IMG/VR virus record: IMGVR_UViG_3300028805_000067
Location: 32,001 to 96,000 of that record
Length of the DNA: 64,000 nucleotides
Source of the DNA: a virus
Lineage: Duplodnaviria; Caudoviricetes
Strand: one strand, 5' to 3'
This document shows positions 1 through 64,000 of this stretch, piece after piece (the first letter of the stretch is position 1; every line of letters starts with the position of its first letter). Under the pieces are notes generated by a model. It made no database searches and was not told where the DNA came from. It worked only from the letters and a program-made list of their open reading frames with translations. A program made the position numbers and the translations under genes.

Positions 1-120
1 TTTATACATTTGAATAATCTCCTTTAGATTAATATTTTTACATAATATATAAAAATGAATTCAGATAAAATATATTATTTTGCCCAGAGAAATAGAAAAA
101 GTTTTACTTAAACTATTCTC

Positions 121-156
121 ACAAGTCGTGTGCTCTACCTACTGAGCTATACACCC
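121..156 (-). pseudogene. 5' half of a tRNA (ends at a possible TGT anticodon); 3' half absent from window
   Basis: Reverse complement GGGTGTA TA GCTC AGTAGGTA GAGC A CACGA CT TGT, then non-tRNA sequence; no TCGTG or T-arm in positions 1-120. Confidence 0.75.
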
Positions 157-158
157 AG

Positions 159-246
159 ATAAAGAATGTACTCGGCGCGGGTTGTATGCAGATACCGCCA
201 TACTGTAGAAAAAATCTTTATTTTTGCCTAAACGCACATTCTTTAT
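159..246 (-). ncRNA. Candidate small structured RNA
   Basis: 13-bp closing stem ATAAAGAATGTGC/GTACATTCTTTAT with a G-U pair on the minus strand; lies between tRNAs. Confidence 0.45.
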
Positions 247-355
247 TAGTTTTAACTTATAGTTATAATGATGAGCATTGGTATTATTCCTATAAGAACA
301 CATTAAAAGGGCGTGTCAACCACTTAATTAAGACTAGCTTTATATGCTAGGCTGA

Positions 356-428
356 TGGAAGTGGCAGGACTTGGACCCGCGGCATCTGCATCCCAAATGC
401 AGCATTCTACCAACTGAATTACACTTCC
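356..428 (-). tRNA. tRNA-Pro(TGG)
   Basis: GGAAGTG/CACTTCC acceptor; CTGCA-TTTGGGA-TGCAG anticodon arm; T-loop TCCAAGT. Confidence 0.92.
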
Positions 429-495
429 ATAGTGGGGAACTTCCCCACATTTGCAGAATTATTATTTAATCAGGCGCCCTCGCTAGCGCCTCATA

Positions 496-568
496 TACCC
501 CGTGTCAGGATTGAACTGACATCGCCACCGTGAAAGGGTGGTATCCTTGCCATTTAGACGAACGGGAC
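496..568 (-). tRNA. tRNA-Glu(TTC)
   Basis: CCACC-CTTTCAC-GGTGG anticodon arm; GTCAG-TTCAATC-CTGAC T-arm. Confidence 0.92.
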
Positions 569-573
569 CAAAT

Positions 574-1061
574 GGTCACAAGAACATTGGTGGTGGATTG
601 CACAGTTTTTGGTATTTCTACGAGGCTTCCTCACCTTAGTGTTCCACATTCTTATTATCTTCGCGCCTTTTTACATATTCTTGCGACCTAATCAAATGCG
701 CTACAAATCCCGCTTTACCTTTTGCGTACCACGGCAGTGCCAGTACCGTAGGTGAGAGTTGAACTCACAACAACAGATAGTAACGACTTAGTGTTTACCG
801 ACTAACACTCAAGGCTAAAATATATGGCTATAAAAATATGAGTTCGCTATTTTTATGCAAAGTCCTCTCGTATTATCCTGCATTTGTGACTTATCAGCAA
901 TAACCGTACATATTAAACAGTTGTAAGTGCCACGCTATCTTACTTTCCAGCCCAAGGTTAGATTTTATTCACCTCTGCGTGATGCTGTTGCCATCAGCTT
1001 GCTCTTCTCTTGCCGTATATCTAGAATCATCAAGAGATTAGGTATTCTCATATCTTTTTAC
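574..1061 (-). ncRNA. Large ornate structured RNA, ROOL/GOLLD-class candidate
   Basis: Own TTGAAA-17-TATAAT promoter at ~1068-1096; no credible ORF; many hairpins; 12-bp stem closing 574-688; loop-loop complementarities CACGC/GCGTG and TACGAG/CTCGTA; located in a phage tRNA cluster. Confidence 0.6.
699..785 (-). ncRNA. Circularly permuted tRNA-like (YrlA-like) module 1
   Basis: Order is T-arm GTGAG-TTCAACT-CTCAC, loop-closed acceptor CTACGGTA/TGCCGTGG, D-arm CGC..GGTAAA-GCG; flanks CGTTACTATC/GATTTGTAGCG pair. Confidence 0.7.
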
Positions 1062-1103
1062 AATTATATTATACTAAAATTTTTTATTTTTTTCAAGAAT
1101 GTG

Positions 1104-1176
1104 TGCCCCGCCCAGGACTCGGACCTGGATCGAAGGATTAGAAATCCTTTATTCTATCCAATTAAACTAACAGGGC
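1104..1176 (-). tRNA. tRNA-Arg(TCT)
   Basis: AAGGA-TTTCTAA-TCCTT anticodon arm; CCAGG-TCCGAGT-CCTGG T-arm. Confidence 0.92.
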
Positions 1177-1180
1177 TAGA

Positions 1181-1251
1181 CAGCGGATGAGGGTTACGCT
1201 CCCCCGCCAAGAGCTTCAAAGGCTCCTGTACTACTATTATACGAATCCGCT
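1181..1251 (-). tRNA. tRNA-Gln(TTG)
   Basis: AGCGGAT/ATCCGCT acceptor; GGAGC-CTTTGAA-GCTCT anticodon arm; atypical T-loop AGCGTAA. Confidence 0.85.
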
Positions 1252-1260
1252 AAATAGTAC

Positions 1261-1476
1261 CTACTCTTGATTCTGATGTATAGTACTTGTAATAGGAGTT
1301 GCAATACTATCAACCACTAACATTAAACATACACCTTGCCAATAAGTAATAGTTGGTAAGTTAAATAAGTATGGCATTACAGCGTTCCAAGTTGGTGTTA
1401 AAATTAATGCTATTATTAAACATCCAAGCATAGTTACTAATATTGTAATTGCCAGTGCGCATAAAATATCTTTCAT
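1261..1476 (-). CDS. Small membrane protein
   Basis: 71 aa, two hydrophobic segments, GAGG RBS. Confidence 0.75.
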   Translation of the reverse strand: MKDILCALAITILVTMLGCLIIALILTPTWNAVMPYLFNLPTITYWQGVCLMLVVDSIATPITSTIHQNQE

Positions 1477-1745
1477 TTGCTACCTCTATATACATAATGT
1501 ATTTCTTTGGTGGGAATTTCTATCCAAACTTCTTGCTCTTTATCTATTTTTCTATCAGTATAAGTATTTCCATCACAACCAGAATCCAGAATCATTACTG
1601 CATCTTCTGTATGTCTTTTAACTATACCGCCAAAACCTTGATCTGGTGTCCAATAAATCTGAATATCAGGCCCTACTTCTTTAATTTTAACTTTCATTCT
1701 TAATGTTTGATTTACTTTATCATAAAAATATTTATAATCTTTCAT
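1473..1745 (-). CDS. Hypothetical protein
   Basis: Start moved to MKDYKY (GAGG RBS); the longer track ORF overlaps tRNA-Tyr. Confidence 0.75.
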   Translation of the reverse strand: MKDYKYFYDKVNQTLRMKVKIKEVGPDIQIYWTPDQGFGGIVKRHTEDAVMILDSGCDGNTYTDRKIDKEQEVWIEIPTKEIHYVYRGSK

Positions 1746-1772
1746 AAAGTACCTCATTTTTAATATATTTAG

Positions 1773-1855
1773 TGGGTAGAGGTGGACTCGAACCACCGGT
1801 GTTTCTGATGTGGCAAATTTACAGTTTGCTCTCTTCGCCGCTAGAGTACCTACCC
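1773..1855 (-). tRNA. tRNA-Tyr(GTA)
   Basis: GCAAA-CTGTAAA-TTTGC anticodon arm, long variable arm, GGTGG-TTCGAGT-CCACC T-arm. Confidence 0.93.
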
Positions 1856-2170
1856 TTATCCTATTGTGAAACCGCAAAAATGTTTCATACAATCATAATC
1901 TTTAATTTGAGTAAAGCCAAAATCATTAGTCCAAACATAAACTTTTCTTTCAGAAGCGCCAGCTGGATTATACAATCCTTCTCCTACTCTTTCAATAATT
2001 GCGTAATTATAACAATGCTCTTGTATGTCACAAGCATTTACTTCAACTGCATATGTAGCAGTTCGTTCATCAGTATAATAACCAACTATTCTTGAATCGC
2101 CAAAATATGGCATTTTAGTTTTTTCATCTAATTCATAATTAGTTGATACCATTATTGTATAGATTGCCAT
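1856..2170 (-). CDS. Hypothetical protein
   Basis: 104 aa, AAGGTG RBS. Confidence 0.75.
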   Translation of the reverse strand: MAIYTIMVSTNYELDEKTKMPYFGDSRIVGYYTDERTATYAVEVNACDIQEHCYNYAIIERVGEGLYNPAGASERKVYVWTNDFGFTQIKDYDCMKHFCGFTIG

Positions 2171-2194
2171 AATTACACCTTCTTTCTTATAAAA

Positions 2195-2269
2195 TGTCGC
2201 TAGTGAGACTCGAACTCACACTGGAGGGTTTTTAAGACCCTTGCCTACTGCCAATTGGGCTATAGCGAC
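2195..2269 (-). tRNA. tRNA-Leu(TAA), short variable arm
   Basis: GTCGCTA/TAGCGAC acceptor; AGGGT-CTTAAAA-ACCCT anticodon arm; 5-nt variable loop. Confidence 0.9.
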
Positions 2270-2294
2270 CTATTTCCTATGATAGTGCCATAGG

Positions 2295-2394
2295 TAGTAT
2301 ATATATCTGCTCTTACAGCGCCATCCCAGACAGGCACTTCTGTTCTAGTATTGGGCGAATGGTCGGAGGTATGACCTCTAGATTATATATACTA
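2295..2394 (-). ncRNA. Candidate ~100-nt multi-branched RNA
   Basis: Closing stem TAGTATATATA(A)TCT/AGATATATATACTA with internal hairpins GAGGT/ACCTC, CCAT/ATGG, ACAG/CTGT, GCT/AGC. Confidence 0.45.
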
Positions 2395-2395
2395 A

Positions 2396-2469
2396 CGGAA
2401 GCTGGGGGACTTGAACCCTCGACCTAGTGATTAACAGTCACTCGCTACCACCAACTGAGCTAAGCTTCC
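2396..2469 (-). tRNA. tRNA-Asn(GTT)
   Basis: AGTGA-CTGTTAA-TCACT anticodon arm; GGAAGCT/AGCTTCC acceptor. Confidence 0.92.
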
Positions 2470-2476
2470 AGCAGAA

Positions 2477-2621
2477 GGTACTTTCTCCGCCTGTTTAACG
2501 ACTCTGCCCTCAGAAAGTACCAAACCCTGTTTTGTCGTGTAAGTGATTAATAGCTCACCAGTGCAGCAACTTCCCCGTATTTGGCGAAGTTGAAGGAATC
2601 GAACCTTGAATATCAATCCTT
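2477..2621 (-). ncRNA. Circularly permuted tRNA-like module 2 plus downstream hairpin
   Basis: Begins at the predicted start site of a TTGAAA-17-TATAAT promoter; GATTGATA/TATTAATC stem encloses AAGG-TTCGATT-CCTT, CAACTTC-GCCA..GAAGTTG and a TGG D-loop; then hairpin GGTACTTTCT/AGAAAGTACC. Confidence 0.7.
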
Positions 2622-2715
2622 ACAATTATATTATATCATAATTTTTTTATGATTTCAATTTATTTTTTATTTTTCTTTTTGTTTCTTTTTCTTTTCATTT
2701 TGTAATTATATTATA

Positions 2716-3060
2716 TCAAAAATTTTTACTTTTTTCAATTAAGTGTTTTATGCCGCTGTTAATTTCAAAAAAATCAAACATCTGATAAGAATTATTACGG
2801 CTTAAAAAGTTCGCAAAGGCTTCATTATCTATAACGCCATCTTCTATTAACTTATAATAACCGTCATTAAAATTAACAGTTCTTAAATCATTAAGCTCTT
2901 CAGCAGCATCATACCCATAGCAATCGCCATATTTAGTAACAATACTGAAAATTTCATCACCACTTATAACATAAACAGTAAAATCTTCTATTAAATCCAA
3001 TGTTGGAATTTTAACTATTTCACTCTTGTCATCCCAATTGAGTATCTTAATTTCGTACAT
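2716..3060 (-). CDS. Hypothetical protein
   Basis: Likely start MYEIK after the ligase stop codon. Confidence 0.65.
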   Translation of the reverse strand: MYEIKILNWDDKSEIVKIPTLDLIEDFTVYVISGDEIFSIVTKYGDCYGYDAAEELNDLRTVNFNDGYYKLIEDGVIDNEAFANFLSRNNSYQMFDFFEINSGIKHLIEKSKNF

Positions 3061-3079
3061 CTGCCCTTCAATATTAGCT

Positions 3080-3997
3080 TTATGCATTGAGTACCACCTT
3101 TCTTGCAAGTTCCATTGTCTTGTTTGAACAAAATTTACCAAAATTATTACATAATTTAAGACCTTCTGCTACCGATTCAGGCTCTTCTTTATTAATATCT
3201 TCCCAAATTCTTTTAGGCAGATGCTTAGCAATAATACCCATCTGCTTTGCATCATAAGGTTCTGCGATAATGCCATCATCACGAAGATTGCAAAGCATCT
3301 TTTCAATTCGTCTTTCAGTTACAATACTATCTACAATAGCTTTTGCGAGAGCTTCATTAGGGTCTGCCGCTTTAGGTTCTTTGATTTTAACTTTCATTAC
3401 TTCACTAAAGCTATCACAAACAAGTTTCAGATAGTATTCATCTCTTGGTGCATTAAGTAGTGTCTGATTCTTAACTACAACACCTTCACCTTCAACAAGA
3501 GCAAGATTAGACTTACCCATAAACTGACGCATATTATCCCAATTCTTAAACTCACCTACATAAAGTGTGTTTACATAACCAAGATTAAGTATTTTAGCAA
3601 ACTCTTTTACTTCTTCCTGAACAAGATACTTTTCATTTGCTACATCATAAATATCATAAAAGTAAAAGTTATTGTAATATTCATCTTTGTACTGAACTTT
3701 ATTCTTAACACCCCATTCACCAAAGAAAACAAGATTAGCATGAGATTTTACAATATCTGCAAAGTTTTTGTCATTTGTTTCTTTAGTCTTTATCCAATTG
3801 TAGAAACCATTAAGAGTATTTGTAGGGGTTAATTCTTGGCGGCGGCTGAATGCCTTAATCTCACCGCTAGCCTCATCATACTGAAAGCTAGCATTACTAC
3901 CATCCATTTTTTCCTGAACTACTACAATATCATTCGGGAACCAGTTCTTATCATTGTATCCTTCTTTAAGTCGTTCAATATCCATATACTTCTTCAT
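3080..3997 (-). CDS. RNA ligase, Rnl2-like
   Basis: Nucleotidyltransferase motifs QEKMDGSN, FGEW, FYDI, EGEGVVVK, LKLV plus helical C-terminal domain. Confidence 0.85.
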   Translation of the reverse strand: MKKYMDIERLKEGYNDKNWFPNDIVVVQEKMDGSNASFQYDEASGEIKAFSRRQELTPTNTLNGFYNWIKTKETNDKNFADIVKSHANLVFFGEWGVKNKVQYKDEYYNNFYFYDIYDVANEKYLVQEEVKEFAKILNLGYVNTLYVGEFKNWDNMRQFMGKSNLALVEGEGVVVKNQTLLNAPRDEYYLKLVCDSFSEVMKVKIKEPKAADPNEALAKAIVDSIVTERRIEKMLCNLRDDGIIAEPYDAKQMGIIAKHLPKRIWEDINKEEPESVAEGLKLCNNFGKFCSNKTMELARKVVLNA

Positions 3998-4010
3998 ATC
4001 TTTGTTCTCC

Positions 4011-4250
4011 TTAACCGTAAACTACAGTATGAATTTGCCACTCTCCATTTTCATATAAAAATACATAATGACATAAGCGCTGTCTTGTAGGAAAATCAAA
4101 TGTAACACTATCAATAAAATATAAATGAATAGCATTAAACTTATCTACTTCAAACCTGTCATACTTAAGCCAATAATATCTTTGACTTATATGAGCGAGA
4201 GCTTTCTCTTTACAAATTGCAACTGCTTTCTTTAATTGTTTCTTAGTCAT
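4011..4250 (-). CDS. Hypothetical protein
   Basis: 79 aa, RBS and upstream promoter. Confidence 0.7.
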   Translation of the reverse strand: MTKKQLKKAVAICKEKALAHISQRYYWLKYDRFEVDKFNAIHLYFIDSVTFDFPTRQRLCHYVFLYENGEWQIHTVVYG

Positions 4251-4390
4251 TTCTGACCTCTTTCTCCACCAGTTAAGAAATGTTTTTCTTTTTTATCTCT
4301 TTCTCATTTCTTACAATTATATTATATCAAAATTTTTTAAAAAATACAAAAAAGAAAATGCGGCAGCCGCATAAACGACCGCCGCCACTT

Positions 4391-4618
4391 TTATTCATTA
4401 ATATTTAGCAATACTTCAATATCTAAAACTTTAATAGGTTGAATATCTGACAATTTGAATAACTCAAGAAGCCCCTCCACAGTATCTGTCAATTGCTGTA
4501 TATCATCTGTTTCATAATCTACAAATGAAACAACACCTTGTTCATCTGTTTCAGATACTTGATAATAATAATAAACTGGTTTAGTAGAGTTGCCTCTACG
4601 GATAAGAATTTTGTACAT
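4391..4618 (-). CDS. Hypothetical protein, last gene of tail operon
   Basis: 75 aa, followed by hairpin plus T-tract. Confidence 0.75.
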   Translation of the reverse strand: MYKILIRRGNSTKPVYYYYQVSETDEQGVVSFVDYETDDIQQLTDTVEGLLELFKLSDIQPIKVLDIEVLLNINE

Positions 4619-4630
4619 AGCTTTTCACTC

Positions 4631-5911
4631 CTATTGTATACTATTTGGTATGGCTGCTGGTAATTCATGAAACCAATCGCCTTCATTATCTGTTCTTATA
4701 AACATAGCTGTCAAATAAAAATTTGCAAAGTAAATATCAGTACCTACAACAGGTTTCTTTTTACAATATATAATTAACTGAGCGCGTTTGCCAATAGATG
4801 CAGCATCAGTTGTTTCTTGCAACCATTCAATTATAAAATAATCATGGAAATATTTAAAGCCATTCTTACTACGCCAATTATGAATACTCCAAATAATAGA
4901 TGGTTTTTCAGTATAATCATTAGCAAAAGAATAATTCCATGTATAAGTCTTACCAGCAACCCAGTTAAGTTTAGAAAAGTCTAAACGAACTGTTTCAAAA
5001 TGACCTGAATCTAATAACATACGAGTATCCCATGCACCAGCCCAAGATTTATTTACCCCCATTTTCTTTTTTACAAAAATACCATTACGAGGTATATCTT
5101 TGACTGTACCATTTTGCATATCATATTCTTTTTTAGTCCAAGTAGAGGCACCTGTAACTAAATATGTATTACCTAAATTGCAACCAAGACTATTATTACC
5201 ATTTTGAGCTTGTCCGCCTAAGTATACATTTCCGCTTTGTTCTAATCTAATTGCACTAATAGGCGTTGCAGAACCATAAATATCTTTTATTTTTGCATTA
5301 TCAGTACGCTGAGTAGGGACAATATCAGTATTGGCGCTAAAAGCTGTACTAAATAAATGTTTAAATGTATATTGTGGATAATGCGAAGTATAGATTGGAA
5401 CATTATTATCGCCACGGTTACCTACAACTACGCCGGCATCTTGTACACCAACACTACCTTGTACTTCAATATTGGTCATAGTTTGTCCATCTACTGCAAC
5501 AGCAGAACTAGAATATAAAGGTGAAATAGTATCACTGTCTGTAACTACATGCTGAGTAACACCAACAACTGGCATTGAAAAAGTGCTATATCCATTAAAA
5601 GTAGCACCTCTTTCAGGCGGCTCTGTACTACTACCTACTTGGTTAGGTGTATAAGCTATATATTCATCACCACTTTGAATAATACGAGATGCACCAGTAA
5701 TACCACCATAAGCCTGTATTGTTGCTAAAAATTCATCCCAATGTTCCCATTCAGTTGTATCAACCAATCCTTGTTCTTTCAGCCAAGTATGATAAACATC
5801 TTCACCAGCTTCACCGCGGATAACGGGCCAAGGTTCCCATGAATAACCTTCTGGTGCAGTTCCATCTATTGTTTTTTCATAAATGGCGTCTTTATAAATT
5901 GTTAATCCCAT
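4631..5911 (-). CDS. Putative tail/receptor-binding structural protein
   Basis: 426 aa, in tail operon; GxxGEDVYHTW motif resembles fibre N-termini. Confidence 0.55.
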   Translation of the reverse strand: MGLTIYKDAIYEKTIDGTAPEGYSWEPWPVIRGEAGEDVYHTWLKEQGLVDTTEWEHWDEFLATIQAYGGITGASRIIQSGDEYIAYTPNQVGSSTEPPERGATFNGYSTFSMPVVGVTQHVVTDSDTISPLYSSSAVAVDGQTMTNIEVQGSVGVQDAGVVVGNRGDNNVPIYTSHYPQYTFKHLFSTAFSANTDIVPTQRTDNAKIKDIYGSATPISAIRLEQSGNVYLGGQAQNGNNSLGCNLGNTYLVTGASTWTKKEYDMQNGTVKDIPRNGIFVKKKMGVNKSWAGAWDTRMLLDSGHFETVRLDFSKLNWVAGKTYTWNYSFANDYTEKPSIIWSIHNWRSKNGFKYFHDYFIIEWLQETTDAASIGKRAQLIIYCKKKPVVGTDIYFANFYLTAMFIRTDNEGDWFHELPAAIPNSIQ

Positions 5912-5929
5912 TTTTCCCCTTTGTCCTCC

Positions 5930-8116
5930 TTAGAATTTCTGTAATAATTTTGTTGTAGTTATATTCATAGTTCCATTTGAGTCAAATGGAATTGACACAC
6001 TTTTTACCCAATATGTACCTTTTATATTATATTTATCTAACTTTAATATAACTTGACAATTAGCATCCATATAATAAATAGGTAAAGAAGTTAATTGTAC
6101 TGTTTCATTATAATTAGTGTATTGATATAATAAATCTCTTATTGCGGTGTAGGCTGACCGCCACCCATCTTGTATTGTCTGCTGTAGCCACTTTGTATTT
6201 ACATCAAATATAGCGTAATTACTATTTTGCGCTTTAATATCATTAATTGCTTGTTGATAATTATCATTTGCAACTATATTATTTTTATTATAGTAATCAT
6301 CTACATTTATAAATACATAGTCTGGCATATCCGCTGGTTCAAATAAGCAATTTATTTTATCACTTTTATACACATAAGTTCTTCTACCGATATTTTTAAT
6401 ATTATATTTAGATACTGCTGCACCACTAATTAATTCTAAATAAAAATCAGAATTTGAATTATCTTTTAAAAAAGAATCTTTAAAGGTATTAGCTTCTAAA
6501 TCAAATACTTTAGGCCATTCATTGATTAATCTAGTGTAATAATATGAAGTTTCTTGTCCGTCATGTGCAAAAGCTAAATCTCTGTAATATACATATGTTT
6601 GCCATTCTTTCATACTGCTAGTTGAAATTGTTTTTAATTCTGTGGCGGATTCCACAAGAACAAAAGTTTTAGTATCTGGATCGTAAGTATATATTTTACC
6701 ATCCCCAGGTGTATAAAATTCGCCTTCTATTGGATAAGCAATACTTTCCATTTCTTCTTGGCTACTATACTTACGAGGGATGCCCGCCTTCCTCAATCCT
6801 GTATCATTATCTGTATAATAAAATACTTCATATGTGATATTTACAGGAATTGTTGGTATATCATCAATGCATACTTGATAGCATATTGGTAACTTACTTT
6901 CTGTCTTTTGCCCCCAGACAATAAAGTCATTTTTAATATTTTGTATATTAGGGTTCATACTAATTGCTGTTAAAATAACATCATCATTAAAACTATAAGC
7001 AATATTATTATTTTCATTTAAGCTAATGTCTAATGAGCCTATAGAAAAATCATAATTATTAATTAAGTTAGATAAATCATTTGATTCAGTTATATTTAAA
7101 TTATTAGTTTTTTGTCTAAAAATAAAATTACCATACACATCATAAAAATATTCAACATTATCTAAATAACTAACAAGTTTATCTAATACAGAAGTAATAG
7201 TGTCGCCAGGTTGAGCTATTAATCCTTCTTTTGAGCCAGTGTAAATAAAATCACTCCAGCAATAACCAATAACATCTGTCTTAAAAAAGATGTCATAATA
7301 ATTTTGTGCCTCTTCAGTTAGTTTCCAATCATATTTTTCTATACCTGGATCTATACCTTGTTCTAGTTCTGTGGCGGCGGCTACTTGGTCCTCCGCCACA
7401 AGGGTATGAAATTTAACTTCTGTATCAATATAAGCACTTGCATCTTCAGTTGCTTTATGTATGATTAATGGTTGCACTTGATTCCATTTCCTAACAGCCA
7501 GTATTTTTTCTGGGATATCTGACACAATAATGTTACCCAATTGCTCTTTACCCCAGTGATTTACTAATTCAGTAATAATTTGTTTAATAATTACTGGTCT
7601 ATCTACTTTATTACCATCTTTATCTATTGTTTCCATTCTATCAAGTACCATTGCGGCAGGCAGCTTCCCGCCAATTGTACCATTAAGTAAACACATTTTA
7701 TCTTGAACAGTTAAACTTAATTGAATATTATTATTAGTTTGGATTGTTACTGAAACACCTGTAATAATAAATAATCCATAAGGAAACCATAAAATAGGAT
7801 AATTTTTATAAGTAGTATCTACAAAAGGATTAGCTAATCCTTTTTCTATAATAATTTTTTTATTTATGCTAAATAAATTAGAAATGTCATTAATATCATA
7901 TTGGGAAGAATCTAACACAGCGGTTAAAGAACCAGAACGGCGTAAAGTTGAGTCGCCATTAATACTAATATTACCGGTAGTAATATAACTTTGTACTGAA
8001 GCTACTTCATTTTCTTCCCAATCTAATACTGTAATTTTAACATAGTGCTCTCGAAATTGTTGCTTATCAACTTCCGCCAAGAAAGTTTTATTATTTAAGT
8101 ATGGATATTTTTTCAT
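5930..8116 (-). CDS. Putative tail-tip/hub protein
   Basis: 728 aa; RRSGSL, DKMCLLNGTIGG, EYFYDVYGNFIF and NIKNDFIVWG segments resemble phage tail hub proteins. Confidence 0.65.
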   Translation of the reverse strand: MKKYPYLNNKTFLAEVDKQQFREHYVKITVLDWEENEVASVQSYITTGNISINGDSTLRRSGSLTAVLDSSQYDINDISNLFSINKKIIIEKGLANPFVDTTYKNYPILWFPYGLFIITGVSVTIQTNNNIQLSLTVQDKMCLLNGTIGGKLPAAMVLDRMETIDKDGNKVDRPVIIKQIITELVNHWGKEQLGNIIVSDIPEKILAVRKWNQVQPLIIHKATEDASAYIDTEVKFHTLVAEDQVAAATELEQGIDPGIEKYDWKLTEEAQNYYDIFFKTDVIGYCWSDFIYTGSKEGLIAQPGDTITSVLDKLVSYLDNVEYFYDVYGNFIFRQKTNNLNITESNDLSNLINNYDFSIGSLDISLNENNNIAYSFNDDVILTAISMNPNIQNIKNDFIVWGQKTESKLPICYQVCIDDIPTIPVNITYEVFYYTDNDTGLRKAGIPRKYSSQEEMESIAYPIEGEFYTPGDGKIYTYDPDTKTFVLVESATELKTISTSSMKEWQTYVYYRDLAFAHDGQETSYYYTRLINEWPKVFDLEANTFKDSFLKDNSNSDFYLELISGAAVSKYNIKNIGRRTYVYKSDKINCLFEPADMPDYVFINVDDYYNKNNIVANDNYQQAINDIKAQNSNYAIFDVNTKWLQQTIQDGWRSAYTAIRDLLYQYTNYNETVQLTSLPIYYMDANCQVILKLDKYNIKGTYWVKSVSIPFDSNGTMNITTTKLLQKF

Positions 8117-8118
8117 AG

Positions 8119-10824
8119 TTAATTATCCTCCTTGAGCGGGCCCCATGTATCTATTTGATTAATTAATTTATTGAGAGCTTGGCTGTGAGCAGAAGAACTT
8201 GTCAATCTAATATGATATTTACGCATATCTTCTTCACCAATTAAAGCGGCAGTATATTTCTTAATATCCTCATCTTGCATAATATAAAAACCATTTGGTA
8301 ATACTTCTAAATCTTCATCATTATCAAATAGAGGATCATAAGTAGCTGTTGTAATATTAAAAGTTAAATTAGCAGTATCATCTTGGATATTATATTTAAC
8401 TAAATTTTTTGTAGTAGCCTCGCCGACCTCAGTTAAAGTACCACTGAAAGACCATATCATTCTACTTAAAGTTTGATTTGGTGTAAATGATACATCATGA
8501 ACTTTAACTAAAATATTCCCTTCGGTTAATGATTTAAATAGTTTTGGCTTATTAGACATTAAGAAATCAGTAACTTTATCTCTAAATTTTTTCTCTAATA
8601 TCCAATCATAATGAGCCTCAAAATTATTCTCTGTGATAAAGTTCATATGCAGCGGCAGAGCCTTTGCCGTGAAAATCTCACGCTTTTGAGCGAAGTTTTC
8701 TTCATCATCCATCCATGTAGCAATAGTGCCACTAAAAGGAAATGTTTTATAATCAATAACTGCATTTCTATTGAAGAATGGATATTTACTACCTAAAGTT
8801 TCAATGCTGCTTTCTGTTATTTTTCTCTTGAAACTGCTAATAGTTGGATCAAATTTAATTTTTAACTGTTTATAATCGCCAATTAAAAAGCTATCATCTA
8901 AAAATAAAGTAACAGGTTCTTTATTATAAATCATATCTGTTTCTACTGATTTAAGTGCTGTCTGCTGATTTCCATAAATATCTTCATAAACATAGCTAAA
9001 TTCATTACTGTATATAATAGCATATCTATACCATTCTCCAGCTATTGCACTTCTATCAATCCAATATATAGTATTTACTGCATTAACATTATTAAAAGTC
9101 ATAATGTTATCCCATTCTTCAAAGTTACTTAAAGATGAAGTTCTACGAACAATAACTGTACCATTGAAATTAGAGTCTGTATTCCAAATTCTAACTAATA
9201 TTTCACCAGATTCGTGATTAGGAATAGTATCTAATTCTATATTAGTATTTAATACATTATCAATTGCCATATCAATTGTGGCATAAGGATATAATACAGT
9301 AAGTGCAAAGTTATCTGCAAATGCGCTAGAATTAACTGTTGTACTAAAAGAAATATAGTTATCAATAAAGCCATTATTAGTTTGATAATAAATATATAAT
9401 ATATACTGTTGCTTTTTCTCATACAATTTTTTAAATGTATATGAAAAATCATTCTCACCATTTAATCCGTTTGATTGGCTCTTAATCCAACCGCTATCTT
9501 CTAAAATGGTAGTAACATCATTTTTATCATATAATACAAATCGCATTGAATCTAAATATTCAATTGCAGTATTAGTTGCTTGTTCAAAAGTAACAGTACC
9601 ATTAATGGTTAAGAAATGTTTATGAATCCGCAAGCCCGCAAAATTAATCTGTGTTCCATAAGGATTCAAACTTAATATACTATTTTTTAATGTTACTATA
9701 GGTTGCGCGATGCGTTTAAGTAAGCAGACACTAGACCATTCACTAAAGTTATAAATATGATTATCCATCCAATAGGTGGATTCATAAGGAAAATCATTTA
9801 TATAATCTATATTTTTATCTAAAAATCTAATTTGAATTTTATAATATTCATCTATGCTAAAAGTATTTTCTGTATCATTTTCTTTTATACTTAATACATC
9901 ATTTGCAGGAATTTCTATGAAATAACAATTTGTTTCGCCAGCTTGATATAATTCTTCATCACGCTGCATAGTATAAAAATGTATGCCGCTATCTAAAGAA
10001 CTATCATTTTCAAATTGTATTGGTTTAAATTTGTTAATTCCTGATTGGTCTTTACATGTAACCATTATCCAAGGGTATACATAACCATCTATGGCGGGGT
10101 ACGCTTGAGGGTCTATTTTAAATTGAACTTCTTTAGCAACTGCTTGTGTAGTTTCTGTTGTTGTTGGAACTAAACTGTTTAAACTCTCATAGTATTTTTC
10201 CATTTGTGCGATGTCAGGATAAACATAACCTCTCTCAATTGGATAATCCCATAAGTAGCTAAATTTGCTTGGATCATCCTCATAATACTCTGGCGGCAGG
10301 TATACAGCTTGCGTATCAGTAGGTACATGCGTAACAATCAGCACCATATCTGTAGTTAGTTCCCATTGTGCTGTAATATGTAAATCCGTATAAGTCATAC
10401 TAGGGTTAGATAACATTGGACCCAGGCATGCACCTGTTAATTGCATTTCAAATGCTTTTGGATGTTCTTTATAAACAGATAAAGGCATAGCACAATAAAA
10501 TCTGCGCCACCCTTGTTCTTCATGTTTATCTAACCATAAATGATATAATTTTTCTTCTCGTGTACTATATGTATCATAAGGATTTACTACTTTTTCTTCA
10601 TATACAGTAGAAGTAGTCATATCTTCTTGTACTGGAATATTATATGAAGTTGTTTTAGCTACTACTATTCCTTGTGTTGCGGGAATCCTCGCAAAATTAT
10701 TTAAAGAATTATAATCTGAAATTGAAAAGTATACCCTAGTACTTGTTATATTCCTAGCCGGGTCTATAACAAAAGTAGGCATTTTTGATTCTATCACTGG
10801 AGGATATAATATTGTACTAGCCAT
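8119..10824 (-). CDS. Putative distal tail/baseplate structural protein
   Basis: 901 aa, beta-rich with an Fn3-like segment; C-terminal ETLGSKYP..KPKLFKSLTEGN; synteny. Confidence 0.6.
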   Translation of the reverse strand: MASTILYPPVIESKMPTFVIDPARNITSTRVYFSISDYNSLNNFARIPATQGIVVAKTTSYNIPVQEDMTTSTVYEEKVVNPYDTYSTREEKLYHLWLDKHEEQGWRRFYCAMPLSVYKEHPKAFEMQLTGACLGPMLSNPSMTYTDLHITAQWELTTDMVLIVTHVPTDTQAVYLPPEYYEDDPSKFSYLWDYPIERGYVYPDIAQMEKYYESLNSLVPTTTETTQAVAKEVQFKIDPQAYPAIDGYVYPWIMVTCKDQSGINKFKPIQFENDSSLDSGIHFYTMQRDEELYQAGETNCYFIEIPANDVLSIKENDTENTFSIDEYYKIQIRFLDKNIDYINDFPYESTYWMDNHIYNFSEWSSVCLLKRIAQPIVTLKNSILSLNPYGTQINFAGLRIHKHFLTINGTVTFEQATNTAIEYLDSMRFVLYDKNDVTTILEDSGWIKSQSNGLNGENDFSYTFKKLYEKKQQYILYIYYQTNNGFIDNYISFSTTVNSSAFADNFALTVLYPYATIDMAIDNVLNTNIELDTIPNHESGEILVRIWNTDSNFNGTVIVRRTSSLSNFEEWDNIMTFNNVNAVNTIYWIDRSAIAGEWYRYAIIYSNEFSYVYEDIYGNQQTALKSVETDMIYNKEPVTLFLDDSFLIGDYKQLKIKFDPTISSFKRKITESSIETLGSKYPFFNRNAVIDYKTFPFSGTIATWMDDEENFAQKREIFTAKALPLHMNFITENNFEAHYDWILEKKFRDKVTDFLMSNKPKLFKSLTEGNILVKVHDVSFTPNQTLSRMIWSFSGTLTEVGEATTKNLVKYNIQDDTANLTFNITTATYDPLFDNDEDLEVLPNGFYIMQDEDIKKYTAALIGEEDMRKYHIRLTSSSAHSQALNKLINQIDTWGPLKEDN

Positions 10825-10846
10825 CTTTGTTCTCCTTTTTCTCTAT

Positions 10847-11272
10847 TTATAAGAAGGTATGTTTTTCTAAGCACTCTTGATATTGCTTCTTAATTCTTTC
10901 ACTAGTAATAACAGTTGTATTATTAGGAAAATCTTTATGCGTAGAACAATATTGTTCATACCTATCTATATCTTTCAATATTTGTTTAAAATGTTCTTGG
11001 CTATGTTTTCTATCATTCATCATTTCATCACCAAAACGAAGAATGCGAGTGCGAGATGTAATAGCTTCATTTTCATCTACTTTTTGCGAAAGCTTTTCAA
11101 CATCTTGTTTAATAGCATCTATACCTATAAGTTTTGCTATTAATTTACCAAACCAAGTCCAGGGGTCTATTTTTAAAGGTGATAATTGTATAAGTGATGT
11201 AATAATGATAATAAAAACCCAATTATTACCAATAGTTATACCAACTTTGGTTAAAATGTCCATTAAGTCCAT
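10847..11272 (-). CDS. Holin-like membrane protein
   Basis: N-terminal transmembrane segment, coiled coil, RTRILRF motif. Confidence 0.5.
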   Translation of the reverse strand: MDLMDILTKVGITIGNNWVFIIIITSLIQLSPLKIDPWTWFGKLIAKLIGIDAIKQDVEKLSQKVDENEAITSRTRILRFGDEMMNDRKHSQEHFKQILKDIDRYEQYCSTHKDFPNNTTVITSERIKKQYQECLEKHTFL

Positions 11273-11379
11273 AAAAACACCTCCTTCATATAATATTTAT
11301 AAAAATTTACACGATAGAATTATAAAAAATAGACCAAAAAAGAATTGCGGGCGCAGCATTAAAGCCGCACCCGCGTATT

Positions 11380-13371
11380 TTAAATTATATTAGCAGCAGA
11401 AAGAACTGCACCTAAGTTATAAGTTTGACCATTGTATGTGAATGTAATGTCACCAGCTGCCGCCACATTTCCATTCCAATCTACTGTAAGCGCATTACTT
11501 CTTGCATCTGTTGTACCGTTACCAATTGCAAAAGCAGTAGCAGTTGTAGGCGTAGTATTGAATTTGCCAAAAATAGTTTGATTTTCAGCATTAGCAATAA
11601 GACTATTACCACCAACTACTGAATATGAGGCAGATGTTACATTATTTTTATAACCAGACACTAAAGCATATTTAGAATCTGAAACTGTACTATAGAAACC
11701 ACCAACAATTACACTTTCTACTTCGCCTGTTAATGCATTAGCACGACCTGAAAGTAAGCCACCTTCAATATCAGCACTTGTTAATGAGTTTCCTTCACCT
11801 ACAATAATACCACCATATATATTAGAATTTTCTACAGTAGTTAAGAAACCATGTATAATTCCACCATAAGGAGATACTGTTGATTGATAATTAATCTGCT
11901 GGCCACCAATCCAAGAACCATATGTATAGCTATTAGAAGTCTTAACTGTACTTGAATTACCATAAATAAAAGTACCATCTAAACTACTACAAGTGGTTTT
12001 TAAACTTTTTCCTCCAATTATACTACCAGCTACATCACCATTGACCTTTATTGTATTACCATATCCATTTATAATGCTGCCTGCATTTCCTTTGATTTCA
12101 GCATCACTAAATGCAAGCTGATATAAACCACCATATTGATTACCGGTTAATGTAACAGTAGACCAATAGCCACCAAGCATAGGACCATATTGTAAAGCGC
12201 CATCAGCTGAACTTTCTAATTTTAAAGATCTACCAAGTACTACAGCACCTTCAATTGTACCACTTCTAGTAGCACCAGCAGGTGAGGCTGATATTGTACT
12301 CATGCAGCCGCCTAATAATGAGCCTTCTATTTGTGCTCGCTCACTACCACAAGTCATTACATTATCTGTACCTAAAATTATATTACGGTCAGATACAGTA
12401 GAGCCATTAAATGTATTATGTTTACCAATGATAAAGTTATAATAACCATTAATAGCTTCGTTACCTTCACCAAATATGTAAGTATATTGTGGCGCATAAC
12501 CATTAAGTTTATTATTATGACCTACAATAGCATTTTTATCACTTGTCGAAGCATATAATACATTACTAGAACCAAACACTAATGTTTGTGTACTAGCAGA
12601 ACCATACATAGAGTTATTAGAACCAACTAATATATCTTTATAGTGACTTGTTGTTGAATTTGATATTGAATTGTTTGAACCAAATGCAGCTGTATATGTT
12701 CCTGCAGTTTGGTTAGTATCACCAATATTCATATTATGACTTCCACATGCTGTACTATAATGCCCTAAAATTATAGTATCATCTACACTATTAGAAGCTG
12801 TAGTAATATTATAATCACCTATGATAGTAGTTCTATCCATATTAGTGCCACGATTATTATTACCAGAACCTATTACATTATTATTTCTTAATCTTGCAGC
12901 TGATAAAGTAGTATATGAACCATGAAAAAAGTTTTCTTGTAAATCGCCGCCAGAAAGCACTGCATATGTTCCGCCTACATGGTTTGTATTACCAGGCCCG
13001 CTTATTACATTATGATAACCTTCTATATGATGATAATATCCATTACCAGATACAGCATTGTTTGCACCTTCAATATGAGTATCTCCAACACCAGATAAAG
13101 TGCTCTCACGACCTTCTACATAGTTGTAACTATTATTAGTTTGCACTTTGTTATGATAACCTTGTATAAAATTGTAACTTGTATTGTTATCAAGACCTAA
13201 TGTATGGTCACCAAATACAATATTTTGAATACCGCCTAATTTGCTAGATGTAGATTCAAGGTTCAGGTACATGCTACCTGAACCCTCGGGATCTACTTTA
13301 TTCATATAGTCACCAGTGGTGCCGCCTCTGCCGCCACCGTAACTAACTCCATTTAACATTATTTTACCCAT
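11380..13371 (-). CDS. Tail fibre/spike with beta-solenoid repeats
   Basis: Many GxxN repeats; C-terminal IGNGT..SNALTVDWNGN. Confidence 0.7.
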   Translation of the reverse strand: MGKIMLNGVSYGGGRGGTTGDYMNKVDPEGSGSMYLNLESTSSKLGGIQNIVFGDHTLGLDNNTSYNFIQGYHNKVQTNNSYNYVEGRESTLSGVGDTHIEGANNAVSGNGYYHHIEGYHNVISGPGNTNHVGGTYAVLSGGDLQENFFHGSYTTLSAARLRNNNVIGSGNNNRGTNMDRTTIIGDYNITTASNSVDDTIILGHYSTACGSHNMNIGDTNQTAGTYTAAFGSNNSISNSTTSHYKDILVGSNNSMYGSASTQTLVFGSSNVLYASTSDKNAIVGHNNKLNGYAPQYTYIFGEGNEAINGYYNFIIGKHNTFNGSTVSDRNIILGTDNVMTCGSERAQIEGSLLGGCMSTISASPAGATRSGTIEGAVVLGRSLKLESSADGALQYGPMLGGYWSTVTLTGNQYGGLYQLAFSDAEIKGNAGSIINGYGNTIKVNGDVAGSIIGGKSLKTTCSSLDGTFIYGNSSTVKTSNSYTYGSWIGGQQINYQSTVSPYGGIIHGFLTTVENSNIYGGIIVGEGNSLTSADIEGGLLSGRANALTGEVESVIVGGFYSTVSDSKYALVSGYKNNVTSASYSVVGGNSLIANAENQTIFGKFNTTPTTATAFAIGNGTTDARSNALTVDWNGNVAAAGDITFTYNGQTYNLGAVLSAANII

Positions 13372-13387
13372 TTATGCACCCTCCATT

Positions 13388-16300
13388 TTATACCGTTTTA
13401 ATATATCTGAATATTAAATTATCATTAGCTGCAATATTTTCATGGGGTGAGTGATCACTAGCTCCACATATATCACTACCATCAAAATAAAATCTTATCG
13501 AAGACTTATTTGGCACGGAACCAGTATATATAGCATCTATTAATTTATCTATTCCTGAAGGTACTGTTTCTATAAAAGGAATTGCGGCCCATGCAACATC
13601 TGACACTTGCGTAGTAGCTGCAACTGTTAATGTTATTTCATATACAGGTCTACCATCAATCCATTCACCAACAACCTGTTCAGTTGTAGAATACTTATGG
13701 AAAGGCTGAGCGCCCCACTGACCGTTATCATCTACAGCTAATATCTTACCAGCATCCGCAATAGTTGTGGCGGGAAGCAGTTTGTCAGCAACTGTAACCG
13801 CAGCTGTACCATTATTTAATGTTAAATCACCAGCTATAGCAACATTACCATCTACATCAACTGTAAATGCATTTGACAGATTGATTTCATTATCTGCTGC
13901 TGAAGTACCATTACCTATAATAAATAAAGCATTACTTGCAATTGCATTAAATTTACCTATTGCAGTTTGATAATTTTCACTGGCGATTGTATAATAACCA
14001 CCAGCATGACTATAATCACCATTAGCTGTAGTTCTAATACCTTCTGCATGTGAATATAATCCATTTGCTCTTGTAAAATATCCTTCAGCATGTGCAGCAG
14101 TGCTACCAGCATAAGTGCCATGACCTTCTGTATGACTGCATGCATTTGAAGCTGTTGTATAAAGACCTTCAGCATGTGCAGCTGTACTAGCCGCGTATGA
14201 ACCTTCACCTTCAGCATGTGCAAATCTAGTAGCAGTTGTAAGATGTCCTTCAACATGAGCGCCATAATCTGCAGCATGAGTCTGCACTCCTTCAGCATGA
14301 GATATTAAGCCACTTGCAGTTGTATTCCATCCTTCTGAATGTGAATGGTTGCCAGAAGCGCGTGTAGACCACCCTTCTGCATGTGCATGAACACCAGAAG
14401 CAGTTGTTGCTTCACCTTCACTATGAGTGCTTTCTCCAATAGCTTTAGTACTATTGCCTTCAGCATGTGCTATAGTGCCAATTGCAGAACTACTATATCC
14501 TTCAGCATGCGCGTAACTAGTAGATGTATATGTAGCATTTCCTTCTGTATGGGAACAATCTCCATAAGCGCTTGTATTTTGACCTTCAGCATGGGTATAT
14601 ATAGCAGTTGCTTGTGAGCCATACCCTTCTGCATGAGAATAATAACCAGCCGCATATGTATTTAAACCTTCAGCATGAGCTGCGTCTCCGGCAGCTTTAG
14701 TTTGATAACCTTCTGCATGAGCATATTGAGCAGATGCTGTAGTAGCTCTACCTTCTGCAAAAGCAGCTTTTGCAACTGCAGAGGCAGCAATACCTAAAGC
14801 AAAACTTGATTCACCATCTGATGTGGTTGAATTACCAATAGCAATGCTACCAACTCCAAGAGCACTATTATCATATCCTAAAGCAATAGAACCATTACCT
14901 AATGCATTGCTTGTATTTGTACTAAAAGTACCATTATAAATAGGATTTGTTTTAGGTAAATAATCACCAAATTTTCCATTTATATCTGATACAGCGGTAG
15001 TCAAATCACCAATAGCAGTTGTGGCTGTTGATAAAGAACCTTGTAAGTTTTGAATTTGTGTAGTATGTCCATTAACAACAGTAGCAACATTATTAATATT
15101 ATTTGTTACATTATTCAATGCATCACTTACATTAGTTGTAGTAGCATATGTAACTGCAGTAGCTTCAGTTTTAGGATTAATTGTTATTCCATTATATGTT
15201 AAAACATCATTATTAACAGTAAATAAGTTATTTATATGATTATTATTATCTATATTAATTCCAGTTCCAGCACTATAAGTAGTGTCAGTTGCGGAAATAG
15301 TATTATTATCAATTGTAATATTAGTTCCTGCTGTTAATGCGGGCTGCATTGCCTCTAAAGCTTCAGCTACGACTTTATTTTGAACTGCATTTTCAGAAAT
15401 GGAACTTAAGTCTGTATCAGGAGCTATAGAAATAACATTATTAGTAATATCAATACCAGTACCAGCAGAATAGCTACCACCGCCTTCACTGCCAGCATCT
15501 GTTATAAAATATACAGACCCATTTTTCTTAATAGCAGTAGGTAAAGCATTATATTCAGCTTGAGTAATTTCTACTTTATTTGTATTTGCATTTGTAGAAA
15601 TTTGTAATGAATCTGTAGCTTCATCATAAGTTAAAGTAACATTATCTCCACCAGTCACCTTAGTATTTACAATATTTACACCCATTGTAGAAGCATCTAC
15701 ATTAATACTATATACTTTATTAGGTGCAACAAATACAAAAGCAATACTATCAGTTTTAGTAACAACCTGATATAAATTTTCAATAGTTTCTGGTGTAGCA
15801 CCCGCAATCTTAGGTGTTACAACTAATTCAAACTTATCATGTACATTTGCATCTAACAACTGTGCATTAGTTTTATTGCAAGTTAATTCTCCTGTATCTT
15901 CATCGTAAGTGAAGATTATTGTATCAGAATAAGTATCTGTAGCTACCCAAGTACCTTGGCTATTTACCATCAGTACCTTACCAGCATCTGTGGCTGTTGC
16001 ACTAGGAATAGGATTATCAACAATAATTTCATTATTATTATTAATTGTAATACCATTACCCGCAGTATAAACAGTATCAGTTGCAGATATTTCATTATTT
16101 GTATCAATAGTAATATTAGAGCCTGCGGTATAAGTAGTATCAGTTGCAGAAATTACATTATTATCAATACTAATATTTGTGCCAGCTGTATATGCAGCAG
16201 CATCCGCAGAAATTACATTATTTGCATCAATTGAAATATTAGCACCAGCAGTATATTTAGTATCAGTAGCAGAAATTACACCATTATCAATTGAAATATT

Positions 16301-16903
16301 AGTGCCCGCAGTTAACTGTTGAGCCGCCAATGCATCTTTAACAGCTTTACTTGTAATAGGCAATTCATCATCTGATACATCATCCGCTAACTCTACTGAA
16401 ATCCGTTTAGTACCATCTTGCATAACAGTAATAGTAATTGCGGTCCCAGCAGCTATATCACCACTTGAGCCAGCGTCTATTATATAATAAACTGTACCAT
16501 TATTCTGCTCTTCTGGTGTTAATGCATCGTATTCTGCTTGAGTAACCTGTATAGGATTTAATTTTAATATATTATTAACAACTGTCAATCCTTCACCAAT
16601 AGTTAATTCAGAATTATATGTACCATCCGCATTTTTTAATGCAGTTTTTTGTGCTTTAAGGTTAATTATATCTTCAATAACAGCTGCATAATCATCTTCA
16701 TGCTCGCTTAACCATTGTGCAATTTCCAGCAAAGTATTATACTCTTCTGGCGCACCAGCGATAACTTCCGCAATTTGATATTGTACAGAACCAGGTGTAG
16801 AAGAATCACCATTTAGTATATCGACCTCTTGTTCAAGTTGACTTAATTCTTCTGAGGCTTTTTTAATTTTGCCTTTTAAAAGAGCATAAGTTATTATATC
16901 CAT
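13388..16903 (-). CDS. Long tail fibre with YadA/Hep_Hag-like repeats
   Basis: Tandem 14-aa (S/A)HAEG repeats and YTAGTNISIDNNVISA repeats. Confidence 0.8.
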   Translation of the reverse strand: MDIITYALLKGKIKKASEELSQLEQEVDILNGDSSTPGSVQYQIAEVIAGAPEEYNTLLEIAQWLSEHEDDYAAVIEDIINLKAQKTALKNADGTYNSELTIGEGLTVVNNILKLNPIQVTQAEYDALTPEEQNNGTVYYIIDAGSSGDIAAGTAITITVMQDGTKRISVELADDVSDDELPITSKAVKDALAAQQLTAGTNISIDNGVISATDTKYTAGANISIDANNVISADAAAYTAGTNISIDNNVISATDTTYTAGSNITIDTNNEISATDTVYTAGNGITINNNNEIIVDNPIPSATATDAGKVLMVNSQGTWVATDTYSDTIIFTYDEDTGELTCNKTNAQLLDANVHDKFELVVTPKIAGATPETIENLYQVVTKTDSIAFVFVAPNKVYSINVDASTMGVNIVNTKVTGGDNVTLTYDEATDSLQISTNANTNKVEITQAEYNALPTAIKKNGSVYFITDAGSEGGGSYSAGTGIDITNNVISIAPDTDLSSISENAVQNKVVAEALEAMQPALTAGTNITIDNNTISATDTTYSAGTGINIDNNNHINNLFTVNNDVLTYNGITINPKTEATAVTYATTTNVSDALNNVTNNINNVATVVNGHTTQIQNLQGSLSTATTAIGDLTTAVSDINGKFGDYLPKTNPIYNGTFSTNTSNALGNGSIALGYDNSALGVGSIAIGNSTTSDGESSFALGIAASAVAKAAFAEGRATTASAQYAHAEGYQTKAAGDAAHAEGLNTYAAGYYSHAEGYGSQATAIYTHAEGQNTSAYGDCSHTEGNATYTSTSYAHAEGYSSSAIGTIAHAEGNSTKAIGESTHSEGEATTASGVHAHAEGWSTRASGNHSHSEGWNTTASGLISHAEGVQTHAADYGAHVEGHLTTATRFAHAEGEGSYAASTAAHAEGLYTTASNACSHTEGHGTYAGSTAAHAEGYFTRANGLYSHAEGIRTTANGDYSHAGGYYTIASENYQTAIGKFNAIASNALFIIGNGTSAADNEINLSNAFTVDVDGNVAIAGDLTLNNGTAAVTVADKLLPATTIADAGKILAVDDNGQWGAQPFHKYSTTEQVVGEWIDGRPVYEITLTVAATTQVSDVAWAAIPFIETVPSGIDKLIDAIYTGSVPNKSSIRFYFDGSDICGASDHSPHENIAANDNLIFRYIKTV

Positions 16904-16923
16904 ATACTACCTCCTCCTTTCAT

Positions 16924-17094
16924 TCATTTTATGTCAGTCCAATATATTTCGGTTTCTGGAAATGGACCGGCATTAATAGTTTCTCCATTTTTTAAAGTAA
17001 TGATTATGTCACCATTTTCGTCTACTTCCATCTTTTCAATGCGTTGTCCTTTGACATATTTTTTTAACAACACATATGTGGCTACATCAAACAT
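16924..17094 (-). CDS. Small fibre-associated protein, 56 aa (not in ORF track)
   Basis: MFDVATYVLLKK..; N-terminus resembles MDIITYALLK of the adjacent fibre. Confidence 0.7.
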   Translation of the reverse strand: MFDVATYVLLKKYVKGQRIEKMEVDENGDIIITLKNGETINAGPFPETEIYWTDIK

Positions 17095-17095
17095 A

Positions 17096-17281
17096 TTAGC
17101 CCTCTAATTCTATCCACTTGCCTTGTGAGTTTTTCATATATACTTGTGAAGTAGCAATTATAATAGCGACAGAACCAGGAGCAGCATTTTGAGGAAGATT
17201 TTGTAAATCGGCAACAGTATCACAACTAAATTCAGTTACATAAGTGTATACTTTGCCACTTTGTTCTCTTATACTATACAT
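17096..17281 (-). CDS. Small structural/hypothetical protein
   Basis: 61 aa, AAGGAGG RBS. Confidence 0.8.
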   Translation of the reverse strand: MYSIREQSGKVYTYVTEFSCDTVADLQNLPQNAAPGSVAIIIATSQVYMKNSQGKWIELEG

Positions 17282-17374
17282 AAACTTTCCCTCCTTTAAG
17301 TTTATTTCATTAAGCTAATATATATAAAAAAAATGGACAGAAGTTTTTACACTTCTGTCCAATAATATTTATTA

Positions 17375-17461
17375 TTATTCCTTTTTATTATCTTCATCAT
17401 TTAATTCTAAACTATATCCATAGCCTATTAATAGAACTAGTACAAATAAAACGACTAACAT
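17375..17461 (-). CDS. 28-aa single-pass membrane peptide (not in ORF track)
   Basis: MLVVLFVLVLLIGYGYSLELNDEDNKKE with upstream AAGGG. Confidence 0.45.
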   Translation of the reverse strand: MLVVLFVLVLLIGYGYSLELNDEDNKKE

Positions 17462-17476
17462 CTCAATCCCTTCTTT

Positions 17477-18217
17477 CTACAATCTCCAATTAACAGCTAT
17501 ATCTAATTGAGTTTGGTTCGTCTTTGCAAAACCGCCAGTATCTACAACAATGCCCCATCCAAGTGAACACTCTATAATTGTTCCAAGTGGTCTGATATTG
17601 AAGGCGGCGGCGACCATGATATAGGGGCCTAGCATTTTACAGCCATCATCTCGTATCCAGTAAGGATAGTCAGCTTCTGAATACCCCCGTCTGCGCATCC
17701 GCTGAATACAAAATGTCATATCTAAATTATAATATGTTTCCTTTCCAGAGGGCCCTTTATTAACCCCGCTAGTTTTAGTTAATTTACTTCCAGTCCAAGT
17801 TACAGCTGGTGCTGTAACAATTCCTAATTCCTCCGTATTGACTGTGATTTCATTTGCTGCCAATACCGCAGCAGTAGGGGTGTTTGTTGGTACTACTACT
17901 TTTGTAGCAGTTGGCATAGGCGAAGGTGAAGGGGTTGCAGTAAATGTAGGAATTATTAATTTATCTTCCTCTATTTCTTCAACTTGTTCAACCTCTTGTA
18001 TTACTACTGCTGTAGGTTACGGTGTTGGTGTTGATGTAATGATTATAATTGTTGGTGTGGCGGAAGGCGTTATTGTAGCGGCCTCCGCAACTTGTTTTGA
18101 TTCTACTATTTCTTGAACTTCATTAGTATCATTCTCATTGAACGCATTTCTCTCAATTATTACTATAATAATTAAAAGAATAATACACAGAAATCCAACT
18201 ATAAATTTCTTTTTCAT
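17477..18217 (-). pseudogene. Membrane-anchored 3D-domain-like cell-wall enzyme interrupted by one in-frame TAA
   Basis: Track ORFs 18017-18217 and 17477-17917 share a frame; TM anchor, PT-rich linker, VDTGG..LDIAV motif. Confidence 0.7.
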
Positions 18218-18369
18218 GCTCTTTCCTTTCTTTTGAAAAGAAAATAGTGTGCCAAGCTATTTTCTAGTTGTTATTCTTTCTTTGATATTGATGCTTTTGA
18301 AGGAATAATAAATAATACATATATAATTGAAAAATAAAAAGGGCAACTTATTAAGAGTTGCCCAAAAGC

Positions 18370-18660
18370 CTAAATTTCTACTTTTTTATTTCGTGCAATT
18401 CTGTTTATCATCAGTTTATACTTATGTGCATACGCATATTCCTTGTTATCCCAATGTCCTATTACATTTAAGCTATCATTGAAAGCAGCGTCTGGTGTCC
18501 AATGATACTGTTCTTTTAGCATAACTAAAAATTCATCAAGTGGCATATTTAATATCCGAGCTGGAAACCACCATTGACTTGATGCTGTTCCTAATTTTTG
18601 AACTGATTTTACATGCCAGCACCCTGTTGGATCTTGCCATTCAACTGCTTCGTATATCAT
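18370..18660 (-). CDS. Hypothetical protein
   Basis: 96 aa, AGGAG RBS. Confidence 0.8.
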   Translation of the reverse strand: MIYEAVEWQDPTGCWHVKSVQKLGTASSQWWFPARILNMPLDEFLVMLKEQYHWTPDAAFNDSLNVIGHWDNKEYAYAHKYKLMINRIARNKKVEI

Positions 18661-18669
18661 ATTATCTCC

Positions 18670-18951
18670 TTACAGTTTCCAATTGTCAAAAAGTTTCTTA
18701 ATACTTGCTTTTTCACTTTCAGTTGGTGTATCTGATACTGGTGCGGCGGGCTCTGTCTGTGATGCTGCCTCATTAACCACACCTCCGCCAAGAATATCCT
18801 TAGCACAAGTCAATGCCAATTTAATTTCTACAGTTTCACCGCCATCATCCATAGGCACTCTGATAACTTTGTCATCCATGAATGAACCAGAAAACATTTC
18901 CAAAATCTGCTTTGTCAATTTCTCTTTTGCTACACTACCTCTTGCCGCCAT
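18670..18951 (-). CDS. Hypothetical protein
   Basis: 93 aa, RBS and promoter. Confidence 0.8.
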   Translation of the reverse strand: MAARGSVAKEKLTKQILEMFSGSFMDDKVIRVPMDDGGETVEIKLALTCAKDILGGGVVNEAASQTEPAAPVSDTPTESEKASIKKLFDNWKL

Positions 18952-18998
18952 ATTTTTAACCTCTTTCCATATTTTCTATATATATTATAACAAAATTT

Positions 18999-19796
18999 TT
19001 ATTCTTTTTCAACTGCTACATTTTTGTCTGGTACTTTTATCTGTTGCAAGCAGATATCACAATGATTTTTGCCAGCTCTACATCTCTGTTTACAAGTAAA
19101 TCTGCGTTCAGTAAATATAGGTGACACTAATGCTTCTGACATATCTGTATTTTCTAGCCCTTGAATAACAGGCCAGAGTTCCATGCCCCAATTATGATCT
19201 CTATATATATCTGTCACCACACCCATTTTCTTGTTCATTTGGTTGATAAATAAAGTATTAATACCAAAGGCCTCCGCAGTATGAACAGATTGTTCATTTG
19301 GTAATAGATACCAACCTCTTGCAGTTTCCGCCCCCTGCCAATTGCCTTCTTGCTGTACTACATCTGGAATAATGTAAATGTTAGGCTGATAATTAGCCTG
19401 TTTAATTAAATTATTTACACCTAACATATCAAAAGTCAATGGTATACTAATACCAATATCATCTACACCAATTGATAATAAATAAGCTAACCTATCATAT
19501 GACATACAAACCTCTAAAGAGCTTGTTTTAATATTTCTATTATGGCACATTTCAACGATTTCTTTTGTAATGATTACACATGAATCTAACATAATTCCGC
19601 CTTGAATCGCTTCTATTGTAGTTAGCATATTATCATATGGCTTATAAATTGGCATATACCAAATAAAAATATCTGGATATTCTTCATGGAACTTTAATAA
19701 TTCATTTAACTTTTGAGATGAAGAAAATACTAATTCATCTATGTGCCTATGCTTTAAATCTAGCATAGCATTAGAATAAAACATTCTGTATTTCAT
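18999..19796 (-). CDS. Peptidase U32-like protein with C-terminal Cys cluster
   Basis: TIM-barrel-like pattern (LLSIGVDDIGI) and RFTCKQRC..HCDIC. Confidence 0.45.
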   Translation of the reverse strand: MKYRMFYSNAMLDLKHRHIDELVFSSSQKLNELLKFHEEYPDIFIWYMPIYKPYDNMLTTIEAIQGGIMLDSCVIITKEIVEMCHNRNIKTSSLEVCMSYDRLAYLLSIGVDDIGISIPLTFDMLGVNNLIKQANYQPNIYIIPDVVQQEGNWQGAETARGWYLLPNEQSVHTAEAFGINTLFINQMNKKMGVVTDIYRDHNWGMELWPVIQGLENTDMSEALVSPIFTERRFTCKQRCRAGKNHCDICLQQIKVPDKNVAVEKE

Positions 19797-19865
19797 TTTT
19801 TCTCCTTATGTAACAATGGGGATGGCGACCGCCGCCATCCCCAACATCTTTTTTATAGAAAGCTA

Positions 19866-20237
19866 TTAAGCCATTCTATACTTAGTAACTCTCTTCTTAT
19901 CAACTGTAACGATTTCCTTTACAATTGCACCACTTGCAATTGGCTCACGAAGTCTTGCAGCAACCTTTGCAACAGTAACTTCATCATCACCAATAGCAGC
20001 TACAATCTCTGCTGCGGAAATGAGTTCATTACCAATAAGGCTAAGTACTACTTTTGTAAGTTCATCAGGCTCTTTATTAGCTCTCTTCTCTGCTCTACGA
20101 GCTGCTTCCTTCTCATTCTTAGCTACAATCTGCGCGATCTTCTTATTGCAAAGTTCCTTAACTGCATCAGATGCCTCTGCGTATCCAAGAATCTCATTGT
20201 AAAGTTCGGTTTCAGTAAATTTCTTTTCGTCTGCCAT
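19866..20237 (-). CDS. Winged-helix DNA-binding protein (paralog 1)
   Basis: ISAAEIV..VTVAKVAARLREPIASGAIVK..Y. Confidence 0.65.
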   Translation of the reverse strand: MADEKKFTETELYNEILGYAEASDAVKELCNKKIAQIVAKNEKEAARRAEKRANKEPDELTKVVLSLIGNELISAAEIVAAIGDDEVTVAKVAARLREPIASGAIVKEIVTVDKKRVTKYRMA

Positions 20238-20400
20238 GTTTGTGTTCTCCTTTTTCTCTTTATAATCATATTATACTAAAATTTTTTATAAAAGTAAAGA
20301 ATGTTTGTAACTCTTTAAGCGAGCACCTTTCCTTATCTTCTGAATATATTATATCAAAAATTTTTAAGTTTTTCAACTGCATGATAAAAAGCTAGCTTAA

Positions 20401-20697
20401 TTAATCAAAACGCAAGTTGTTCATTAAAGTAGCAACTACATCTCTGTAATTCAAATCATATTCGTCTTTTATCATATACAGATAATTAACATTATTTACA
20501 AATACTTCCTGTTCATCTGTTGTCATATCATGCCAGCCTGGGTCATTTGTAAACATATAACCACAATTGCGCAAAAATCCTTCTGCAACTCTTTCAATCA
20601 TAATATAAATATCATCAGTATTTCTTTTCTTTTCGCCAGTTGTCAGGTCATAACCCTCGGCCTCCGCCATATAAAGTCCAAACGCTAAGTCTATCAT
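20401..20697 (-). CDS. Hypothetical protein
   Basis: 98 aa. Confidence 0.7.
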   Translation of the reverse strand: MIDLAFGLYMAEAEGYDLTTGEKKRNTDDIYIMIERVAEGFLRNCGYMFTNDPGWHDMTTDEQEVFVNNVNYLYMIKDEYDLNYRDVVATLMNNLRFD

Positions 20698-20699
20698 AA

Positions 20700-20903
20700 T
20701 TAATCCCTTCCAAAATCATCAATCAAATCAGATAATGCTTCTACATCTTTTTCTTCACAATACTGCAACTCAATGTGTCTCATTGCAAGTAGCTTTAATA
20801 CTTCGATATCACTAATGCGTAGTTTGTATTTCTTTTTCAGCCGCTTAATTTCTTTAATCAGCCTCCGCAATACATCATTCGGTGATTCTTCCATTTGCAA
20901 CAA
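20700..20903 (-). CDS. Hypothetical protein
   Basis: 67 aa, promoter and RBS. Confidence 0.7.
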   Translation of the reverse strand: MLQMEESPNDVLRRLIKEIKRLKKKYKLRISDIEVLKLLAMRHIELQYCEEKDVEALSDLIDDFGRD

Positions 20904-20986
20904 CCTCTTTTCTTTTTCATTTTTTACAATTATATTATAACAAAATTTTTCAAAAAATAAAAGCCGACTTTATAATCGGCTTTATT

Positions 20987-22093
20987 TTAAATATGTGTTG
21001 GACGGGGCGGGATTTGCTCTAAAAGCCACTTCATAGGTTTTTTATAAAAGATTTCCTCTACTGTTGCGCCTTGAAATAAAACTGCAAAAGCAAAAGAGGC
21101 ATATGGCTCATCCTTTATCCTCAATGCTAATTCTTTTCTATTGTGGTCGCTCTCGCAATAGATGGCTTCCGCATAATTAACAAAGTTATTAATATCCTCA
21201 AGTAATTCCGCAATCTTATACTGATAATATAATATATCCACTTTAAACATCTTCTGCATTTCTTCAGAGATATTATTAGTAAATACTAATTCAAGCAACT
21301 CTTTATGAGGTGCGCCATTATTGCGTACATGATGTGCCATAAGATATTCTGGCGTTTTTACCTTAATTCTATGATACTGATCATCAACTACAACAAATCC
21401 TTCTTTTATACCTTCTGCGCTGCACAATTGATTAACAAGTTCTACACAATCATTTAAGTTATATTTAGTTAATTGATACTCTTTAGGATGCGGAATTCCT
21501 ATATTAATAGTGTATTCTTCACCTGTTATATTATTACGAGTACCAGTATGATATAATTTAGTCAATGGATAATCAATAACTATTTTATTATATGGTGAAA
21601 CCAATTCAAATATATAAGTATAATTACGATTAAGCAATTCAAAATCAATATCATTAAAATTAACAGCAGATTTAAACAATTCCGCATAAGTAACATTGTA
21701 ATTACTTACCAATGCTTGATTTGCATCAATACAACTATTAGTAGATATCATCCAACCAGTACCTGAAGTATACCACAATTTCATAATTGAACCATCTATC
21801 TTCTCTTGAATTTGTGCAGTAGACCAATCTATTTTATCCACATACCCTTCCCAATAATTGCCAAATTTGCGAAATGGTAAGCAGACAACAGGAAAATCAT
21901 TAGAAGATATATCTATAATTATACCTCTAGCCTCTTGTACATAGGGATCGTAGAAATCTGCACCTATATCATAGTTAAATATTAAAAGATCGCCATCCGA
22001 TTTAATGCGTATCTTTTTATCCGCACAAATAGAATATACTTCTGATAATGGGTAATTAAGTAATAATTCTCTTATTTTGGAATAATTATACAT
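20987..22093 (-). CDS. RNA ligase, T4 Rnl1-like
   Basis: EARGII, PFRKFGNY, QEKIDGS, FELVSPYNKIV, EGFVV and RIKVK motifs. Confidence 0.88.
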   Translation of the reverse strand: MYNYSKIRELLLNYPLSEVYSICADKKIRIKSDGDLLIFNYDIGADFYDPYVQEARGIIIDISSNDFPVVCLPFRKFGNYWEGYVDKIDWSTAQIQEKIDGSIMKLWYTSGTGWMISTNSCIDANQALVSNYNVTYAELFKSAVNFNDIDFELLNRNYTYIFELVSPYNKIVIDYPLTKLYHTGTRNNITGEEYTINIGIPHPKEYQLTKYNLNDCVELVNQLCSAEGIKEGFVVVDDQYHRIKVKTPEYLMAHHVRNNGAPHKELLELVFTNNISEEMQKMFKVDILYYQYKIAELLEDINNFVNYAEAIYCESDHNRKELALRIKDEPYASFAFAVLFQGATVEEIFYKKPMKWLLEQIPPRPTHI

Positions 22094-22127
22094 ATAAAAT
22101 CACCTCTTATTAAAAAATTATTATAAA

Positions 22128-22364
22128 TTAAAATGTAGGTATAAATATATACAATAATATACTACATAAAGTTATACATAGAAATATATAAAAAATAGAT
22201 TTCATGCGTTTTTGATCGGCATTATCCATTTCTGCGCATAAAAACAATCCAAGCATAGTTGCAACTATTGCACCAAGTATAGCTAATGCACCACTAATCA
22301 TACATATCTTATTACAAATATTCTGAATATATAAAAGTTTAACACTCTCTGTCATATCGTTCAT
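22128..22364 (-). CDS. Membrane protein
   Basis: Two transmembrane segments. Confidence 0.65.
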   Translation of the reverse strand: MNDMTESVKLLYIQNICNKICMISGALAILGAIVATMLGLFLCAEMDNADQKRMKSIFYIFLCITLCSILLYIFIPTF

Positions 22365-22542
22365 CCTTCTTTCTTGCTCTTTCTAACAGCTCGCCCCGCC
22401 TATCTTCACGACAAGGCTTTCTTCCTTTTGCTGGGGTATAGCTTTTACATACCTGACAATGTTTCCAAAAAGTTCCTTCTTTACCTAATCTACACATATT
22501 TTCACATTCATAATGTTTACAAGGGACACATCTATCTTTCAT
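22339..22542 (-). CDS. Cys-rich small protein
   Basis: Several CxxC-like motifs. Confidence 0.7.
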   Translation of the reverse strand: MKDRCVPCKHYECENMCRLGKEGTFWKHCQVCKSYTPAKGRKPCREDRRGELLERARKKDERYDREC

Positions 22543-22544
22543 AT

Positions 22545-23177
22545 CTATACTCCTTCATACCAGCCTGAATAATCAAATACTTTTGGTATCTGCTTATCAT
22601 CTTTTAATATGTAACCTAAATTATTATAATGCAAATCATTTATACCAATTGTTTCTATGAAATCTGTAAAAGCGGCGGTGCTTGCGGCGCCGAAAGTTCT
22701 AATGCACTCCGCCACAAAGTTATCGTTAAATGAATTGTTAATCTTGTTATCTTTGATTACTTGACTATTTTCTTTTGAGCTATAATCACTAACAAAAGTA
22801 GTCTGATTAGCTCTTTCTTGCGCATATACATAAATATTATTAAATGAACCAATATACTGTTCTTCACAAAAGAACTCACTTACATTATAAGTTTTAGCCT
22901 CTTGATACATATCACATTCCATTTCACAATAATCTGGAATTAGAACAACATCTCCGACATTTGTATCATATGTATGGGTAAAAGGTATCTTTAATACAAA
23001 GTCATCATCTTTGTCAATACAAATGACAAGTTTAGATGCGCCACACCGCCACCATTCATAAGGTGCTTCAAAGTAATTCATTAAATGTTCAATAGTATCT
23101 TCACTAAATTCACCCTCAAAGATGGCAAAACATTCTTTATATTTTTCAAAATATGCACGCGCCTTTGCTATATTCAT
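22545..23177 (-). CDS. Protein kinase-like protein
   Basis: GASKLV loop, VLKIP, DLHYNNLG catalytic loop, FDYS (DFG-like). Confidence 0.75.
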   Translation of the reverse strand: MNIAKARAYFEKYKECFAIFEGEFSEDTIEHLMNYFEAPYEWWRCGASKLVICIDKDDDFVLKIPFTHTYDTNVGDVVLIPDYCEMECDMYQEAKTYNVSEFFCEEQYIGSFNNIYVYAQERANQTTFVSDYSSKENSQVIKDNKINNSFNDNFVAECIRTFGAASTAAFTDFIETIGINDLHYNNLGYILKDDKQIPKVFDYSGWYEGV

Positions 23178-23178
23178 T

Positions 23179-24051
23179 TTACATCACCTTCACTCTTGTT
23201 ACTGTTGTCTGTTTTGTTCCTTTATAATCTTCATGTTTCTTTACTGTTGCTATAATATGATATACTTTGCCTTCATCCATATGCGGATTAGAAGCGGTAA
23301 ACCATACAAGTTTATTACCGTTGCTATTTAATATATATACATGCCCGCTGCCATATTTGCCGCTATATCCACCAATAGAAGAAACTTCTATGTCTAATTC
23401 TACTTTCTCACCAACTATACCAATATAGTCAGAAGTAGCGAATTCTTCATCTACTATTCTTGTTGCATTTTCAATCTTATCTTTTGCATCTGGTAACAAA
23501 CAGTACATATCAACATTTTCATCTAAATTATAAATATCATAAAAAGATACAAGTGTAACAAAAGTACCTTCAGGAACTTCTATCGGCTGCGGAGAATGCC
23601 ATCCAAGTGTATAATCAAATACTGCGCCATTAGCTTTTAATTCATCTTTAATACTGTAAGTTTCACCATAATACAGATAGCTTTCATCATTACTATTGAA
23701 GCCGTGTTTAGTTTTAAATTCTTCCTTCATCTTTCGGTGGCGGTCGTCGCGTTCATGCTGCCTGCGAGCTTCTGCCGCCGCTTGCTGATTTTTATAGGTT
23801 TGGTACTCATTTTCAGTATAAAGTCTTATCTTTTTAGTTTCCCATTTATTGCCACAGCATTTAAAGCAAGTATAATCAGGTCTAATGTACCAACCAGCAC
23901 CTCCGCAACGACTGCAAAGTCTTTTCATATTTATATATAATTTATTATTTACTTCATAAATATCGCTATAAGGAAAATATCCTTTAATATCATAGCTATC
24001 TGCTACAAATAACTCAATTCCTTTGTAAGTTAAATTACATTTTGACATCAT
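23179..24051 (-). CDS. Zn-finger plus OB-fold nucleic-acid-binding protein
   Basis: CSRCGGAG..CFKCCG; C-terminal IGIVGEKV..GNKLVWF..ATVKKHEDYKG..TRVK. Confidence 0.6.
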   Translation of the reverse strand: MMSKCNLTYKGIELFVADSYDIKGYFPYSDIYEVNNKLYINMKRLCSRCGGAGWYIRPDYTCFKCCGNKWETKKIRLYTENEYQTYKNQQAAAEARRQHERDDRHRKMKEEFKTKHGFNSNDESYLYYGETYSIKDELKANGAVFDYTLGWHSPQPIEVPEGTFVTLVSFYDIYNLDENVDMYCLLPDAKDKIENATRIVDEEFATSDYIGIVGEKVELDIEVSSIGGYSGKYGSGHVYILNSNGNKLVWFTASNPHMDEGKVYHIIATVKKHEDYKGTKQTTVTRVKVM

Positions 24052-24171
24052 TATTACCTCTTGTTCTTGTTTTTTAGGTTTTATTTATTTTATATATTTT
24101 TCCTTTTTCTTAACTTTTTACAATTATATTATATCAAAATTTTTTAAAAAAATAAAGTAGCATTAATTATG

Positions 24172-24402
24172 CTACTTTATTCTCCTATAATCTATTGAAG
24201 TAATTTCTATTTTAGTTACTTGTACATCATAATCATATACGCGAGTCATTAAGAAAGCGCTATTATTTGTTATTTGTATCGCTGTAGTTTTATTAAGTTT
24301 CCTCCAAATTGCATCTTCCTGTGGCCATATAAAATAATCTCCTAAAATTAAATCACCAAAAACAGTTGGTTCAGTATTTGTTACATCATGTAATGTTATC
24401 AT
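24172..24402 (-). CDS. Hypothetical protein
   Basis: 76 aa, AAGGA RBS. Confidence 0.7.
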   Translation of the reverse strand: MITLHDVTNTEPTVFGDLILGDYFIWPQEDAIWRKLNKTTAIQITNNSAFLMTRVYDYDVQVTKIEITSIDYRRIK

Positions 24403-24421
24403 TATTTTATCCTTTCAAATA

Positions 24422-24856
24422 TTAGTCATGTATATCAATAACAGTATAAGAAATATCATTCTCTATACATGTTGATATAAGCCATCTAGTTGCGGTACAA
24501 GTGTTATCAAATAATTCTGGCATAATAATGTCATGTGTAGTATCTATCCAATAGTAATCATATGGGCGCTGTTGTTTTGATGGCTGCTTGTAAAGTTGAT
24601 ATATTGTAGCGGTATCCATTATTGTAGGCTGCACCATAATTGTAACACCCGTTTTTTCTACCTCATCATTTTCATCATCCGCATTATTAAAATGCTCACA
24701 CGCAAATTCATCTATCCAGTGAGCTTCTTGTTCTCTTGTTTTATTCTCGCATTCATTAATTTGTAGCTGCTGATTAGCATACATTTTATTTTTACAATGA
24801 TTTTCTTCCTCTTCATTGTTGAAATATTCTTCATCAAGTATATCTAATTCTGTCAT
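24422..24856 (-). CDS. Hypothetical acidic protein
   Basis: 144 aa, GGAGG RBS. Confidence 0.7.
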   Translation of the reverse strand: MTELDILDEEYFNNEEEENHCKNKMYANQQLQINECENKTREQEAHWIDEFACEHFNNADDENDEVEKTGVTIMVQPTIMDTATIYQLYKQPSKQQRPYDYYWIDTTHDIIMPELFDNTCTATRWLISTCIENDISYTVIDIHD

Positions 24857-24857
24857 A

Positions 24858-25034
24858 TTACCCCTCCATTACAATTGAATGAATAGCAAAAATAGGCTGT
24901 CCATGATAATCAGATTGAGCAATAGCTAATGCTGCATCTGCAAAACTTTTTGCTGCTACATATATTGTTACTAATTCATAATTATCCGTTTCTGTAATTA
25001 CGAATACTTCTGCTTTGTATATATTTACATCCAT
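24858..25034 (-). CDS. Hypothetical 58-aa protein (not in ORF track)
   Basis: MDVNIYKAEVF..; promoter and AAGGG RBS. Confidence 0.65.
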   Translation of the reverse strand: MDVNIYKAEVFVITETDNYELVTIYVAAKSFADAALAIAQSDYHGQPIFAIHSIVMEG

Positions 25035-25444
25035 AATCTTTCCCTTTCTTCATTTTTTACAATTATATTATATCAAAATTTTTTATTTTTCTCAAGCGGC
25101 GGCGGAAAAGCAAAAAATTTCCTTTTTAAAATACGCGCGTGTGCGTGCGCGCGAATAACATAATTTTTTTAAAATGTCAAATGCGGGCAGTAGCTAGAGT
25201 GGCAGCATGAAAGCTGGGTCGCCGCATCCATTTCAAAAAATATGAAATTTTTGATATAATATAATTGTAAAAAAATTAAAGAGGTGAGTTTAATGAGAAT
25301 TGTCCTTATAGTGTTGTTAATTATATTCCTTATTTGGGCTTGGAAAACCAAATAACAAGAGATAAAGTTGCATTTGGAAAAAATACAAATTTTTGATATA
25401 ATATAATTGTAAGATAAAAAAAGAAAGAAAGGAAAAAAATAATT

Positions 25445-25693
25445 ATGTTAATAGATTCTTGTACAGCATATCTTTTAAGTAATGAATATTTATCTAATTA
25501 TTCAAGAAAACAGTTAAATGACATTGGGGAGGCTATTAAACAGGCTTGTAGAAAAGGACACTTTTGGGTAGAAATAGATGGTTATGCAGATGAATTTATT
25601 AGAAAAGAATTGGAAAACCGAGGGTATGTAGTAATACAGCATATGGATCAAAGAGATGGTTGTAATTATGTAATTAAATGGGGAAAGAGATGA
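25445..25693 (+). CDS. Hypothetical protein
   Basis: 82 aa after promoter. Confidence 0.7.
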   Translation: MLIDSCTAYLLSNEYLSNYSRKQLNDIGEAIKQACRKGHFWVEIDGYADEFIRKELENRGYVVIQHMDQRDGCNYVIKWGKR

Positions 25694-26031
25694 TAACAAT
25701 GATAAAAGCAATATGGACAGGTAAATATCCTAATTTATGCTCTGGCACTTGGAAATTATATAGAAATGATGAAGATATATCTAATATGATTCCAGAAGAA
25801 TTAAGGCATGGACATATGAATACTTTTAATGAATATAGCAAATGGCATTTTAATTCACATTGGAGTGAAGAATGGGATACTTATACTGATGGTTTGGATG
25901 TAGAAGAGTGGATTCAAAAAAATGATTATTGGTTAAATAATATTACTAATGATTATGAAACAAAAGTAGATATTTATTTTACTTTTCAAGCATCTGATTG
26001 GCGATATGGTGAATGTGGAGGTTGTATATGA
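25678..26031 (+). CDS. Hypothetical Trp-rich protein
   Basis: Ends in ECGGCI; start uncertain. Confidence 0.7.
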   Translation: MGKEMITMIKAIWTGKYPNLCSGTWKLYRNDEDISNMIPEELRHGHMNTFNEYSKWHFNSHWSEEWDTYTDGLDVEEWIQKNDYWLNNITNDYETKVDIYFTFQASDWRYGECGGCI

Positions 26032-26273
26032 TTAACGCAAAGTATGCAAATGCATTGACTGAAGAAATGTTTTGTACTGGTGGTTACATTAGAAATATTA
26101 ATCAGGCTATCCTTCAAGCGGTTGCTGATGGGAAACCTCATACATATCTTGATTATACTATATTAGATGATGAAATTCTTGCGCATTATGCTAATCTTGG
26201 TTATACAATAACAAGAACAGTTATATGTAAAGCAAATGGTAGTTATTCATATAAATATATAATTAGTTGGTGA
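26028..26273 (+). CDS. Hypothetical protein
   Basis: ATGA overlap with upstream gene; weak resemblance to 25445 ORF. Confidence 0.7.
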   Translation: MINAKYANALTEEMFCTGGYIRNINQAILQAVADGKPHTYLDYTILDDEILAHYANLGYTITRTVICKANGSYSYKYIISW

Positions 26274-26281
26274 GGTAAAAT

Positions 26282-26635
26282 ATGATATATATAGGACAGG
26301 ATGATGCAGCAATAATAGCATTTACAATATTACTTATTATTTGTATTGCTTTATTTATATTTAGCATAGTATTAATGATTAAAAAGGACTTTGAGTTAGG
26401 GGAGTTAGGGGTTGTATTGTGTGTTAGCAGTTTAATAATGGGTTTTGTATGTTGGGCTTTAGTATTTGATATAAGCCATTGCTATAAGATTAAAATTGTT
26501 GATAAAAATGTAACCGTAAATGAATTAACTGATAAGTTTATAATTAAAAACTATGTTGTGAGAAATGATATTTGGTATGTTTATGAAAAAGATGGCGGTT
26601 ACAGTGTAAAGGCGTTAAATAATGATAATAATTGA
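26282..26635 (+). CDS. Membrane protein
   Basis: Two transmembrane segments. Confidence 0.7.
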   Translation: MIYIGQDDAAIIAFTILLIICIALFIFSIVLMIKKDFELGELGVVLCVSSLIMGFVCWALVFDISHCYKIKIVDKNVTVNELTDKFIIKNYVVRNDIWYVYEKDGGYSVKALNNDNN

Positions 26636-26648
26636 AAGGAGAAGATTT

Positions 26649-26939
26649 ATGAAGAAGATTAAAATTGTATTAGCTTTAGTAATTATATTAGCGTTGGTAT
26701 TGACCGGATGTAATAAACAGATATTTGATTTTCAGTATACTTTTGATACTGCTATTGTAACTGTAAATGGTGAAACTAAAATTTATTCTATAAGCAGTTG
26801 GACAGATTATGCTGAAGGCGAACAGTTACAGTTGATTTTACAAGATGGCTCAGTTATATTAGTAAGTTCATATAATACTATATTGGTTTGTACAAATGAT
26901 AATAATAGTAGTGTATTGATTAATGATTTAAATAAATGA
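26649..26939 (+). CDS. Putative lipoprotein
   Basis: Signal peptide with LTGC lipobox. Confidence 0.75.
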   Translation: MKKIKIVLALVIILALVLTGCNKQIFDFQYTFDTAIVTVNGETKIYSISSWTDYAEGEQLQLILQDGSVILVSSYNTILVCTNDNNSSVLINDLNK

Positions 26940-26949
26940 AAGGTCAAGA

Positions 26950-27294
26950 ATGAAGATAGTAATTGATATATCAGACGAATGGAAAACAAGAATTGAATAT
27001 AATCGGCGACCAAACACTATAGAATGCGGAGAACTTGTAGCAAGCATTTGGCGAGGTAAGATACTTCCGAAAGAACATGGAAGATTGTCCGATATGGATG
27101 AACTTGTAAAAAACATCGTGAAAGAATACGGTGTTAATAGTATTTACGAATTACCACAGGATATTAAGATGTTTTATGACAAGTTTATCAAGTCTGCACC
27201 GACTATTTTAGATGCAACATTTGATTATAAATTGAAAAATTATGCTTTTTTATTGCCGCCGTGTGAAATGTGCAAAACAGAAAGCGAGGAGTAA
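26950..27294 (+). CDS. Hypothetical protein, LPKxHGxLxD family
   Basis: Paralog of the 28007 and 28739 ORFs. Confidence 0.75.
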   Translation: MKIVIDISDEWKTRIEYNRRPNTIECGELVASIWRGKILPKEHGRLSDMDELVKNIVKEYGVNSIYELPQDIKMFYDKFIKSAPTILDATFDYKLKNYAFLLPPCEMCKTESEE

Positions 27295-27296
27295 GA

Positions 27297-27509
27297 ATGA
27301 CAGATAGAGAAAAAGCAATAGTAATGGCATATACGGGAGTATGCATGCTGACAGGTAATAAGTTTGAGATATTCCACAAATATGTTGAGGATATTATGGG
27401 CAGGCCAGTATGGACACATGAAATGGGGGTTAGGTCTATTATAAATGAGATAAAAGAAAAATCAAAGGGCGATTTCTTGGCATTGTGTCGTGGTGAGGAC
27501 ATGAAATGA
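27297..27509 (+). CDS. Hypothetical protein
   Basis: GAGGAG RBS. Confidence 0.75.
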   Translation: MTDREKAIVMAYTGVCMLTGNKFEIFHKYVEDIMGRPVWTHEMGVRSIINEIKEKSKGDFLALCRGEDMK

Positions 27510-27817
27510 ATGGATATTTAGATCGTGAAGGTAAATTGCATCCCTGTAATGCGTGGGGACACCTTGGCAAAGCGGCTGAGATAGTTGAAGGAATGGGCGT
27601 GAATGTTAAAAGCAGGCTTGATGCGGAAGAACACCTCAAAAGGCTCGGCTGGATAGTTGTGAGAAACCGTGATGTTTACGGTCTCATCGGACTTCGTGTT
27701 GACGGCAAGCGTTTGCACCTTACTGATGCTCAGAAAAACTTTCTGAATAAGTTGTACGGAGAAGTAAGCGAAGGCTGTATGATATCTATTGATAAGATTT
27801 TTGAGAATGATAGATAA
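27506..27817 (+). CDS. Hypothetical protein
   Basis: ATGA overlap. Confidence 0.75.
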   Translation: MNGYLDREGKLHPCNAWGHLGKAAEIVEGMGVNVKSRLDAEEHLKRLGWIVVRNRDVYGLIGLRVDGKRLHLTDAQKNFLNKLYGEVSEGCMISIDKIFENDR

Positions 27818-27831
27818 AGGGGTGAATAGAC

Positions 27832-28023
27832 ATGAAAGCATTTATTACAGTAATTGATGACAACGAAAAAGTAATTTGCAAGGAAAAAGTTTTAGAACCT
27901 GTTAAAGAAGAAATTGTCAACGATCTCTATCAACTGCCAATAAAGAAAACATGTTTTGCTTTTATAATCACACAACTTGCAGATTTTCAAAACTTGGAGG
28001 CAGAAGATGCAGATAGTAATTGA
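27832..28023 (+). CDS. Hypothetical protein
   Basis: 63 aa. Confidence 0.65.
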   Translation: MKAFITVIDDNEKVICKEKVLEPVKEEIVNDLYQLPIKKTCFAFIITQLADFQNLEAEDADSN

Positions 28024-28462
28024 TATACCAGAGATAGATTATGTTTTAGCTCATATAAAAGATTACAGTAGCATATATACTGATCGACACATAGCAGAAG
28101 CAATTGCAAATGGCACACCATTGCCAAAGGGACATGGGCGACTGATTGATGCAAGAGAATATGAAAACGATATTCGCAAGCATTATTTTGATAACAATAC
28201 AGTTATCCGATGCACTGAGATAGCACTTGATAATACACCAACAATTATAGAAGCAGATAGGGCAGAAAGTGAGGAGATCGAAGTACGGGAAGAACCGAAA
28301 GCAGAAAACAAGAAAAGGCTTACCAACGCAGAATGGAAAGATTTCCTGTCAGAGCAGTTCGGAATCAGCAGAACATCGGCGGCAGAAATGCTTCACGGAA
28401 TGATGAGATGGAAAGGTGAGGACAATTTCAAGAAAAGATTTAACGGAGGAGAAGCAAGATGA
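28007..28462 (+). CDS. Hypothetical protein, LPKxHGxLxD family
   Basis: GGAGG RBS; paralogy. Confidence 0.75.
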   Translation: MQIVIDIPEIDYVLAHIKDYSSIYTDRHIAEAIANGTPLPKGHGRLIDAREYENDIRKHYFDNNTVIRCTEIALDNTPTIIEADRAESEEIEVREEPKAENKKRLTNAEWKDFLSEQFGISRTSAAEMLHGMMRWKGEDNFKKRFNGGEAR

Positions 28463-28725
28463 GCAATTTGTATAATTTAAAAAGCTGTCCGTTCTGCGGC
28501 TCTAAAGCGTACTTTAAAACAATTAGTAGTGTCTCGAATGCAAGCAATCGGGGTGTTGGATATGAATTTAAAATAGCTTGTAATAATCATGACTGCCGTG
28601 TCTCAACACCAAAAACATACAAAATTGGTATGAAATTAAATGAGGTCGGTGAAATAAATATATACTGTGATGAAAGGATAAAAGCTGTTGAAGATTGGAA
28701 TGCGAGGTATAAAGGAGAAGAATAA
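28459..28725 (+). CDS. Lar-family restriction-alleviation-like zinc-ribbon protein
   Basis: LKSCPFCG..C..C..AVEDWNAR. Confidence 0.7.
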   Translation: MSNLYNLKSCPFCGSKAYFKTISSVSNASNRGVGYEFKIACNNHDCRVSTPKTYKIGMKLNEVGEINIYCDERIKAVEDWNARYKGEE

Positions 28726-28738
28726 AGGAGGAATAAGC

Positions 28739-29044
28739 ATGGCTGATATAGAATTAGTAATTAAGATTCCCGAAAATTATGATTTATCAAAGATATAAAA
28801 TGGGAGTATTGCAAGTAAAATGATTCTTAATGCTGTAGCAAATGGCAAACCCTTACCAAAAGGACATGGAGATTTGATTGACAAAGACAGATTATTAGAT
28901 GAATTGGAAAAGACGGTTAAATCTGTTGATGATACTAACAGACATTTTCTATTTTGGGATAGAGCCGTTGCACACATTCATCTATCAAAGCCAATCATTG
29001 AAGCAGACAGGACAGAAAGGGAAAACAATGAGTATTTTTATTAA
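28739..29044 (+). CDS. Hypothetical protein, LPKxHGxLxD family
   Basis: AAGGAGG RBS before MADIELVI. Confidence 0.7.
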
Positions 29045-29387
29045 GGGGATTGATATACCAAAATGTTGCGATGAGTGTGTACTTAAATACGATATTAAAT
29101 GTAAGTGTTATATTGGCTATCATCATCAGGATACAAGCAGGGCAAGTAAATGTCCTATCATAGTAGAACCAAATGACATGTCACTTTCAAGAGAAAAACA
29201 AAATAATTTGTATAAAGATTTATGCCAATATAAGAGCATTCTTGATCAAACAGTAAATAATCTTGATATTACACAAGGCGATTTTCTTTATGGCAAATGG
29301 TTGGCATATACAGATTGTTTAACTATGATAAATGGCATAATAAATAAGTATAAGAATGCGGGAACGGGTAGTGAGGCAGAATGCTAG
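29028..29387 (+). CDS. Hypothetical Cys-containing protein
   Basis: IKGIDIPKCCDEC..CP. Confidence 0.7.
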   Translation: MSIFIKGIDIPKCCDECVLKYDIKCKCYIGYHHQDTSRASKCPIIVEPNDMSLSREKQNNLYKDLCQYKSILDQTVNNLDITQGDFLYGKWLAYTDCLTMINGIINKYKNAGTGSEAEC

Positions 29388-29463
29388 CAGCGTCCGCCGC
29401 TTTGCATTTTCTTAAAATTTTTGATATAATATATATAGAAAATAAGAAAAGAGGTTATAAAAT

Positions 29464-29751
29464 ATGTTGGAATTAACAATGAATTGGAAAGATGATCATA
29501 CAAATGTAACAATACAGCAGAAAGAGGCAGATTTTACTGAGGATACTCCACTTTGTTACTCAGACGCTACAGACACTGCTTGTACGGCTGCCGCAGATAC
29601 TTTTAGAAATATACTGATTGCTGCTGGATATAGCCAGCAGACTATAGCTAAATATATGGTAGATGCTGGTCTGAGTTTGATGTTTAATACAGCGTCCCCT
29701 GCAGAATTTAATGATTACATGAATCAGATATATAGAGATTGGGAGGATTGA
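29464..29751 (+). CDS. Hypothetical protein
   Basis: Promoter and RBS. Confidence 0.75.
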   Translation: MLELTMNWKDDHTNVTIQQKEADFTEDTPLCYSDATDTACTAAADTFRNILIAAGYSQQTIAKYMVDAGLSLMFNTASPAEFNDYMNQIYRDWED

Positions 29752-30092
29752 AAGTGATTTATTCAAATGCAGCTAAACAAGCGTTACAGAATCTAACGGA
29801 TTATTGTGAATATATAGAAGAACAAAATATCCGCCTCGCAAAAGAAAATGAAAAATTGAGAGATAATGCGTATAAAGACAAAGAATTAGCAGAATTGCGA
29901 GAAAAATACGACAAGCTAGCTAAGGAAGCGTTTGTTCTTCCAGATGAAATACAAAAGAAAGTAAATGAACATAGTGAGAAGTATCATCATTATGGATTCA
30001 ATTATACTTTTGGACCATGTGCAGTTGGAACTTGGTATAATGTCAAGTGTGATAGATGTGATTGTGGTTGGGAGGTTGATGAGTTTTTCTAA
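29739..30092 (+). CDS. Hypothetical coiled-coil protein
   Basis: Start uncertain. Confidence 0.7.
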   Translation: MGGLKVIYSNAAKQALQNLTDYCEYIEEQNIRLAKENEKLRDNAYKDKELAELREKYDKLAKEAFVLPDEIQKKVNEHSEKYHHYGFNYTFGPCAVGTWYNVKCDRCDCGWEVDEFF

Positions 30093-30183
30093 TGATTATA
30101 GTAATGGCAATTTGTTTGTTAACTATTGCGGTAATTATGGTTAGTAATTATGCAAGTGAAGTAAAGAATTATGAGAAGGATGA

Positions 30184-30393
30184 TTGGTTTCTATGATAGA
30201 AGTAGTGTGTGAAGTAAGAGCTTGTCCGTATAATTTTGAGAAGTTGTGCGGGCGGCAGTTGGTGCGGATTGGGGTTAATGGCGGTTGCCGCCAACTATAT
30301 TTAAAAGACGGGAAACCTAGTCCAAGAGCAAATGAAGTAGAAGAAAATGCGAAGCGTGATATAGAAGGTTATGAGGTGGCGGCAGAGCAGTGA
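30184..30393 (+). CDS. Small Cys-rich protein
   Basis: CEVRACPYN..C..C; followed by terminator. Confidence 0.65.
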   Translation: MVSMIEVVCEVRACPYNFEKLCGRQLVRIGVNGGCRQLYLKDGKPSPRANEVEENAKRDIEGYEVAAEQ

Positions 30394-30431
30394 ATCCCGC
30401 CGCCTTTTTTTATTGATTTTAAACAAATTAG

Positions 30432-30691
30432 TTAAAAAGTGATAGTCCTCGATTAATAAATTGGTTAAAAAGTGATAGTCGGGGTTTAATAAATTATTAG
30501 TATTTTGTTAAAAATTTGAACAAGTTATTGGTAATATATATAATGGTTGCCGCAAAGACAAAAATTTTAGTTAAAAAGTGATAGTCGGGGTTTAATAAAA
30601 ATATAATGATTTGTTAGAAAAATACACAAGTTATTGGCAGCATTTAAAAAGCAGCCGCCGCATCTTAAATTTTTATTAAAAAGTAATAGTC
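30432..30691 (+). repeat. Four iteron-like TTAAAAAGT(G/A)ATAGTC repeats
   Basis: Copies at 30432, 30465, 30571 and 30676; last three spaced ~106 bp. Confidence 0.85.
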
Positions 30692-30775
30692 ACATTTTAA
30701 CAAAATTGGTCTTTTTACTAAAAATTACTAATAAGTTCTTTCAATATAAGTAAAGAAACATAGGAGGAAAAAATT

Positions 30776-31555
30776 ATGGCAAATTATAGTAGTATACCAA
30801 TACCAATTGTTACTAAAGTGATAGATGAGGAGACACATAAAATGATTGGTTCTGAAAGTGTGTTAAATAATAAAAGAGTTGATTTGCAAATTTTTGGATT
30901 TTTTCAGGTGAATAGTTTATTAATTGATGGTAAGTGGTATAATGATGATGGTGAGCTAATAGATACTAAAATTAGGTATATTCCTAAAAAGGGCAATACG
31001 CAAGAGCAATTGTTCAATAAATTTAAAAAGTATCTAGAAGAATATAATGCAAAGGTAGTGAAAGAAGAGTATAAGGTGAAGATATGCAGCTACTCTACCT
31101 TCCGTTCCCGCTTTAAGGATTTAAAAATGTATCAAATGATAGTTGAAACTACTATTGATATAGGGGGCGTTGCTACTAAAGTTTATAAGATTCAAACGCA
31201 GTTTAATATTTTTCAATATGTGCCTAAACCAACAATGGAACAGCTGGCTTATGGTACCAATAGTGCTACTATTAAGGTGTATGGGTATCTGTTGAATAAG
31301 TATAAGATGGCGCAAGAGAAAGGTGAAGATACAATCTTTTCTTCTATTGAGTTGCTGCGGATGTTGGGTATGTCGGATACCTACGGGGATAATTATAAAC
31401 ATATCAAGGCTATCTTATATACTTTACAGATATACGGGCTATTAGATTACTGTTGCTGGGTAGAGAAAAAAGATGGGGAGATAGTACAAAAGAAGAGGGT
31501 ACTTAGTATGAGTGTGGATTTGAAATCTATGGGGTATGCCATCTTTAGGGTTTAG
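30776..31555 (+). CDS. Winged-helix protein, replication-initiator-like
   Basis: IKVYGYLL..FSSIELLRMLG..IKAILYTLQIYGLLDY; flanked by iterons and palindromes. Confidence 0.5.
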   Translation: MANYSSIPIPIVTKVIDEETHKMIGSESVLNNKRVDLQIFGFFQVNSLLIDGKWYNDDGELIDTKIRYIPKKGNTQEQLFNKFKKYLEEYNAKVVKEEYKVKICSYSTFRSRFKDLKMYQMIVETTIDIGGVATKVYKIQTQFNIFQYVPKPTMEQLAYGTNSATIKVYGYLLNKYKMAQEKGEDTIFSSIELLRMLGMSDTYGDNYKHIKAILYTLQIYGLLDYCCWVEKKDGEIVQKKRVLSMSVDLKSMGYAIFRV

Positions 31556-31559
31556 TAAC

Positions 31560-31980
31560 AAAAAAATTTATTAAAAACCTATGCGGGCCTCGTAAAATTT
31601 TTATTAAAAACCTATAGGATTTAAATATAAATATGGTTTTACTCGCTTCGCTCGTAAAACCATATTTTAATATGAATATTTTTCAACTGCTTCGCAGTTG
31701 AAAAGAAAGCTCGCCGTTCGCTGCGCTCACAGGTTCGCAATCGTTCAACCATTTGTGCGAGCGCAGCGAGCAAAAAAAGATCTTTTTTCTACAAGGGTAA
31801 GAAGAGGTGGGAAGAAAAATTTTTTAAAAAATTTTTTTAAGAGAGAGAATGGTACTCTCTATTTTTTTATTTTAGAAGGGAAGGGTTTTTATCTGAGAGA
31901 ATAATTTTTTATTTAAGAATGATTTTTTATCTGAGAGGCTATTTTTTTGTCTGAGAGAGTATTTTTTATCTGAGAGGTGG
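31560..31980. repeat. Palindromes and short repeats, candidate replication origin
   Basis: AAATATGGTTTTAC..GTAAAACCATATTT and TTTTCAACTGC-TTC-GCAGTTGAAAA hairpins; TTTT(A/G)TCTGAGAG x4; TTTATTAAAAACCTAT x2. Confidence 0.6.
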
Positions 31981-32150
31981 AGGCCCAGCCAGCACAATAT
32001 TATATCTTATTATTAACTCTAATTCTACCGCCAGCTAGCGCTATGATACAATTTGACAACAATAAAAATTTATGATATAATTATAATGGGGGAGAAGAAC
32101 CCTTCAGCCGCTGCCGCAAATAAAAAGAGCCCCTATAAGAGGCTCTTTAA

Positions 32151-32504
32151 CTACTTAATTCCCCAGCCTTTAGATCTAGCTATTGCCGCATCCATTAAGG
32201 TGTCTGTTATAATTGAAGAAAGGAGACCTTTTACATACTTTTCACTTGGCAGGATACGCTCAAGTTCCTGCTTACTATAGATATAATCTCCAGCCTGTAA
32301 TACATCTTCTAGACACTTGAGTAGTTTACCAGTTAGAGCGTCTACTGTATCATTTATTTTCTTAGCAGCTGCTCTTGCTTTTGCATCAATCTTATCTTCC
32401 ATAATAGCTCTTGCTTTTGCTTCTGCGGCGGCTTTGGTCTGTTCCTCTTTAACCTGGGCTATGCGCTGTTCTAGCTCGTTAATTTCTTTATCAAAATCTC
32501 TCAT
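32151..32504 (-). CDS. Coiled-coil hypothetical protein
   Basis: Start MRDFDKE with promoter and AAGGA RBS. Confidence 0.75.
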   Translation of the reverse strand: MRDFDKEINELEQRIAQVKEEQTKAAAEAKARAIMEDKIDAKARAAAKKINDTVDALTGKLLKCLEDVLQAGDYIYSKQELERILPSEKYVKGLLSSIITDTLMDAAIARSKGWGIK

Positions 32505-33280
32505 AGGGGTTTCCTTTCTTTCTTTATTTTCTATATATATTATACCAAAAATTTTTATATTTTTCAAAGGGAAGTACCTAAACCAAGAAGTCTGTGTGAA
32601 ATTCAAGGGAACAAGGGCAATAAATTAAGCGGGCCAAGAAAATGGGTTTGACAATTTTTAAAAATTATAGTATAATTATAACGCTTTAAGCAGCATGCCC
32701 GCGTGGATAAAATAGGTTTTTTTAGTATTCAAAAATCTCAATTACTCTTTACTCTTGTTTGCCCAAAAATCTTTCCGCTATGTTCCGGGACACAGAAGCT
32801 GGCAGCCGCTGCCGCTATGTGAGATAGATTTTTCTGGGACCGGCAGCGGCTTCCTGAGGACGGGACACCGGGCGCTGGCCGCCCGCTCAGTTCTGTTTTG
32901 TCAATTGTTTGCTATGAGCGCTATGAGGTAGTTCTTTGGGCCCAGTATTCTGGGACTCCAGCGTTATGGAGGGGCCTGTTAGATTTTGGCGGGCTTGGTT
33001 GATGGATGTCAGACAAGAGCTGGCTCGGGGATGAATTGGGTAGACAATTTCGGGATTTTGGGCAAAAAGTTTTTCAAAAAAAATTCAAAAAATATTTGAC
33101 ATAGGGGTAAATTTGTGGTATAATTCGGGGCGACGGCGCAGAATGCGCCTGTCGTCGCCCCGCTCAAAACAATAGCCCCCACTCTGCACGAGAGTAGGGG
33201 CTACCGCCAAACAAAAGAGAGGTCAATTATTAGAATGTCCACACAAGGGCGCAACCGCCTTGCGCCCAAGTGTCAATATT

Positions 33281-33733
33281 CTATTTTTTCTTCTTATACT
33301 TTCCGAGTTCCACAAAATCAAGTTTTATGGTTTTATCGTTTACTTTTGCGTGTATCAGCTTGTTATCTTTTTCAACTGTAAAGGCTATACCTGCTTTTTC
33401 AAGAGCCTCTTTTACAGTTGTGAATACTAATACTTTTTCATCTGCGATATGTACTGTTCGAGGCTTTGTAGGGGTAGCTCGCACTTTTTCAGACTTTGCA
33501 TTTTCTCTGCGATAGCCTTTTGCTTTCTTATCAAGCGCCTCGCGTTCTTCGCTTATTAGTTCCGCCTTATCTTCGGGCGACATTTTCTTTACTCTTTCTT
33601 CGTGGTCTATTGCCCAATCATCAAGAGCCATATAGACGGCTTCGTTATAACTGATTTTTGCGGTTTCTTGCAATCTTGCTATTTCCTTATCATCAAGAGT
33701 GATGGCTGTTCCGCTTGGTAATTCATACTTCAT
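33281..33733 (-). CDS. Hypothetical protein
   Basis: 150 aa, GAGG RBS. Confidence 0.8.
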   Translation of the reverse strand: MKYELPSGTAITLDDKEIARLQETAKISYNEAVYMALDDWAIDHEERVKKMSPEDKAELISEEREALDKKAKGYRRENAKSEKVRATPTKPRTVHIADEKVLVFTTVKEALEKAGIAFTVEKDNKLIHAKVNDKTIKLDFVELGKYKKKK

Positions 33734-33792
33734 TTTGTGTGCCTCTTTTCTTTTGTTTTTATATGGTGGGGTGGCTTATCGCCACCCACACC

Positions 33793-34173
33793 CTATTCTT
33801 CAGTTTTCAGCATATACTGCGAGGTGTTCTTAACTTTTGTCTTTATAAGAACATCTTTTGCAACCAACTTATTAAGCAACGGAGAGAGTTTCTGAGGAGT
33901 GAGTTCCTTTATCTCTGAAATTGTGGTTGCTTTGTAAAAATCAGCCTGAGAGATAAAACCTCTATCTGCTAATCTTTCAAACTCACTTGTGATATACACC
34001 ATAAGTGTTTCATTTTCTTTCTGTGTTGCAGTAGGCTTACGGTTGCTATATGCTTTCTTAATGTTGCTAATTTCATCTTTGATAAAATTAGTGAGTTCCT
34101 CATTATCCTTAATATACTCAAGGATTTCATTGTACTTTTCTACTTTTGTTTTCTGTTTTGCCATATCAAGCAC
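33793..34173 (-). CDS. Winged-helix DNA-binding protein (paralog 2)
   Basis: KPTATQKENE..LTPQKLSPLLNKLV..Y. Confidence 0.7.
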   Translation of the reverse strand: MLDMAKQKTKVEKYNEILEYIKDNEELTNFIKDEISNIKKAYSNRKPTATQKENETLMVYITSEFERLADRGFISQADFYKATTISEIKELTPQKLSPLLNKLVAKDVLIKTKVKNTSQYMLKTEE

Positions 34174-34213
34174 TTCCTTTCTTTATTGTGACTTTATTAT
34201 AACATACTTTTTA

Positions 34214-35050
34214 TTATTTGTCAAGAGTTTTTTTTGAAAAATCTTGAACAGTTCCAAGTTTGCGACAGGGCATAAACTCAAGTATAGGATTTATTTTGCC
34301 CTTGCGTAACGCCTTTGCCAAAATTATACTTTCAATTTCTGCATCATTTAGCGCCGTATGTGCCTCGATAAAATTCAATTCTTTTGCGAGGTATCGGTAT
34401 GCAACCTCTGCACTTGTCTTGAAATATTTTGCGCCCAAAAAATTATTTTTTACACAAAACTTCTTGTATCGTGAGTTATTGATAAGTTTGTCACATGCGA
34501 CTGCCCATATATCCACAATAGGCACTGTTATGTGGCGGAGGGTGAAGATAGGTTGTCTCCATGTATCGTCTATTATAGGAGGCTTATAACCACTAACAAA
34601 ATTATCAAATTGCCTTTTTTCCCACTCTTCAAACTTATCGCTATAGTATGCTTTTATAAAGCGTTCGGTATAAGGGATAGCTTTTTTAAAATCAAAAGTG
34701 GCATTATATGCACATACATTATACACCTTTTCCATATCGGCACATAGTTCTACAATGATATCATTCCATAAACGGATTTCTACCTTGCCTTTGCGTATGG
34801 ATTTGAGATACTTTGGGCGCTTATTTGCATAGTATGCACTATTATATAGTTCTTCGTCAAAAAAGATTTCTTGTACGATATAGTTTACTTTTTTGACAAT
34901 ATGCCCCTGTCTATCCATTATAACCCACCCTATGTCATACACTATAGGCTTTTTTAGCGCAATATCACCTTTATTGATATTATGCTCGGTATGAGATAAG
35001 TTTAGTGTGGTTGTTTCGGTATCAAGTACCAAATAATACTGCTTTTTCAT
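34214..35050 (-). CDS. DEDDh 3'-5' exonuclease
   Basis: LDTETT, AYNATFD, HTALNDA. Confidence 0.88.
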   Translation of the reverse strand: MKKQYYLVLDTETTTLNLSHTEHNINKGDIALKKPIVYDIGWVIMDRQGHIVKKVNYIVQEIFFDEELYNSAYYANKRPKYLKSIRKGKVEIRLWNDIIVELCADMEKVYNVCAYNATFDFKKAIPYTERFIKAYYSDKFEEWEKRQFDNFVSGYKPPIIDDTWRQPIFTLRHITVPIVDIWAVACDKLINNSRYKKFCVKNNFLGAKYFKTSAEVAYRYLAKELNFIEAHTALNDAEIESIILAKALRKGKINPILEFMPCRKLGTVQDFSKKTLDK

Positions 35051-35408
35051 GTTTTGTTGTCATCACCTCTTCTTTTGTTTTTGTACCCTTATTATAACAT
35101 ACTTTCTTTTGTTTGTCAAGGGTTTTTTTAATTTTTTTAAGATTTTTTGTTTCTGTGGGAGTGTTTCCGTTTCCTTTATCTTGATTAAATTATACCTCTA
35201 AACAAGCAAAAAGTCAACATTTTTTTAATTTTGAGGCGGATTTCGTCATTTTTCACAAAAAAATAGTGGTTTTTAGGATATTTTTTGTGCATTTTTTTCA
35301 AAAAAAGTGCTTGACAAATATTCTGAAGTGTGATATAATAGAAAATTCGGGGCATTTTCGCCAAATGCGGGCGAAAATGCCCCGCTCAAACAAGAAAAGT
35401 GGCGGATT

Positions 35409-35615
35409 TCAAACGATTTCCGCTACTTTTTTACTTTTTGGACTTAAACATAAAATATTTTTTAATGTTTTATTAGTTGCCATACTTTTCAATGCTGTTG
35501 TATAAGTTGAGTTAATCTCATATGCAGTTGGCCAAAAAGAATTTACATCTGCCATGCGAACTTCCATATCTTCAGGGTATTGTTTTAATTGTTTAATTAG
35601 TTCATTTACTTTCAT
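35409..35615 (-). CDS. Hypothetical protein
   Basis: MKVNELIKQLKQYPEDMEV, a common small phage protein start. Confidence 0.75.
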   Translation of the reverse strand: MKVNELIKQLKQYPEDMEVRMADVNSFWPTAYEINSTYTTALKSMATNKTLKNILCLSPKSKKVAEIV

Positions 35616-35878
35616 TCTTTCACCTCTTCAACTTCTATTGTGGGTTCATCCCAATTCCAATCTTCAGGATATACGGAATCCCCATATGATTTTCCTATAG
35701 CCAATGCCTCTTCTTTACTGTATGCCCATACAACAGTACCTGTCCGAGCTTTTGTTGTTATCAATACATTATATTTTTTACGAGGGGTTGCTCGTTCATA
35801 TTCTGCACAATCTTCATAGTTATTAAAGATTGTTCCGTCATATGCTCTATATTTAATTATCTTGTCCATTATATCCAA
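35612..35878 (-). CDS. Hypothetical protein
   Basis: 88 aa. Confidence 0.75.
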   Translation of the reverse strand: MDIMDKIIKYRAYDGTIFNNYEDCAEYERATPRKKYNVLITTKARTGTVVWAYSKEEALAIGKSYGDSVYPEDWNWDEPTIEVEEVKE

Positions 35879-35914
35879 CCTTTCTTTTTTAAATATTCTT
35901 CCAACATACCACCA

Positions 35915-36178
35915 TTAAATCAAACCTTTTCTCTTGCCATATCTGCGCAAGCCTTTAATTATTCTATGTTTAACCATATCGCACCTGTATGAATTGCAGG
36001 CATCTGCCATTATTTCAGAAAAATCTATGTTATATTCAATACCATATTTTTCCCAACCTCTTATTCTTGTTTTTACACTATTTCTTGCCTGTTCGCTATA
36101 ACTTCTGGGGCGCCATTTTCTGCGATACATTATATGCTGATTTTTCTTTTTCTTTGTCATGTTTACCTCCTTATGCAA
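35915..36178 (-). CDS. Basic hypothetical protein
   Basis: Likely start MTKKK (AAGGAGG). Confidence 0.7.
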   Translation of the reverse strand: MHKEVNMTKKKKNQHIMYRRKWRPRSYSEQARNSVKTRIRGWEKYGIEYNIDFSEIMADACNSYRCDMVKHRIIKGLRRYGKRKGLI

Positions 36179-36184
36179 GGTGCA

Positions 36185-36667
36185 TTAAAGCACCTTGCTT
36201 TCTGTTACGAAATACTTTGCGTGAAACTTTTTAGCCATTTCTTTTATAGCGAGGCTCTCTTTCTGTGTCTTGCTATATACATTAAATACAGTATCAAGTC
36301 CACTTGTTGCTACAGAGTTAAAACTTATGCGTGCCATTTTAAGCATTTCCGCCAAATCTTCGGCTCGCTCATTACGGACAGTCATTTCAATTTTCCATAA
36401 CTTATCTCGCCTTGCTTTTTCTTCAAGCCACTTGACTATGTATACTCCAATAAGGTTACATAAGCCTATGATAGTAGCTTTTAACCATAGTGGCAGGTCG
36501 CACATCATGTATACTACTACCACGGTATATAAACCGTATGCAATAGCATTAGTTAGTGCGGATACAAGTTTTCCACCTTTTATGGTGGCTATACTCTTGA
36601 TAGTCTGTAAAAGCACATTGACTACATTGAGTATAATGTAAATAATTAGCAGTTTCATTTGTTGCAC
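36185..36667 (-). CDS. Membrane protein, DUF5698/DUF2179-like
   Basis: Three transmembrane helices plus small C-terminal alpha/beta domain. Confidence 0.6.
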   Translation of the reverse strand: MQQMKLLIIYIILNVVNVLLQTIKSIATIKGGKLVSALTNAIAYGLYTVVVVYMMCDLPLWLKATIIGLCNLIGVYIVKWLEEKARRDKLWKIEMTVRNERAEDLAEMLKMARISFNSVATSGLDTVFNVYSKTQKESLAIKEMAKKFHAKYFVTESKVL

Positions 36668-37114
36668 CTCTTTCTTTTGTTTTTGTAATTATATTATATC
36701 ATAAAAGAAAAGGTTTGTCAAGCACTATTTCAATTTTTCAGAAATATTTTTTCAACCTTGTTATAAGTCCTCGACTTCCTTACGCACCTGACAGGGTTTT
36801 GTTTTAGGTTTTATCAGCCTTTTCTATTGATATTATAACATAATTTTAAGTACTTGTCAAGTACTTTTTTTATTTATTTTTTATTGCGGAGTTGCTTGGT
36901 TCTCTCTTAACCTTACAAGCATATTGTACCACAAGACCGAGCTTTTTGCAAGTGGCAAACTGCACAAAATATCGGGAATTTTTTTGTGCAAAATTTTTTG
37001 AAAAAATGCTTGACAAATCTTCCGGGATGTGATATAATGGAAAATTCGCGGCGGTTGCACGAAGTGCGGGCGCAACCGCCGCGACCAAAATAAAAGAGGG
37101 CTTTCGCCCTCCTT

Positions 37115-37321
37115 TTAGTACAACCCCTCAAACATCTGCATAAGGTCATTAATTCCGTTTCGCATCTGTTCCTGCTTTTCTGCGAGATAGGTTTTGTACT
37201 GTTCAATAGCCTTTTCTCTTGCCTCTTCATAGGTTTCGGCATCAACCGCCACCATGTAAACAGGAACATCCTCGCCAAGTACATTTTCATTCATTTCTCT
37301 TGTGTCAATAACTCTTGCCAT
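37115..37321 (-). CDS. Hypothetical protein
   Basis: 68 aa, GAGG RBS. Confidence 0.75.
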   Translation of the reverse strand: MARVIDTREMNENVLGEDVPVYMVAVDAETYEEAREKAIEQYKTYLAEKQEQMRNGINDLMQMFEGLY

Positions 37322-37342
37322 AATTAAACACCTCTTTCTTTT

Positions 37343-38617
37343 TTATTGTATATTATTAAATAGTTCTTGCAAATCTTTTTTTGCAATTTTAGCTATTTCA
37401 TCATTACTTGGCACATAACGGTTATGTGAATAAAGCCATTGGCTGATTGTATTGTTATTAGTATAAATATCCAAACAAATATAAGGTCGTCCGTCCATAT
37501 ATAAAGCACATCCATAACGCTGTCCAGTTCCAAGATAATTCCTCCATTCATAATCACTAAAACAGTTATGGAAATCTCTTCCAATTTTTTGGCAATCTTG
37601 ATATGTATACGGTATTACCAACTCTATCTTATGTTCGTCAATAATTTTACTATATTCAGGAAGCCTCTCTTGACGCTTTGTAAAAAGTTCAAATTTGTGT
37701 CTTTCTCTATAATCTTTATATACTTTTGCTAATTTATCTGCACTTATAAGAAAATCACTATAACTTTTATTCTTAACATAATCAGTAGTAGGTATTTCCA
37801 TGTCGGCACAAGACTTTTCAATATTTCCCAATATGTTGATTATAGTTGTTAAACATATATCTTTACTGGTTCTACAACAACTATCTTTAATTTTAAATGT
37901 GTTTCGTGGTTCATATTCTAACCAATCTTTAATATAATTAGGGATATTATTAATAATATTATTAATAGTATTTTGTATTTCTTGTACTTTTTTATCCTGT
38001 TCCACAAGCATATATTCAATTTCATTTTTATATTTAGTAAGCATATCAAATTGTTTTGGACTCAAAAGTTCAGAGATTTCACTACCTGATGATACTAAGC
38101 GTTTCAATAATGTTGGTGGGAATTTATCTTTTAATGATAATGTAATAGCCTCTTGTAGAAATTGACCTAAATCATTATATTTTTTCTTAGTAATCGCCTG
38201 TGAAATATTTTTGGTAGAAACATCTTTTAAGTTTTCTAACAGAATTTTCTCCGTATATGAAAGTTCGGAATTAGCACCAAAATTGGCAATTTTATTTTTA
38301 TATGCTAATTCCATAGCCAATATGATTTTCTTTTGAAGCTCTTCATCCATTTCATTATTATATATAAGTTTATTAACATCTGCTAATAATTTAGCAATAT
38401 TTAACATTGCCATATTTACATGAGTGCGTTTTATAGTGCCACATTTCCTATTAAAAGTGATATCATTATAACGATGATTGTAGAATGAAGTTACACTTAA
38501 ATCATTTACATCAATTTTATCTACTCGCCACGGATATACAGTATATATATACTCATGTCCATTTGGTGCAGTAATTGATACACCATTTTCAATTTCTTTT
38601 AGTATAATGTCTGCCAT
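37343..38617 (-). CDS. Hypothetical protein with PcfJ-like C-terminus
   Basis: LVIP..IGRDFHNC..PYICLDI..ISQW..HN. Confidence 0.55.
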   Translation of the reverse strand: MADIILKEIENGVSITAPNGHEYIYTVYPWRVDKIDVNDLSVTSFYNHRYNDITFNRKCGTIKRTHVNMAMLNIAKLLADVNKLIYNNEMDEELQKKIILAMELAYKNKIANFGANSELSYTEKILLENLKDVSTKNISQAITKKKYNDLGQFLQEAITLSLKDKFPPTLLKRLVSSGSEISELLSPKQFDMLTKYKNEIEYMLVEQDKKVQEIQNTINNIINNIPNYIKDWLEYEPRNTFKIKDSCCRTSKDICLTTIINILGNIEKSCADMEIPTTDYVKNKSYSDFLISADKLAKVYKDYRERHKFELFTKRQERLPEYSKIIDEHKIELVIPYTYQDCQKIGRDFHNCFSDYEWRNYLGTGQRYGCALYMDGRPYICLDIYTNNNTISQWLYSHNRYVPSNDEIAKIAKKDLQELFNNIQ

Positions 38618-38982
38618 TGTTTTTACCTCTTTTCTTTTGTTTTTGTACCTTTATTATAGCACATTGTTGCTTGTTTGTCAAGTACTTTTTTTATTTTTTT
38701 TGGAAGTTTTTGTTTAGGTTCTTCCTTAACCTTACAAGTAGATTATACCAAAAAAGAGTTAAAATGTCAAGCGGAAATAGGTAGAAAAATTGCACAAAAT
38801 ATCGGGATAAAATTTGTGCAAGATGCCAGCAAAAAGTGCTTGACATTTTTCTGAGGATGTGATATAATAGAATTTTCGGCTCGGTGCGCGGAACGCGCAA
38901 GGCACCGAGCCGACAAAACAACAACCCCTCTGCCGAGCGACAGAGGGGACAACGGAGGATTATACAATGGTTTGACAGTTGA

Positions 38983-39037
38983 TAGCAGTGTAGAGGAATC
39001 GAACCTCTTATTGCTTACCCAATACCATTTCACTGCT
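38983..39037 (-). ncRNA. D-arm-less mini-tRNA-like element
   Basis: AGCAGTG/CACTGCT stem, AGAGG-TTCGATT-CCTCT T-arm, one internal hairpin. Confidence 0.65.
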
Positions 39038-39134
39038 TTCGCTATTTTTTTCCTTTTCTTTTTGATGAAAAATCAGTTTCTGCGCCGAACTGGCCTAAAG
39101 TCATCTTTTTTCAAGTGGTAAGCGTTGAAAAAGA

Positions 39135-39187
39135 AAGCAAGTTAGGGATTTGCACCCTATTACTCGAGATACCGCTATGGACTTGCT
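39135..39187 (-). ncRNA. D-arm-less mini-tRNA-like element
   Basis: AGCAAGT/ACTTGCT stem stacked on TAGGG-TGCAAAT-CCCTA. Confidence 0.6.
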
Positions 39188-39334
39188 ACATAAGCATTGA
39201 GTGTTTATTTTCATGTCAAAAACTTAGGTTGCTTATCACCTAAAAAAGCCATTCTACTGTTGTTACCCCGAGAACCCAAGGACTAAGGAGTTTTTATTGC
39301 CGACTGCGTGAACTCTCATAGTGTTAAACACGCT

Positions 39335-39387
39335 CGTGATTGTGGTGGATTTGAACCACCTTGCCCTTATGGCTTCCATTCAACCAT
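39335..39387 (-). ncRNA. D-arm-less mini-tRNA-like element
   Basis: TGGTTG/CAATCA stem, GGTGG-TTCAAAT-CCACC T-arm, GCC-ATAAG-GGC hairpin. Confidence 0.6.
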
Positions 39388-39481
39388 ATTCAAGGGGTGG
39401 CGTGGCGTTGCCACCCCTGTATCTTTATAACCCAACTTGGTACGCACTGTTAGTAGGCGTGTCAGGGAAGGAGTGCAAGGG

Positions 39482-39883
39482 TTAAGCCCTTGCGAACACC
39501 TTAGCACCCTTATAAGCTACCATTTCCTCGTAAGTGAGTGGTGTCTTTTCCTTGTTGTCCTTATAGGCTACCGCCTTGCCAGACTTAACAAGTTCCTTAA
39601 GACGAGGGGATACTTTCTGCGAAGTCCACTCTTCACCGATTGAACGAGCGATTGTGGTTGCAGTTGCAGGCTCTGCGGTAAGTGCGTTATATACCGCCTC
39701 CATAGCCTTAGCATCCGCCTCAATCTCTGCCTTGCTCTTGCCTCCGCTTGACTTGCGGTTAGCAATAGAGTTCTTAAGCTGAACGAGCTTATCATTGAGG
39801 TCTTTGTCATCTTTTACATTTGCGCCATTGAGAACCGCATCAAGTGCGGATACATAAGAATACTTATCTGCCATAATTAGCAC
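39482..39883 (-). CDS. Winged-helix DNA-binding protein (paralog 3)
   Basis: ATATTIA..WTSQKVSPRLKELVKSG. Confidence 0.7.
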   Translation of the reverse strand: MLIMADKYSYVSALDAVLNGANVKDDKDLNDKLVQLKNSIANRKSSGGKSKAEIEADAKAMEAVYNALTAEPATATTIARSIGEEWTSQKVSPRLKELVKSGKAVAYKDNKEKTPLTYEEMVAYKGAKVFARA

Positions 39884-40495
39884 CTCTTTCTTTTTTTATT
39901 TTTGTAAGTTTATTATATCATATTTTGTTCGGTTTGTCAAGTGTTTTTTAAAAATTTTTTATTTTAGTGGCTATGCGCACTTGCCACATGGTTGGTAGAA
40001 TTTTTGTCACAACCCCTTGCACCACCTATATGGGGTTTTGTTCCGAATTAGCTTCATTATGTTTAGCACCTCTTTTCTTATCTTGTGTCTTTATTATACC
40101 ATATTTTTTTGAGTTTGTCAAGAGTTTTTTTAACTTTTTTCAAGTGAACCGTAACTGTTTCAGCCAACCCACCTTACTTTGTTTTCTCTCTTAACCTTTT
40201 GTACCTTTATTATAACATATTTTCTTGAATTTGTCAAGAGTTTTTTATTTTTTGTTAAGATTTTTGTCTGCCTCGCAACGGATTGTTTCTTTTCTTAACT
40301 GTCTACATTGTACCACAAAACCATAAAAATTACAATCGGCAAATTGCATAAATTTTAGGATTATTTTTTGTGCAACTTTTTTGCAAATTTTGCTTGACAA
40401 ATTGTTGAAGATATGGTATAATGGAATTTTCGGCGCGGCGACGCAAAGTGCGGCTGTCGCCGCGCCGACAAACAAAAAAGGTGGCATCCGCCACC

Positions 40496-40741
40496 TTAAT
40501 CTTCAATTTCTGGATGAGATTCTAAAAAACTGTCTGTAATATCTTCTGAATAATCTTGTATATCGTTAAAGAAGTAATCATATGCTTCATCATCGGTACA
40601 ATTTAGTATCATCTCTTGTATTGCTCCAAAAACATCATCATAATTTTTGAAAGGTAGTTTTTCATGTGCCGCCTCTAAAGCATCCAAAATATCTCCATCA
40701 TCTGGTAAATTACAAGTTATAGTGCGTGTTAATGTTAGCAT
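40496..40741 (-). CDS. Acidic hypothetical protein
   Basis: AGGAGG RBS. Confidence 0.75.
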   Translation of the reverse strand: MLTLTRTITCNLPDDGDILDALEAAHEKLPFKNYDDVFGAIQEMILNCTDDEAYDYFFNDIQDYSEDITDSFLESHPEIED

Positions 40742-40756
40742 ATATGTACCTCCTTT

Positions 40757-40945
40757 TTATTTATCCCGAGAGCGGAATATTTCATCCCACTTTTTACGCT
40801 CTTCTTCTCTGCTTTTCTGAATAGCTTTAAGTATATTTAGAATGAATATCAGAGTTCCTTCAACAATAGAACATATTGCAAGAGGCACTCCCACATTAAA
40901 GCCACATAGATACAAAACACCAAATACAACTATTACAATATCCAT
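40757..40945 (-). CDS. Small membrane protein
   Basis: Hydrophobic N-terminal half. Confidence 0.7.
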   Translation of the reverse strand: MDIVIVVFGVLYLCGFNVGVPLAICSIVEGTLIFILNILKAIQKSREEERKKWDEIFRSRDK

Positions 40946-40963
40946 TTTTATTATCGCTCCTTT

Positions 40964-41236
40964 CTATTTTACCCATTCACAATCACTATCTTTTAATATC
41001 TGTTTAACCTTATCAGCGACAAAAGATGTAGTATTCTGATCAAGATCTAATAAATCTTTTTGACTTAATCTGTATGTGATAAGTTTACTTATTGAGCGTA
41101 AAGCAAGATATTCATAGTATTTTATTGAATACTTTTCTTCTTCTTCATTTGCATCCCACATCATATTTTCAACTGCATTTTTAATAACACTGTTAAAATT
41201 TTTATCAGGTACATCAATTGCAAGTGTAATTTTCAT
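40964..41236 (-). CDS. Hypothetical protein
   Basis: AGGAGG RBS. Confidence 0.75.
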   Translation of the reverse strand: MKITLAIDVPDKNFNSVIKNAVENMMWDANEEEEKYSIKYYEYLALRSISKLITYRLSQKDLLDLDQNTTSFVADKVKQILKDSDCEWVK

Positions 41237-41286
41237 TTTTACCTCCTATGGCGGAGGCGCCTTATCAGCGCCCGCCGCCCCCTTTT

Positions 41287-41481
41287 TTATTCTATGTAAT
41301 CATCATAAATTATTACAGATAAATCAACCTCGCCCCATATTTCATCAGGTACAGTCAATTTAGTACGCTCAATAATTATATCGGAATCAAATTCTCTTAT
41401 TAGTTTTAATAAGCCATTAGTTTCCATTTCACGAACTTCTCTAAAAGCACTGTCGCTTGCTTTGGTGATATATACTTTCAT
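41287..41481 (-). CDS. Hypothetical protein
   Basis: Ends IIYDDYIE. Confidence 0.75.
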   Translation of the reverse strand: MKVYITKASDSAFREVREMETNGLLKLIREFDSDIIIERTKLTVPDEIWGEVDLSVIIYDDYIE

Positions 41482-41495
41482 TACTATATCATCTC

Positions 41496-41687
41496 CTATG
41501 CATTTTTAGTTATCTCAACATATTCTTTAAGTATTTTTACAAGTGCCGAGAAAAATTCGTCCGCATCATCATTTTCAGAAGTTACAAACATGGCTTTAAG
41601 ACCAGCCGCCGCCAAAACTTTACCAATGTCTTTATCAGCAGTTGCCAATATTTTATTGAGTTCTTCATTTTTTACATAAGTTTTCAT
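41496..41687 (-). CDS. Hypothetical protein
   Basis: Start MKTYVK after promoter and RBS. Confidence 0.7.
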   Translation of the reverse strand: MKTYVKNEELNKILATADKDIGKVLAAAGLKAMFVTSENDDADEFFSALVKILKEYVEITKNA

Positions 41688-41979
41688 TTTAGTTACCTCT
41701 TTTCTTTTTGTTTTTATTGTGCTTTTATTATAACACATTTTTTTGTTTTTGTCAAGACCTTTTTTATTTTCTTTAGGATTTTTTCACCGCCTTGACTTCG
41801 GTGCGCTTCCTTCATTTGATGGTTTAATTATAACAGATATTAGGCATTTTGTCAATAGTTTTTTAATAAAAATTTGAAATATTTTTTTCTAACGATACTG
41901 CTTGTTGGATAATGCGGAGCGCGGTCGGGGAACCCGAAGGCCCGCGCTCCGCCAAAAAGAAAAGAGGGCATCCGCCCTC

Positions 41980-42282
41980 TTAATGTCCGAATCTGATATA
42001 GTGTTTTATCCAACTGTCACCAAAGTATTCTTTTAATTCTTGCTCGTACTGTGGATAGTTTTGCAAAATTGATATCTTATAAATGGTATCATAGTCCATC
42101 ATACAGTACCAACTATTATCGTCACCCTTGTAAAATCTTAATGTATCAAGAATGAAATTCATTGTTTCTTGCTTTAAATCAGCTTTAATACAATCCTCAA
42201 GGCTTACGAACTGACTATTAAAGATAGGTTTAATGTTAAAGTCTGTTACTTTTACTCCACTCATTTTAGGTTCAAAATTCAT
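41980..42282 (-). CDS. Hypothetical protein
   Basis: Start MNFEPK (AAGGAGG). Confidence 0.7.
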   Translation of the reverse strand: MNFEPKMSGVKVTDFNIKPIFNSQFVSLEDCIKADLKQETMNFILDTLRFYKGDDNSWYCMMDYDTIYKISILQNYPQYEQELKEYFGDSWIKHYIRFGH

Positions 42283-42296
42283 TTTTATGTCCTCCT

Positions 42297-42467
42297 TTAT
42301 TTGTAATATATTTCTGATGAAAAGTAATAGTTGTAAACTATAATCGCAACTTTTTCGATCTGCTTTACATATTTGCGCACTGTTATTGCGGATTCTTTGG
42401 GAATTACTCCCCATACTTCCAAATCATCAATATGTTCCATAAGGTCATCATACATTTTTTCAGTCAT
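42297..42467 (-). CDS. Hypothetical protein
   Basis: Start MTEKMY (GGAGG). Confidence 0.65.
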   Translation of the reverse strand: MTEKMYDDLMEHIDDLEVWGVIPKESAITVRKYVKQIEKVAIIVYNYYFSSEIYYK

Positions 42468-42702
42468 CTTTTGTTCCCTCCTCCCAGAGTACATTATAAA
42501 GTCTACATAAGTCTGCCCATTCCCACTCGTCATCCGCAAACCATTCATAGTCCTCTTCTATTGCCTCATCAGGTATACCTAACTGAATCCAGTCGCTCCA
42601 TATAAGCTCATCCCCGAGGTCTATGATACTCTCATTCATTTCCTTTGCAAGAGCAATACGCTCATCTCTTGTTGTTTCATAAAAATCTCTTGTGTTTACC
42701 AT
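42460..42702 (-). CDS. Highly acidic hypothetical protein
   Basis: D/E/W-rich; promoter and RBS. Confidence 0.75.
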   Translation of the reverse strand: MVNTRDFYETTRDERIALAKEMNESIIDLGDELIWSDWIQLGIPDEAIEEDYEWFADDEWEWADLCRLYNVLWEEGTKDD

Positions 42703-42857
42703 TGTTGGTACCTCCTTGTTTGTTTGTACCTAAAGTATATCATATTAGGACGGATTTGTCAAGTAGTTTTTTGCATTTTTGAAAAAATATTTTTAGAGGG
42801 TGTTCTCTGTTAGACTTTGCGGAGGCTGTGCGCAAAAAGCCCACGCACAGCCTCCGC

Positions 42858-43352
42858 TCATTTCGTGGAGGCTGTTAGTCTTTTGTAAAATGCTTGCACA
42901 TTTATATTTAATTCTTGTTTAAATGTTTCAATCTTGTCTGGGTGCATCTTGTAAAACCATATCGCCCAAGCGGTCGCCGCCTTTTCAAGTGGAAGATTAA
43001 AATATAATTTATTAGCTACATGATGCAATGGTTTTGGCAGCTTGTCAATTCCGATTTTGCAAATCATATTCCACATGGTGTTAGTATCAGAAAAGTATTT
43101 GAAAGTTTTTAAATGTCCGATTTCATGCAGAATTGATAATATCATCAAATCAATTGTAGCTGGCTGAAAATCATATTTCCAATTCTTTTTTATAAATGAA
43201 CAAAAGTCTTTGTCACATTTGTCACACTGTAAAGAGTAAGCGATTTGTTTGCGGTTTTTAGATACCCAAAAGTTTTGGTCAAGTGTTGCGGTTAAGGTTA
43301 AACCGCAACACTCTTTTATCATTTCGCTCATTTGTTTATTTAATATTTTCAT
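42858..43352 (-). CDS. HExxH metallopeptidase-like protein
   Basis: ILHEIGH followed by EKAATAWA. Confidence 0.65.
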   Translation of the reverse strand: MKILNKQMSEMIKECCGLTLTATLDQNFWVSKNRKQIAYSLQCDKCDKDFCSFIKKNWKYDFQPATIDLMILSILHEIGHLKTFKYFSDTNTMWNMICKIGIDKLPKPLHHVANKLYFNLPLEKAATAWAIWFYKMHPDKIETFKQELNINVQAFYKRLTASTK

Positions 43353-43561
43353 AATTTTTTTAATACCTCATCAAGCCTTTCATCAAGGTAGGCATTGTTT
43401 ACCATATAAAGTGCGGTTTTCAGTCCTTTTACTACACCCTTATAGTAGATTGCATCCTCAGTTTCATCATTGTCGTCAGCATCCTTGCGATTCCATTGAT
43501 AAATGTCTATCATCTGTCTCAGGGATGTCTCAATTTTTCGTGCCAGTTCTTCATTACTCAT
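43349..43561 (-). CDS. Hypothetical protein
   Basis: GGAGG RBS. Confidence 0.75.
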   Translation of the reverse strand: MSNEELARKIETSLRQMIDIYQWNRKDADDNDETEDAIYYKGVVKGLKTALYMVNNAYLDERLDEVLKKL

Positions 43562-43751
43562 TTTTTAATTCCTCCGTTTTTTTATTTTGTAATTAAAGTA
43601 TAACACATTTTAGGATAAAAGTCAAGTATTTTTTTGAAAAAAATTAAAAATATTTTATTTAGAGGGCATAATATTAAAGTTAATGCGGGTCGCTGCCGCG
43701 AAGAACTTGTGGCAGCGACCCGTCCGAGCCACCGCCACAGTTTTGGAGGAT

Positions 43752-44069
43752 TTATTCAAAATTATTTTCAAAAAGCCAATCTTCAATTACCTCGTCAGCA
43801 AGTGTTTCATAATCTACATTTTTCATGGCAAGCATTGCCCAGTTGTAAGCATCAGAACCAAGTCGATAATTAACACTGAATCCGATACTATCTTCACCAA
43901 GTGACTTTAGCATTTCGATTACATTTGTTTTGAGGGTTTTATCTTTATTCATCTGTAAGATTTCATCATCCTCGTAGAAAAAGGATAGTGAAAAATCTCC
44001 ATATAAAAAATCTTCTTTAAACTTGTATGTTTCATAGTTTTTATATTTGCTATCAGGTCTATAATACAT
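43752..44069 (-). CDS. Acidic hypothetical protein
   Basis: Start MYYRPD; C-terminus resembles the 44991 ORF. Confidence 0.7.
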   Translation of the reverse strand: MYYRPDSKYKNYETYKFKEDFLYGDFSLSFFYEDDEILQMNKDKTLKTNVIEMLKSLGEDSIGFSVNYRLGSDAYNWAMLAMKNVDYETLADEVIEDWLFENNFE

Positions 44070-44079
44070 ATTTGCCTCC

Positions 44080-44331
44080 TTAATGCGCCTCATAGGTTCT
44101 GTTTGATACTAAACCTGAGCCACAGTTCGTGACGAACCAACAATACTCATCAGTGCTCATAATCTCACCAGTTTCTGTATCAATTGCATCCACTATAGCG
44201 CTATACTCATAATAGTCTATATATGGCAATACAGAGTTCAGATAATGGATTACTGAATCCATATCATCAAAATCCTCACGCTCAAGAATGTAAAATCCTG
44301 TTGTGTCGCTTATTTCTACTGTGTATCTCAT
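44080..44331 (-). CDS. Acidic hypothetical protein
   Basis: Start MRYTVE (GGAGG). Confidence 0.7.
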   Translation of the reverse strand: MRYTVEISDTTGFYILEREDFDDMDSVIHYLNSVLPYIDYYEYSAIVDAIDTETGEIMSTDEYCWFVTNCGSGLVSNRTYEAH

Positions 44332-44460
44332 ATTGAGTACCTCCGTTTCATTTGATAGCATAAGTATACTATATTTTAGGTAAAAAGTCAACATACAAAA
44401 TGCACAAAGATTAGATTGAATGTTTGTGCACTTTTAACAAAAGAACAATGTGATTTGCCT

Positions 44461-44703
44461 TTATGAAATATCCAGATATATAGGCTCTAAATCGTGACAA
44501 TCAGCAAATTCACTCGTTTCACCGTTGCCTTTATAGACTTTGAAATCTCTAATAATATCACCATACTCTTCTATTTTACGCAGGCGACCACACACCCAAG
44601 ATTTAAGATATGAATCTCTATACCGTTTATACGGCTTGCTGGTGCATACAATAATGGTAAGATCCTCGGTGAAAACTACAAGGGTAAAAATCTGTTCGTT
44701 CAT
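44461..44703 (-). CDS. Hypothetical protein
   Basis: Start MNEQIF (GGAGG). Confidence 0.7.
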   Translation of the reverse strand: MNEQIFTLVVFTEDLTIIVCTSKPYKRYRDSYLKSWVCGRLRKIEEYGDIIRDFKVYKGNGETSEFADCHDLEPIYLDIS

Positions 44704-44938
44704 AATAAAATCCTCCATAGGGTAAGTAGTGGTTTAAGGGTCTCTTCCTTAACTCTGGATACATTGTACCATATTTTAGGAAGAAAGTCAACATACAAAA
44801 TGCACAAAATTGAATGGAATTTTTTATGCAATATATACAAATAGACAATGCGGGCCGTCGACGCGAAAAACTTGTGACGACGGCCCGCCAAGACCGCCGT
44901 CCAAGTTTGGAGGATATTCTGTAATTTTAGTAAATTGA

Positions 44939-44985
44939 TTGGGAGCAAGGGAGTCGAACCCTACTACTGAGCCGTCAGCTCCCAA
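44939..44985 (-). ncRNA. Mini-tRNA-like element
   Basis: TTGGGAGC/GCTCCCAA stem with AGGG-TTCGACT-CCCT T-arm. Confidence 0.6.
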
Positions 44986-44990
44986 GTGGA

Positions 44991-45311
44991 CTAAAATGTC
45001 CACTCATCGAAAAGTAACTGGGCGATTTCTTCAAAATTTACATTATTTATTGCAAGCAATGCCCAACCATATACCTCTTTATAGAGTTTATAGTCTACAT
45101 TAAATTTAAATGTTTCTACTACTGCATCTCTTAATTTCTCTGCTATATCTGCAACCATAAACCCTTCTGCCATATTTTTTGAAACATCTTCGCAATACAG
45201 TTCAAATTCTTCATTTGGATCGTCATATACATTTTCAAGAGTTGCATCTGCGAAAAAATCTTTGTAGCATTCCCAAGTAGGATAATTTGAAAAACCATTA
45301 ACTTTTGCCAT
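44991..45311 (-). CDS. Acidic hypothetical protein
   Basis: NGFSNYPTW..VNFEEIA. Confidence 0.75.
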   Translation of the reverse strand: MAKVNGFSNYPTWECYKDFFADATLENVYDDPNEEFELYCEDVSKNMAEGFMVADIAEKLRDAVVETFKFNVDYKLYKEVYGWALLAINNVNFEEIAQLLFDEWTF

Positions 45312-45349
45312 TGTATTTACCTCTTTTCTTATTTTCTATAATGATTATA

Positions 45350-45556
45350 TCATATTTTTTTGTTCTTGTCAATACCTTTTTTCATAATTTTTACACGCCT
45401 GCGGATGTTTCCGTTGTACCTGTGTGCTTCTACAATTGTATTAAGAACCTTTAAATCATTGCATCTATTTGCAAAGTCTACAAACTGTGCGACTACATTA
45501 TTGTAGCCATTGTAAATGTTGTACATTTCCTGAATGAGTTCCTGTTTATTCTTCAT
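45350..45556 (-). CDS. Hypothetical protein
   Basis: GGAG RBS. Confidence 0.7.
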   Translation of the reverse strand: MKNKQELIQEMYNIYNGYNNVVAQFVDFANRCNDLKVLNTIVEAHRYNGNIRRRVKIMKKGIDKNKKI

Positions 45557-45740
45557 TTTTTTGTCCTCCGTTCTTTATCTTGACTAAAATATACCATATT
45601 TTAGGTAAAAATACAATAGATAAAATGCACAAAAAATCAGCAAAAAATTTATACAACCTGTCTATTGACAAAACAGCGGATGGCGCGCGACAGATGCTGC
45701 AGCCCGCCATCCGCTCAATAAAAAAGAGTAGGCTTTTCGC

Positions 45741-45902
45741 CTACTCATATTCAACAGTCCAATTGGTTGCGTAAATGTAATCATCAAATTCTTTTCTGTA
45801 CTTGTACAGGTCGATTTTGTGTCCAAGTCTTGACCATTCAACTGCTTCCCTGTGGTTTGCAGTGAGTTTGTTTGTTACGGTGTCGTGATAGATAGTTTTC
45901 AT
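45741..45902 (-). CDS. Hypothetical 53-aa protein (not in ORF track)
   Basis: MKTIIHDT..; promoter and AAGGAG RBS. Confidence 0.65.
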   Translation of the reverse strand: MKTIYHDTVTNKLTANHREAVEWSRLGHKIDLYKYRKEFDDYIYATNWTVEYE

Positions 45903-45939
45903 TGTTTAAATCTCCTTTGTTTTTTGTAATTTTATTATA

Positions 45940-46116
45940 TCATATGTCTTTTAATTTGTCAACCATTTTATTTAATTCTTTCTGATATTTATAAGTTCTA
46001 TTGCCTAAGCACCAATCGCATCCTCCGTGGTTTCTGCAAGTGCAATCAAAAGCCTTGCTACCCTTATATTGTTTGCGGTGTTCTTTTCCATACTCAATTG
46101 CTTTGTTCATGCTCAT
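45940..46116 (-). CDS. Small zinc-binding protein
   Basis: DCTCRNHGGCDWC. Confidence 0.75.
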   Translation of the reverse strand: MSMNKAIEYGKEHRKQYKGSKAFDCTCRNHGGCDWCLGNRTYKYQKELNKMVDKLKDI

Positions 46117-46194
46117 TTTTTTATCCTCCTTGTTCTTTTGTATCTTTATTATACCATAGGGCTTGGCTTTTGTCAAGCCCTATTTTTAACTTTT

Positions 46195-46503
46195 TTAGCA
46201 ATATGCCAAGTTCATTTTTCTCCATCCAAGAATTGAGATTTGGTTATGTTCTCTGCCTATTGCAAGTGCATCACATTTGCGTGTTACACGCTTACTCAGG
46301 TCGATATACCATATCCCGTCTGCGAACCAAATACCGCAGTTTCCACTATATGCTTTGATAGCTTTCATAGCCTCATGCATATCTTTTGTTTCAATACCCT
46401 CGGTAGCCACTTGCCAACCTGTCTTATAGGTTATAGGCTTGCCATTTTTAAGAGTTAAGCCGCCGTTGTTCTCAATTTTCTTAAGTGTTCTAATGTTTAT
46501 CAT
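46195..46503 (-). CDS. Hypothetical protein
   Basis: Start MINIRT; GIW..YIDLS..HNQISI. Confidence 0.75.
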   Translation of the reverse strand: MINIRTLKKIENNGGLTLKNGKPITYKTGWQVATEGIETKDMHEAMKAIKAYSGNCGIWFADGIWYIDLSKRVTRKCDALAIGREHNQISILGWRKMNLAYC

Positions 46504-46698
46504 ATCAGGTTCCTCCGTTCCTTTGATGATTAAAGTATACCACATTTCGGGTATTTTGTCAATGGGTAAAAATAAAAAAGTTGAAAAAATTTTGGCTGGA
46601 TCAGCTCTCTTACTGGAACTTGCGGACTGCGCGCAGAGTTTGCGCCAGCGCGCAGTCCGCCAAAGAAAAAGACACTACTTTGCGTAGTGTCCTGTATT

Positions 46699-46881
46699 CT
46701 ACTCGCCTGCGTAGTAGGCTGAACGGTAGCACTGAGGGTTCATTTCATTTTCAGTGTGAACAACCTCAAGTGCCCTGTCCTGAGTACTGTAAGCTCCATA
46801 GAACCAGTACTCGCCGTCACAGTAGGAAATTACCCACCAATCATACTCTCTTGCATAGTCAGGAACATTGTTAATCTTCAT
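46699..46881 (-). CDS. Hypothetical protein
   Basis: GAGGAGG RBS. Confidence 0.75.
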   Translation of the reverse strand: MKINNVPDYAREYDWWVISYCDGEYWFYGAYSTQDRALEVVHTENEMNPQCYRSAYYAGE

Positions 46882-46949
46882 AATTAAGTCCTCCTCTTGT
46901 TTTTGTTGACTTTATTATAACATAATTGTTAAGGTTTGTCAAGCCTTTT

Positions 46950-47150
46950 TTAATAATCTTTTCCGATTTCTACAACCATATCCCAAGCGATTTTTTCAAG
47001 TGAGAGATTGCATTTTTTTGCGTATCGTGTGACATCTGAATTAGCCTGCAGGCTTTTCATTACTTTGTTTAATGCGCTGTCCCAATTCTTTGCGGAAAAT
47101 TCCTCGGGCAAGTCTACAAGATTGCGGTTGCGTGTAATTCTGTAATTCAT
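46950..47150 (-). CDS. Hypothetical protein
   Basis: AGGAGG RBS. Confidence 0.75.
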   Translation of the reverse strand: MNYRITRNRNLVDLPEEFSAKNWDSALNKVMKSLQANSDVTRYAKKCNLSLEKIAWDMVVEIGKDY

Positions 47151-47223
47151 ATTTAAGCCTCCTGAACTTTTTGTAATTCTATTATATTACATTTTTGTAA
47201 ATTTGTCAAGTGTTTTTTACATC

Positions 47224-47433
47224 TCATTCCGTTCCGTAAATATCCCACCAATTCTCCTCAGCTACAGGCTCAAGTCTAACATTTTTGCCTCTGCCCAAGC
47301 AATAGATATCTTCTTTTGTAGGTGCGTTGATAATTCTATCAACATCTGCCTGTGTACCGTTTGCGTATACCATACAAGTTACGGTTACTCCATTGTTGAA
47401 TGTGCAATCTGCAACGATCATGTACTTCTTCAT
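47224..47433 (-). CDS. Hypothetical protein
   Basis: AGGAGG RBS. Confidence 0.75.
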   Translation of the reverse strand: MKKYMIVADCTFNNGVTVTCMVYANGTQADVDRIINAPTKEDIYCLGRGKNVRLEPVAEENWWDIYGTE

Positions 47434-47630
47434 AATTTAATCCTCCTAATTATTTGTTCTTTCCTTTTTTCTGATTAAAGTATATCATATTTTAGGATAT
47501 TTGTCAATAGTTTTTTTCAAAAAAACTAAAAAAAGTTTTTTTAAACCTCCTCCCAGTAGAATAACGCGGCTCAGTTGCCGCAAAAGCAAATGCAACTGAG
47601 CCGCCCGATTGTGACGGCTCAGTGAGTGGA

Positions 47631-47894
47631 CTAATATTCAATATCCTCGCAGAATACAACAGGCTCTCCGCTGAAGTACTTGTAACCAACAGAGTATTTT
47701 CTTTTTAGGATGCAAGCACCTGCCTCGTACCATGTTGCCTCTACATCATCAACAATATTCTTGGTGTCTGCACCGAGCAGAAGTGCCTCAGCAGTGCGGT
47801 TTGCCTCTTCCCAAGTGGTCCAGAAAGTGGTCTTAACAGCGGTGTTAGTGGTTGTGTAGGTAAGCATAGTGTTCATCATAATTGTTTCCTCCAT
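47631..47894 (-). CDS. Hypothetical protein
   Basis: Likely start MMNTML (GGAGG). Confidence 0.75.
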   Translation of the reverse strand: MEETIMMNTMLTYTTTNTAVKTTFWTTWEEANRTAEALLLGADTKNIVDDVEATWYEAGACILKRKYSVGYKYFSGEPVVFCEDIEY

Positions 47895-47995
47895 TGTTCT
47901 TTCCTTTTTTCTGATTAAAGTATATCATAAATTGGATATTTTTGCAATAGTCAAAATGTACAAAATTTTTAATATTTTTTGTGTACTCTGCACAA

Positions 47996-48202
47996 TCACT
48001 GCTTTACTACTGTGATAAGCCTGTTGTAAGTATCGGTAATAACAACCTTGTCATTTACAAATTTTTCAGCCATTTTGTTTGCGTAAGCATATGCCTGATC
48101 ATAGTCATTAATCTGAGCTTCGCTAACTACTTTCCAGATGATACCGAAGAAGCCTTCGCCTTTGTTTCTCATAACCTTTACTTTGTAACCTGTTCCTGTC
48201 AT
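47996..48202 (-). CDS. Hypothetical protein
   Basis: GGAGG RBS. Confidence 0.75.
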   Translation of the reverse strand: MTGTGYKVKVMRNKGEGFFGIIWKVVSEAQINDYDQAYAYANKMAEKFVNDKVVITDTYNRLITVVKQ

Positions 48203-48579
48203 ATTTTAATCCTCCGTTTCTTTCTTTCTTTATCTTGACTAAAGTATATCATATTTTGGGCGTTTTGTCAATAGTTTTGCGCAAAAAAACTTAAAAATTT
48301 TTATTTGGAAACATATATAATTAGAAAAATGCGGTTCGGCTACGCAACGCACTGCCGCAGCCGAACCGCCCAATAAAAAAAGAGCCAAGTTAGTTTAACT
48401 TAGCTCTCTCATGTGATATTCATTTGTTTTACACCTCGTTTCTGAAAACCCCTGTTGCACCTTTTCAAAGCACCCGTAACTGTTTCAGCCAAGCGCCCCT
48501 ACTTAGTGGCTGTTCTTTTCTCTTTTCTTGTCTTTATTATAGCACTCAATATCTATTTTGTCAAGTGTTTTTTCACTTT

Positions 48580-49002
48580 TTAAAAAATAATTTTTGCGCC
48601 TTTTGTTTCAAGCCAGTAGCCTGCATGACCTGCTTTTATCCATGCATTGATATTTGCTTTTGTATCATCAATTAGCATCCCATCTTCTTTGATGTAATCT
48701 ACTTTTTTACCACTACCAACTAAACAAATAAATTTATCACTTGTAATTTCAGGAATGTATTTTGCAAGCCAATCAAGTTTGCCAAGTTTAGCATCTTCAG
48801 AAGCACAAGCAGTCAGGATGTAAACATTGTTGCCCTGAGCAATCAGCTTACGCACAAGATTAACATTTTCTACAAAAGGCTCAAGGTTTGCAATCCATCT
48901 TCTCTGCATAACAAGATAACGCTTTGTAGCATCATAAGCCTTGTGGAAGTTAGCAAGAACACCGTCCATATCAAAATAGTAAGTGGCAATAGTAGTTCTC
49001 AT
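48580..49002 (-). CDS. HAD-family 5'(3')-deoxyribonucleotidase-like protein
   Basis: FDMDGVLANF, ILTA, KLDWL and LIDD motifs. Confidence 0.85.
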   Translation of the reverse strand: MRTTIATYYFDMDGVLANFHKAYDATKRYLVMQRRWIANLEPFVENVNLVRKLIAQGNNVYILTACASEDAKLGKLDWLAKYIPEITSDKFICLVGSGKKVDYIKEDGMLIDDTKANINAWIKAGHAGYWLETKGAKIIF

Positions 49003-49457
49003 AGTGACATCCTCCATCTCTTTATCTTGGCTTTATTATACCTCTGACTTGTGAATTTGTCAAGTCTGTTTTGTATATTTTTTAAAAAAATTTTTATACA
49101 AAAACTGCTGCATAAAAATTTCTTGGAATGGATCAAGTAAAATAAACTCGCTGCCTTTACGGCATATTCATTTGTAAAGGCAGCGACGAAAAATAGAGAA
49201 GCTCTCAAGGTTTTAAAAAATAGTGCTAGAAAGTGTATAGGCGGGGGGTGTATATTGGGAAAAGATCCAGCTTTTTTTAAAAAAAGAAAACGCCACCCCC
49301 TCTCCCCGTCTAAATCTTTTTTCAATTTATTAAACACAATTTAACTCTCCGCCTAAATTTTTACTAAAACGACAGCACCTTTATCACTTTTTGCCCAATA
49401 AAAAATTGACATCACCTAAAAATTTTGATATAATTATATCAGAAAGGAGGTTATCAA

Positions 49458-50546
49458 ATGGCGAAATATAAATACCGTATATTAGATAAATCTTTAAAAA
49501 CACCAGAAGAAAGAACTCAACTAGTTAACACTATATGCGAAGAAACCCCGCCTGAGTTCTTAACACCATATTACTGCACAACATTAGCAGATTATATATT
49601 AGAAGCATTACCTAAAAAAGAAAAATTATCCCACTATATCACCACTAAATACCGCCAAGTAACTCTTAACAAAAGAGAAACATCATATCAAGGCATGGCG
49701 GAAAAGCTTGAAGGCGGCGAAGATAGTATTTACAATTTAATTAGCGACTATGGCAAAGAACAATATCTTGATAATAAGGAAGATGAGCCCTTCCCTCAAG
49801 AACTACTAAACGAAAGTGCGGAGTTGCGGGTACTGCGCGAGGAAATAGACGATGTTTTACGACAACTTGCTACATCAACCGGCATGCGGCGTTCAGCCCT
49901 TCGCCGCCAACTCATAGAAATGCGGCAGCAGCAATACGACATCCGCGCTTCTTACATCAAACCCTACCGCACCACATCTATCACTCGTTCTTTTTCTCAA
50001 TTGGATTTAAACGAAACTATTACAGTCAATGCGGATGGTAGTCTGACAACGAATGGATTATGTTCAATGCTGAATCCAAAACATGTCGCCGCAGTCCTTG
50101 CCAACTATGAAAGTTTACAACAACATTCATACGGCAAGTTTAACAGCGACAGCTGGTACTTCATGATGGACTTCACTAAACTCTTCGAGCAAGACTTTAA
50201 GGCGGCAAACCCTATGTATTACGATATCGCAAGGATGAAGATAGACGGCTGCAGCAACGCGGAAATCCGTACTATGCTTGACAACAAATACCATATAGTT
50301 CATTCAATTGAATACATTTCTACCCTTTGGACAAAGAAAATTCCTGCGGCGGTCGCTGCTCTGGCGGAGGAGCAATACATAGATTGGTACTTCACCTACA
50401 AGGTTAAAGGTAAATATAAAAAATGTAATAGATGTGGGCAAATTAAATTAGCTTTACCTCGTTATTTTTCAAAGAATTCAAGTAGCAAAGATGGACTTTA
50501 TTCCATTTGCAAAGATTGCAGAAACAATAAAGGAGGAGACAAATAA
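49458..50546 (+). CDS. Putative transcription regulator (HTH plus C-terminal Zn finger)
   Basis: IARMKIDGCSNAEI helix-turn-helix-like segment; CNRC..CKDC. Confidence 0.5.
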   Translation: MAKYKYRILDKSLKTPEERTQLVNTICEETPPEFLTPYYCTTLADYILEALPKKEKLSHYITTKYRQVTLNKRETSYQGMAEKLEGGEDSIYNLISDYGKEQYLDNKEDEPFPQELLNESAELRVLREEIDDVLRQLATSTGMRRSALRRQLIEMRQQQYDIRASYIKPYRTTSITRSFSQLDLNETITVNADGSLTTNGLCSMLNPKHVAAVLANYESLQQHSYGKFNSDSWYFMMDFTKLFEQDFKAANPMYYDIARMKIDGCSNAEIRTMLDNKYHIVHSIEYISTLWTKKIPAAVAALAEEQYIDWYFTYKVKGKYKKCNRCGQIKLALPRYFSKNSSSKDGLYSICKDCRNNKGGDK

Positions 50547-50548
50547 CA

Positions 50549-51850
50549 ATGCCAAATAAATTATATTGTCCACGATGTAACAAGGAGAAGGCGGAGGTGC
50601 AGTTCTTTAAGCTGCGTAATAACAAAGGTTTTTTTGAACTCTGCAAGGAATGTACTTGTGCGCACATAGATAACTTTAATCCAGACACTTTTCTTTGGAT
50701 ACTTGAAAAGGCGGATGTACCTTGGGTGGAAACAGAATGGGTTAAAATTAGAGATAAAACCATTCGTGAAAAAGGATATGAAGGTCTTAAAAATACTTCA
50801 GTAGTTGGAAAATATTTAGCTAAAATGCGTATTAATACATTTGCTAAATATACCTGGGCGGACAGTGCTAAATTTGCGGAGGACCAGAATGAGAAGCGGA
50901 AGGCCGCGCTTGAACAGATTGAAGCTAGAAAACAAATGTTAGAGCAAGACTTAAATGAGGGAAGAATATCACAAGAAGAGTATGAGCTATTATCGTCCGC
51001 TCCTGATGTGACGCCTGAGGAAGAGCATTTTGCGCCGCCTACCGAAGAAATGCTTGCGGAAATCGCCGCTAAAGGTGCACAGCAAGCTAGTACTAATAAT
51101 TCTGGCACTGGTCCGGTTACAATGAACTTCTTTGACGAAAAAAATTATATTCCAGAAGAAGAAATACCAGACCCCGCCGCAGATATGAGCCAAGAGCTAA
51201 AAATAGCATTGGTGCAAAAATGGGGTAGATTATATTCACCACAAGAACTTCTTGCTCTTGAAAATTATTATCAAGAAATGATGGCATCCTTTGATATTCA
51301 TGATGCGGATACTCTTAATACACTTCGTCTATTGTCTAAAACAGTTCTAAAAATGGACCAAGCTATGGACCGCGGTGATACTGATACATATTTAAAACTG
51401 TCAAAAGTAGCAGATATGCAACGAAAATCCGCAAAATTTACAGCGGCACAGAATAAGGCAGATAACATTAATACATTTGATTCAGTTGGCGCGGTGGTAG
51501 CTTTATGCGAAAAAGAAGGAGATTTTATTCCTAGATATATTCCAGATGATAAATACCCACAAGATAAAATTGATTTGACTTTAAAAGATACGCAGCAATA
51601 TCTGTATAACTTGGTTACAGAAGATCTAGGTTTCAGTCAGCAACTAGAAAATGCTATTAAGAATCTACAGAATAGACAACAGGCGGAGGCCCTTGCTGAA
51701 AAAGAAGCAGAGCTAGATAATTATTATAACGCCGACCGCCATATTTTAGATGATGAGTCATTTGAAGATTTCTATGCCTCAGTAGAAGAACAGCGTGCGG
51801 CGGATGCTGGTATCACTGCTGCACTTGATTTATCTAATGCGGAGGTATGA
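50549..51850 (+). CDS. Zn-finger protein, possible terminase small subunit
   Basis: CPRC..CKEC; overlaps the start of the large terminase. Confidence 0.45.
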   Translation: MPNKLYCPRCNKEKAEVQFFKLRNNKGFFELCKECTCAHIDNFNPDTFLWILEKADVPWVETEWVKIRDKTIREKGYEGLKNTSVVGKYLAKMRINTFAKYTWADSAKFAEDQNEKRKAALEQIEARKQMLEQDLNEGRISQEEYELLSSAPDVTPEEEHFAPPTEEMLAEIAAKGAQQASTNNSGTGPVTMNFFDEKNYIPEEEIPDPAADMSQELKIALVQKWGRLYSPQELLALENYYQEMMASFDIHDADTLNTLRLLSKTVLKMDQAMDRGDTDTYLKLSKVADMQRKSAKFTAAQNKADNINTFDSVGAVVALCEKEGDFIPRYIPDDKYPQDKIDLTLKDTQQYLYNLVTEDLGFSQQLENAIKNLQNRQQAEALAEKEAELDNYYNADRHILDDESFEDFYASVEEQRAADAGITAALDLSNAEV

Positions 51851-53613
51851 TTATGGATGTTATTGAACAAGAATTACAACAATTTATTAAAATTGATAAT
51901 AATTTAAAAAAGATAGGTATTTCACAAGCGCGTATTGAAGCTTGTATGCCAAAACTGCGTAAACAAATTGCATTTTGGCGAGAGTATCCTGATTTATTTG
52001 TAGACTTTATGTGCGGCATAGATGCTGAAGGCGGAAAACCAAAAGAAACATTAAATCTATTCTTTTATCAGCGTGTATTTTTGCGAGCGGCTATTCGTCA
52101 TAGACTGGCCTATTGTGTTTTTCCACGAGCCTATTCTAAATCCTTTCTTAGCTTTTTAACGCTAATAGTTAGATGTATTTTATATCCTGGTGCTCAATTG
52201 TTCGTTACTACTGGTGGTAAAGCTCAGGCAGCTAGTATAGCAAAAGAAAAAGTTAATGAAATTTGCTATCTTGTACCTGGTTTCCATAATGAGATTAACT
52301 GGACAAGAGGCGCATCTAAAGAAAGTAAAGATTATGTAGAATATATATTCAAAAATGGTAGTAATTTAGCGGTTGTCGCTACCAGTAATGCTACGCGTGG
52401 TCAGCGTAAAACAGGTGGCTTAATGGAAGAGGTAATTCTTATAGATGGCCAGCTTTTGAATGAAGTTATCTTACCTTTGATGAATGTAGATAGACTTTTG
52501 CCAAATGGAACTAGACATGAAGAAGAAAATGTAAATAAATCACAAATATATATTACGACTGCAGGCTTCAAACAAACATTTGCTTATCAGAAGCTGATTG
52601 AAATAGTTATTCAGCAGCTTATTAACCCAGACGCCGCGATTGTTTTAGGTGGAACATGGCGGGTTCCGGTAATGGAACATTTGCTTTCTAAAAATTTTGT
52701 AAATGAATTAAAAGATGCTGGAACATATAATGAGGATTCATTTGCACGAGAATATGAGTCGCACTGGGTGGGGGATTCAGAAAATGCTTTCTTTTCTTCT
52801 GACAGCTTTGATAAAAATAGAATTTTATTACAGCCTGAATATGAATATTCTGGAAGAACTTCTAAATCTGGATATTATATATTATCTGTCGATGTAGGTC
52901 GTAAAGGTTGTACTTCTGAAGTGTGCGTATGGAAAGTTACACCACAAGTACAAGGAGCAAGTTTAAAATCATTAGTAATGTTATATTCTTATGATGAAGA
53001 ACATTTTGGTCTGCAAGCTGCTCACTTAAAAAATTTATATTATAAATATAAAGCTAGACGGTTAATCATAGATGCCAATGGTCTTGGTATTGGTTTAGTA
53101 GACTTTATGGTAATCCCAACTACAGATCCTGATACTGGAGATGTTTATCCACCATTTGGTGTAGATAATGATGAAGATGGTACATATAAAAAATTTAAAA
53201 CTAGTGATATGGAGGCTAATGCTATGTGGCTGATTAAAGCTAATGCGCCTATAAATACTGAAGCACATACAAATGCACAGACTCAATTGTCTAGTGGCAA
53301 AATAAAGCTATTAATAGACCAAAATACAGCTAAAGCTAAATTATTAGCTACTAAGCGTGGGCAAGAAATGACAGTAGAAGAAAGAAATAAATATTTACAG
53401 CCTTATGTAATGACATCTATTTTAAAAGAACAAATGGGTAATCTTATAGAGGAAAATGAAGGTATTAATATTATATTAAAACAAAAAAACAAGGCAGTTT
53501 CTAAAGATAGGTTTTCTGCTTTTGAATATGGTTTATATTACATTAAGTTAGAAGAAGATTCTAAAAAGCGTAGAAAAGGTAATCGTATGGCTGATATAAT
53601 GTTTTGGAATTAA
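51847..53613 (+). CDS. terL: Terminase large subunit
   Basis: FYQ adenine motif, PRAYSKS Walker A, LMEE Walker B, ITTAG, SVDVGR nuclease, KDRFSA. Confidence 0.93.
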   Translation: MIMDVIEQELQQFIKIDNNLKKIGISQARIEACMPKLRKQIAFWREYPDLFVDFMCGIDAEGGKPKETLNLFFYQRVFLRAAIRHRLAYCVFPRAYSKSFLSFLTLIVRCILYPGAQLFVTTGGKAQAASIAKEKVNEICYLVPGFHNEINWTRGASKESKDYVEYIFKNGSNLAVVATSNATRGQRKTGGLMEEVILIDGQLLNEVILPLMNVDRLLPNGTRHEEENVNKSQIYITTAGFKQTFAYQKLIEIVIQQLINPDAAIVLGGTWRVPVMEHLLSKNFVNELKDAGTYNEDSFAREYESHWVGDSENAFFSSDSFDKNRILLQPEYEYSGRTSKSGYYILSVDVGRKGCTSEVCVWKVTPQVQGASLKSLVMLYSYDEEHFGLQAAHLKNLYYKYKARRLIIDANGLGIGLVDFMVIPTTDPDTGDVYPPFGVDNDEDGTYKKFKTSDMEANAMWLIKANAPINTEAHTNAQTQLSSGKIKLLIDQNTAKAKLLATKRGQEMTVEERNKYLQPYVMTSILKEQMGNLIEENEGINIILKQKNKAVSKDRFSAFEYGLYYIKLEEDSKKRRKGNRMADIMFWN

Positions 53614-53672
53614 ATTTGGACTAAAATATAAAATCAACATATTATATTTTTAAAAAACAGTAGGAGGATAAA

Positions 53673-54029
53673 ATGAAAGCAAGTAGAGGCGAAATTACAA
53701 TATGTGAAATTTTAACTATGAATGGAATTAATTTTCAAGAAGAATATAGTTTTCCTGATTTGGTATCAAGCCACGGTGTACCATTAAGATTTGACTTTGC
53801 TGTATTTGATGATGATGGAGATATTGATTTTTTAATAGAATATCAAGGTATTCAACATTATAAACCAAAAGATAAATTTGGCGGTATGGCGGGCTTGGTT
53901 AAGCAGCAGTATAACGATATGTTGAAAAGAGAATACTGCAAAAAACATAATTTGAATTTAGTAATTATTCCTTATACAGATGAAGGAAGATTAAGTTATG
54001 ATTATATAATGCGGGCGGCTGGTTATTAA
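53673..54029 (+). CDS. PD-(D/E)XK (Vsr/DUF559-like) endonuclease
   Basis: LRFDF..IEYQGIQHY..D..KREYC..IIPY. Confidence 0.75.
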   Translation: MKASRGEITICEILTMNGINFQEEYSFPDLVSSHGVPLRFDFAVFDDDGDIDFLIEYQGIQHYKPKDKFGGMAGLVKQQYNDMLKREYCKKHNLNLVIIPYTDEGRLSYDYIMRAAGY

Positions 54030-54042
54030 GTCGTCTTGAAAG

Positions 54043-55701
54043 GTGGTAGAAATGATAAATAGAAACATTATACAAACAACGGCTGCCGCCCCAGCAAAAG
54101 CATATAGAGATTTAAAAATCAGTTCAATAGATACTGTAAAAGACGCTACTATTCCTGAGAGCACATTAAAGCGTTTTAATAAAGATTTTGCTGATAAGCA
54201 AAAAATTTTGCGTGCAATTCAAAATTATGATATAATTAAATTGCGTGAGTTATCAAATTTTTATTTTAGCGCAAGCGGTATATATAGTAGATTATGTAGA
54301 TATATGTCTAATATGTATCGTTTTGACTGGTATATTACTCCATATTTTCCAACTCATAAAAATCCTAAAGCATTAGAAATGATGGCGGGTAATAGAGTAT
54401 TAAGCAAAGAAGAACAAAAAGCTGTTGATACTTTTTATAATGTGCTTGAGTTTATGGATAGATTTGAAGTAAAAAAGAATTTTCAAGATATTGCTTCTGT
54501 TGTAGTGCGTGAAGGCTGTTATTATGGTTATATTGTTGACGCACCAGATATGGTAATGATACAAGAACTGCCTATTAAATATTGCAGGTCTAGATTTAAT
54601 CATTTAGGCAAGCCTACCGTAGAATTTAACATGGCATATTTTGATGATGAATTTTCAGATGATTTAGCTAGAAAAGAGGTTTTAAAACTTTATCCACCAG
54701 AGTTTGCGGATGCTTATAAAAAATATAAAGCTGGTAAAATTAAGCCTGTTTTTAGTGGTGATACTGGCAGTTGGCATCTGCTAGATAGACAACGAGCTTT
54801 TAAGATAAATACTGGCGGCAGTGGGGCCGGTGGCGTAACAGATATGCCATTTTTAATTTCTGTTATTCCCGCAATCATAGATTTAGATGAAACTCAAGAT
54901 TTGGCTAAACAAAAATTACAACAAGAACTTATTAAATTAGTTGTACAAAAATTGCCACTTGATAAAAATAGTGAAATGGTATTTGATCCAGACGAAGCAA
55001 AGGATATACATAAGAATGCAGTGCAAATGGTTGCTAAAGCAGTAGGTGTTAATGTACTTACTACTTTTGCAGATGTATCTGTAAATAGTTTAACTGAAAG
55101 CTCTCAGTCTAGTGTAACTGAAACCGTACTGGACTCCGCAAAAGATAATGTTTTTGATGAGGCCGGTGTATCACAGATGCAATTTAACTCTGATAACTCT
55201 GTTTCTCTTGAAAAATCTATATTAAATGATGAAGCTTCTTTGTATAATATGATTTTGCAATTGGAAAGATTGTTAAATGATATATTGGAATTAAAATGGA
55301 ATAATAAAAAGAAATATTGGTTTAAGGCTCAAATACTTTCTACAACTATTTATAATTATAAAGAAATGAGTAAATTGTATAAAGAGCAAACTCAATTAGG
55401 TTTCTCTAAAATGTTACCGCAAGTTGCTCTTGGACAGAGTCAAAGTTCTATTTTGGCAAATGTTAAATTTGAGAATGAAATGTTGCAACTTTGGGATCTG
55501 TTTATACCTCCTCTTATGAGTTCTACTATGTCTGGTGATTTCTTAAATAATAGAACAGAAGGTACTGGTAAAGGCGGAAGTAAGAGTGTTGGCGGTGGCG
55601 GAACAGCTGGTGAAGAAAGTAAAGAAGCTGGCAGGCCTACCAATGAGTCACAAGGTAAACCGACTTCCGAAAAAACAGCAGCTAATAAGGAAGCGCAATA
55701 G
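54043..55701 (+). CDS. Portal protein
   Basis: 552 aa, follows terL; helical with C-terminal GRP motif. Confidence 0.8.
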   Translation: MVEMINRNIIQTTAAAPAKAYRDLKISSIDTVKDATIPESTLKRFNKDFADKQKILRAIQNYDIIKLRELSNFYFSASGIYSRLCRYMSNMYRFDWYITPYFPTHKNPKALEMMAGNRVLSKEEQKAVDTFYNVLEFMDRFEVKKNFQDIASVVVREGCYYGYIVDAPDMVMIQELPIKYCRSRFNHLGKPTVEFNMAYFDDEFSDDLARKEVLKLYPPEFADAYKKYKAGKIKPVFSGDTGSWHLLDRQRAFKINTGGSGAGGVTDMPFLISVIPAIIDLDETQDLAKQKLQQELIKLVVQKLPLDKNSEMVFDPDEAKDIHKNAVQMVAKAVGVNVLTTFADVSVNSLTESSQSSVTETVLDSAKDNVFDEAGVSQMQFNSDNSVSLEKSILNDEASLYNMILQLERLLNDILELKWNNKKKYWFKAQILSTTIYNYKEMSKLYKEQTQLGFSKMLPQVALGQSQSSILANVKFENEMLQLWDLFIPPLMSSTMSGDFLNNRTEGTGKGGSKSVGGGGTAGEESKEAGRPTNESQGKPTSEKTAANKEAQ

Positions 55702-55783
55702 TAAAATTTTTTGGACAGGCTGTTATAAAACAGTCTGTCTAAAAATGATATAATATGAATGAATTTGATAAAGGAGAACTGTT

Positions 55784-57202
55784 ATGCAAACATATTCTGC
55801 AATAAGTGTTCCTGAAATCATTGACCTTCAACCTTTAGATGTAACTCCATATATATCTAAAGTAGATATAAAAGTTTTTTATCTTGGAAATAATGATAAT
55901 GGTTCTTCAATTGATAAAGATACCGCATTAAAAATGGCTAAAACATTACGCGGCAACCCTATTGTCGGTTGGTATTCAGATAAATCTGAAGATTTTGTAG
56001 ATCATGGTGAAGAGTGGGTACTGAATGGCGAAGGTTTTCAAGTTAATTGTTTAACTCAGCCATATGGTTATGTAGCACCTGATTCTAAAGTGTGGTTTCA
56101 ATGGTTTAGAGAAAAAGATAGAAAAACTGGAGAAATGGTTGACCGAGAATATTTAATGTGCAATGGTTATTTATGGACTGGTCAATTTCCCGAGGCAGCT
56201 CAAGCATATAAAGAAGGTAAAGGGCAATCTATGGAACTTGATGATGCTTCACTTCAAGGCGAATGGTCAAATGATTGGGAATTTTTCGTAATAACTGATG
56301 CAAATATTACTAAACTTTGTCTGTTAGGAGATGAAGTTGAGCCTTGTTTTGAGGGCGCATCTGTAACAGCCGCCACAACTCAGTTTTCTCTTAATGAAAA
56401 TGATAGTTGGTCCAAAATGCACGCTATGATAGATGAATTAAAATTTGCATTAGAAAAAGGAGGAAAGACAATGCCAAAGCCAGATGAAAATAATTTGGAC
56501 AATCAAGTTCAAAACTCTGATGAGAACTTTCAATTAGAAGGAAAGGAAGAAGAAAATTCTTCTACTCAACTGCCTGAAACACAGTTTGATGATGGCGGCG
56601 AGGGTGGCACTGAAGGTGGAGATAATGGCTCTGCTGAAGGTGGCGAATCCGGTGCTGCAGAAGGCAATGAAGCTGGTGCTACTGAAGGTAGTACAACTGG
56701 AGAAAATACTGGTTCTTCTACTACTGATTCCAATGAAGGAGAAGGTGGAACAGATGATGATAAAGACGATATTGATCCAGAGACAGAAGATTTACTTGAT
56801 GGCACTATGAATAGTGCTCAAAAAATTTATACTCAAGAAGATGTGGATGCTTTAAATGCACAAATTACTGAGTTACAAGAGAAATATACTGCTCTTGAAA
56901 ATGAAGCAATAACTTTAAGAGAGTTTAAGTTAAGCATTGAAAGAGTAGATAAGCAAAATAAAATTGCTGAATTTACTATGTTATCTGATGAAGATAAAGC
57001 AGAAATTGTAGAAAATATTGATAAATATACAATTGATGATATTGAATCTAAACTTGCTACAATTTGTTATAAAAAGAAAATTAATTTTACATCAGATAAT
57101 AATACACAAGAGTGTGGAACTACTTTTTCATTAAATACTGAATCTTATATGCCTGATTGGGTAAGAGCAGTAAGAGAAAAAGAAGAACAAAATAAGCTAT
57201 AA
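55784..57202 (+). CDS. Prohead protease/scaffold
   Basis: N.NGS, PIVG, DHG, QSMEL, CLLG..VEPCFEGA; acidic coiled-coil C-terminus. Confidence 0.8.
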   Translation: MQTYSAISVPEIIDLQPLDVTPYISKVDIKVFYLGNNDNGSSIDKDTALKMAKTLRGNPIVGWYSDKSEDFVDHGEEWVLNGEGFQVNCLTQPYGYVAPDSKVWFQWFREKDRKTGEMVDREYLMCNGYLWTGQFPEAAQAYKEGKGQSMELDDASLQGEWSNDWEFFVITDANITKLCLLGDEVEPCFEGASVTAATTQFSLNENDSWSKMHAMIDELKFALEKGGKTMPKPDENNLDNQVQNSDENFQLEGKEEENSSTQLPETQFDDGGEGGTEGGDNGSAEGGESGAAEGNEAGATEGSTTGENTGSSTTDSNEGEGGTDDDKDDIDPETEDLLDGTMNSAQKIYTQEDVDALNAQITELQEKYTALENEAITLREFKLSIERVDKQNKIAEFTMLSDEDKAEIVENIDKYTIDDIESKLATICYKKKINFTSDNNTQECGTTFSLNTESYMPDWVRAVREKEEQNKL

Positions 57203-57223
57203 TAATATAGGAGGAATAAAGAA

Positions 57224-57745
57224 ATGGCTACTTTAAAAAGAATTGGTTTTGGTCAAGTAGAGCCTAACCATCTTTCAGCTCCTAGAAATGGCCAGGTATA
57301 TGCACAGCTTCCCGCAAAGTCTAATATTAACATTCTTGAGAATGGTCAGTTTGTTAAATATGATTATGCAACTGGCGAGTGCAATTTTACTGGTGATGGA
57401 GAATGGTATCTGGTATATAATGAAGAAAAACTTTATGATGAAAGAAAACAGGCTCATAAAGATTGGGCTATGCAGAAAGTTAATTATGTAGATGGAGTTA
57501 TGACTCCTAGAGTATTTGCTGTAAAACCTGGTGATATTTATACTACTAATTGCTTTGAAGCTAATACTAGCGATTCTGCAGAGACTACTGGTGTTTCTGT
57601 AGCAGTTAATAACTACTTTACACCTGGTACAGCTGGCTATCTTGTTGCTGGAACTACAGCTTCCGCAAGCCCTGTATTCAAAGTTGTTAAATATTACACT
57701 ATGCCCGATGGACAAGATGGTGTAAAATTACAATGCATTAAATAA
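57224..57745 (+). CDS. Capsid decoration/minor head protein
   Basis: Between protease and major capsid gene; ENG..GDIYTTN. Confidence 0.6.
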   Translation: MATLKRIGFGQVEPNHLSAPRNGQVYAQLPAKSNINILENGQFVKYDYATGECNFTGDGEWYLVYNEEKLYDERKQAHKDWAMQKVNYVDGVMTPRVFAVKPGDIYTTNCFEANTSDSAETTGVSVAVNNYFTPGTAGYLVAGTTASASPVFKVVKYYTMPDGQDGVKLQCIK

Positions 57746-57763
57746 TGAAGGAGGATTACAAAA

Positions 57764-58792
57764 ATGGCATTAGATAGAGAAAACCTTATCGCTTTAGCTA
57801 AAGTTGTAGCAAATGGTAATCCTTCTACTAACTTTAGTTATAATGGCGAGACACTTAGCTGTGCTGCAGCTGAAGATGTTTTAAGAGATGAATTAAGAGC
57901 ACTTGCTCCTGATTATAGAACCTATAAAGAAAATCAAAATACTATTTTCGCTCTTATTGAGCAGGTTCTTACCGATACTCTTCCTAAAGAAGTAAAACAG
58001 CAATATGGAATGTTTGCTGATGTTATTACTATTGGACAGGGTGACCAGTATGTATTTACTCAGAAGATTACTGAAGATTCAAGAAGAAGAGCAAAGAAAA
58101 ACTTCGTTACAAAAGTTGGTCTTGCTGGTAGATATGAAGTATTCATGCTTGATGGAAAGCAAGTTGAAGTTAAGACTACTGCATACGGCGGCGCTGCTAG
58201 AATCGGTCTTGAGGAGTTCCTTGATGGTAGATTTACTTTTGATCAGTTTATCTCTATTATTAGAGAAGGTATGGCTGAGAAAGTTTATGATGAAATTATT
58301 AAAGCTCTTGACGGCGTAGTTGCTTCTATTAGACTTAGAGCTAGCAATTTCAAATCTGAAACTGCTTTCGTAGAGGCTTCTATGGATGACCTGCTTCAAG
58401 TTGCTGATAGCTATGGTAGGGCAGATATCTTCTGTACTTACAGATTTGCTGCTACTATGGTTCCTCAGGCTGGTTGGATTTCTAACGAGATGAAGAATAA
58501 AAAGTGGACTCAGGGTTACCTTGGCGACTACAAGGGACACAGAGTTATCGTTCTTGATCAGTCTTTTGAAGATGAAAAGAATACTGTAAAAGTTCTTAAT
58601 GACCAGATTGCTTACATTATTCCTAATGGTGGTGAGAAGGTAGTTAAGATTGTCTTTGAAGGACAGGCTCTTGTTCGTGAAGTTGAAGACAATGACGATT
58701 GGTCAAGAGATTTCCAGACCTATCATAAACTTGGCGTAGCTGTTGTTGGTGTAAATAACGGTTTCTGCGTTTATGAGAATACAGATCTGTAA
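57764..58792 (+). CDS. Major capsid protein
   Basis: 342 aa, synteny, strongly biased codon usage. Confidence 0.8.
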   Translation: MALDRENLIALAKVVANGNPSTNFSYNGETLSCAAAEDVLRDELRALAPDYRTYKENQNTIFALIEQVLTDTLPKEVKQQYGMFADVITIGQGDQYVFTQKITEDSRRRAKKNFVTKVGLAGRYEVFMLDGKQVEVKTTAYGGAARIGLEEFLDGRFTFDQFISIIREGMAEKVYDEIIKALDGVVASIRLRASNFKSETAFVEASMDDLLQVADSYGRADIFCTYRFAATMVPQAGWISNEMKNKKWTQGYLGDYKGHRVIVLDQSFEDEKNTVKVLNDQIAYIIPNGGEKVVKIVFEGQALVREVEDNDDWSRDFQTYHKLGVAVVGVNNGFCVYENTDL

Positions 58793-58880
58793 TTAGATAT
58801 TGAGTGTGAGTGAGGTACAATTGTACCTCACTCATTTTCTAATATCATAAGGAGTATAAAGAGAAAAAGGAGAAAAAATT

Positions 58881-59459
58881 ATGTCAGATATAAAAACTGT
58901 AGAAATTATAAATAGAGCAACTCATTCAGTTGGTTATACAATACAAGATACTGGTGTACATAGAAGTTTTAATCCGGGTGAAGTAAAAAGATTGCCTTTA
59001 GATGAACTTAAACAATTAGCATGGACAACTGGTGGACAGCGTATTTTAGATAGATATTTAATTATTCCTGATGCCGCTGCAAGAGAAGAGATATTTGGTA
59101 CATCTGAGGTAGAGCCAGAGTATTATTACTCAAAAGAAGATGTAGAAAATATTGTAATGAATGGTACTTTAGAACAGCTTGAAGATTGTTTAACTTTTGG
59201 TTCAGATGGAGTTAAAAAATTAGTAATAGAAGTTGCTTTTGAGAATAAGTTACCAGATATAAATAAAAGAAAATTAATTTTGGAAAAAACCAGCTATAAT
59301 TTAGACAATATGATAAGATTAGATGAGGAAAATAATGAAGGCGCGGATGTCGCTGCTGATAAAGTTACAGCGCCAAAGAGAAAAGCTAGTGTTCCTGAAG
59401 TAAAAGGAAGAAAAGCTCCTACTCCTACTAATTATAAAATTGTAGCTGATAAAAAATAA
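58881..59459 (+). CDS. Head-associated hypothetical protein
   Basis: Synteny. Confidence 0.6.
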   Translation: MSDIKTVEIINRATHSVGYTIQDTGVHRSFNPGEVKRLPLDELKQLAWTTGGQRILDRYLIIPDAAAREEIFGTSEVEPEYYYSKEDVENIVMNGTLEQLEDCLTFGSDGVKKLVIEVAFENKLPDINKRKLILEKTSYNLDNMIRLDEENNEGADVAADKVTAPKRKASVPEVKGRKAPTPTNYKIVADKK

Positions 59460-59477
59460 ATATAAGGAGGTGCGACA

Positions 59478-59996
59478 ATGGCTGATATAATAACACCTAC
59501 GCCCTTCTCTGATGTATACAATATATTTTTATCAAAATGTACTGACGATATGTATATGGAATTAACCGAGGCCGATACAGAAAAAATGCTGAAAAAATTA
59601 TTGTTAAGCGCGCTGCATTGGTTCGAGTTCCCGCGTCAAGACATGACTGATTACGATATTGATTTAGAAATGTTCAATATAGAATTAACAAGAGAAGAAG
59701 CTAATATAATTGCTACTTATATGGTAGTAGAATGGCTTGGTCAACAATTAGCACATATTGATCTTGTTAGGGAAATGTATAGTGGTAGTGACTTTAAATT
59801 TACTTCACAGGCAAATCACATGGAAAAACTTAGATTACTGCGTGAGCAATATAAACAAGAAGGTTTCCATTTGCAAAGGTTGTATAAAAGACACAAAACG
59901 GTAAATAATAAAGTATATTCCACTATGATTTTATTATCCGAATACGGAATGGATAATTTACCAGATAATGATATATACGATATCCTTAGAGAATAG
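59478..59996 (+). CDS. Putative head-tail adaptor
   Basis: TPFSDVY..F..DFKFTSQAN; synteny. Confidence 0.55.
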   Translation: MADIITPTPFSDVYNIFLSKCTDDMYMELTEADTEKMLKKLLLSALHWFEFPRQDMTDYDIDLEMFNIELTREEANIIATYMVVEWLGQQLAHIDLVREMYSGSDFKFTSQANHMEKLRLLREQYKQEGFHLQRLYKRHKTVNNKVYSTMILLSEYGMDNLPDNDIYDILRE

Positions 59997-60303
59997 TAGC
60001 TCTATAGAGTTACAAATAACAGACCAAGCTAAAAGAAATTTTGATAGATTAAAAAATCAAATTTATAAATTGTTGCCAAATAGAGAAGAAGGCTTAGACT
60101 GGGCTAGGTCTTTAGATTCTATTATAGAAGAGTTTTGCGGGATGTATAAAATACTGCAATCGCAACAAGATATAATTTTTTCTATTATATGTAAGTTAGA
60201 AGGCTTATATACTTTAACAGAGTATGAACATTATGGCTTATTTAGAAAAACTATTTTTGAATGTTTAAGTCTTGTAACTCAATTGATAAACAATGTTGGA
60301 TAG
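59968..60303 (+). CDS. Hypothetical protein
   Basis: 111 aa in neck module. Confidence 0.65.
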   Translation: MIYTISLENSSSIELQITDQAKRNFDRLKNQIYKLLPNREEGLDWARSLDSIIEEFCGMYKILQSQQDIIFSIICKLEGLYTLTEYEHYGLFRKTIFECLSLVTQLINNVG

Positions 60304-61285
60304 AAGTGATTTAGCAGCACGATTAACCTATCATGGCGGGATTCAGCATGAACTCCGCATGCAAAATGGTAAAGAACGAGCATTAAGGCGAGCCTTAATT
60401 CATTCTTATCAAGGTTGTACTATTCAATTGGATGATGGTAGGGAATTTCGTGCATTGATGAACCCAGTTAAGAATAGTGAAGATAAAGATATTAAACAGT
60501 TATCAATCCCATATAAAGATATACAATTAAATGATATTCCACATGGTAAAACAATTGATGGTCGAGTTACTATTGGTATTAAGCCAGGTGATGTATTTGT
60601 TTGGAAAGAAACAAATACTCATTGGCTAGTTTTTCTTGAATTTATTGAAGAGGATGCTTATTTTAGGGCGCAAGTTATACGATGTGATCAATGGATTATG
60701 ATTGATGGTACAAAATATTGGTGTCATGTTCGCTCTGCTTTAGAGGCTACTTTAGATTGGAAAACACAAAATTCTATTATTAGAAATAATCCTAATTATC
60801 ATTTAATTATGTATATTACTCGGAATCAGCAAACAGATGATTATTTTCATAGATTTTCTAAAATAAAAGTCGGACAAGTGGAAAATACTTGGGAAGGCGG
60901 AGAACATTTTAAAAATTGGGAAATAATTAGTCGTAATCCTTATGCAGGGGATGGAGTATTAGCACTCTATCTTAAAGAAGATTATAGCAATACTATTGCA
61001 GAGGCTGAGGCGGATGCTCAACAACAAGTACCGCCGCCTCCAGAACAAGATATGAGTCTTCCATATATAGATGCTCCAAAAGAAGTAGAAATATATTCTA
61101 CTTTTACTGCTATTCTTCATAATGTATCTGATTTATCTGGCTCTTGGTCTATAAGTAATACTAAGGCAAAAATTGTAGAAAATTTAAATGATTCAGTGCA
61201 GATTAAAGTAGTTACAGGTAAATCAGGTACTTTTGATATAAAATATGGTGATTTAATACATACTGTTAAAATATTGCCAGCATAG
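60293..61285 (+). CDS. Putative head-closure/neck protein
   Basis: Synteny; beta-rich with Ig-like C-terminus. Confidence 0.5.
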   Translation: MLDRSDLAARLTYHGGIQHELRMQNGKERALRRALIHSYQGCTIQLDDGREFRALMNPVKNSEDKDIKQLSIPYKDIQLNDIPHGKTIDGRVTIGIKPGDVFVWKETNTHWLVFLEFIEEDAYFRAQVIRCDQWIMIDGTKYWCHVRSALEATLDWKTQNSIIRNNPNYHLIMYITRNQQTDDYFHRFSKIKVGQVENTWEGGEHFKNWEIISRNPYAGDGVLALYLKEDYSNTIAEAEADAQQQVPPPPEQDMSLPYIDAPKEVEIYSTFTAILHNVSDLSGSWSISNTKAKIVENLNDSVQIKVVTGKSGTFDIKYGDLIHTVKILPA

Positions 61286-61303
61286 AGTTAAAGGAGAGCA
61301 AAA

Positions 61304-61882
61304 ATGAGAAGGGATGCTTTTAAAGTATGTAAATCTTCTTTTCTTCTTTGTGAAAAGGATATAGAAAGAATACTGGCAAAATTATTTACAGAATCTAATC
61401 CTTATAGTGAAGATTTAATAAGATTGCTAGTAATTAATACTAAAGACTGTTTAGATAATAAAACAAGTGAAGTCTATAATCAAAAAATAAAAGAAATGAC
61501 ATTACCTAAATTATTAAAAGAAGGTTATGTTAAAATAGTTCCTAAAATGCTTATTCCAGAACATGAAGAAATTAAATCTTATATTATCATTTCATTTGAT
61601 AATTTTACACCTACTAGTAATCCACAGTTTAGAGATTGTGTAGTTCATTTTGATATTATATGTCATACCGATTATTGGGATTTAGGCGATTATCGTTTAA
61701 GACCATTTAAGATTGCAGGTATTATTGATGGGTTGCTAGATAACACTAAGTTAACAGGTATAGGTACTTTTCAGTTTTTAGGTTGTAATGAGTTAATTCT
61801 GAATGAAGAATTATCAGGCTACTCTTTAATGTTCGCCGCAGTACATGGTTCTGATGACTGGATACCAGATAAAGAACAATGA
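61304..61882 (+). CDS. Putative tail terminator
   Basis: FDIICH..RP..IDGLL..GIG; synteny. Confidence 0.5.
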   Translation: MRRDAFKVCKSSFLLCEKDIERILAKLFTESNPYSEDLIRLLVINTKDCLDNKTSEVYNQKIKEMTLPKLLKEGYVKIVPKMLIPEHEEIKSYIIISFDNFTPTSNPQFRDCVVHFDIICHTDYWDLGDYRLRPFKIAGIIDGLLDNTKLTGIGTFQFLGCNELILNEELSGYSLMFAAVHGSDDWIPDKEQ

Positions 61883-62628
61883 TAGATAAATTAATATTAC
61901 AGAGTGGCGCGGATGTTGCGTTTAATGAGGGGCGTTTAATGATACATCCGCCAAGCTTATATGAAATAGGTTTAATTGGTGGTGAAGTTGTTTTATGGGA
62001 AGCCTGTGATATAATAACAACTACTAAAAAAGATTTAATAGATGTGGACAAAAGTGTTTTAGATGAAATTTCTAATTTTGATATTATAATGTCAATGGTA
62101 AAAGATAAAAATATAAAGACAAGGCAAAAAATGATTAGTGTCTTTAAATTGTTTTCACTATTGTTTCCAAATAGAGAGGTTAAAATAGAAGATAAACAAA
62201 TTATATTTAAATCCACTCAAGGCCAAATTGATGGATTTTTAGATACTAATAATTTTGATTTGTTTCAAAAAATAATTACAGATATTTTTGATTTGAATAA
62301 AATTAGGGGTAAGAAAGATTATAACCCTGTTAATGATGCTGCTGCAAAAATAGCTGAAAAATTAAAAAAGGCTTCTATGCGAAAAGCAAAGCAACAAAGT
62401 AAAAATAATGTAACTATTTTTGATAGGTATATTTCAATCTTAGCTGTTGGGGAACATAAAAATCAAACTGATTTAGTTAAATTAACTATTTATCAACTTT
62501 ATGATGAATATGAGCGTTTTATGTTAAATCAAAATTATGATTATAATATTAGATGGAGAATGGCGGGTGCCACAGATATGGAAACTCCTTCAGACTGGCG
62601 CTCTGATATTCACACGGATGAAAGTTAA
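61879..62628 (+). CDS. Putative tail assembly protein
   Basis: YNPVND.A..IAEKL, LTIYQLYD; synteny. Confidence 0.5.
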   Translation: MIDKLILQSGADVAFNEGRLMIHPPSLYEIGLIGGEVVLWEACDIITTTKKDLIDVDKSVLDEISNFDIIMSMVKDKNIKTRQKMISVFKLFSLLFPNREVKIEDKQIIFKSTQGQIDGFLDTNNFDLFQKIITDIFDLNKIRGKKDYNPVNDAAAKIAEKLKKASMRKAKQQSKNNVTIFDRYISILAVGEHKNQTDLVKLTIYQLYDEYERFMLNQNYDYNIRWRMAGATDMETPSDWRSDIHTDES

Positions 62629-62651
62629 AATTTTTCAAGGAGGAAAAAGAT

Positions 62652-63701
62652 ATGGCTAATATTATAGCACAACGCTTTGGCGTTCGTGAAATTTGTAATG
62701 TAGTATTTAAAGCAAAAGCTCCTATGAAAATTGGTAATACCAGTTTTGTAAAAGGTCAGCCAGTACTTTATATTGATAGTGCTAAGACCTCTACACTTGA
62801 AGGAGCTGCTACTACTGTATACGCTACAGGTGGTCGTGGTAATACTAGACTTATTGCTTGGGAAGGTGAGAAAACTCTCACTTTCACAGTAGAAGATGCT
62901 CTGTTATCTCCTATTTCATTTGCAATGCTGTCTGGTGCTGGTTTGCTTGGTGGTTCAAGTACAACTGATTTAGTACATGTACATGTTACTTCTTACGCTG
63001 TTGTTTCTAAAACTACTAGTGGCGCTACTATTGACCTGAGTGATGCTCTTGCTGCTGCTGAATATATTTGTCCCGATGCTCCACTGTTCATTATGAAGAG
63101 TGCTGCAGATGGTGCTATTTATGGCGGTGTTATTGAAGCTGAAGAGCTTACTGGTGCAACTAAAGTGCTTACATTAACTTCTGATGCAGCTGCTTTAGTA
63201 TCTAATGGTGATACAGTATTTGTAGATTACTATATTGTAAAACCTGAGAAGAATGTAACTGAAATGCAGATTGATATGGAGCATTTTGGTGGTTACTACT
63301 ATGTAGAAGCTGATACTCTTTACAGATTCCAAGAGGATGGACAGGATTATCCTGCTATTATTACACTTCCTAATGTAAAGATTCAGTCCAACTTTACATT
63401 CTCTATGGCTGCTACTGGCGATCCTTCAACATTCACATTCACAATGGATGCTTTCCCTGGATACACTTATTTCAACAAGACCAGAAAAGTTCTCTGCGTA
63501 ATTCAGGTTGTTGATGCTGCTGGTGAAGTTGCAGATATTCAGTCTGTAATGCGTCATGGTGACGGTGTAAAGATTGCATCTCACGATGATTCAATTGGAA
63601 TGTTAGATTCACTTCCTAATGATTTCATTGATAGTTCTGATATGGCATCTACTGCTGCGCCTTATGTAAAGGCTGCTAACAGTAAAGATGATACTCAGTA
63701 A
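62652..63701 (+). CDS. Major tail tube protein
   Basis: FGVREI.NV, ATGGRGN, GDPSTFTFTMD; followed by terminator. Confidence 0.75.
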   Translation: MANIIAQRFGVREICNVVFKAKAPMKIGNTSFVKGQPVLYIDSAKTSTLEGAATTVYATGGRGNTRLIAWEGEKTLTFTVEDALLSPISFAMLSGAGLLGGSSTTDLVHVHVTSYAVVSKTTSGATIDLSDALAAAEYICPDAPLFIMKSAADGAIYGGVIEAEELTGATKVLTLTSDAAALVSNGDTVFVDYYIVKPEKNVTEMQIDMEHFGGYYYVEADTLYRFQEDGQDYPAIITLPNVKIQSNFTFSMAATGDPSTFTFTMDAFPGYTYFNKTRKVLCVIQVVDAAGEVADIQSVMRHGDGVKIASHDDSIGMLDSLPNDFIDSSDMASTAAPYVKAANSKDDTQ

Positions 63702-63713
63702 TAAGAATTGAAA

Positions 63714-63754
63714 GGTGGCGGAGGTAGCTTAAATGCTGCTTCCGCCATTTTTTG
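63714..63754 (+). terminator. Intrinsic terminator
   Basis: GTGGCGGAGGTAGC..GCTGCTTCCGCCAT followed by T-tract. Confidence 0.85.
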
Positions 63755-63771
63755 TATTTGGAGGTGAGTAA

Positions 63772-64000
63772 ATGAGTGCTATTGGTGATTATATTTATTA
63801 TACTTATCAAGATTATGTATCAGGAGCGGTTCCGCCAGAATCAGATTTTAAAAATGCATTAAGGCATGGTGATGCGACAAAAGCATTTAATCAAAAAATG
63901 CAAAGAGTACGATCTCATATGCAGACATTGGGTGATATAGAAACAGCTCAACAATTACAAAATTTGTATAATATGTATAGTGGTACGCAGTCTAGCAATA
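63772..64000 (+). CDS. Partial CDS running off the window
   Basis: GGAGGTG RBS; MSAIGDYIYY.. open to window end. Confidence 0.75.
   Translation, partial: MSAIGDYIYYTYQDYVSGAVPPESDFKNALRHGDATKAFNQKMQRVRSHMQTLGDIETAQQLQNLYNMYSGTQSSN

Follow-up and report, generated by a model that had tools for sequence, protein, structure and literature searches.

We analysed a window of 64,000 nt from the 135-kb (135,255 bp) genome of a Firmicute-type siphovirus of the sheep gut/rumen, estimated to be ~90% complete. An equal-sized, GC-rich hairpin of unique sequence ends each of 14 early gene blocks, and these hairpins are real and conserved. Thirteen of the palindromes are 37 nt long and one is 36 nt, and all are located in the early region. 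A pattern scan for CG-N9-C-N13-G-N9-CG gave 13 matches in the window, whereas 100 dinucleotide shuffles averaged 0.69 matches, peaked at 5, and never reached 13. A scan of the whole genome (135,255 bp) added the 36-nt copy at 38877-38912, confirming the predicted array of 14, and found no copies outside the interval of 32.8-49.2 kb. All 14 palindromes fold at -20 to -32 kcal/mol (z-scores -3.8 to -8.6; 0/200 shuffles fold as well), and their arms are ~75-80% GC against 33% for the genome. The successive spacings are 2222, 1699, 1830, 1554, 1484, 905, 866, 1165, 826, 946, 944, 765, and 817 nt. The copies, which carry no strand assignment, are as follows, with class B denoting those without an antisense promoter:

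33126-33162: boundary hairpin 1, 37 nt, class A, last in the array
35348-35384: boundary hairpin 2, 37 nt, class A, stem of 15 bp and loop of 7 nt
37047-37083: boundary hairpin 3, 37 nt, class A
38877-38912: boundary hairpin 4, 36 nt, class A
40431-40467: boundary hairpin 5, 37 nt, class A
41915-41951: boundary hairpin 6, class B
42820-42856: boundary hairpin 7, class B, without a separate terminator
43686-43722: boundary hairpin 8, class B, without a separate terminator
44851-44887: boundary hairpin 9, class B, without a separate terminator
45677-45713: boundary hairpin 10, class B
46623-46659: boundary hairpin 11, class B, weak Rfam RF02589 match spanning terminator and hairpin
47567-47603: boundary hairpin 12, class B, without a separate terminator
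48332-48368: boundary hairpin 13, class B
49149-49185: boundary hairpin 14, class B, adjoining the divergent structural module

The two arms of each copy change together. When 20 copies from four genomes are aligned without gaps, 95% of the cells are paired, both sides change in 11 of 12 pairs, and 74 cells are compensatory; none of 500 shuffles matched this covariation, which upholds the arm co-variation first described. Pairing is Watson-Crick at stem positions 1-9 in all 38 copies checked, and the outer arms contain zero G:U or A:C pairs, compared with ~9% G:U in the neighboring T1 terminator folds. The original prediction placed the mismatches at arm positions 10-11 without strand bias; they are indeed confined to the inner part of the stem beside the loop, but at positions 9-12, and the 2 G:T and 6 A:C (C:A) mismatches are too few to reveal a bias. 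Similarly, the proposed 12-13-12 geometry holds as an average, since the fixed quantity is the total length, with perfect stems of 8-15 bp and loops of 7-20 nt. The supposedly invariant CG and C12 retrieve the 13 matches in the window, but in copies from relatives the first base is sometimes T and position 12 varies.

In both classes, A predominates over T in the loops when read on the antisense strand (A 192, T 78; A:T = 2.5:1), and C21 is invariant across the 20 aligned 37-mers. A loop motif, RAA..GCGG, recurs in the present phage and its relative G004, and GAGNAGCG recurs in two other relatives, G006 and G008, while the arms vary freely; paralogues within G008 have a 17-nt loop in common and different arms. 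The class B loops are variable, and a proposed 3-bp mini-helix within the loop is paired in only 52%. No Rfam family matches the palindromes at its thresholds; RF02589, a two-hairpin S. pyogenes sRNA family, gives a weak architectural match (33.6 bits vs. a gathering score of 67).

The pattern search was extended to relatives, and the element occurs in four related uncultured phages, giving 45 copies with unrelated arm sequences in five genomes. Apart from two copies of 47 nt, the total length is 36-40 nt across the set; any single genome keeps it at 36-38 nt. The geometry survives in relatives with just 47% identity between early proteins, in agreement with the view of a structure-read, sequence-free element. 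It is absent from relatives at 62% terminase identity and from Enterococcus phage H1; both the relative G001 and phage H1 retain the early-region layout without it. The present phage and G004 have 14 copies each, between which cassettes have been gained, lost, and reordered, so that the palindromes do mark cassette boundaries. They are not free-standing signals, however: each is fixed beside a terminator and a promoter and travels with the upstream cassette even beside a different downstream neighbor (cassettes C4, C6, and C8). We saw no indication that they act in DNA entry or packaging.

The differing cassette order in the present phage and G004, the conserved structure with free sequence, and the position at cassette borders could suggest attC-like or other site-specific recombination sites in an integron-like array, as the original prediction proposed; attC sites likewise are at cassette borders, vary in sequence, and are recognized by structure, as the present element would be if recognized at all. 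We regard this explanation as hardly credible. Profile searches with PF00589, PF00239, and PF01797 found no match anywhere in the genome (~90% complete), in which no integrase or other tyrosine/serine recombinase and no Y1/HUH transposase is detectable. There are no conserved R/L core boxes (R''/L''-L'/R') or extrahelical bases, the length is fixed instead of the 57-141 nt of attC sites, and the cassettes are not promoter-less, since every one brings its own perfect sigma-A promoter(s) as well as terminators. Moreover, the long conserved repeats are the adjacent promoter/operator regions, and homologous exchange at these repeats, a mechanism proposed for the PeSL cassettes (PMC4122927), suffices to account for the shuffling while the hairpin stays with its upstream cassette.

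As first described, every copy follows a gene end and precedes the next minus-strand promoter, and a separate terminator (T1) precedes nine of the 14. The hairpin lies 2-14 nt past the T1 U-tract or overlaps a T1-like hairpin made with its own first arm; most T1 terminators have no U-tract when read in reverse. The terminators and related structures are as follows:

33174-33202, minus strand: T1 of hairpin 1, an intrinsic terminator (hairpin and U-tract) closing the operon that ends there
35399-35426, minus strand: T1 of hairpin 2, with a plus-strand U-tract too; may act bidirectionally
37092-37115, minus strand: T1 of hairpin 3, with a terminator call on the plus strand as well
38925-38948, minus strand: T1 of hairpin 4
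40478-40497, minus strand: T1 of hairpin 5
41962-41981, minus strand: T1 of hairpin 6
45726-45746, minus strand: T1 of hairpin 10
46669-46693, minus strand: T1 of hairpin 11
48378-48410, minus strand: T1 of hairpin 13
42867-42875, no strand: third copy of the hairpin 7 arm
47615-47623, no strand: third copy of the hairpin 12 arm
44876-44901, minus strand: T1-like hairpin using the first arm of hairpin 9, whose loop is its tail, ACAAGUUUUU

At hairpin 7, the third arm copy pairs with the first arm in the sense RNA and the U-rich loop becomes the U-tract, forming an overlapping T1-like terminator; hairpin 12 has the same arrangement. In four cassettes, the first arm and U-rich loop are the only recognizable terminator. 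In copies without a backward promoter, the next forward promoter is located 59-61 nt downstream of the hairpin (57 nt at hairpin 7):

48243-48271, minus strand: sense sigma-A promoter, -35 box starting 60 nt after hairpin 13
47479-47507, minus strand: sense promoter, 59 nt after hairpin 12
46534-46562, minus strand: sense promoter, 60 nt after hairpin 11
44763-44791, minus strand: sense promoter, 59 nt after hairpin 9
43597-43625, minus strand: sense promoter, 60 nt after hairpin 8
42734-42762, minus strand: sense promoter, 57 nt after hairpin 7
41827-41855, minus strand: sense promoter, 59 nt after hairpin 6

Our reading of the element changed because perfect plus-strand promoters, overlooked in the original prediction, abut five of the copies:

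33096-33124, plus strand: antisense sigma-A promoter of hairpin 1, TTGACA-17-TATAAT, 12/12 matches, TG present, -10 box ending 1 nt before the hairpin
35311-35339, plus strand: antisense sigma-A promoter of hairpin 2, -10 box ending 8 nt before
37010-37038, plus strand: antisense sigma-A promoter of hairpin 3, -10 box ending 8 nt before
38840-38868, plus strand: antisense sigma-A promoter of hairpin 4, -10 box ending 8 nt before
40394-40422, plus strand: antisense sigma-A promoter of hairpin 5, -10 box ending 8 nt before

Across the five genomes, 24 of the 45 copies have such a promoter facing into the hairpin, near-perfect TTGACA-17/18-TGnTATAAT in sequence, with 7-8 nt between the -10 box and the hairpin in 22 of the 24 and 1 nt in two. 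Its presence is all-or-none: nothing comparable lies beside the remaining 21 copies, which keep the hairpin. These juxtapositions, like the anatomy, conservation, and covariation of the boundary elements, are direct observations, and the hairpin is a component of the stop/start control modules that apparently has not been described before.

Transcription start sites, RNA ends, and all functional effects of the hairpins are predictions from sequence. The reading we prefer, tentatively and at slightly less than even confidence, is that of a boundary hairpin which acts as RNA, is clamped at the base, and would cap the 5' ends of counter-transcripts and back up the termination of forward read-through. 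The composite boundary runs from the last gene through T1, the hairpin, an optional backward sigma-A promoter, and a ~60-nt operator/UP region to one or more forward promoters of the following cassette. The hairpin could fold in transcripts of either strand, and its tight basal GC clamp would be what matters. Where a backward promoter is present, the predicted start is 0-3 nt before the hairpin, so that the counter-transcript would open with a flush 5'-terminal stem-loop, which should protect it from the RppH/RNase J1 5'-end decay of Firmicutes. In B. subtilis, RppH needs at least two unpaired 5' nucleotides and prefers three or more (PMC3997798); given this requirement, the 0-3 unpaired nucleotides expected from the promoter spacing argue for the capping role. 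The counter-transcript or its polymerase would then cross the one-way terminator and enter the upstream cassette from its end, acting as antisense RNA or by collision with forward polymerases. Forward polymerases leaking past T1 would also transcribe the hairpin; in promoter-less copies, the hairpin and its moderately U-rich tail might serve as a backstop terminator, whereas in promoter-bearing copies the leaking polymerase would run into the counter-promoter. Either way, the early cassettes would be insulated, each as its own transcription unit.

Capping cannot be the whole story, because nine of the 14 copies lack a backward promoter and keep perfect stems. The backstop role is weakly indicated: the sense-direction tails contain 46% T against a 27% background and are U-rich in class B (e.g., CAUUUUUCUAAU and CAUUUUCCUUUUU), but they begin AAA(A)UU in the promoter-bearing copies, and the 7-20 nt loops exceed what a terminator would usually have. 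The same U-rich tails, together with the position of every copy directly after gene ends, the four cassettes dependent on the first arm and loop, and the weak RF02589 match, would agree with tandem intrinsic terminators of the ordinary kind, in which the palindrome is no more than the second hairpin. This is decidedly improbable, as the AAA(A)UU start characterizes the promoter-bearing majority, a canonical T1 already precedes most copies, G001 and phage H1 manage the same layout without the element, and terminators are not characterized by a fixed length, large loops, strict Watson-Crick pairing, or an abutting backward promoter.

The Watson-Crick base with mismatches beside the loop fits an end-anchored hairpin rather than loop recognition or cruciform nucleation. 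The absence of G:U and A:C from the outer arms agrees with folding being required in both transcripts, and fits equally well a DNA-level structure in which both strands fold, namely single-stranded hairpins or supercoiled cruciforms at highly transcribed borders, read by a host or phage protein or serving as a topological/replication signal. The GC contrast between arms and genome points the same way, and a fixed total length with a variable stem/loop split looks like a duplex spacing constraint. In addition, DNA assemblies of related strains break at the palindrome edge at 40467, and the phage encodes an RNase H, common to G006 and absent from G001, that is compatible with R-loop or primer chemistry. 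Nevertheless, central mismatches and long central spacers disfavor cruciform extrusion, making mismatches beside 7-20 nt spacers the poorest design for it; the loops show a strong polarity with respect to gene orientation; the copies are confined to the early region; no candidate binding protein co-occurring with the element was found; and a DNA-only signal needs no promoter starting transcription nucleotide-exactly at the hairpin base. A DNA-level role is unlikely. Metatranscriptome contigs stop at or inside palindromes, but these stops are uninformative on RNA ends because one DNA contig stops likewise.

For the RNA boundary hairpin, we infer that the A-rich antisense-strand loops avoid mispairing with the adjacent U-tract or A-tract. 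This reading leaves the 36-38 nt length fixed in each genome unaccounted for, and a further point speaks against it: in the last copy of both the present phage and G004, a single nucleotide separates the -10 box from the hairpin, which puts the predicted start within the first arm. The lineage-wide loop motifs amid free arms, the invariant C21, and the common loop of the G008 paralogues could instead indicate a cis-acting RNA with a trans factor, either a put/nut-like modifier conferring polymerase resistance to terminators or collisions, or an RNase III-type processing site separating cassette RNAs. As with put and nut sites, the hairpin is directly downstream of a strong promoter in 24/45 copies, and intercistronic hairpins in the early RNAs of phage SP82 are reportedly cut by Bacillus RNase III; PMC4838370 lists the papers concerned among its references. 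We consider such a role distinctly unlikely. The loop-adjacent pairs are the least conserved, the opposite of loop-specific recognition; the mini-helix is poorly paired and class B loops vary; classical RNase III substrates have longer helices than the 12-15 bp found here; and strong plus-strand terminators at 43282-43312 and 46156-46183 would halt long antisense runs before most class B copies.

Among known elements, the REP/BIME palindromes of enterobacteria are GC-rich, imperfect, ~35-40 bp long, and located after operon ends, and are credited with RNA 3'-end protection, transcription attenuation, and gyrase binding. REPs are sequence families spread by RAYT transposases, whereas the present copies have no common arm sequence and are tied to promoters, and the PF01797 search found no RAYT-like gene in the genome. 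The lambda oop RNA, one of the 3'-end antisense RNAs, is a short RNA from a promoter facing back into the end of the upstream gene, and HK022 put is a structured cis-acting RNA directly downstream of an early promoter; the present element has no sequence or structural homology to either, matches no Rfam family at thresholds, and occurs in many copies per genome.

The 5'-terminal stem-loop stabilizers of E. coli ompA and papA and the B. subtilis aprE leader (reviewed in PMC3997798) combine a stable stem-loop with few unpaired 5' nucleotides at most, as would the transcripts from the predicted backward-promoter starts. The known stabilizers head mRNAs, whereas here the RNA is a predicted non-coding antisense RNA and the element, a perfect DNA palindrome, would fold in the opposite transcript too. 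The PeSL cassettes of T4-type phages (PMC2839356, PMC4122927) also place composite stem-loop and early-promoter modules between small early/accessory genes; these modules recur many times in a plastic region, and relatives differ by cassette gain, loss, and reordering. However, the PeSL stem-loop is the terminator itself, short and with a family consensus, while the present hairpin is separate, longer, GC-rich, unique in sequence, fixed in length, located after the terminator, and often followed by a backward promoter, and the host and promoters are of the Firmicute sigma-A type. The synthetic [quoted passage not shown] of Brophy and Voigt (2016) likewise consists of a gene, a one-way terminator, and a strong promoter facing back into the gene; the stronger the antisense promoter, the proportionally stronger the repression of the upstream gene, which arises mainly from polymerase collisions (PMC4731013). 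The phage layout matches this part because T1 mostly lacks a reverse U-tract. The phage version is natural and also has a conserved hairpin right at the predicted antisense start; this hairpin is kept in 21 of the 45 copies even without the promoter.

We searched the source genome, one virus contig of 135,255 bp with 33% GC and an estimated completeness of ~90%, of which the window covers bases 32001–96000, for the 14 palindromes (12-bp arms around a 13-nt spacer) that the original prediction had placed at gene-cassette boundaries between 33126 and 49185. The array is real: the predicted pattern matches 13 times in the window against 0.69 expected, the genome-wide scan added one copy of 36 nt at 38877, and all 14 copies fold stably (free energies between −20 and −32 kcal/mol, z-scores between −3.8 and −8.6). 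Across the 135,255 bp, zero copies were found beyond the early region. The spacing does shrink toward the terminase as described. The 12-13-12 geometry stood in part: the total length is held constant within each genome (37 nt here; 36–37 nt in the related uncultured phage G004, with two outliers of 47 nt; 38 nt in G006; and 37–39 nt in G008), but across copies the perfect stem spans 8–15 bp and the loop 7–20 nt. The best-preserved copies have a 15-bp stem and a 7–8-nt loop, and 12-13-12 is the decayed average of this design. The two 47-nt variants of G004, at positions 174–220 and 1376–1422 of its locus L005, contain 10 extra loop bases including GTTGACA.

The only conserved sequence at the base of the stem is CG/CG (or TG/CA). 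Stem positions 1–9 are Watson–Crick paired in 38/38 checked copies, with a CGG/CCG or TGG/CCA clamp, and all mismatches are adjacent to the loop, in agreement with the predicted inner positions; they include just two G:T and six A:C (C:A) pairs, too few for strand assignment. Over the 12-bp helix, 95% of the cells are paired and 11 of the 12 pairs show two-sided change, with 74 compensatory cells, a number matched by 0 of 500 shuffles. The outer arms contain no G:U and no A:C pairs, compared with ~9% G:U in the folds of the neighboring T1, the intrinsic terminator preceding each hairpin, which suggests that folding is required in both strands. Between copies, the arms have no sequence in common (no 9-mers are systematically shared) and have no systematic second sites in the genome, which leaves no trans targets. 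The loops are A-rich on the antisense (plus) strand, with or without an adjacent promoter (A 192, T 78), for which avoidance of pairing with the adjacent U-tract or A-tract is one simple explanation. The loop motifs RAA..GCGG and GAGNAGCG are conserved, and C21 is invariant across 20 aligned 37-mers. The loop was also checked for a 3-bp mini-helix closing a GAA triloop, which was not supported: only 52% of its cells pair.

The large terminase of the source phage shares 44–46% identity with Geobacillus virus E3 and large Enterococcus siphoviruses and 61–63% with uncultured gut phages, and the phage is a Firmicute-type siphovirus, not T4-like. The public sequencing runs in which the stretch occurs come from sheep and cattle gut metagenomes. 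The contig ends (genome C1:231–268 and 135181–135218) repeat each other over at least ~75 bp at an offset of 134,950 bp, so the record either represents a circular assembly or carries short terminal repeats. At window 354–2470 there are six tRNA genes (Pro, Glu, Arg, Tyr, Leu, and Asn), with RNA ligase genes near this island at 3080–3997 and 20987–22093, and Enterococcus phage H1 matches this layout across the terminase, early block, exonuclease, and tRNA island. The hairpins are located in a minus-strand block of small genes (window 33–49 kb), most of which could not be annotated, divergent from the plus-strand terminase/structural module at 49.4 kb. Window 32500–49600 contains ~25 perfect (12/12) TTGACA-17-TATAAT sigma-A promoters within 17 kb, most with an extended −10 TG. 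Every cassette has its own sigma-A promoter or promoters, and several early cassettes carry two or three in tandem, ~100 nt apart.

The original prediction overlooked the order of the boundary and its backward promoters. At every boundary, read on the sense (minus) strand, the last gene is followed by T1, a small canonical terminator with a U-tract, then by the palindrome 2–14 nt later, and then by the promoter(s) of the next cassette; a separate T1 is missing in four cassettes. At copies 42820 and 47567 (named by their starts), a third arm copy upstream pairs with the first arm of the palindrome, and the U-tract is supplied by the U-rich loop; at 44851 the first arm is used for a comparable T1-like hairpin, and the arrangement is visible only in degenerate form at 43686. 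The five distal copies (33126–40431), which we call class A, each have a perfect plus-strand TTGACA-17-TGnTATAAT promoter facing backward, whose −10 box lies 8 nt from the palindrome in four copies and 1 nt at 33126. Class B comprises the nine proximal copies, which lack a backward promoter, and searches of them for weak antisense promoters or a shared alternative promoter motif found neither; in 7 of the 9 the forward −35 box begins 57–60 nt past the palindrome. T1 has no reverse-direction U-tract in most cases. The sense tails after the hairpin are 46% T in both classes versus 27% in the background, starting with CAUU in class B and AAA in class A, and a simple terminator scanner called 35348 as the sole terminator among the palindromes. 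Intrinsic terminators on the plus strand also occur in or between early genes at 43282–43312, 46156–46183, and 36175–36198, as if the length of antisense transcripts were deliberately limited. Between the forward and backward promoters, all five hairpin-bearing genomes contain a conserved operator-like inverted repeat, TTGCACAAA and TTTGTGCAA separated by ~15–20 nt with TTTCGGGA or TTTTAGGA, which is probably a site for a phage regulator of the distal cassettes:

Window 36940–37000: operator-like inverted repeat
Window 38760–38830: operator-like inverted repeat
Window 40300–40390: operator-like inverted repeat
G004, G006, G007, and G008: equivalents of this repeat

Relatives were reached through a homologue of a 424-aa early protein (47% identity, giving G004) and through a DNA pattern from a class A junction, which gave G006 with its near-identical G005, G007, and G008. 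A covariance model trained on 20 gapless 37-mers matches 14 times here, 14 times in G004, and six times in G006, and with three copies in G007 and eight in G008 from a direct scan the total is 45. The model found none in the full 145-kb genome of G001, a 21-kb locus (L003) of G002, or the early region of Enterococcus phage H1. A human-gut fragment, L037, has shortened hairpin versions of 27–29 nt; closer relatives are known as proteins only (P0002–P0007, 62–78% identity), and a metagenome-contig scan gave no contig beyond one already in the analysis. The T1-just-before-hairpin context is the same in all hairpin-bearing relatives. The layout of an antisense promoter with a unidirectional terminator is present at 24 of the 45 copies (5/14 here), with near-perfect promoters whose −10 end is 7–8 nt off the hairpin in 22 and 1 nt in two, and absent at the other 21, which have no backward promoter at all, so the distribution is cleanly bimodal. 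Three promoter-less copies of G006 (68174, 70793, and 72528; 8174, 10793, and 12528 of its locus L030) have TTGACA 5 nt ahead of the hairpin. A −10-like TAGAGT/TAGAGG would follow this TTGACA at 18 nt, exactly within the hairpin loop; the arrangement may be a deletion remnant or a promoter showing its −10 in the loop.

The source phage and G004 both have five distal class A and nine proximal class B copies. The class A part is syntenic between them, and the class B part contains unique, lost, or reordered cassettes, which supports the description of the palindromes as cassette boundaries. For the rearranged cassettes C4, C6, and C8, orthology is recognizable, with compensatory differences, in the hairpin that follows the genes but not in the one that precedes them; hence, the hairpin belongs to the 3′ end of its cassette. 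This places the likely exchange points in the promoter/operator regions, which are long and conserved; the same was proposed for the PeSL cassettes of T4-type phages (PMC4122927). Joints in contigs of related strains, whose 48 end-points include 39 within 25 nt of a promoter and one near a palindrome, were set aside as recombination evidence, since with matching sides of only 21–37 nt most of them are likely cross-matches among repeated promoters. The palindromes had also been read as possible attC-like sites of an integron-like array, and a co-occurring tyrosine recombinase or HUH nuclease was proposed as a check. Such site-specific recombination sites are now very improbable, despite the cassette reordering: PF00589 (tyrosine recombinase), PF00239 (serine recombinase), and PF01797 (Y1 transposase) have no match across the 135-kb genome, which is ~90% complete by estimate, the hairpins lack R and L core boxes and have perfectly paired outer arms, and the cassettes carry promoters themselves.

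We tentatively favor, at somewhat less than an even chance, an RNA-level boundary hairpin that would act both ways, as a 5′ cap for counter-transcripts and as a backstop for forward read-through. A counter-transcript from the backward promoter would begin at the hairpin, with a start predicted 0–3 nt before the stem from the 7–8-nt spacing of the −10 box. RppH of B. subtilis requires at least two unpaired 5′ nucleotides (PMC3997798), and so the counter-transcript should resist 5′-end-dependent decay. As T1 is mostly one-way, class A reproduces the synthetic part of a unidirectional terminator plus an antisense promoter, in which repression of the upstream gene is proportional to antisense promoter strength (PMC4731013). 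Class B stems stay perfect in two diverged genomes without a promoter, and the hairpin thus has a function of its own; the moderately U-rich sense tails and the four cassettes with no terminator other than one built from the arm and loop of the palindrome point to forward termination or insulation, as judged from the sequences.

The conserved base fits a hairpin tightly closed at its foot, as in an RNA-end structure or a terminator stem, and fits poorly with loop-specific protein recognition or cruciform extrusion. Cruciform extrusion nucleates at the center. We regard a DNA-level structure as unlikely. An RNA that binds a factor or is processed is kept alive by the conserved loop motifs, but we consider it quite unlikely. 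A scan for a hairpin-binding or -processing factor among proteins in G006 but not in G001 (RNase H, guanylate kinase, an NrdD fragment, a LAGLIDADG/HTH protein, and unknowns) gave no convincing partner. The type 1 RNase H (genome C1:8695–9282, outside the window; PF00075, E = 6e-29) is common to the source phage and hairpin-bearing G006 and absent from hairpin-less G001. A plain tandem terminator is improbable. The hallmark of an intrinsic terminator is a GC-rich stem with a U-tract directly behind it; the tails here are moderately U-rich, and those of class A begin AAA. It is doubtful, but worth stating, that structure alone makes each palindrome a two-way insulator acting as RNA on both strands, in which backward polymerases would be given a protected, or even polymerase-modifying and put-like, 5′ hairpin and would win head-on collisions, silencing the upstream cassette, forward read-through would be stopped, and cassette shut-off would be timed; the conserved loop motifs would then be where RNA polymerase or a phage factor makes contact.

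In a sheep-gut run, metatranscriptome contigs stop at or inside palindromes (47568, 37064, and 43713), and a DNA contig likewise ends at a palindrome edge (40467); as DNA contigs also break there, these ends are uninformative on RNA and probably reflect assembly or sequencing effects of the hairpins. The ~530-nt gap at 38950–39480, without a convincing ORF, between the gene 39482–39883 and the terminator 38925–38948, has a tRNA-like T-arm and a weak Rfam tRNA-Sec match (26 bits; 38984–39037 on the minus strand), and its end is marked by a plus-strand terminator (39393–39418); it could be a non-coding RNA from the backward promoter 38840–38868. A second tRNA-fragment-like structure on the minus strand at 44925–44990, with an 8-bp acceptor-like stem TTGGGAGC/GCTCCCAA around a GGGTTCGACTCCC T-arm, drew no call from ARAGORN or Rfam. 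At gathering thresholds, Rfam found nothing but tRNAs in the window. A perfect plus-strand promoter (32648–32676) faces ~400 nt of ORF-free, GC-richer sequence; this stretch (32648–33095), located where the early region ends farthest out and with a comparable counterpart in G004, is a candidate for a structured non-coding RNA. It includes a 42-nt palindrome (32807–32848) that does not match the covariance model and was not counted as a copy. In addition, ATCCTCCAAA, an anti-Shine-Dalgarno mimic in its likeness to the 3′ end of 16S rRNA, occurs in three homologous cassettes, within their 3′ untranslated ends and just ahead of the hairpin:

Window 43723–43752: ATCCTCCAAA site
Window 44888–44920: ATCCTCCAAA site
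L005 of G004, ~4780–4816: ATCCTCCAAA site

Large virulent phages swap host take-over and anti-defence genes into and out of their early regions, and the transcriptional independence and timely shut-off of small early cassettes are poorly understood except in T4, T7, and SPO1. The boundaries of this lineage follow a strict, conserved grammar of a one-way terminator, a base-clamped hairpin, an optional perfect counter-promoter, an operator region, and forward promoter(s), and the hairpin outliving its promoter narrows what the hairpin itself must do. If hairpin and counter-promoter act as proposed, they would be compact natural parts for insulating and tuning genes in Firmicutes, and antisense interference would be a routine layer of phage early-gene control; the insulator, if true, would provide programmable, timed shut-off per cassette.

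Among known systems, PeSL elements are similarly phage hairpins directly upstream of early promoters, repeated among small genes of a plastic region, like the cassettes shuffled here relative to G004. However, PeSL stem-loops follow a family consensus and are the terminators themselves, in a T4-like lineage, whereas here the arms are unique, a separate T1 precedes, and the phage is a Firmicute-type siphovirus. Integron attC sites have conserved R/L core boxes, extrahelical bases, and mostly promoter-less cassettes, features not seen here, and REP elements share a repeat sequence and a Y1 (RAYT) transposase, unlike these unique arms in a genome where PF01797 is absent. The Rfam family RF02589 (Spy779816 sRNA) matches one copy only, at 33.6 bits against a gathering threshold of 67, below family membership. 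In 5′-terminal stabilizer stem-loops, the RNA 5′ end lies ~0–3 nt from a stable stem; here, this position is predicted from the 7–8 nt between the −10 box and the hairpin. Our literature searches found no description of such hairpin/counter-promoter boundary units, and the unit is best filed as a composite terminator/promoter cassette with antisense promoters, a known type, to which a conserved hairpin component is added.
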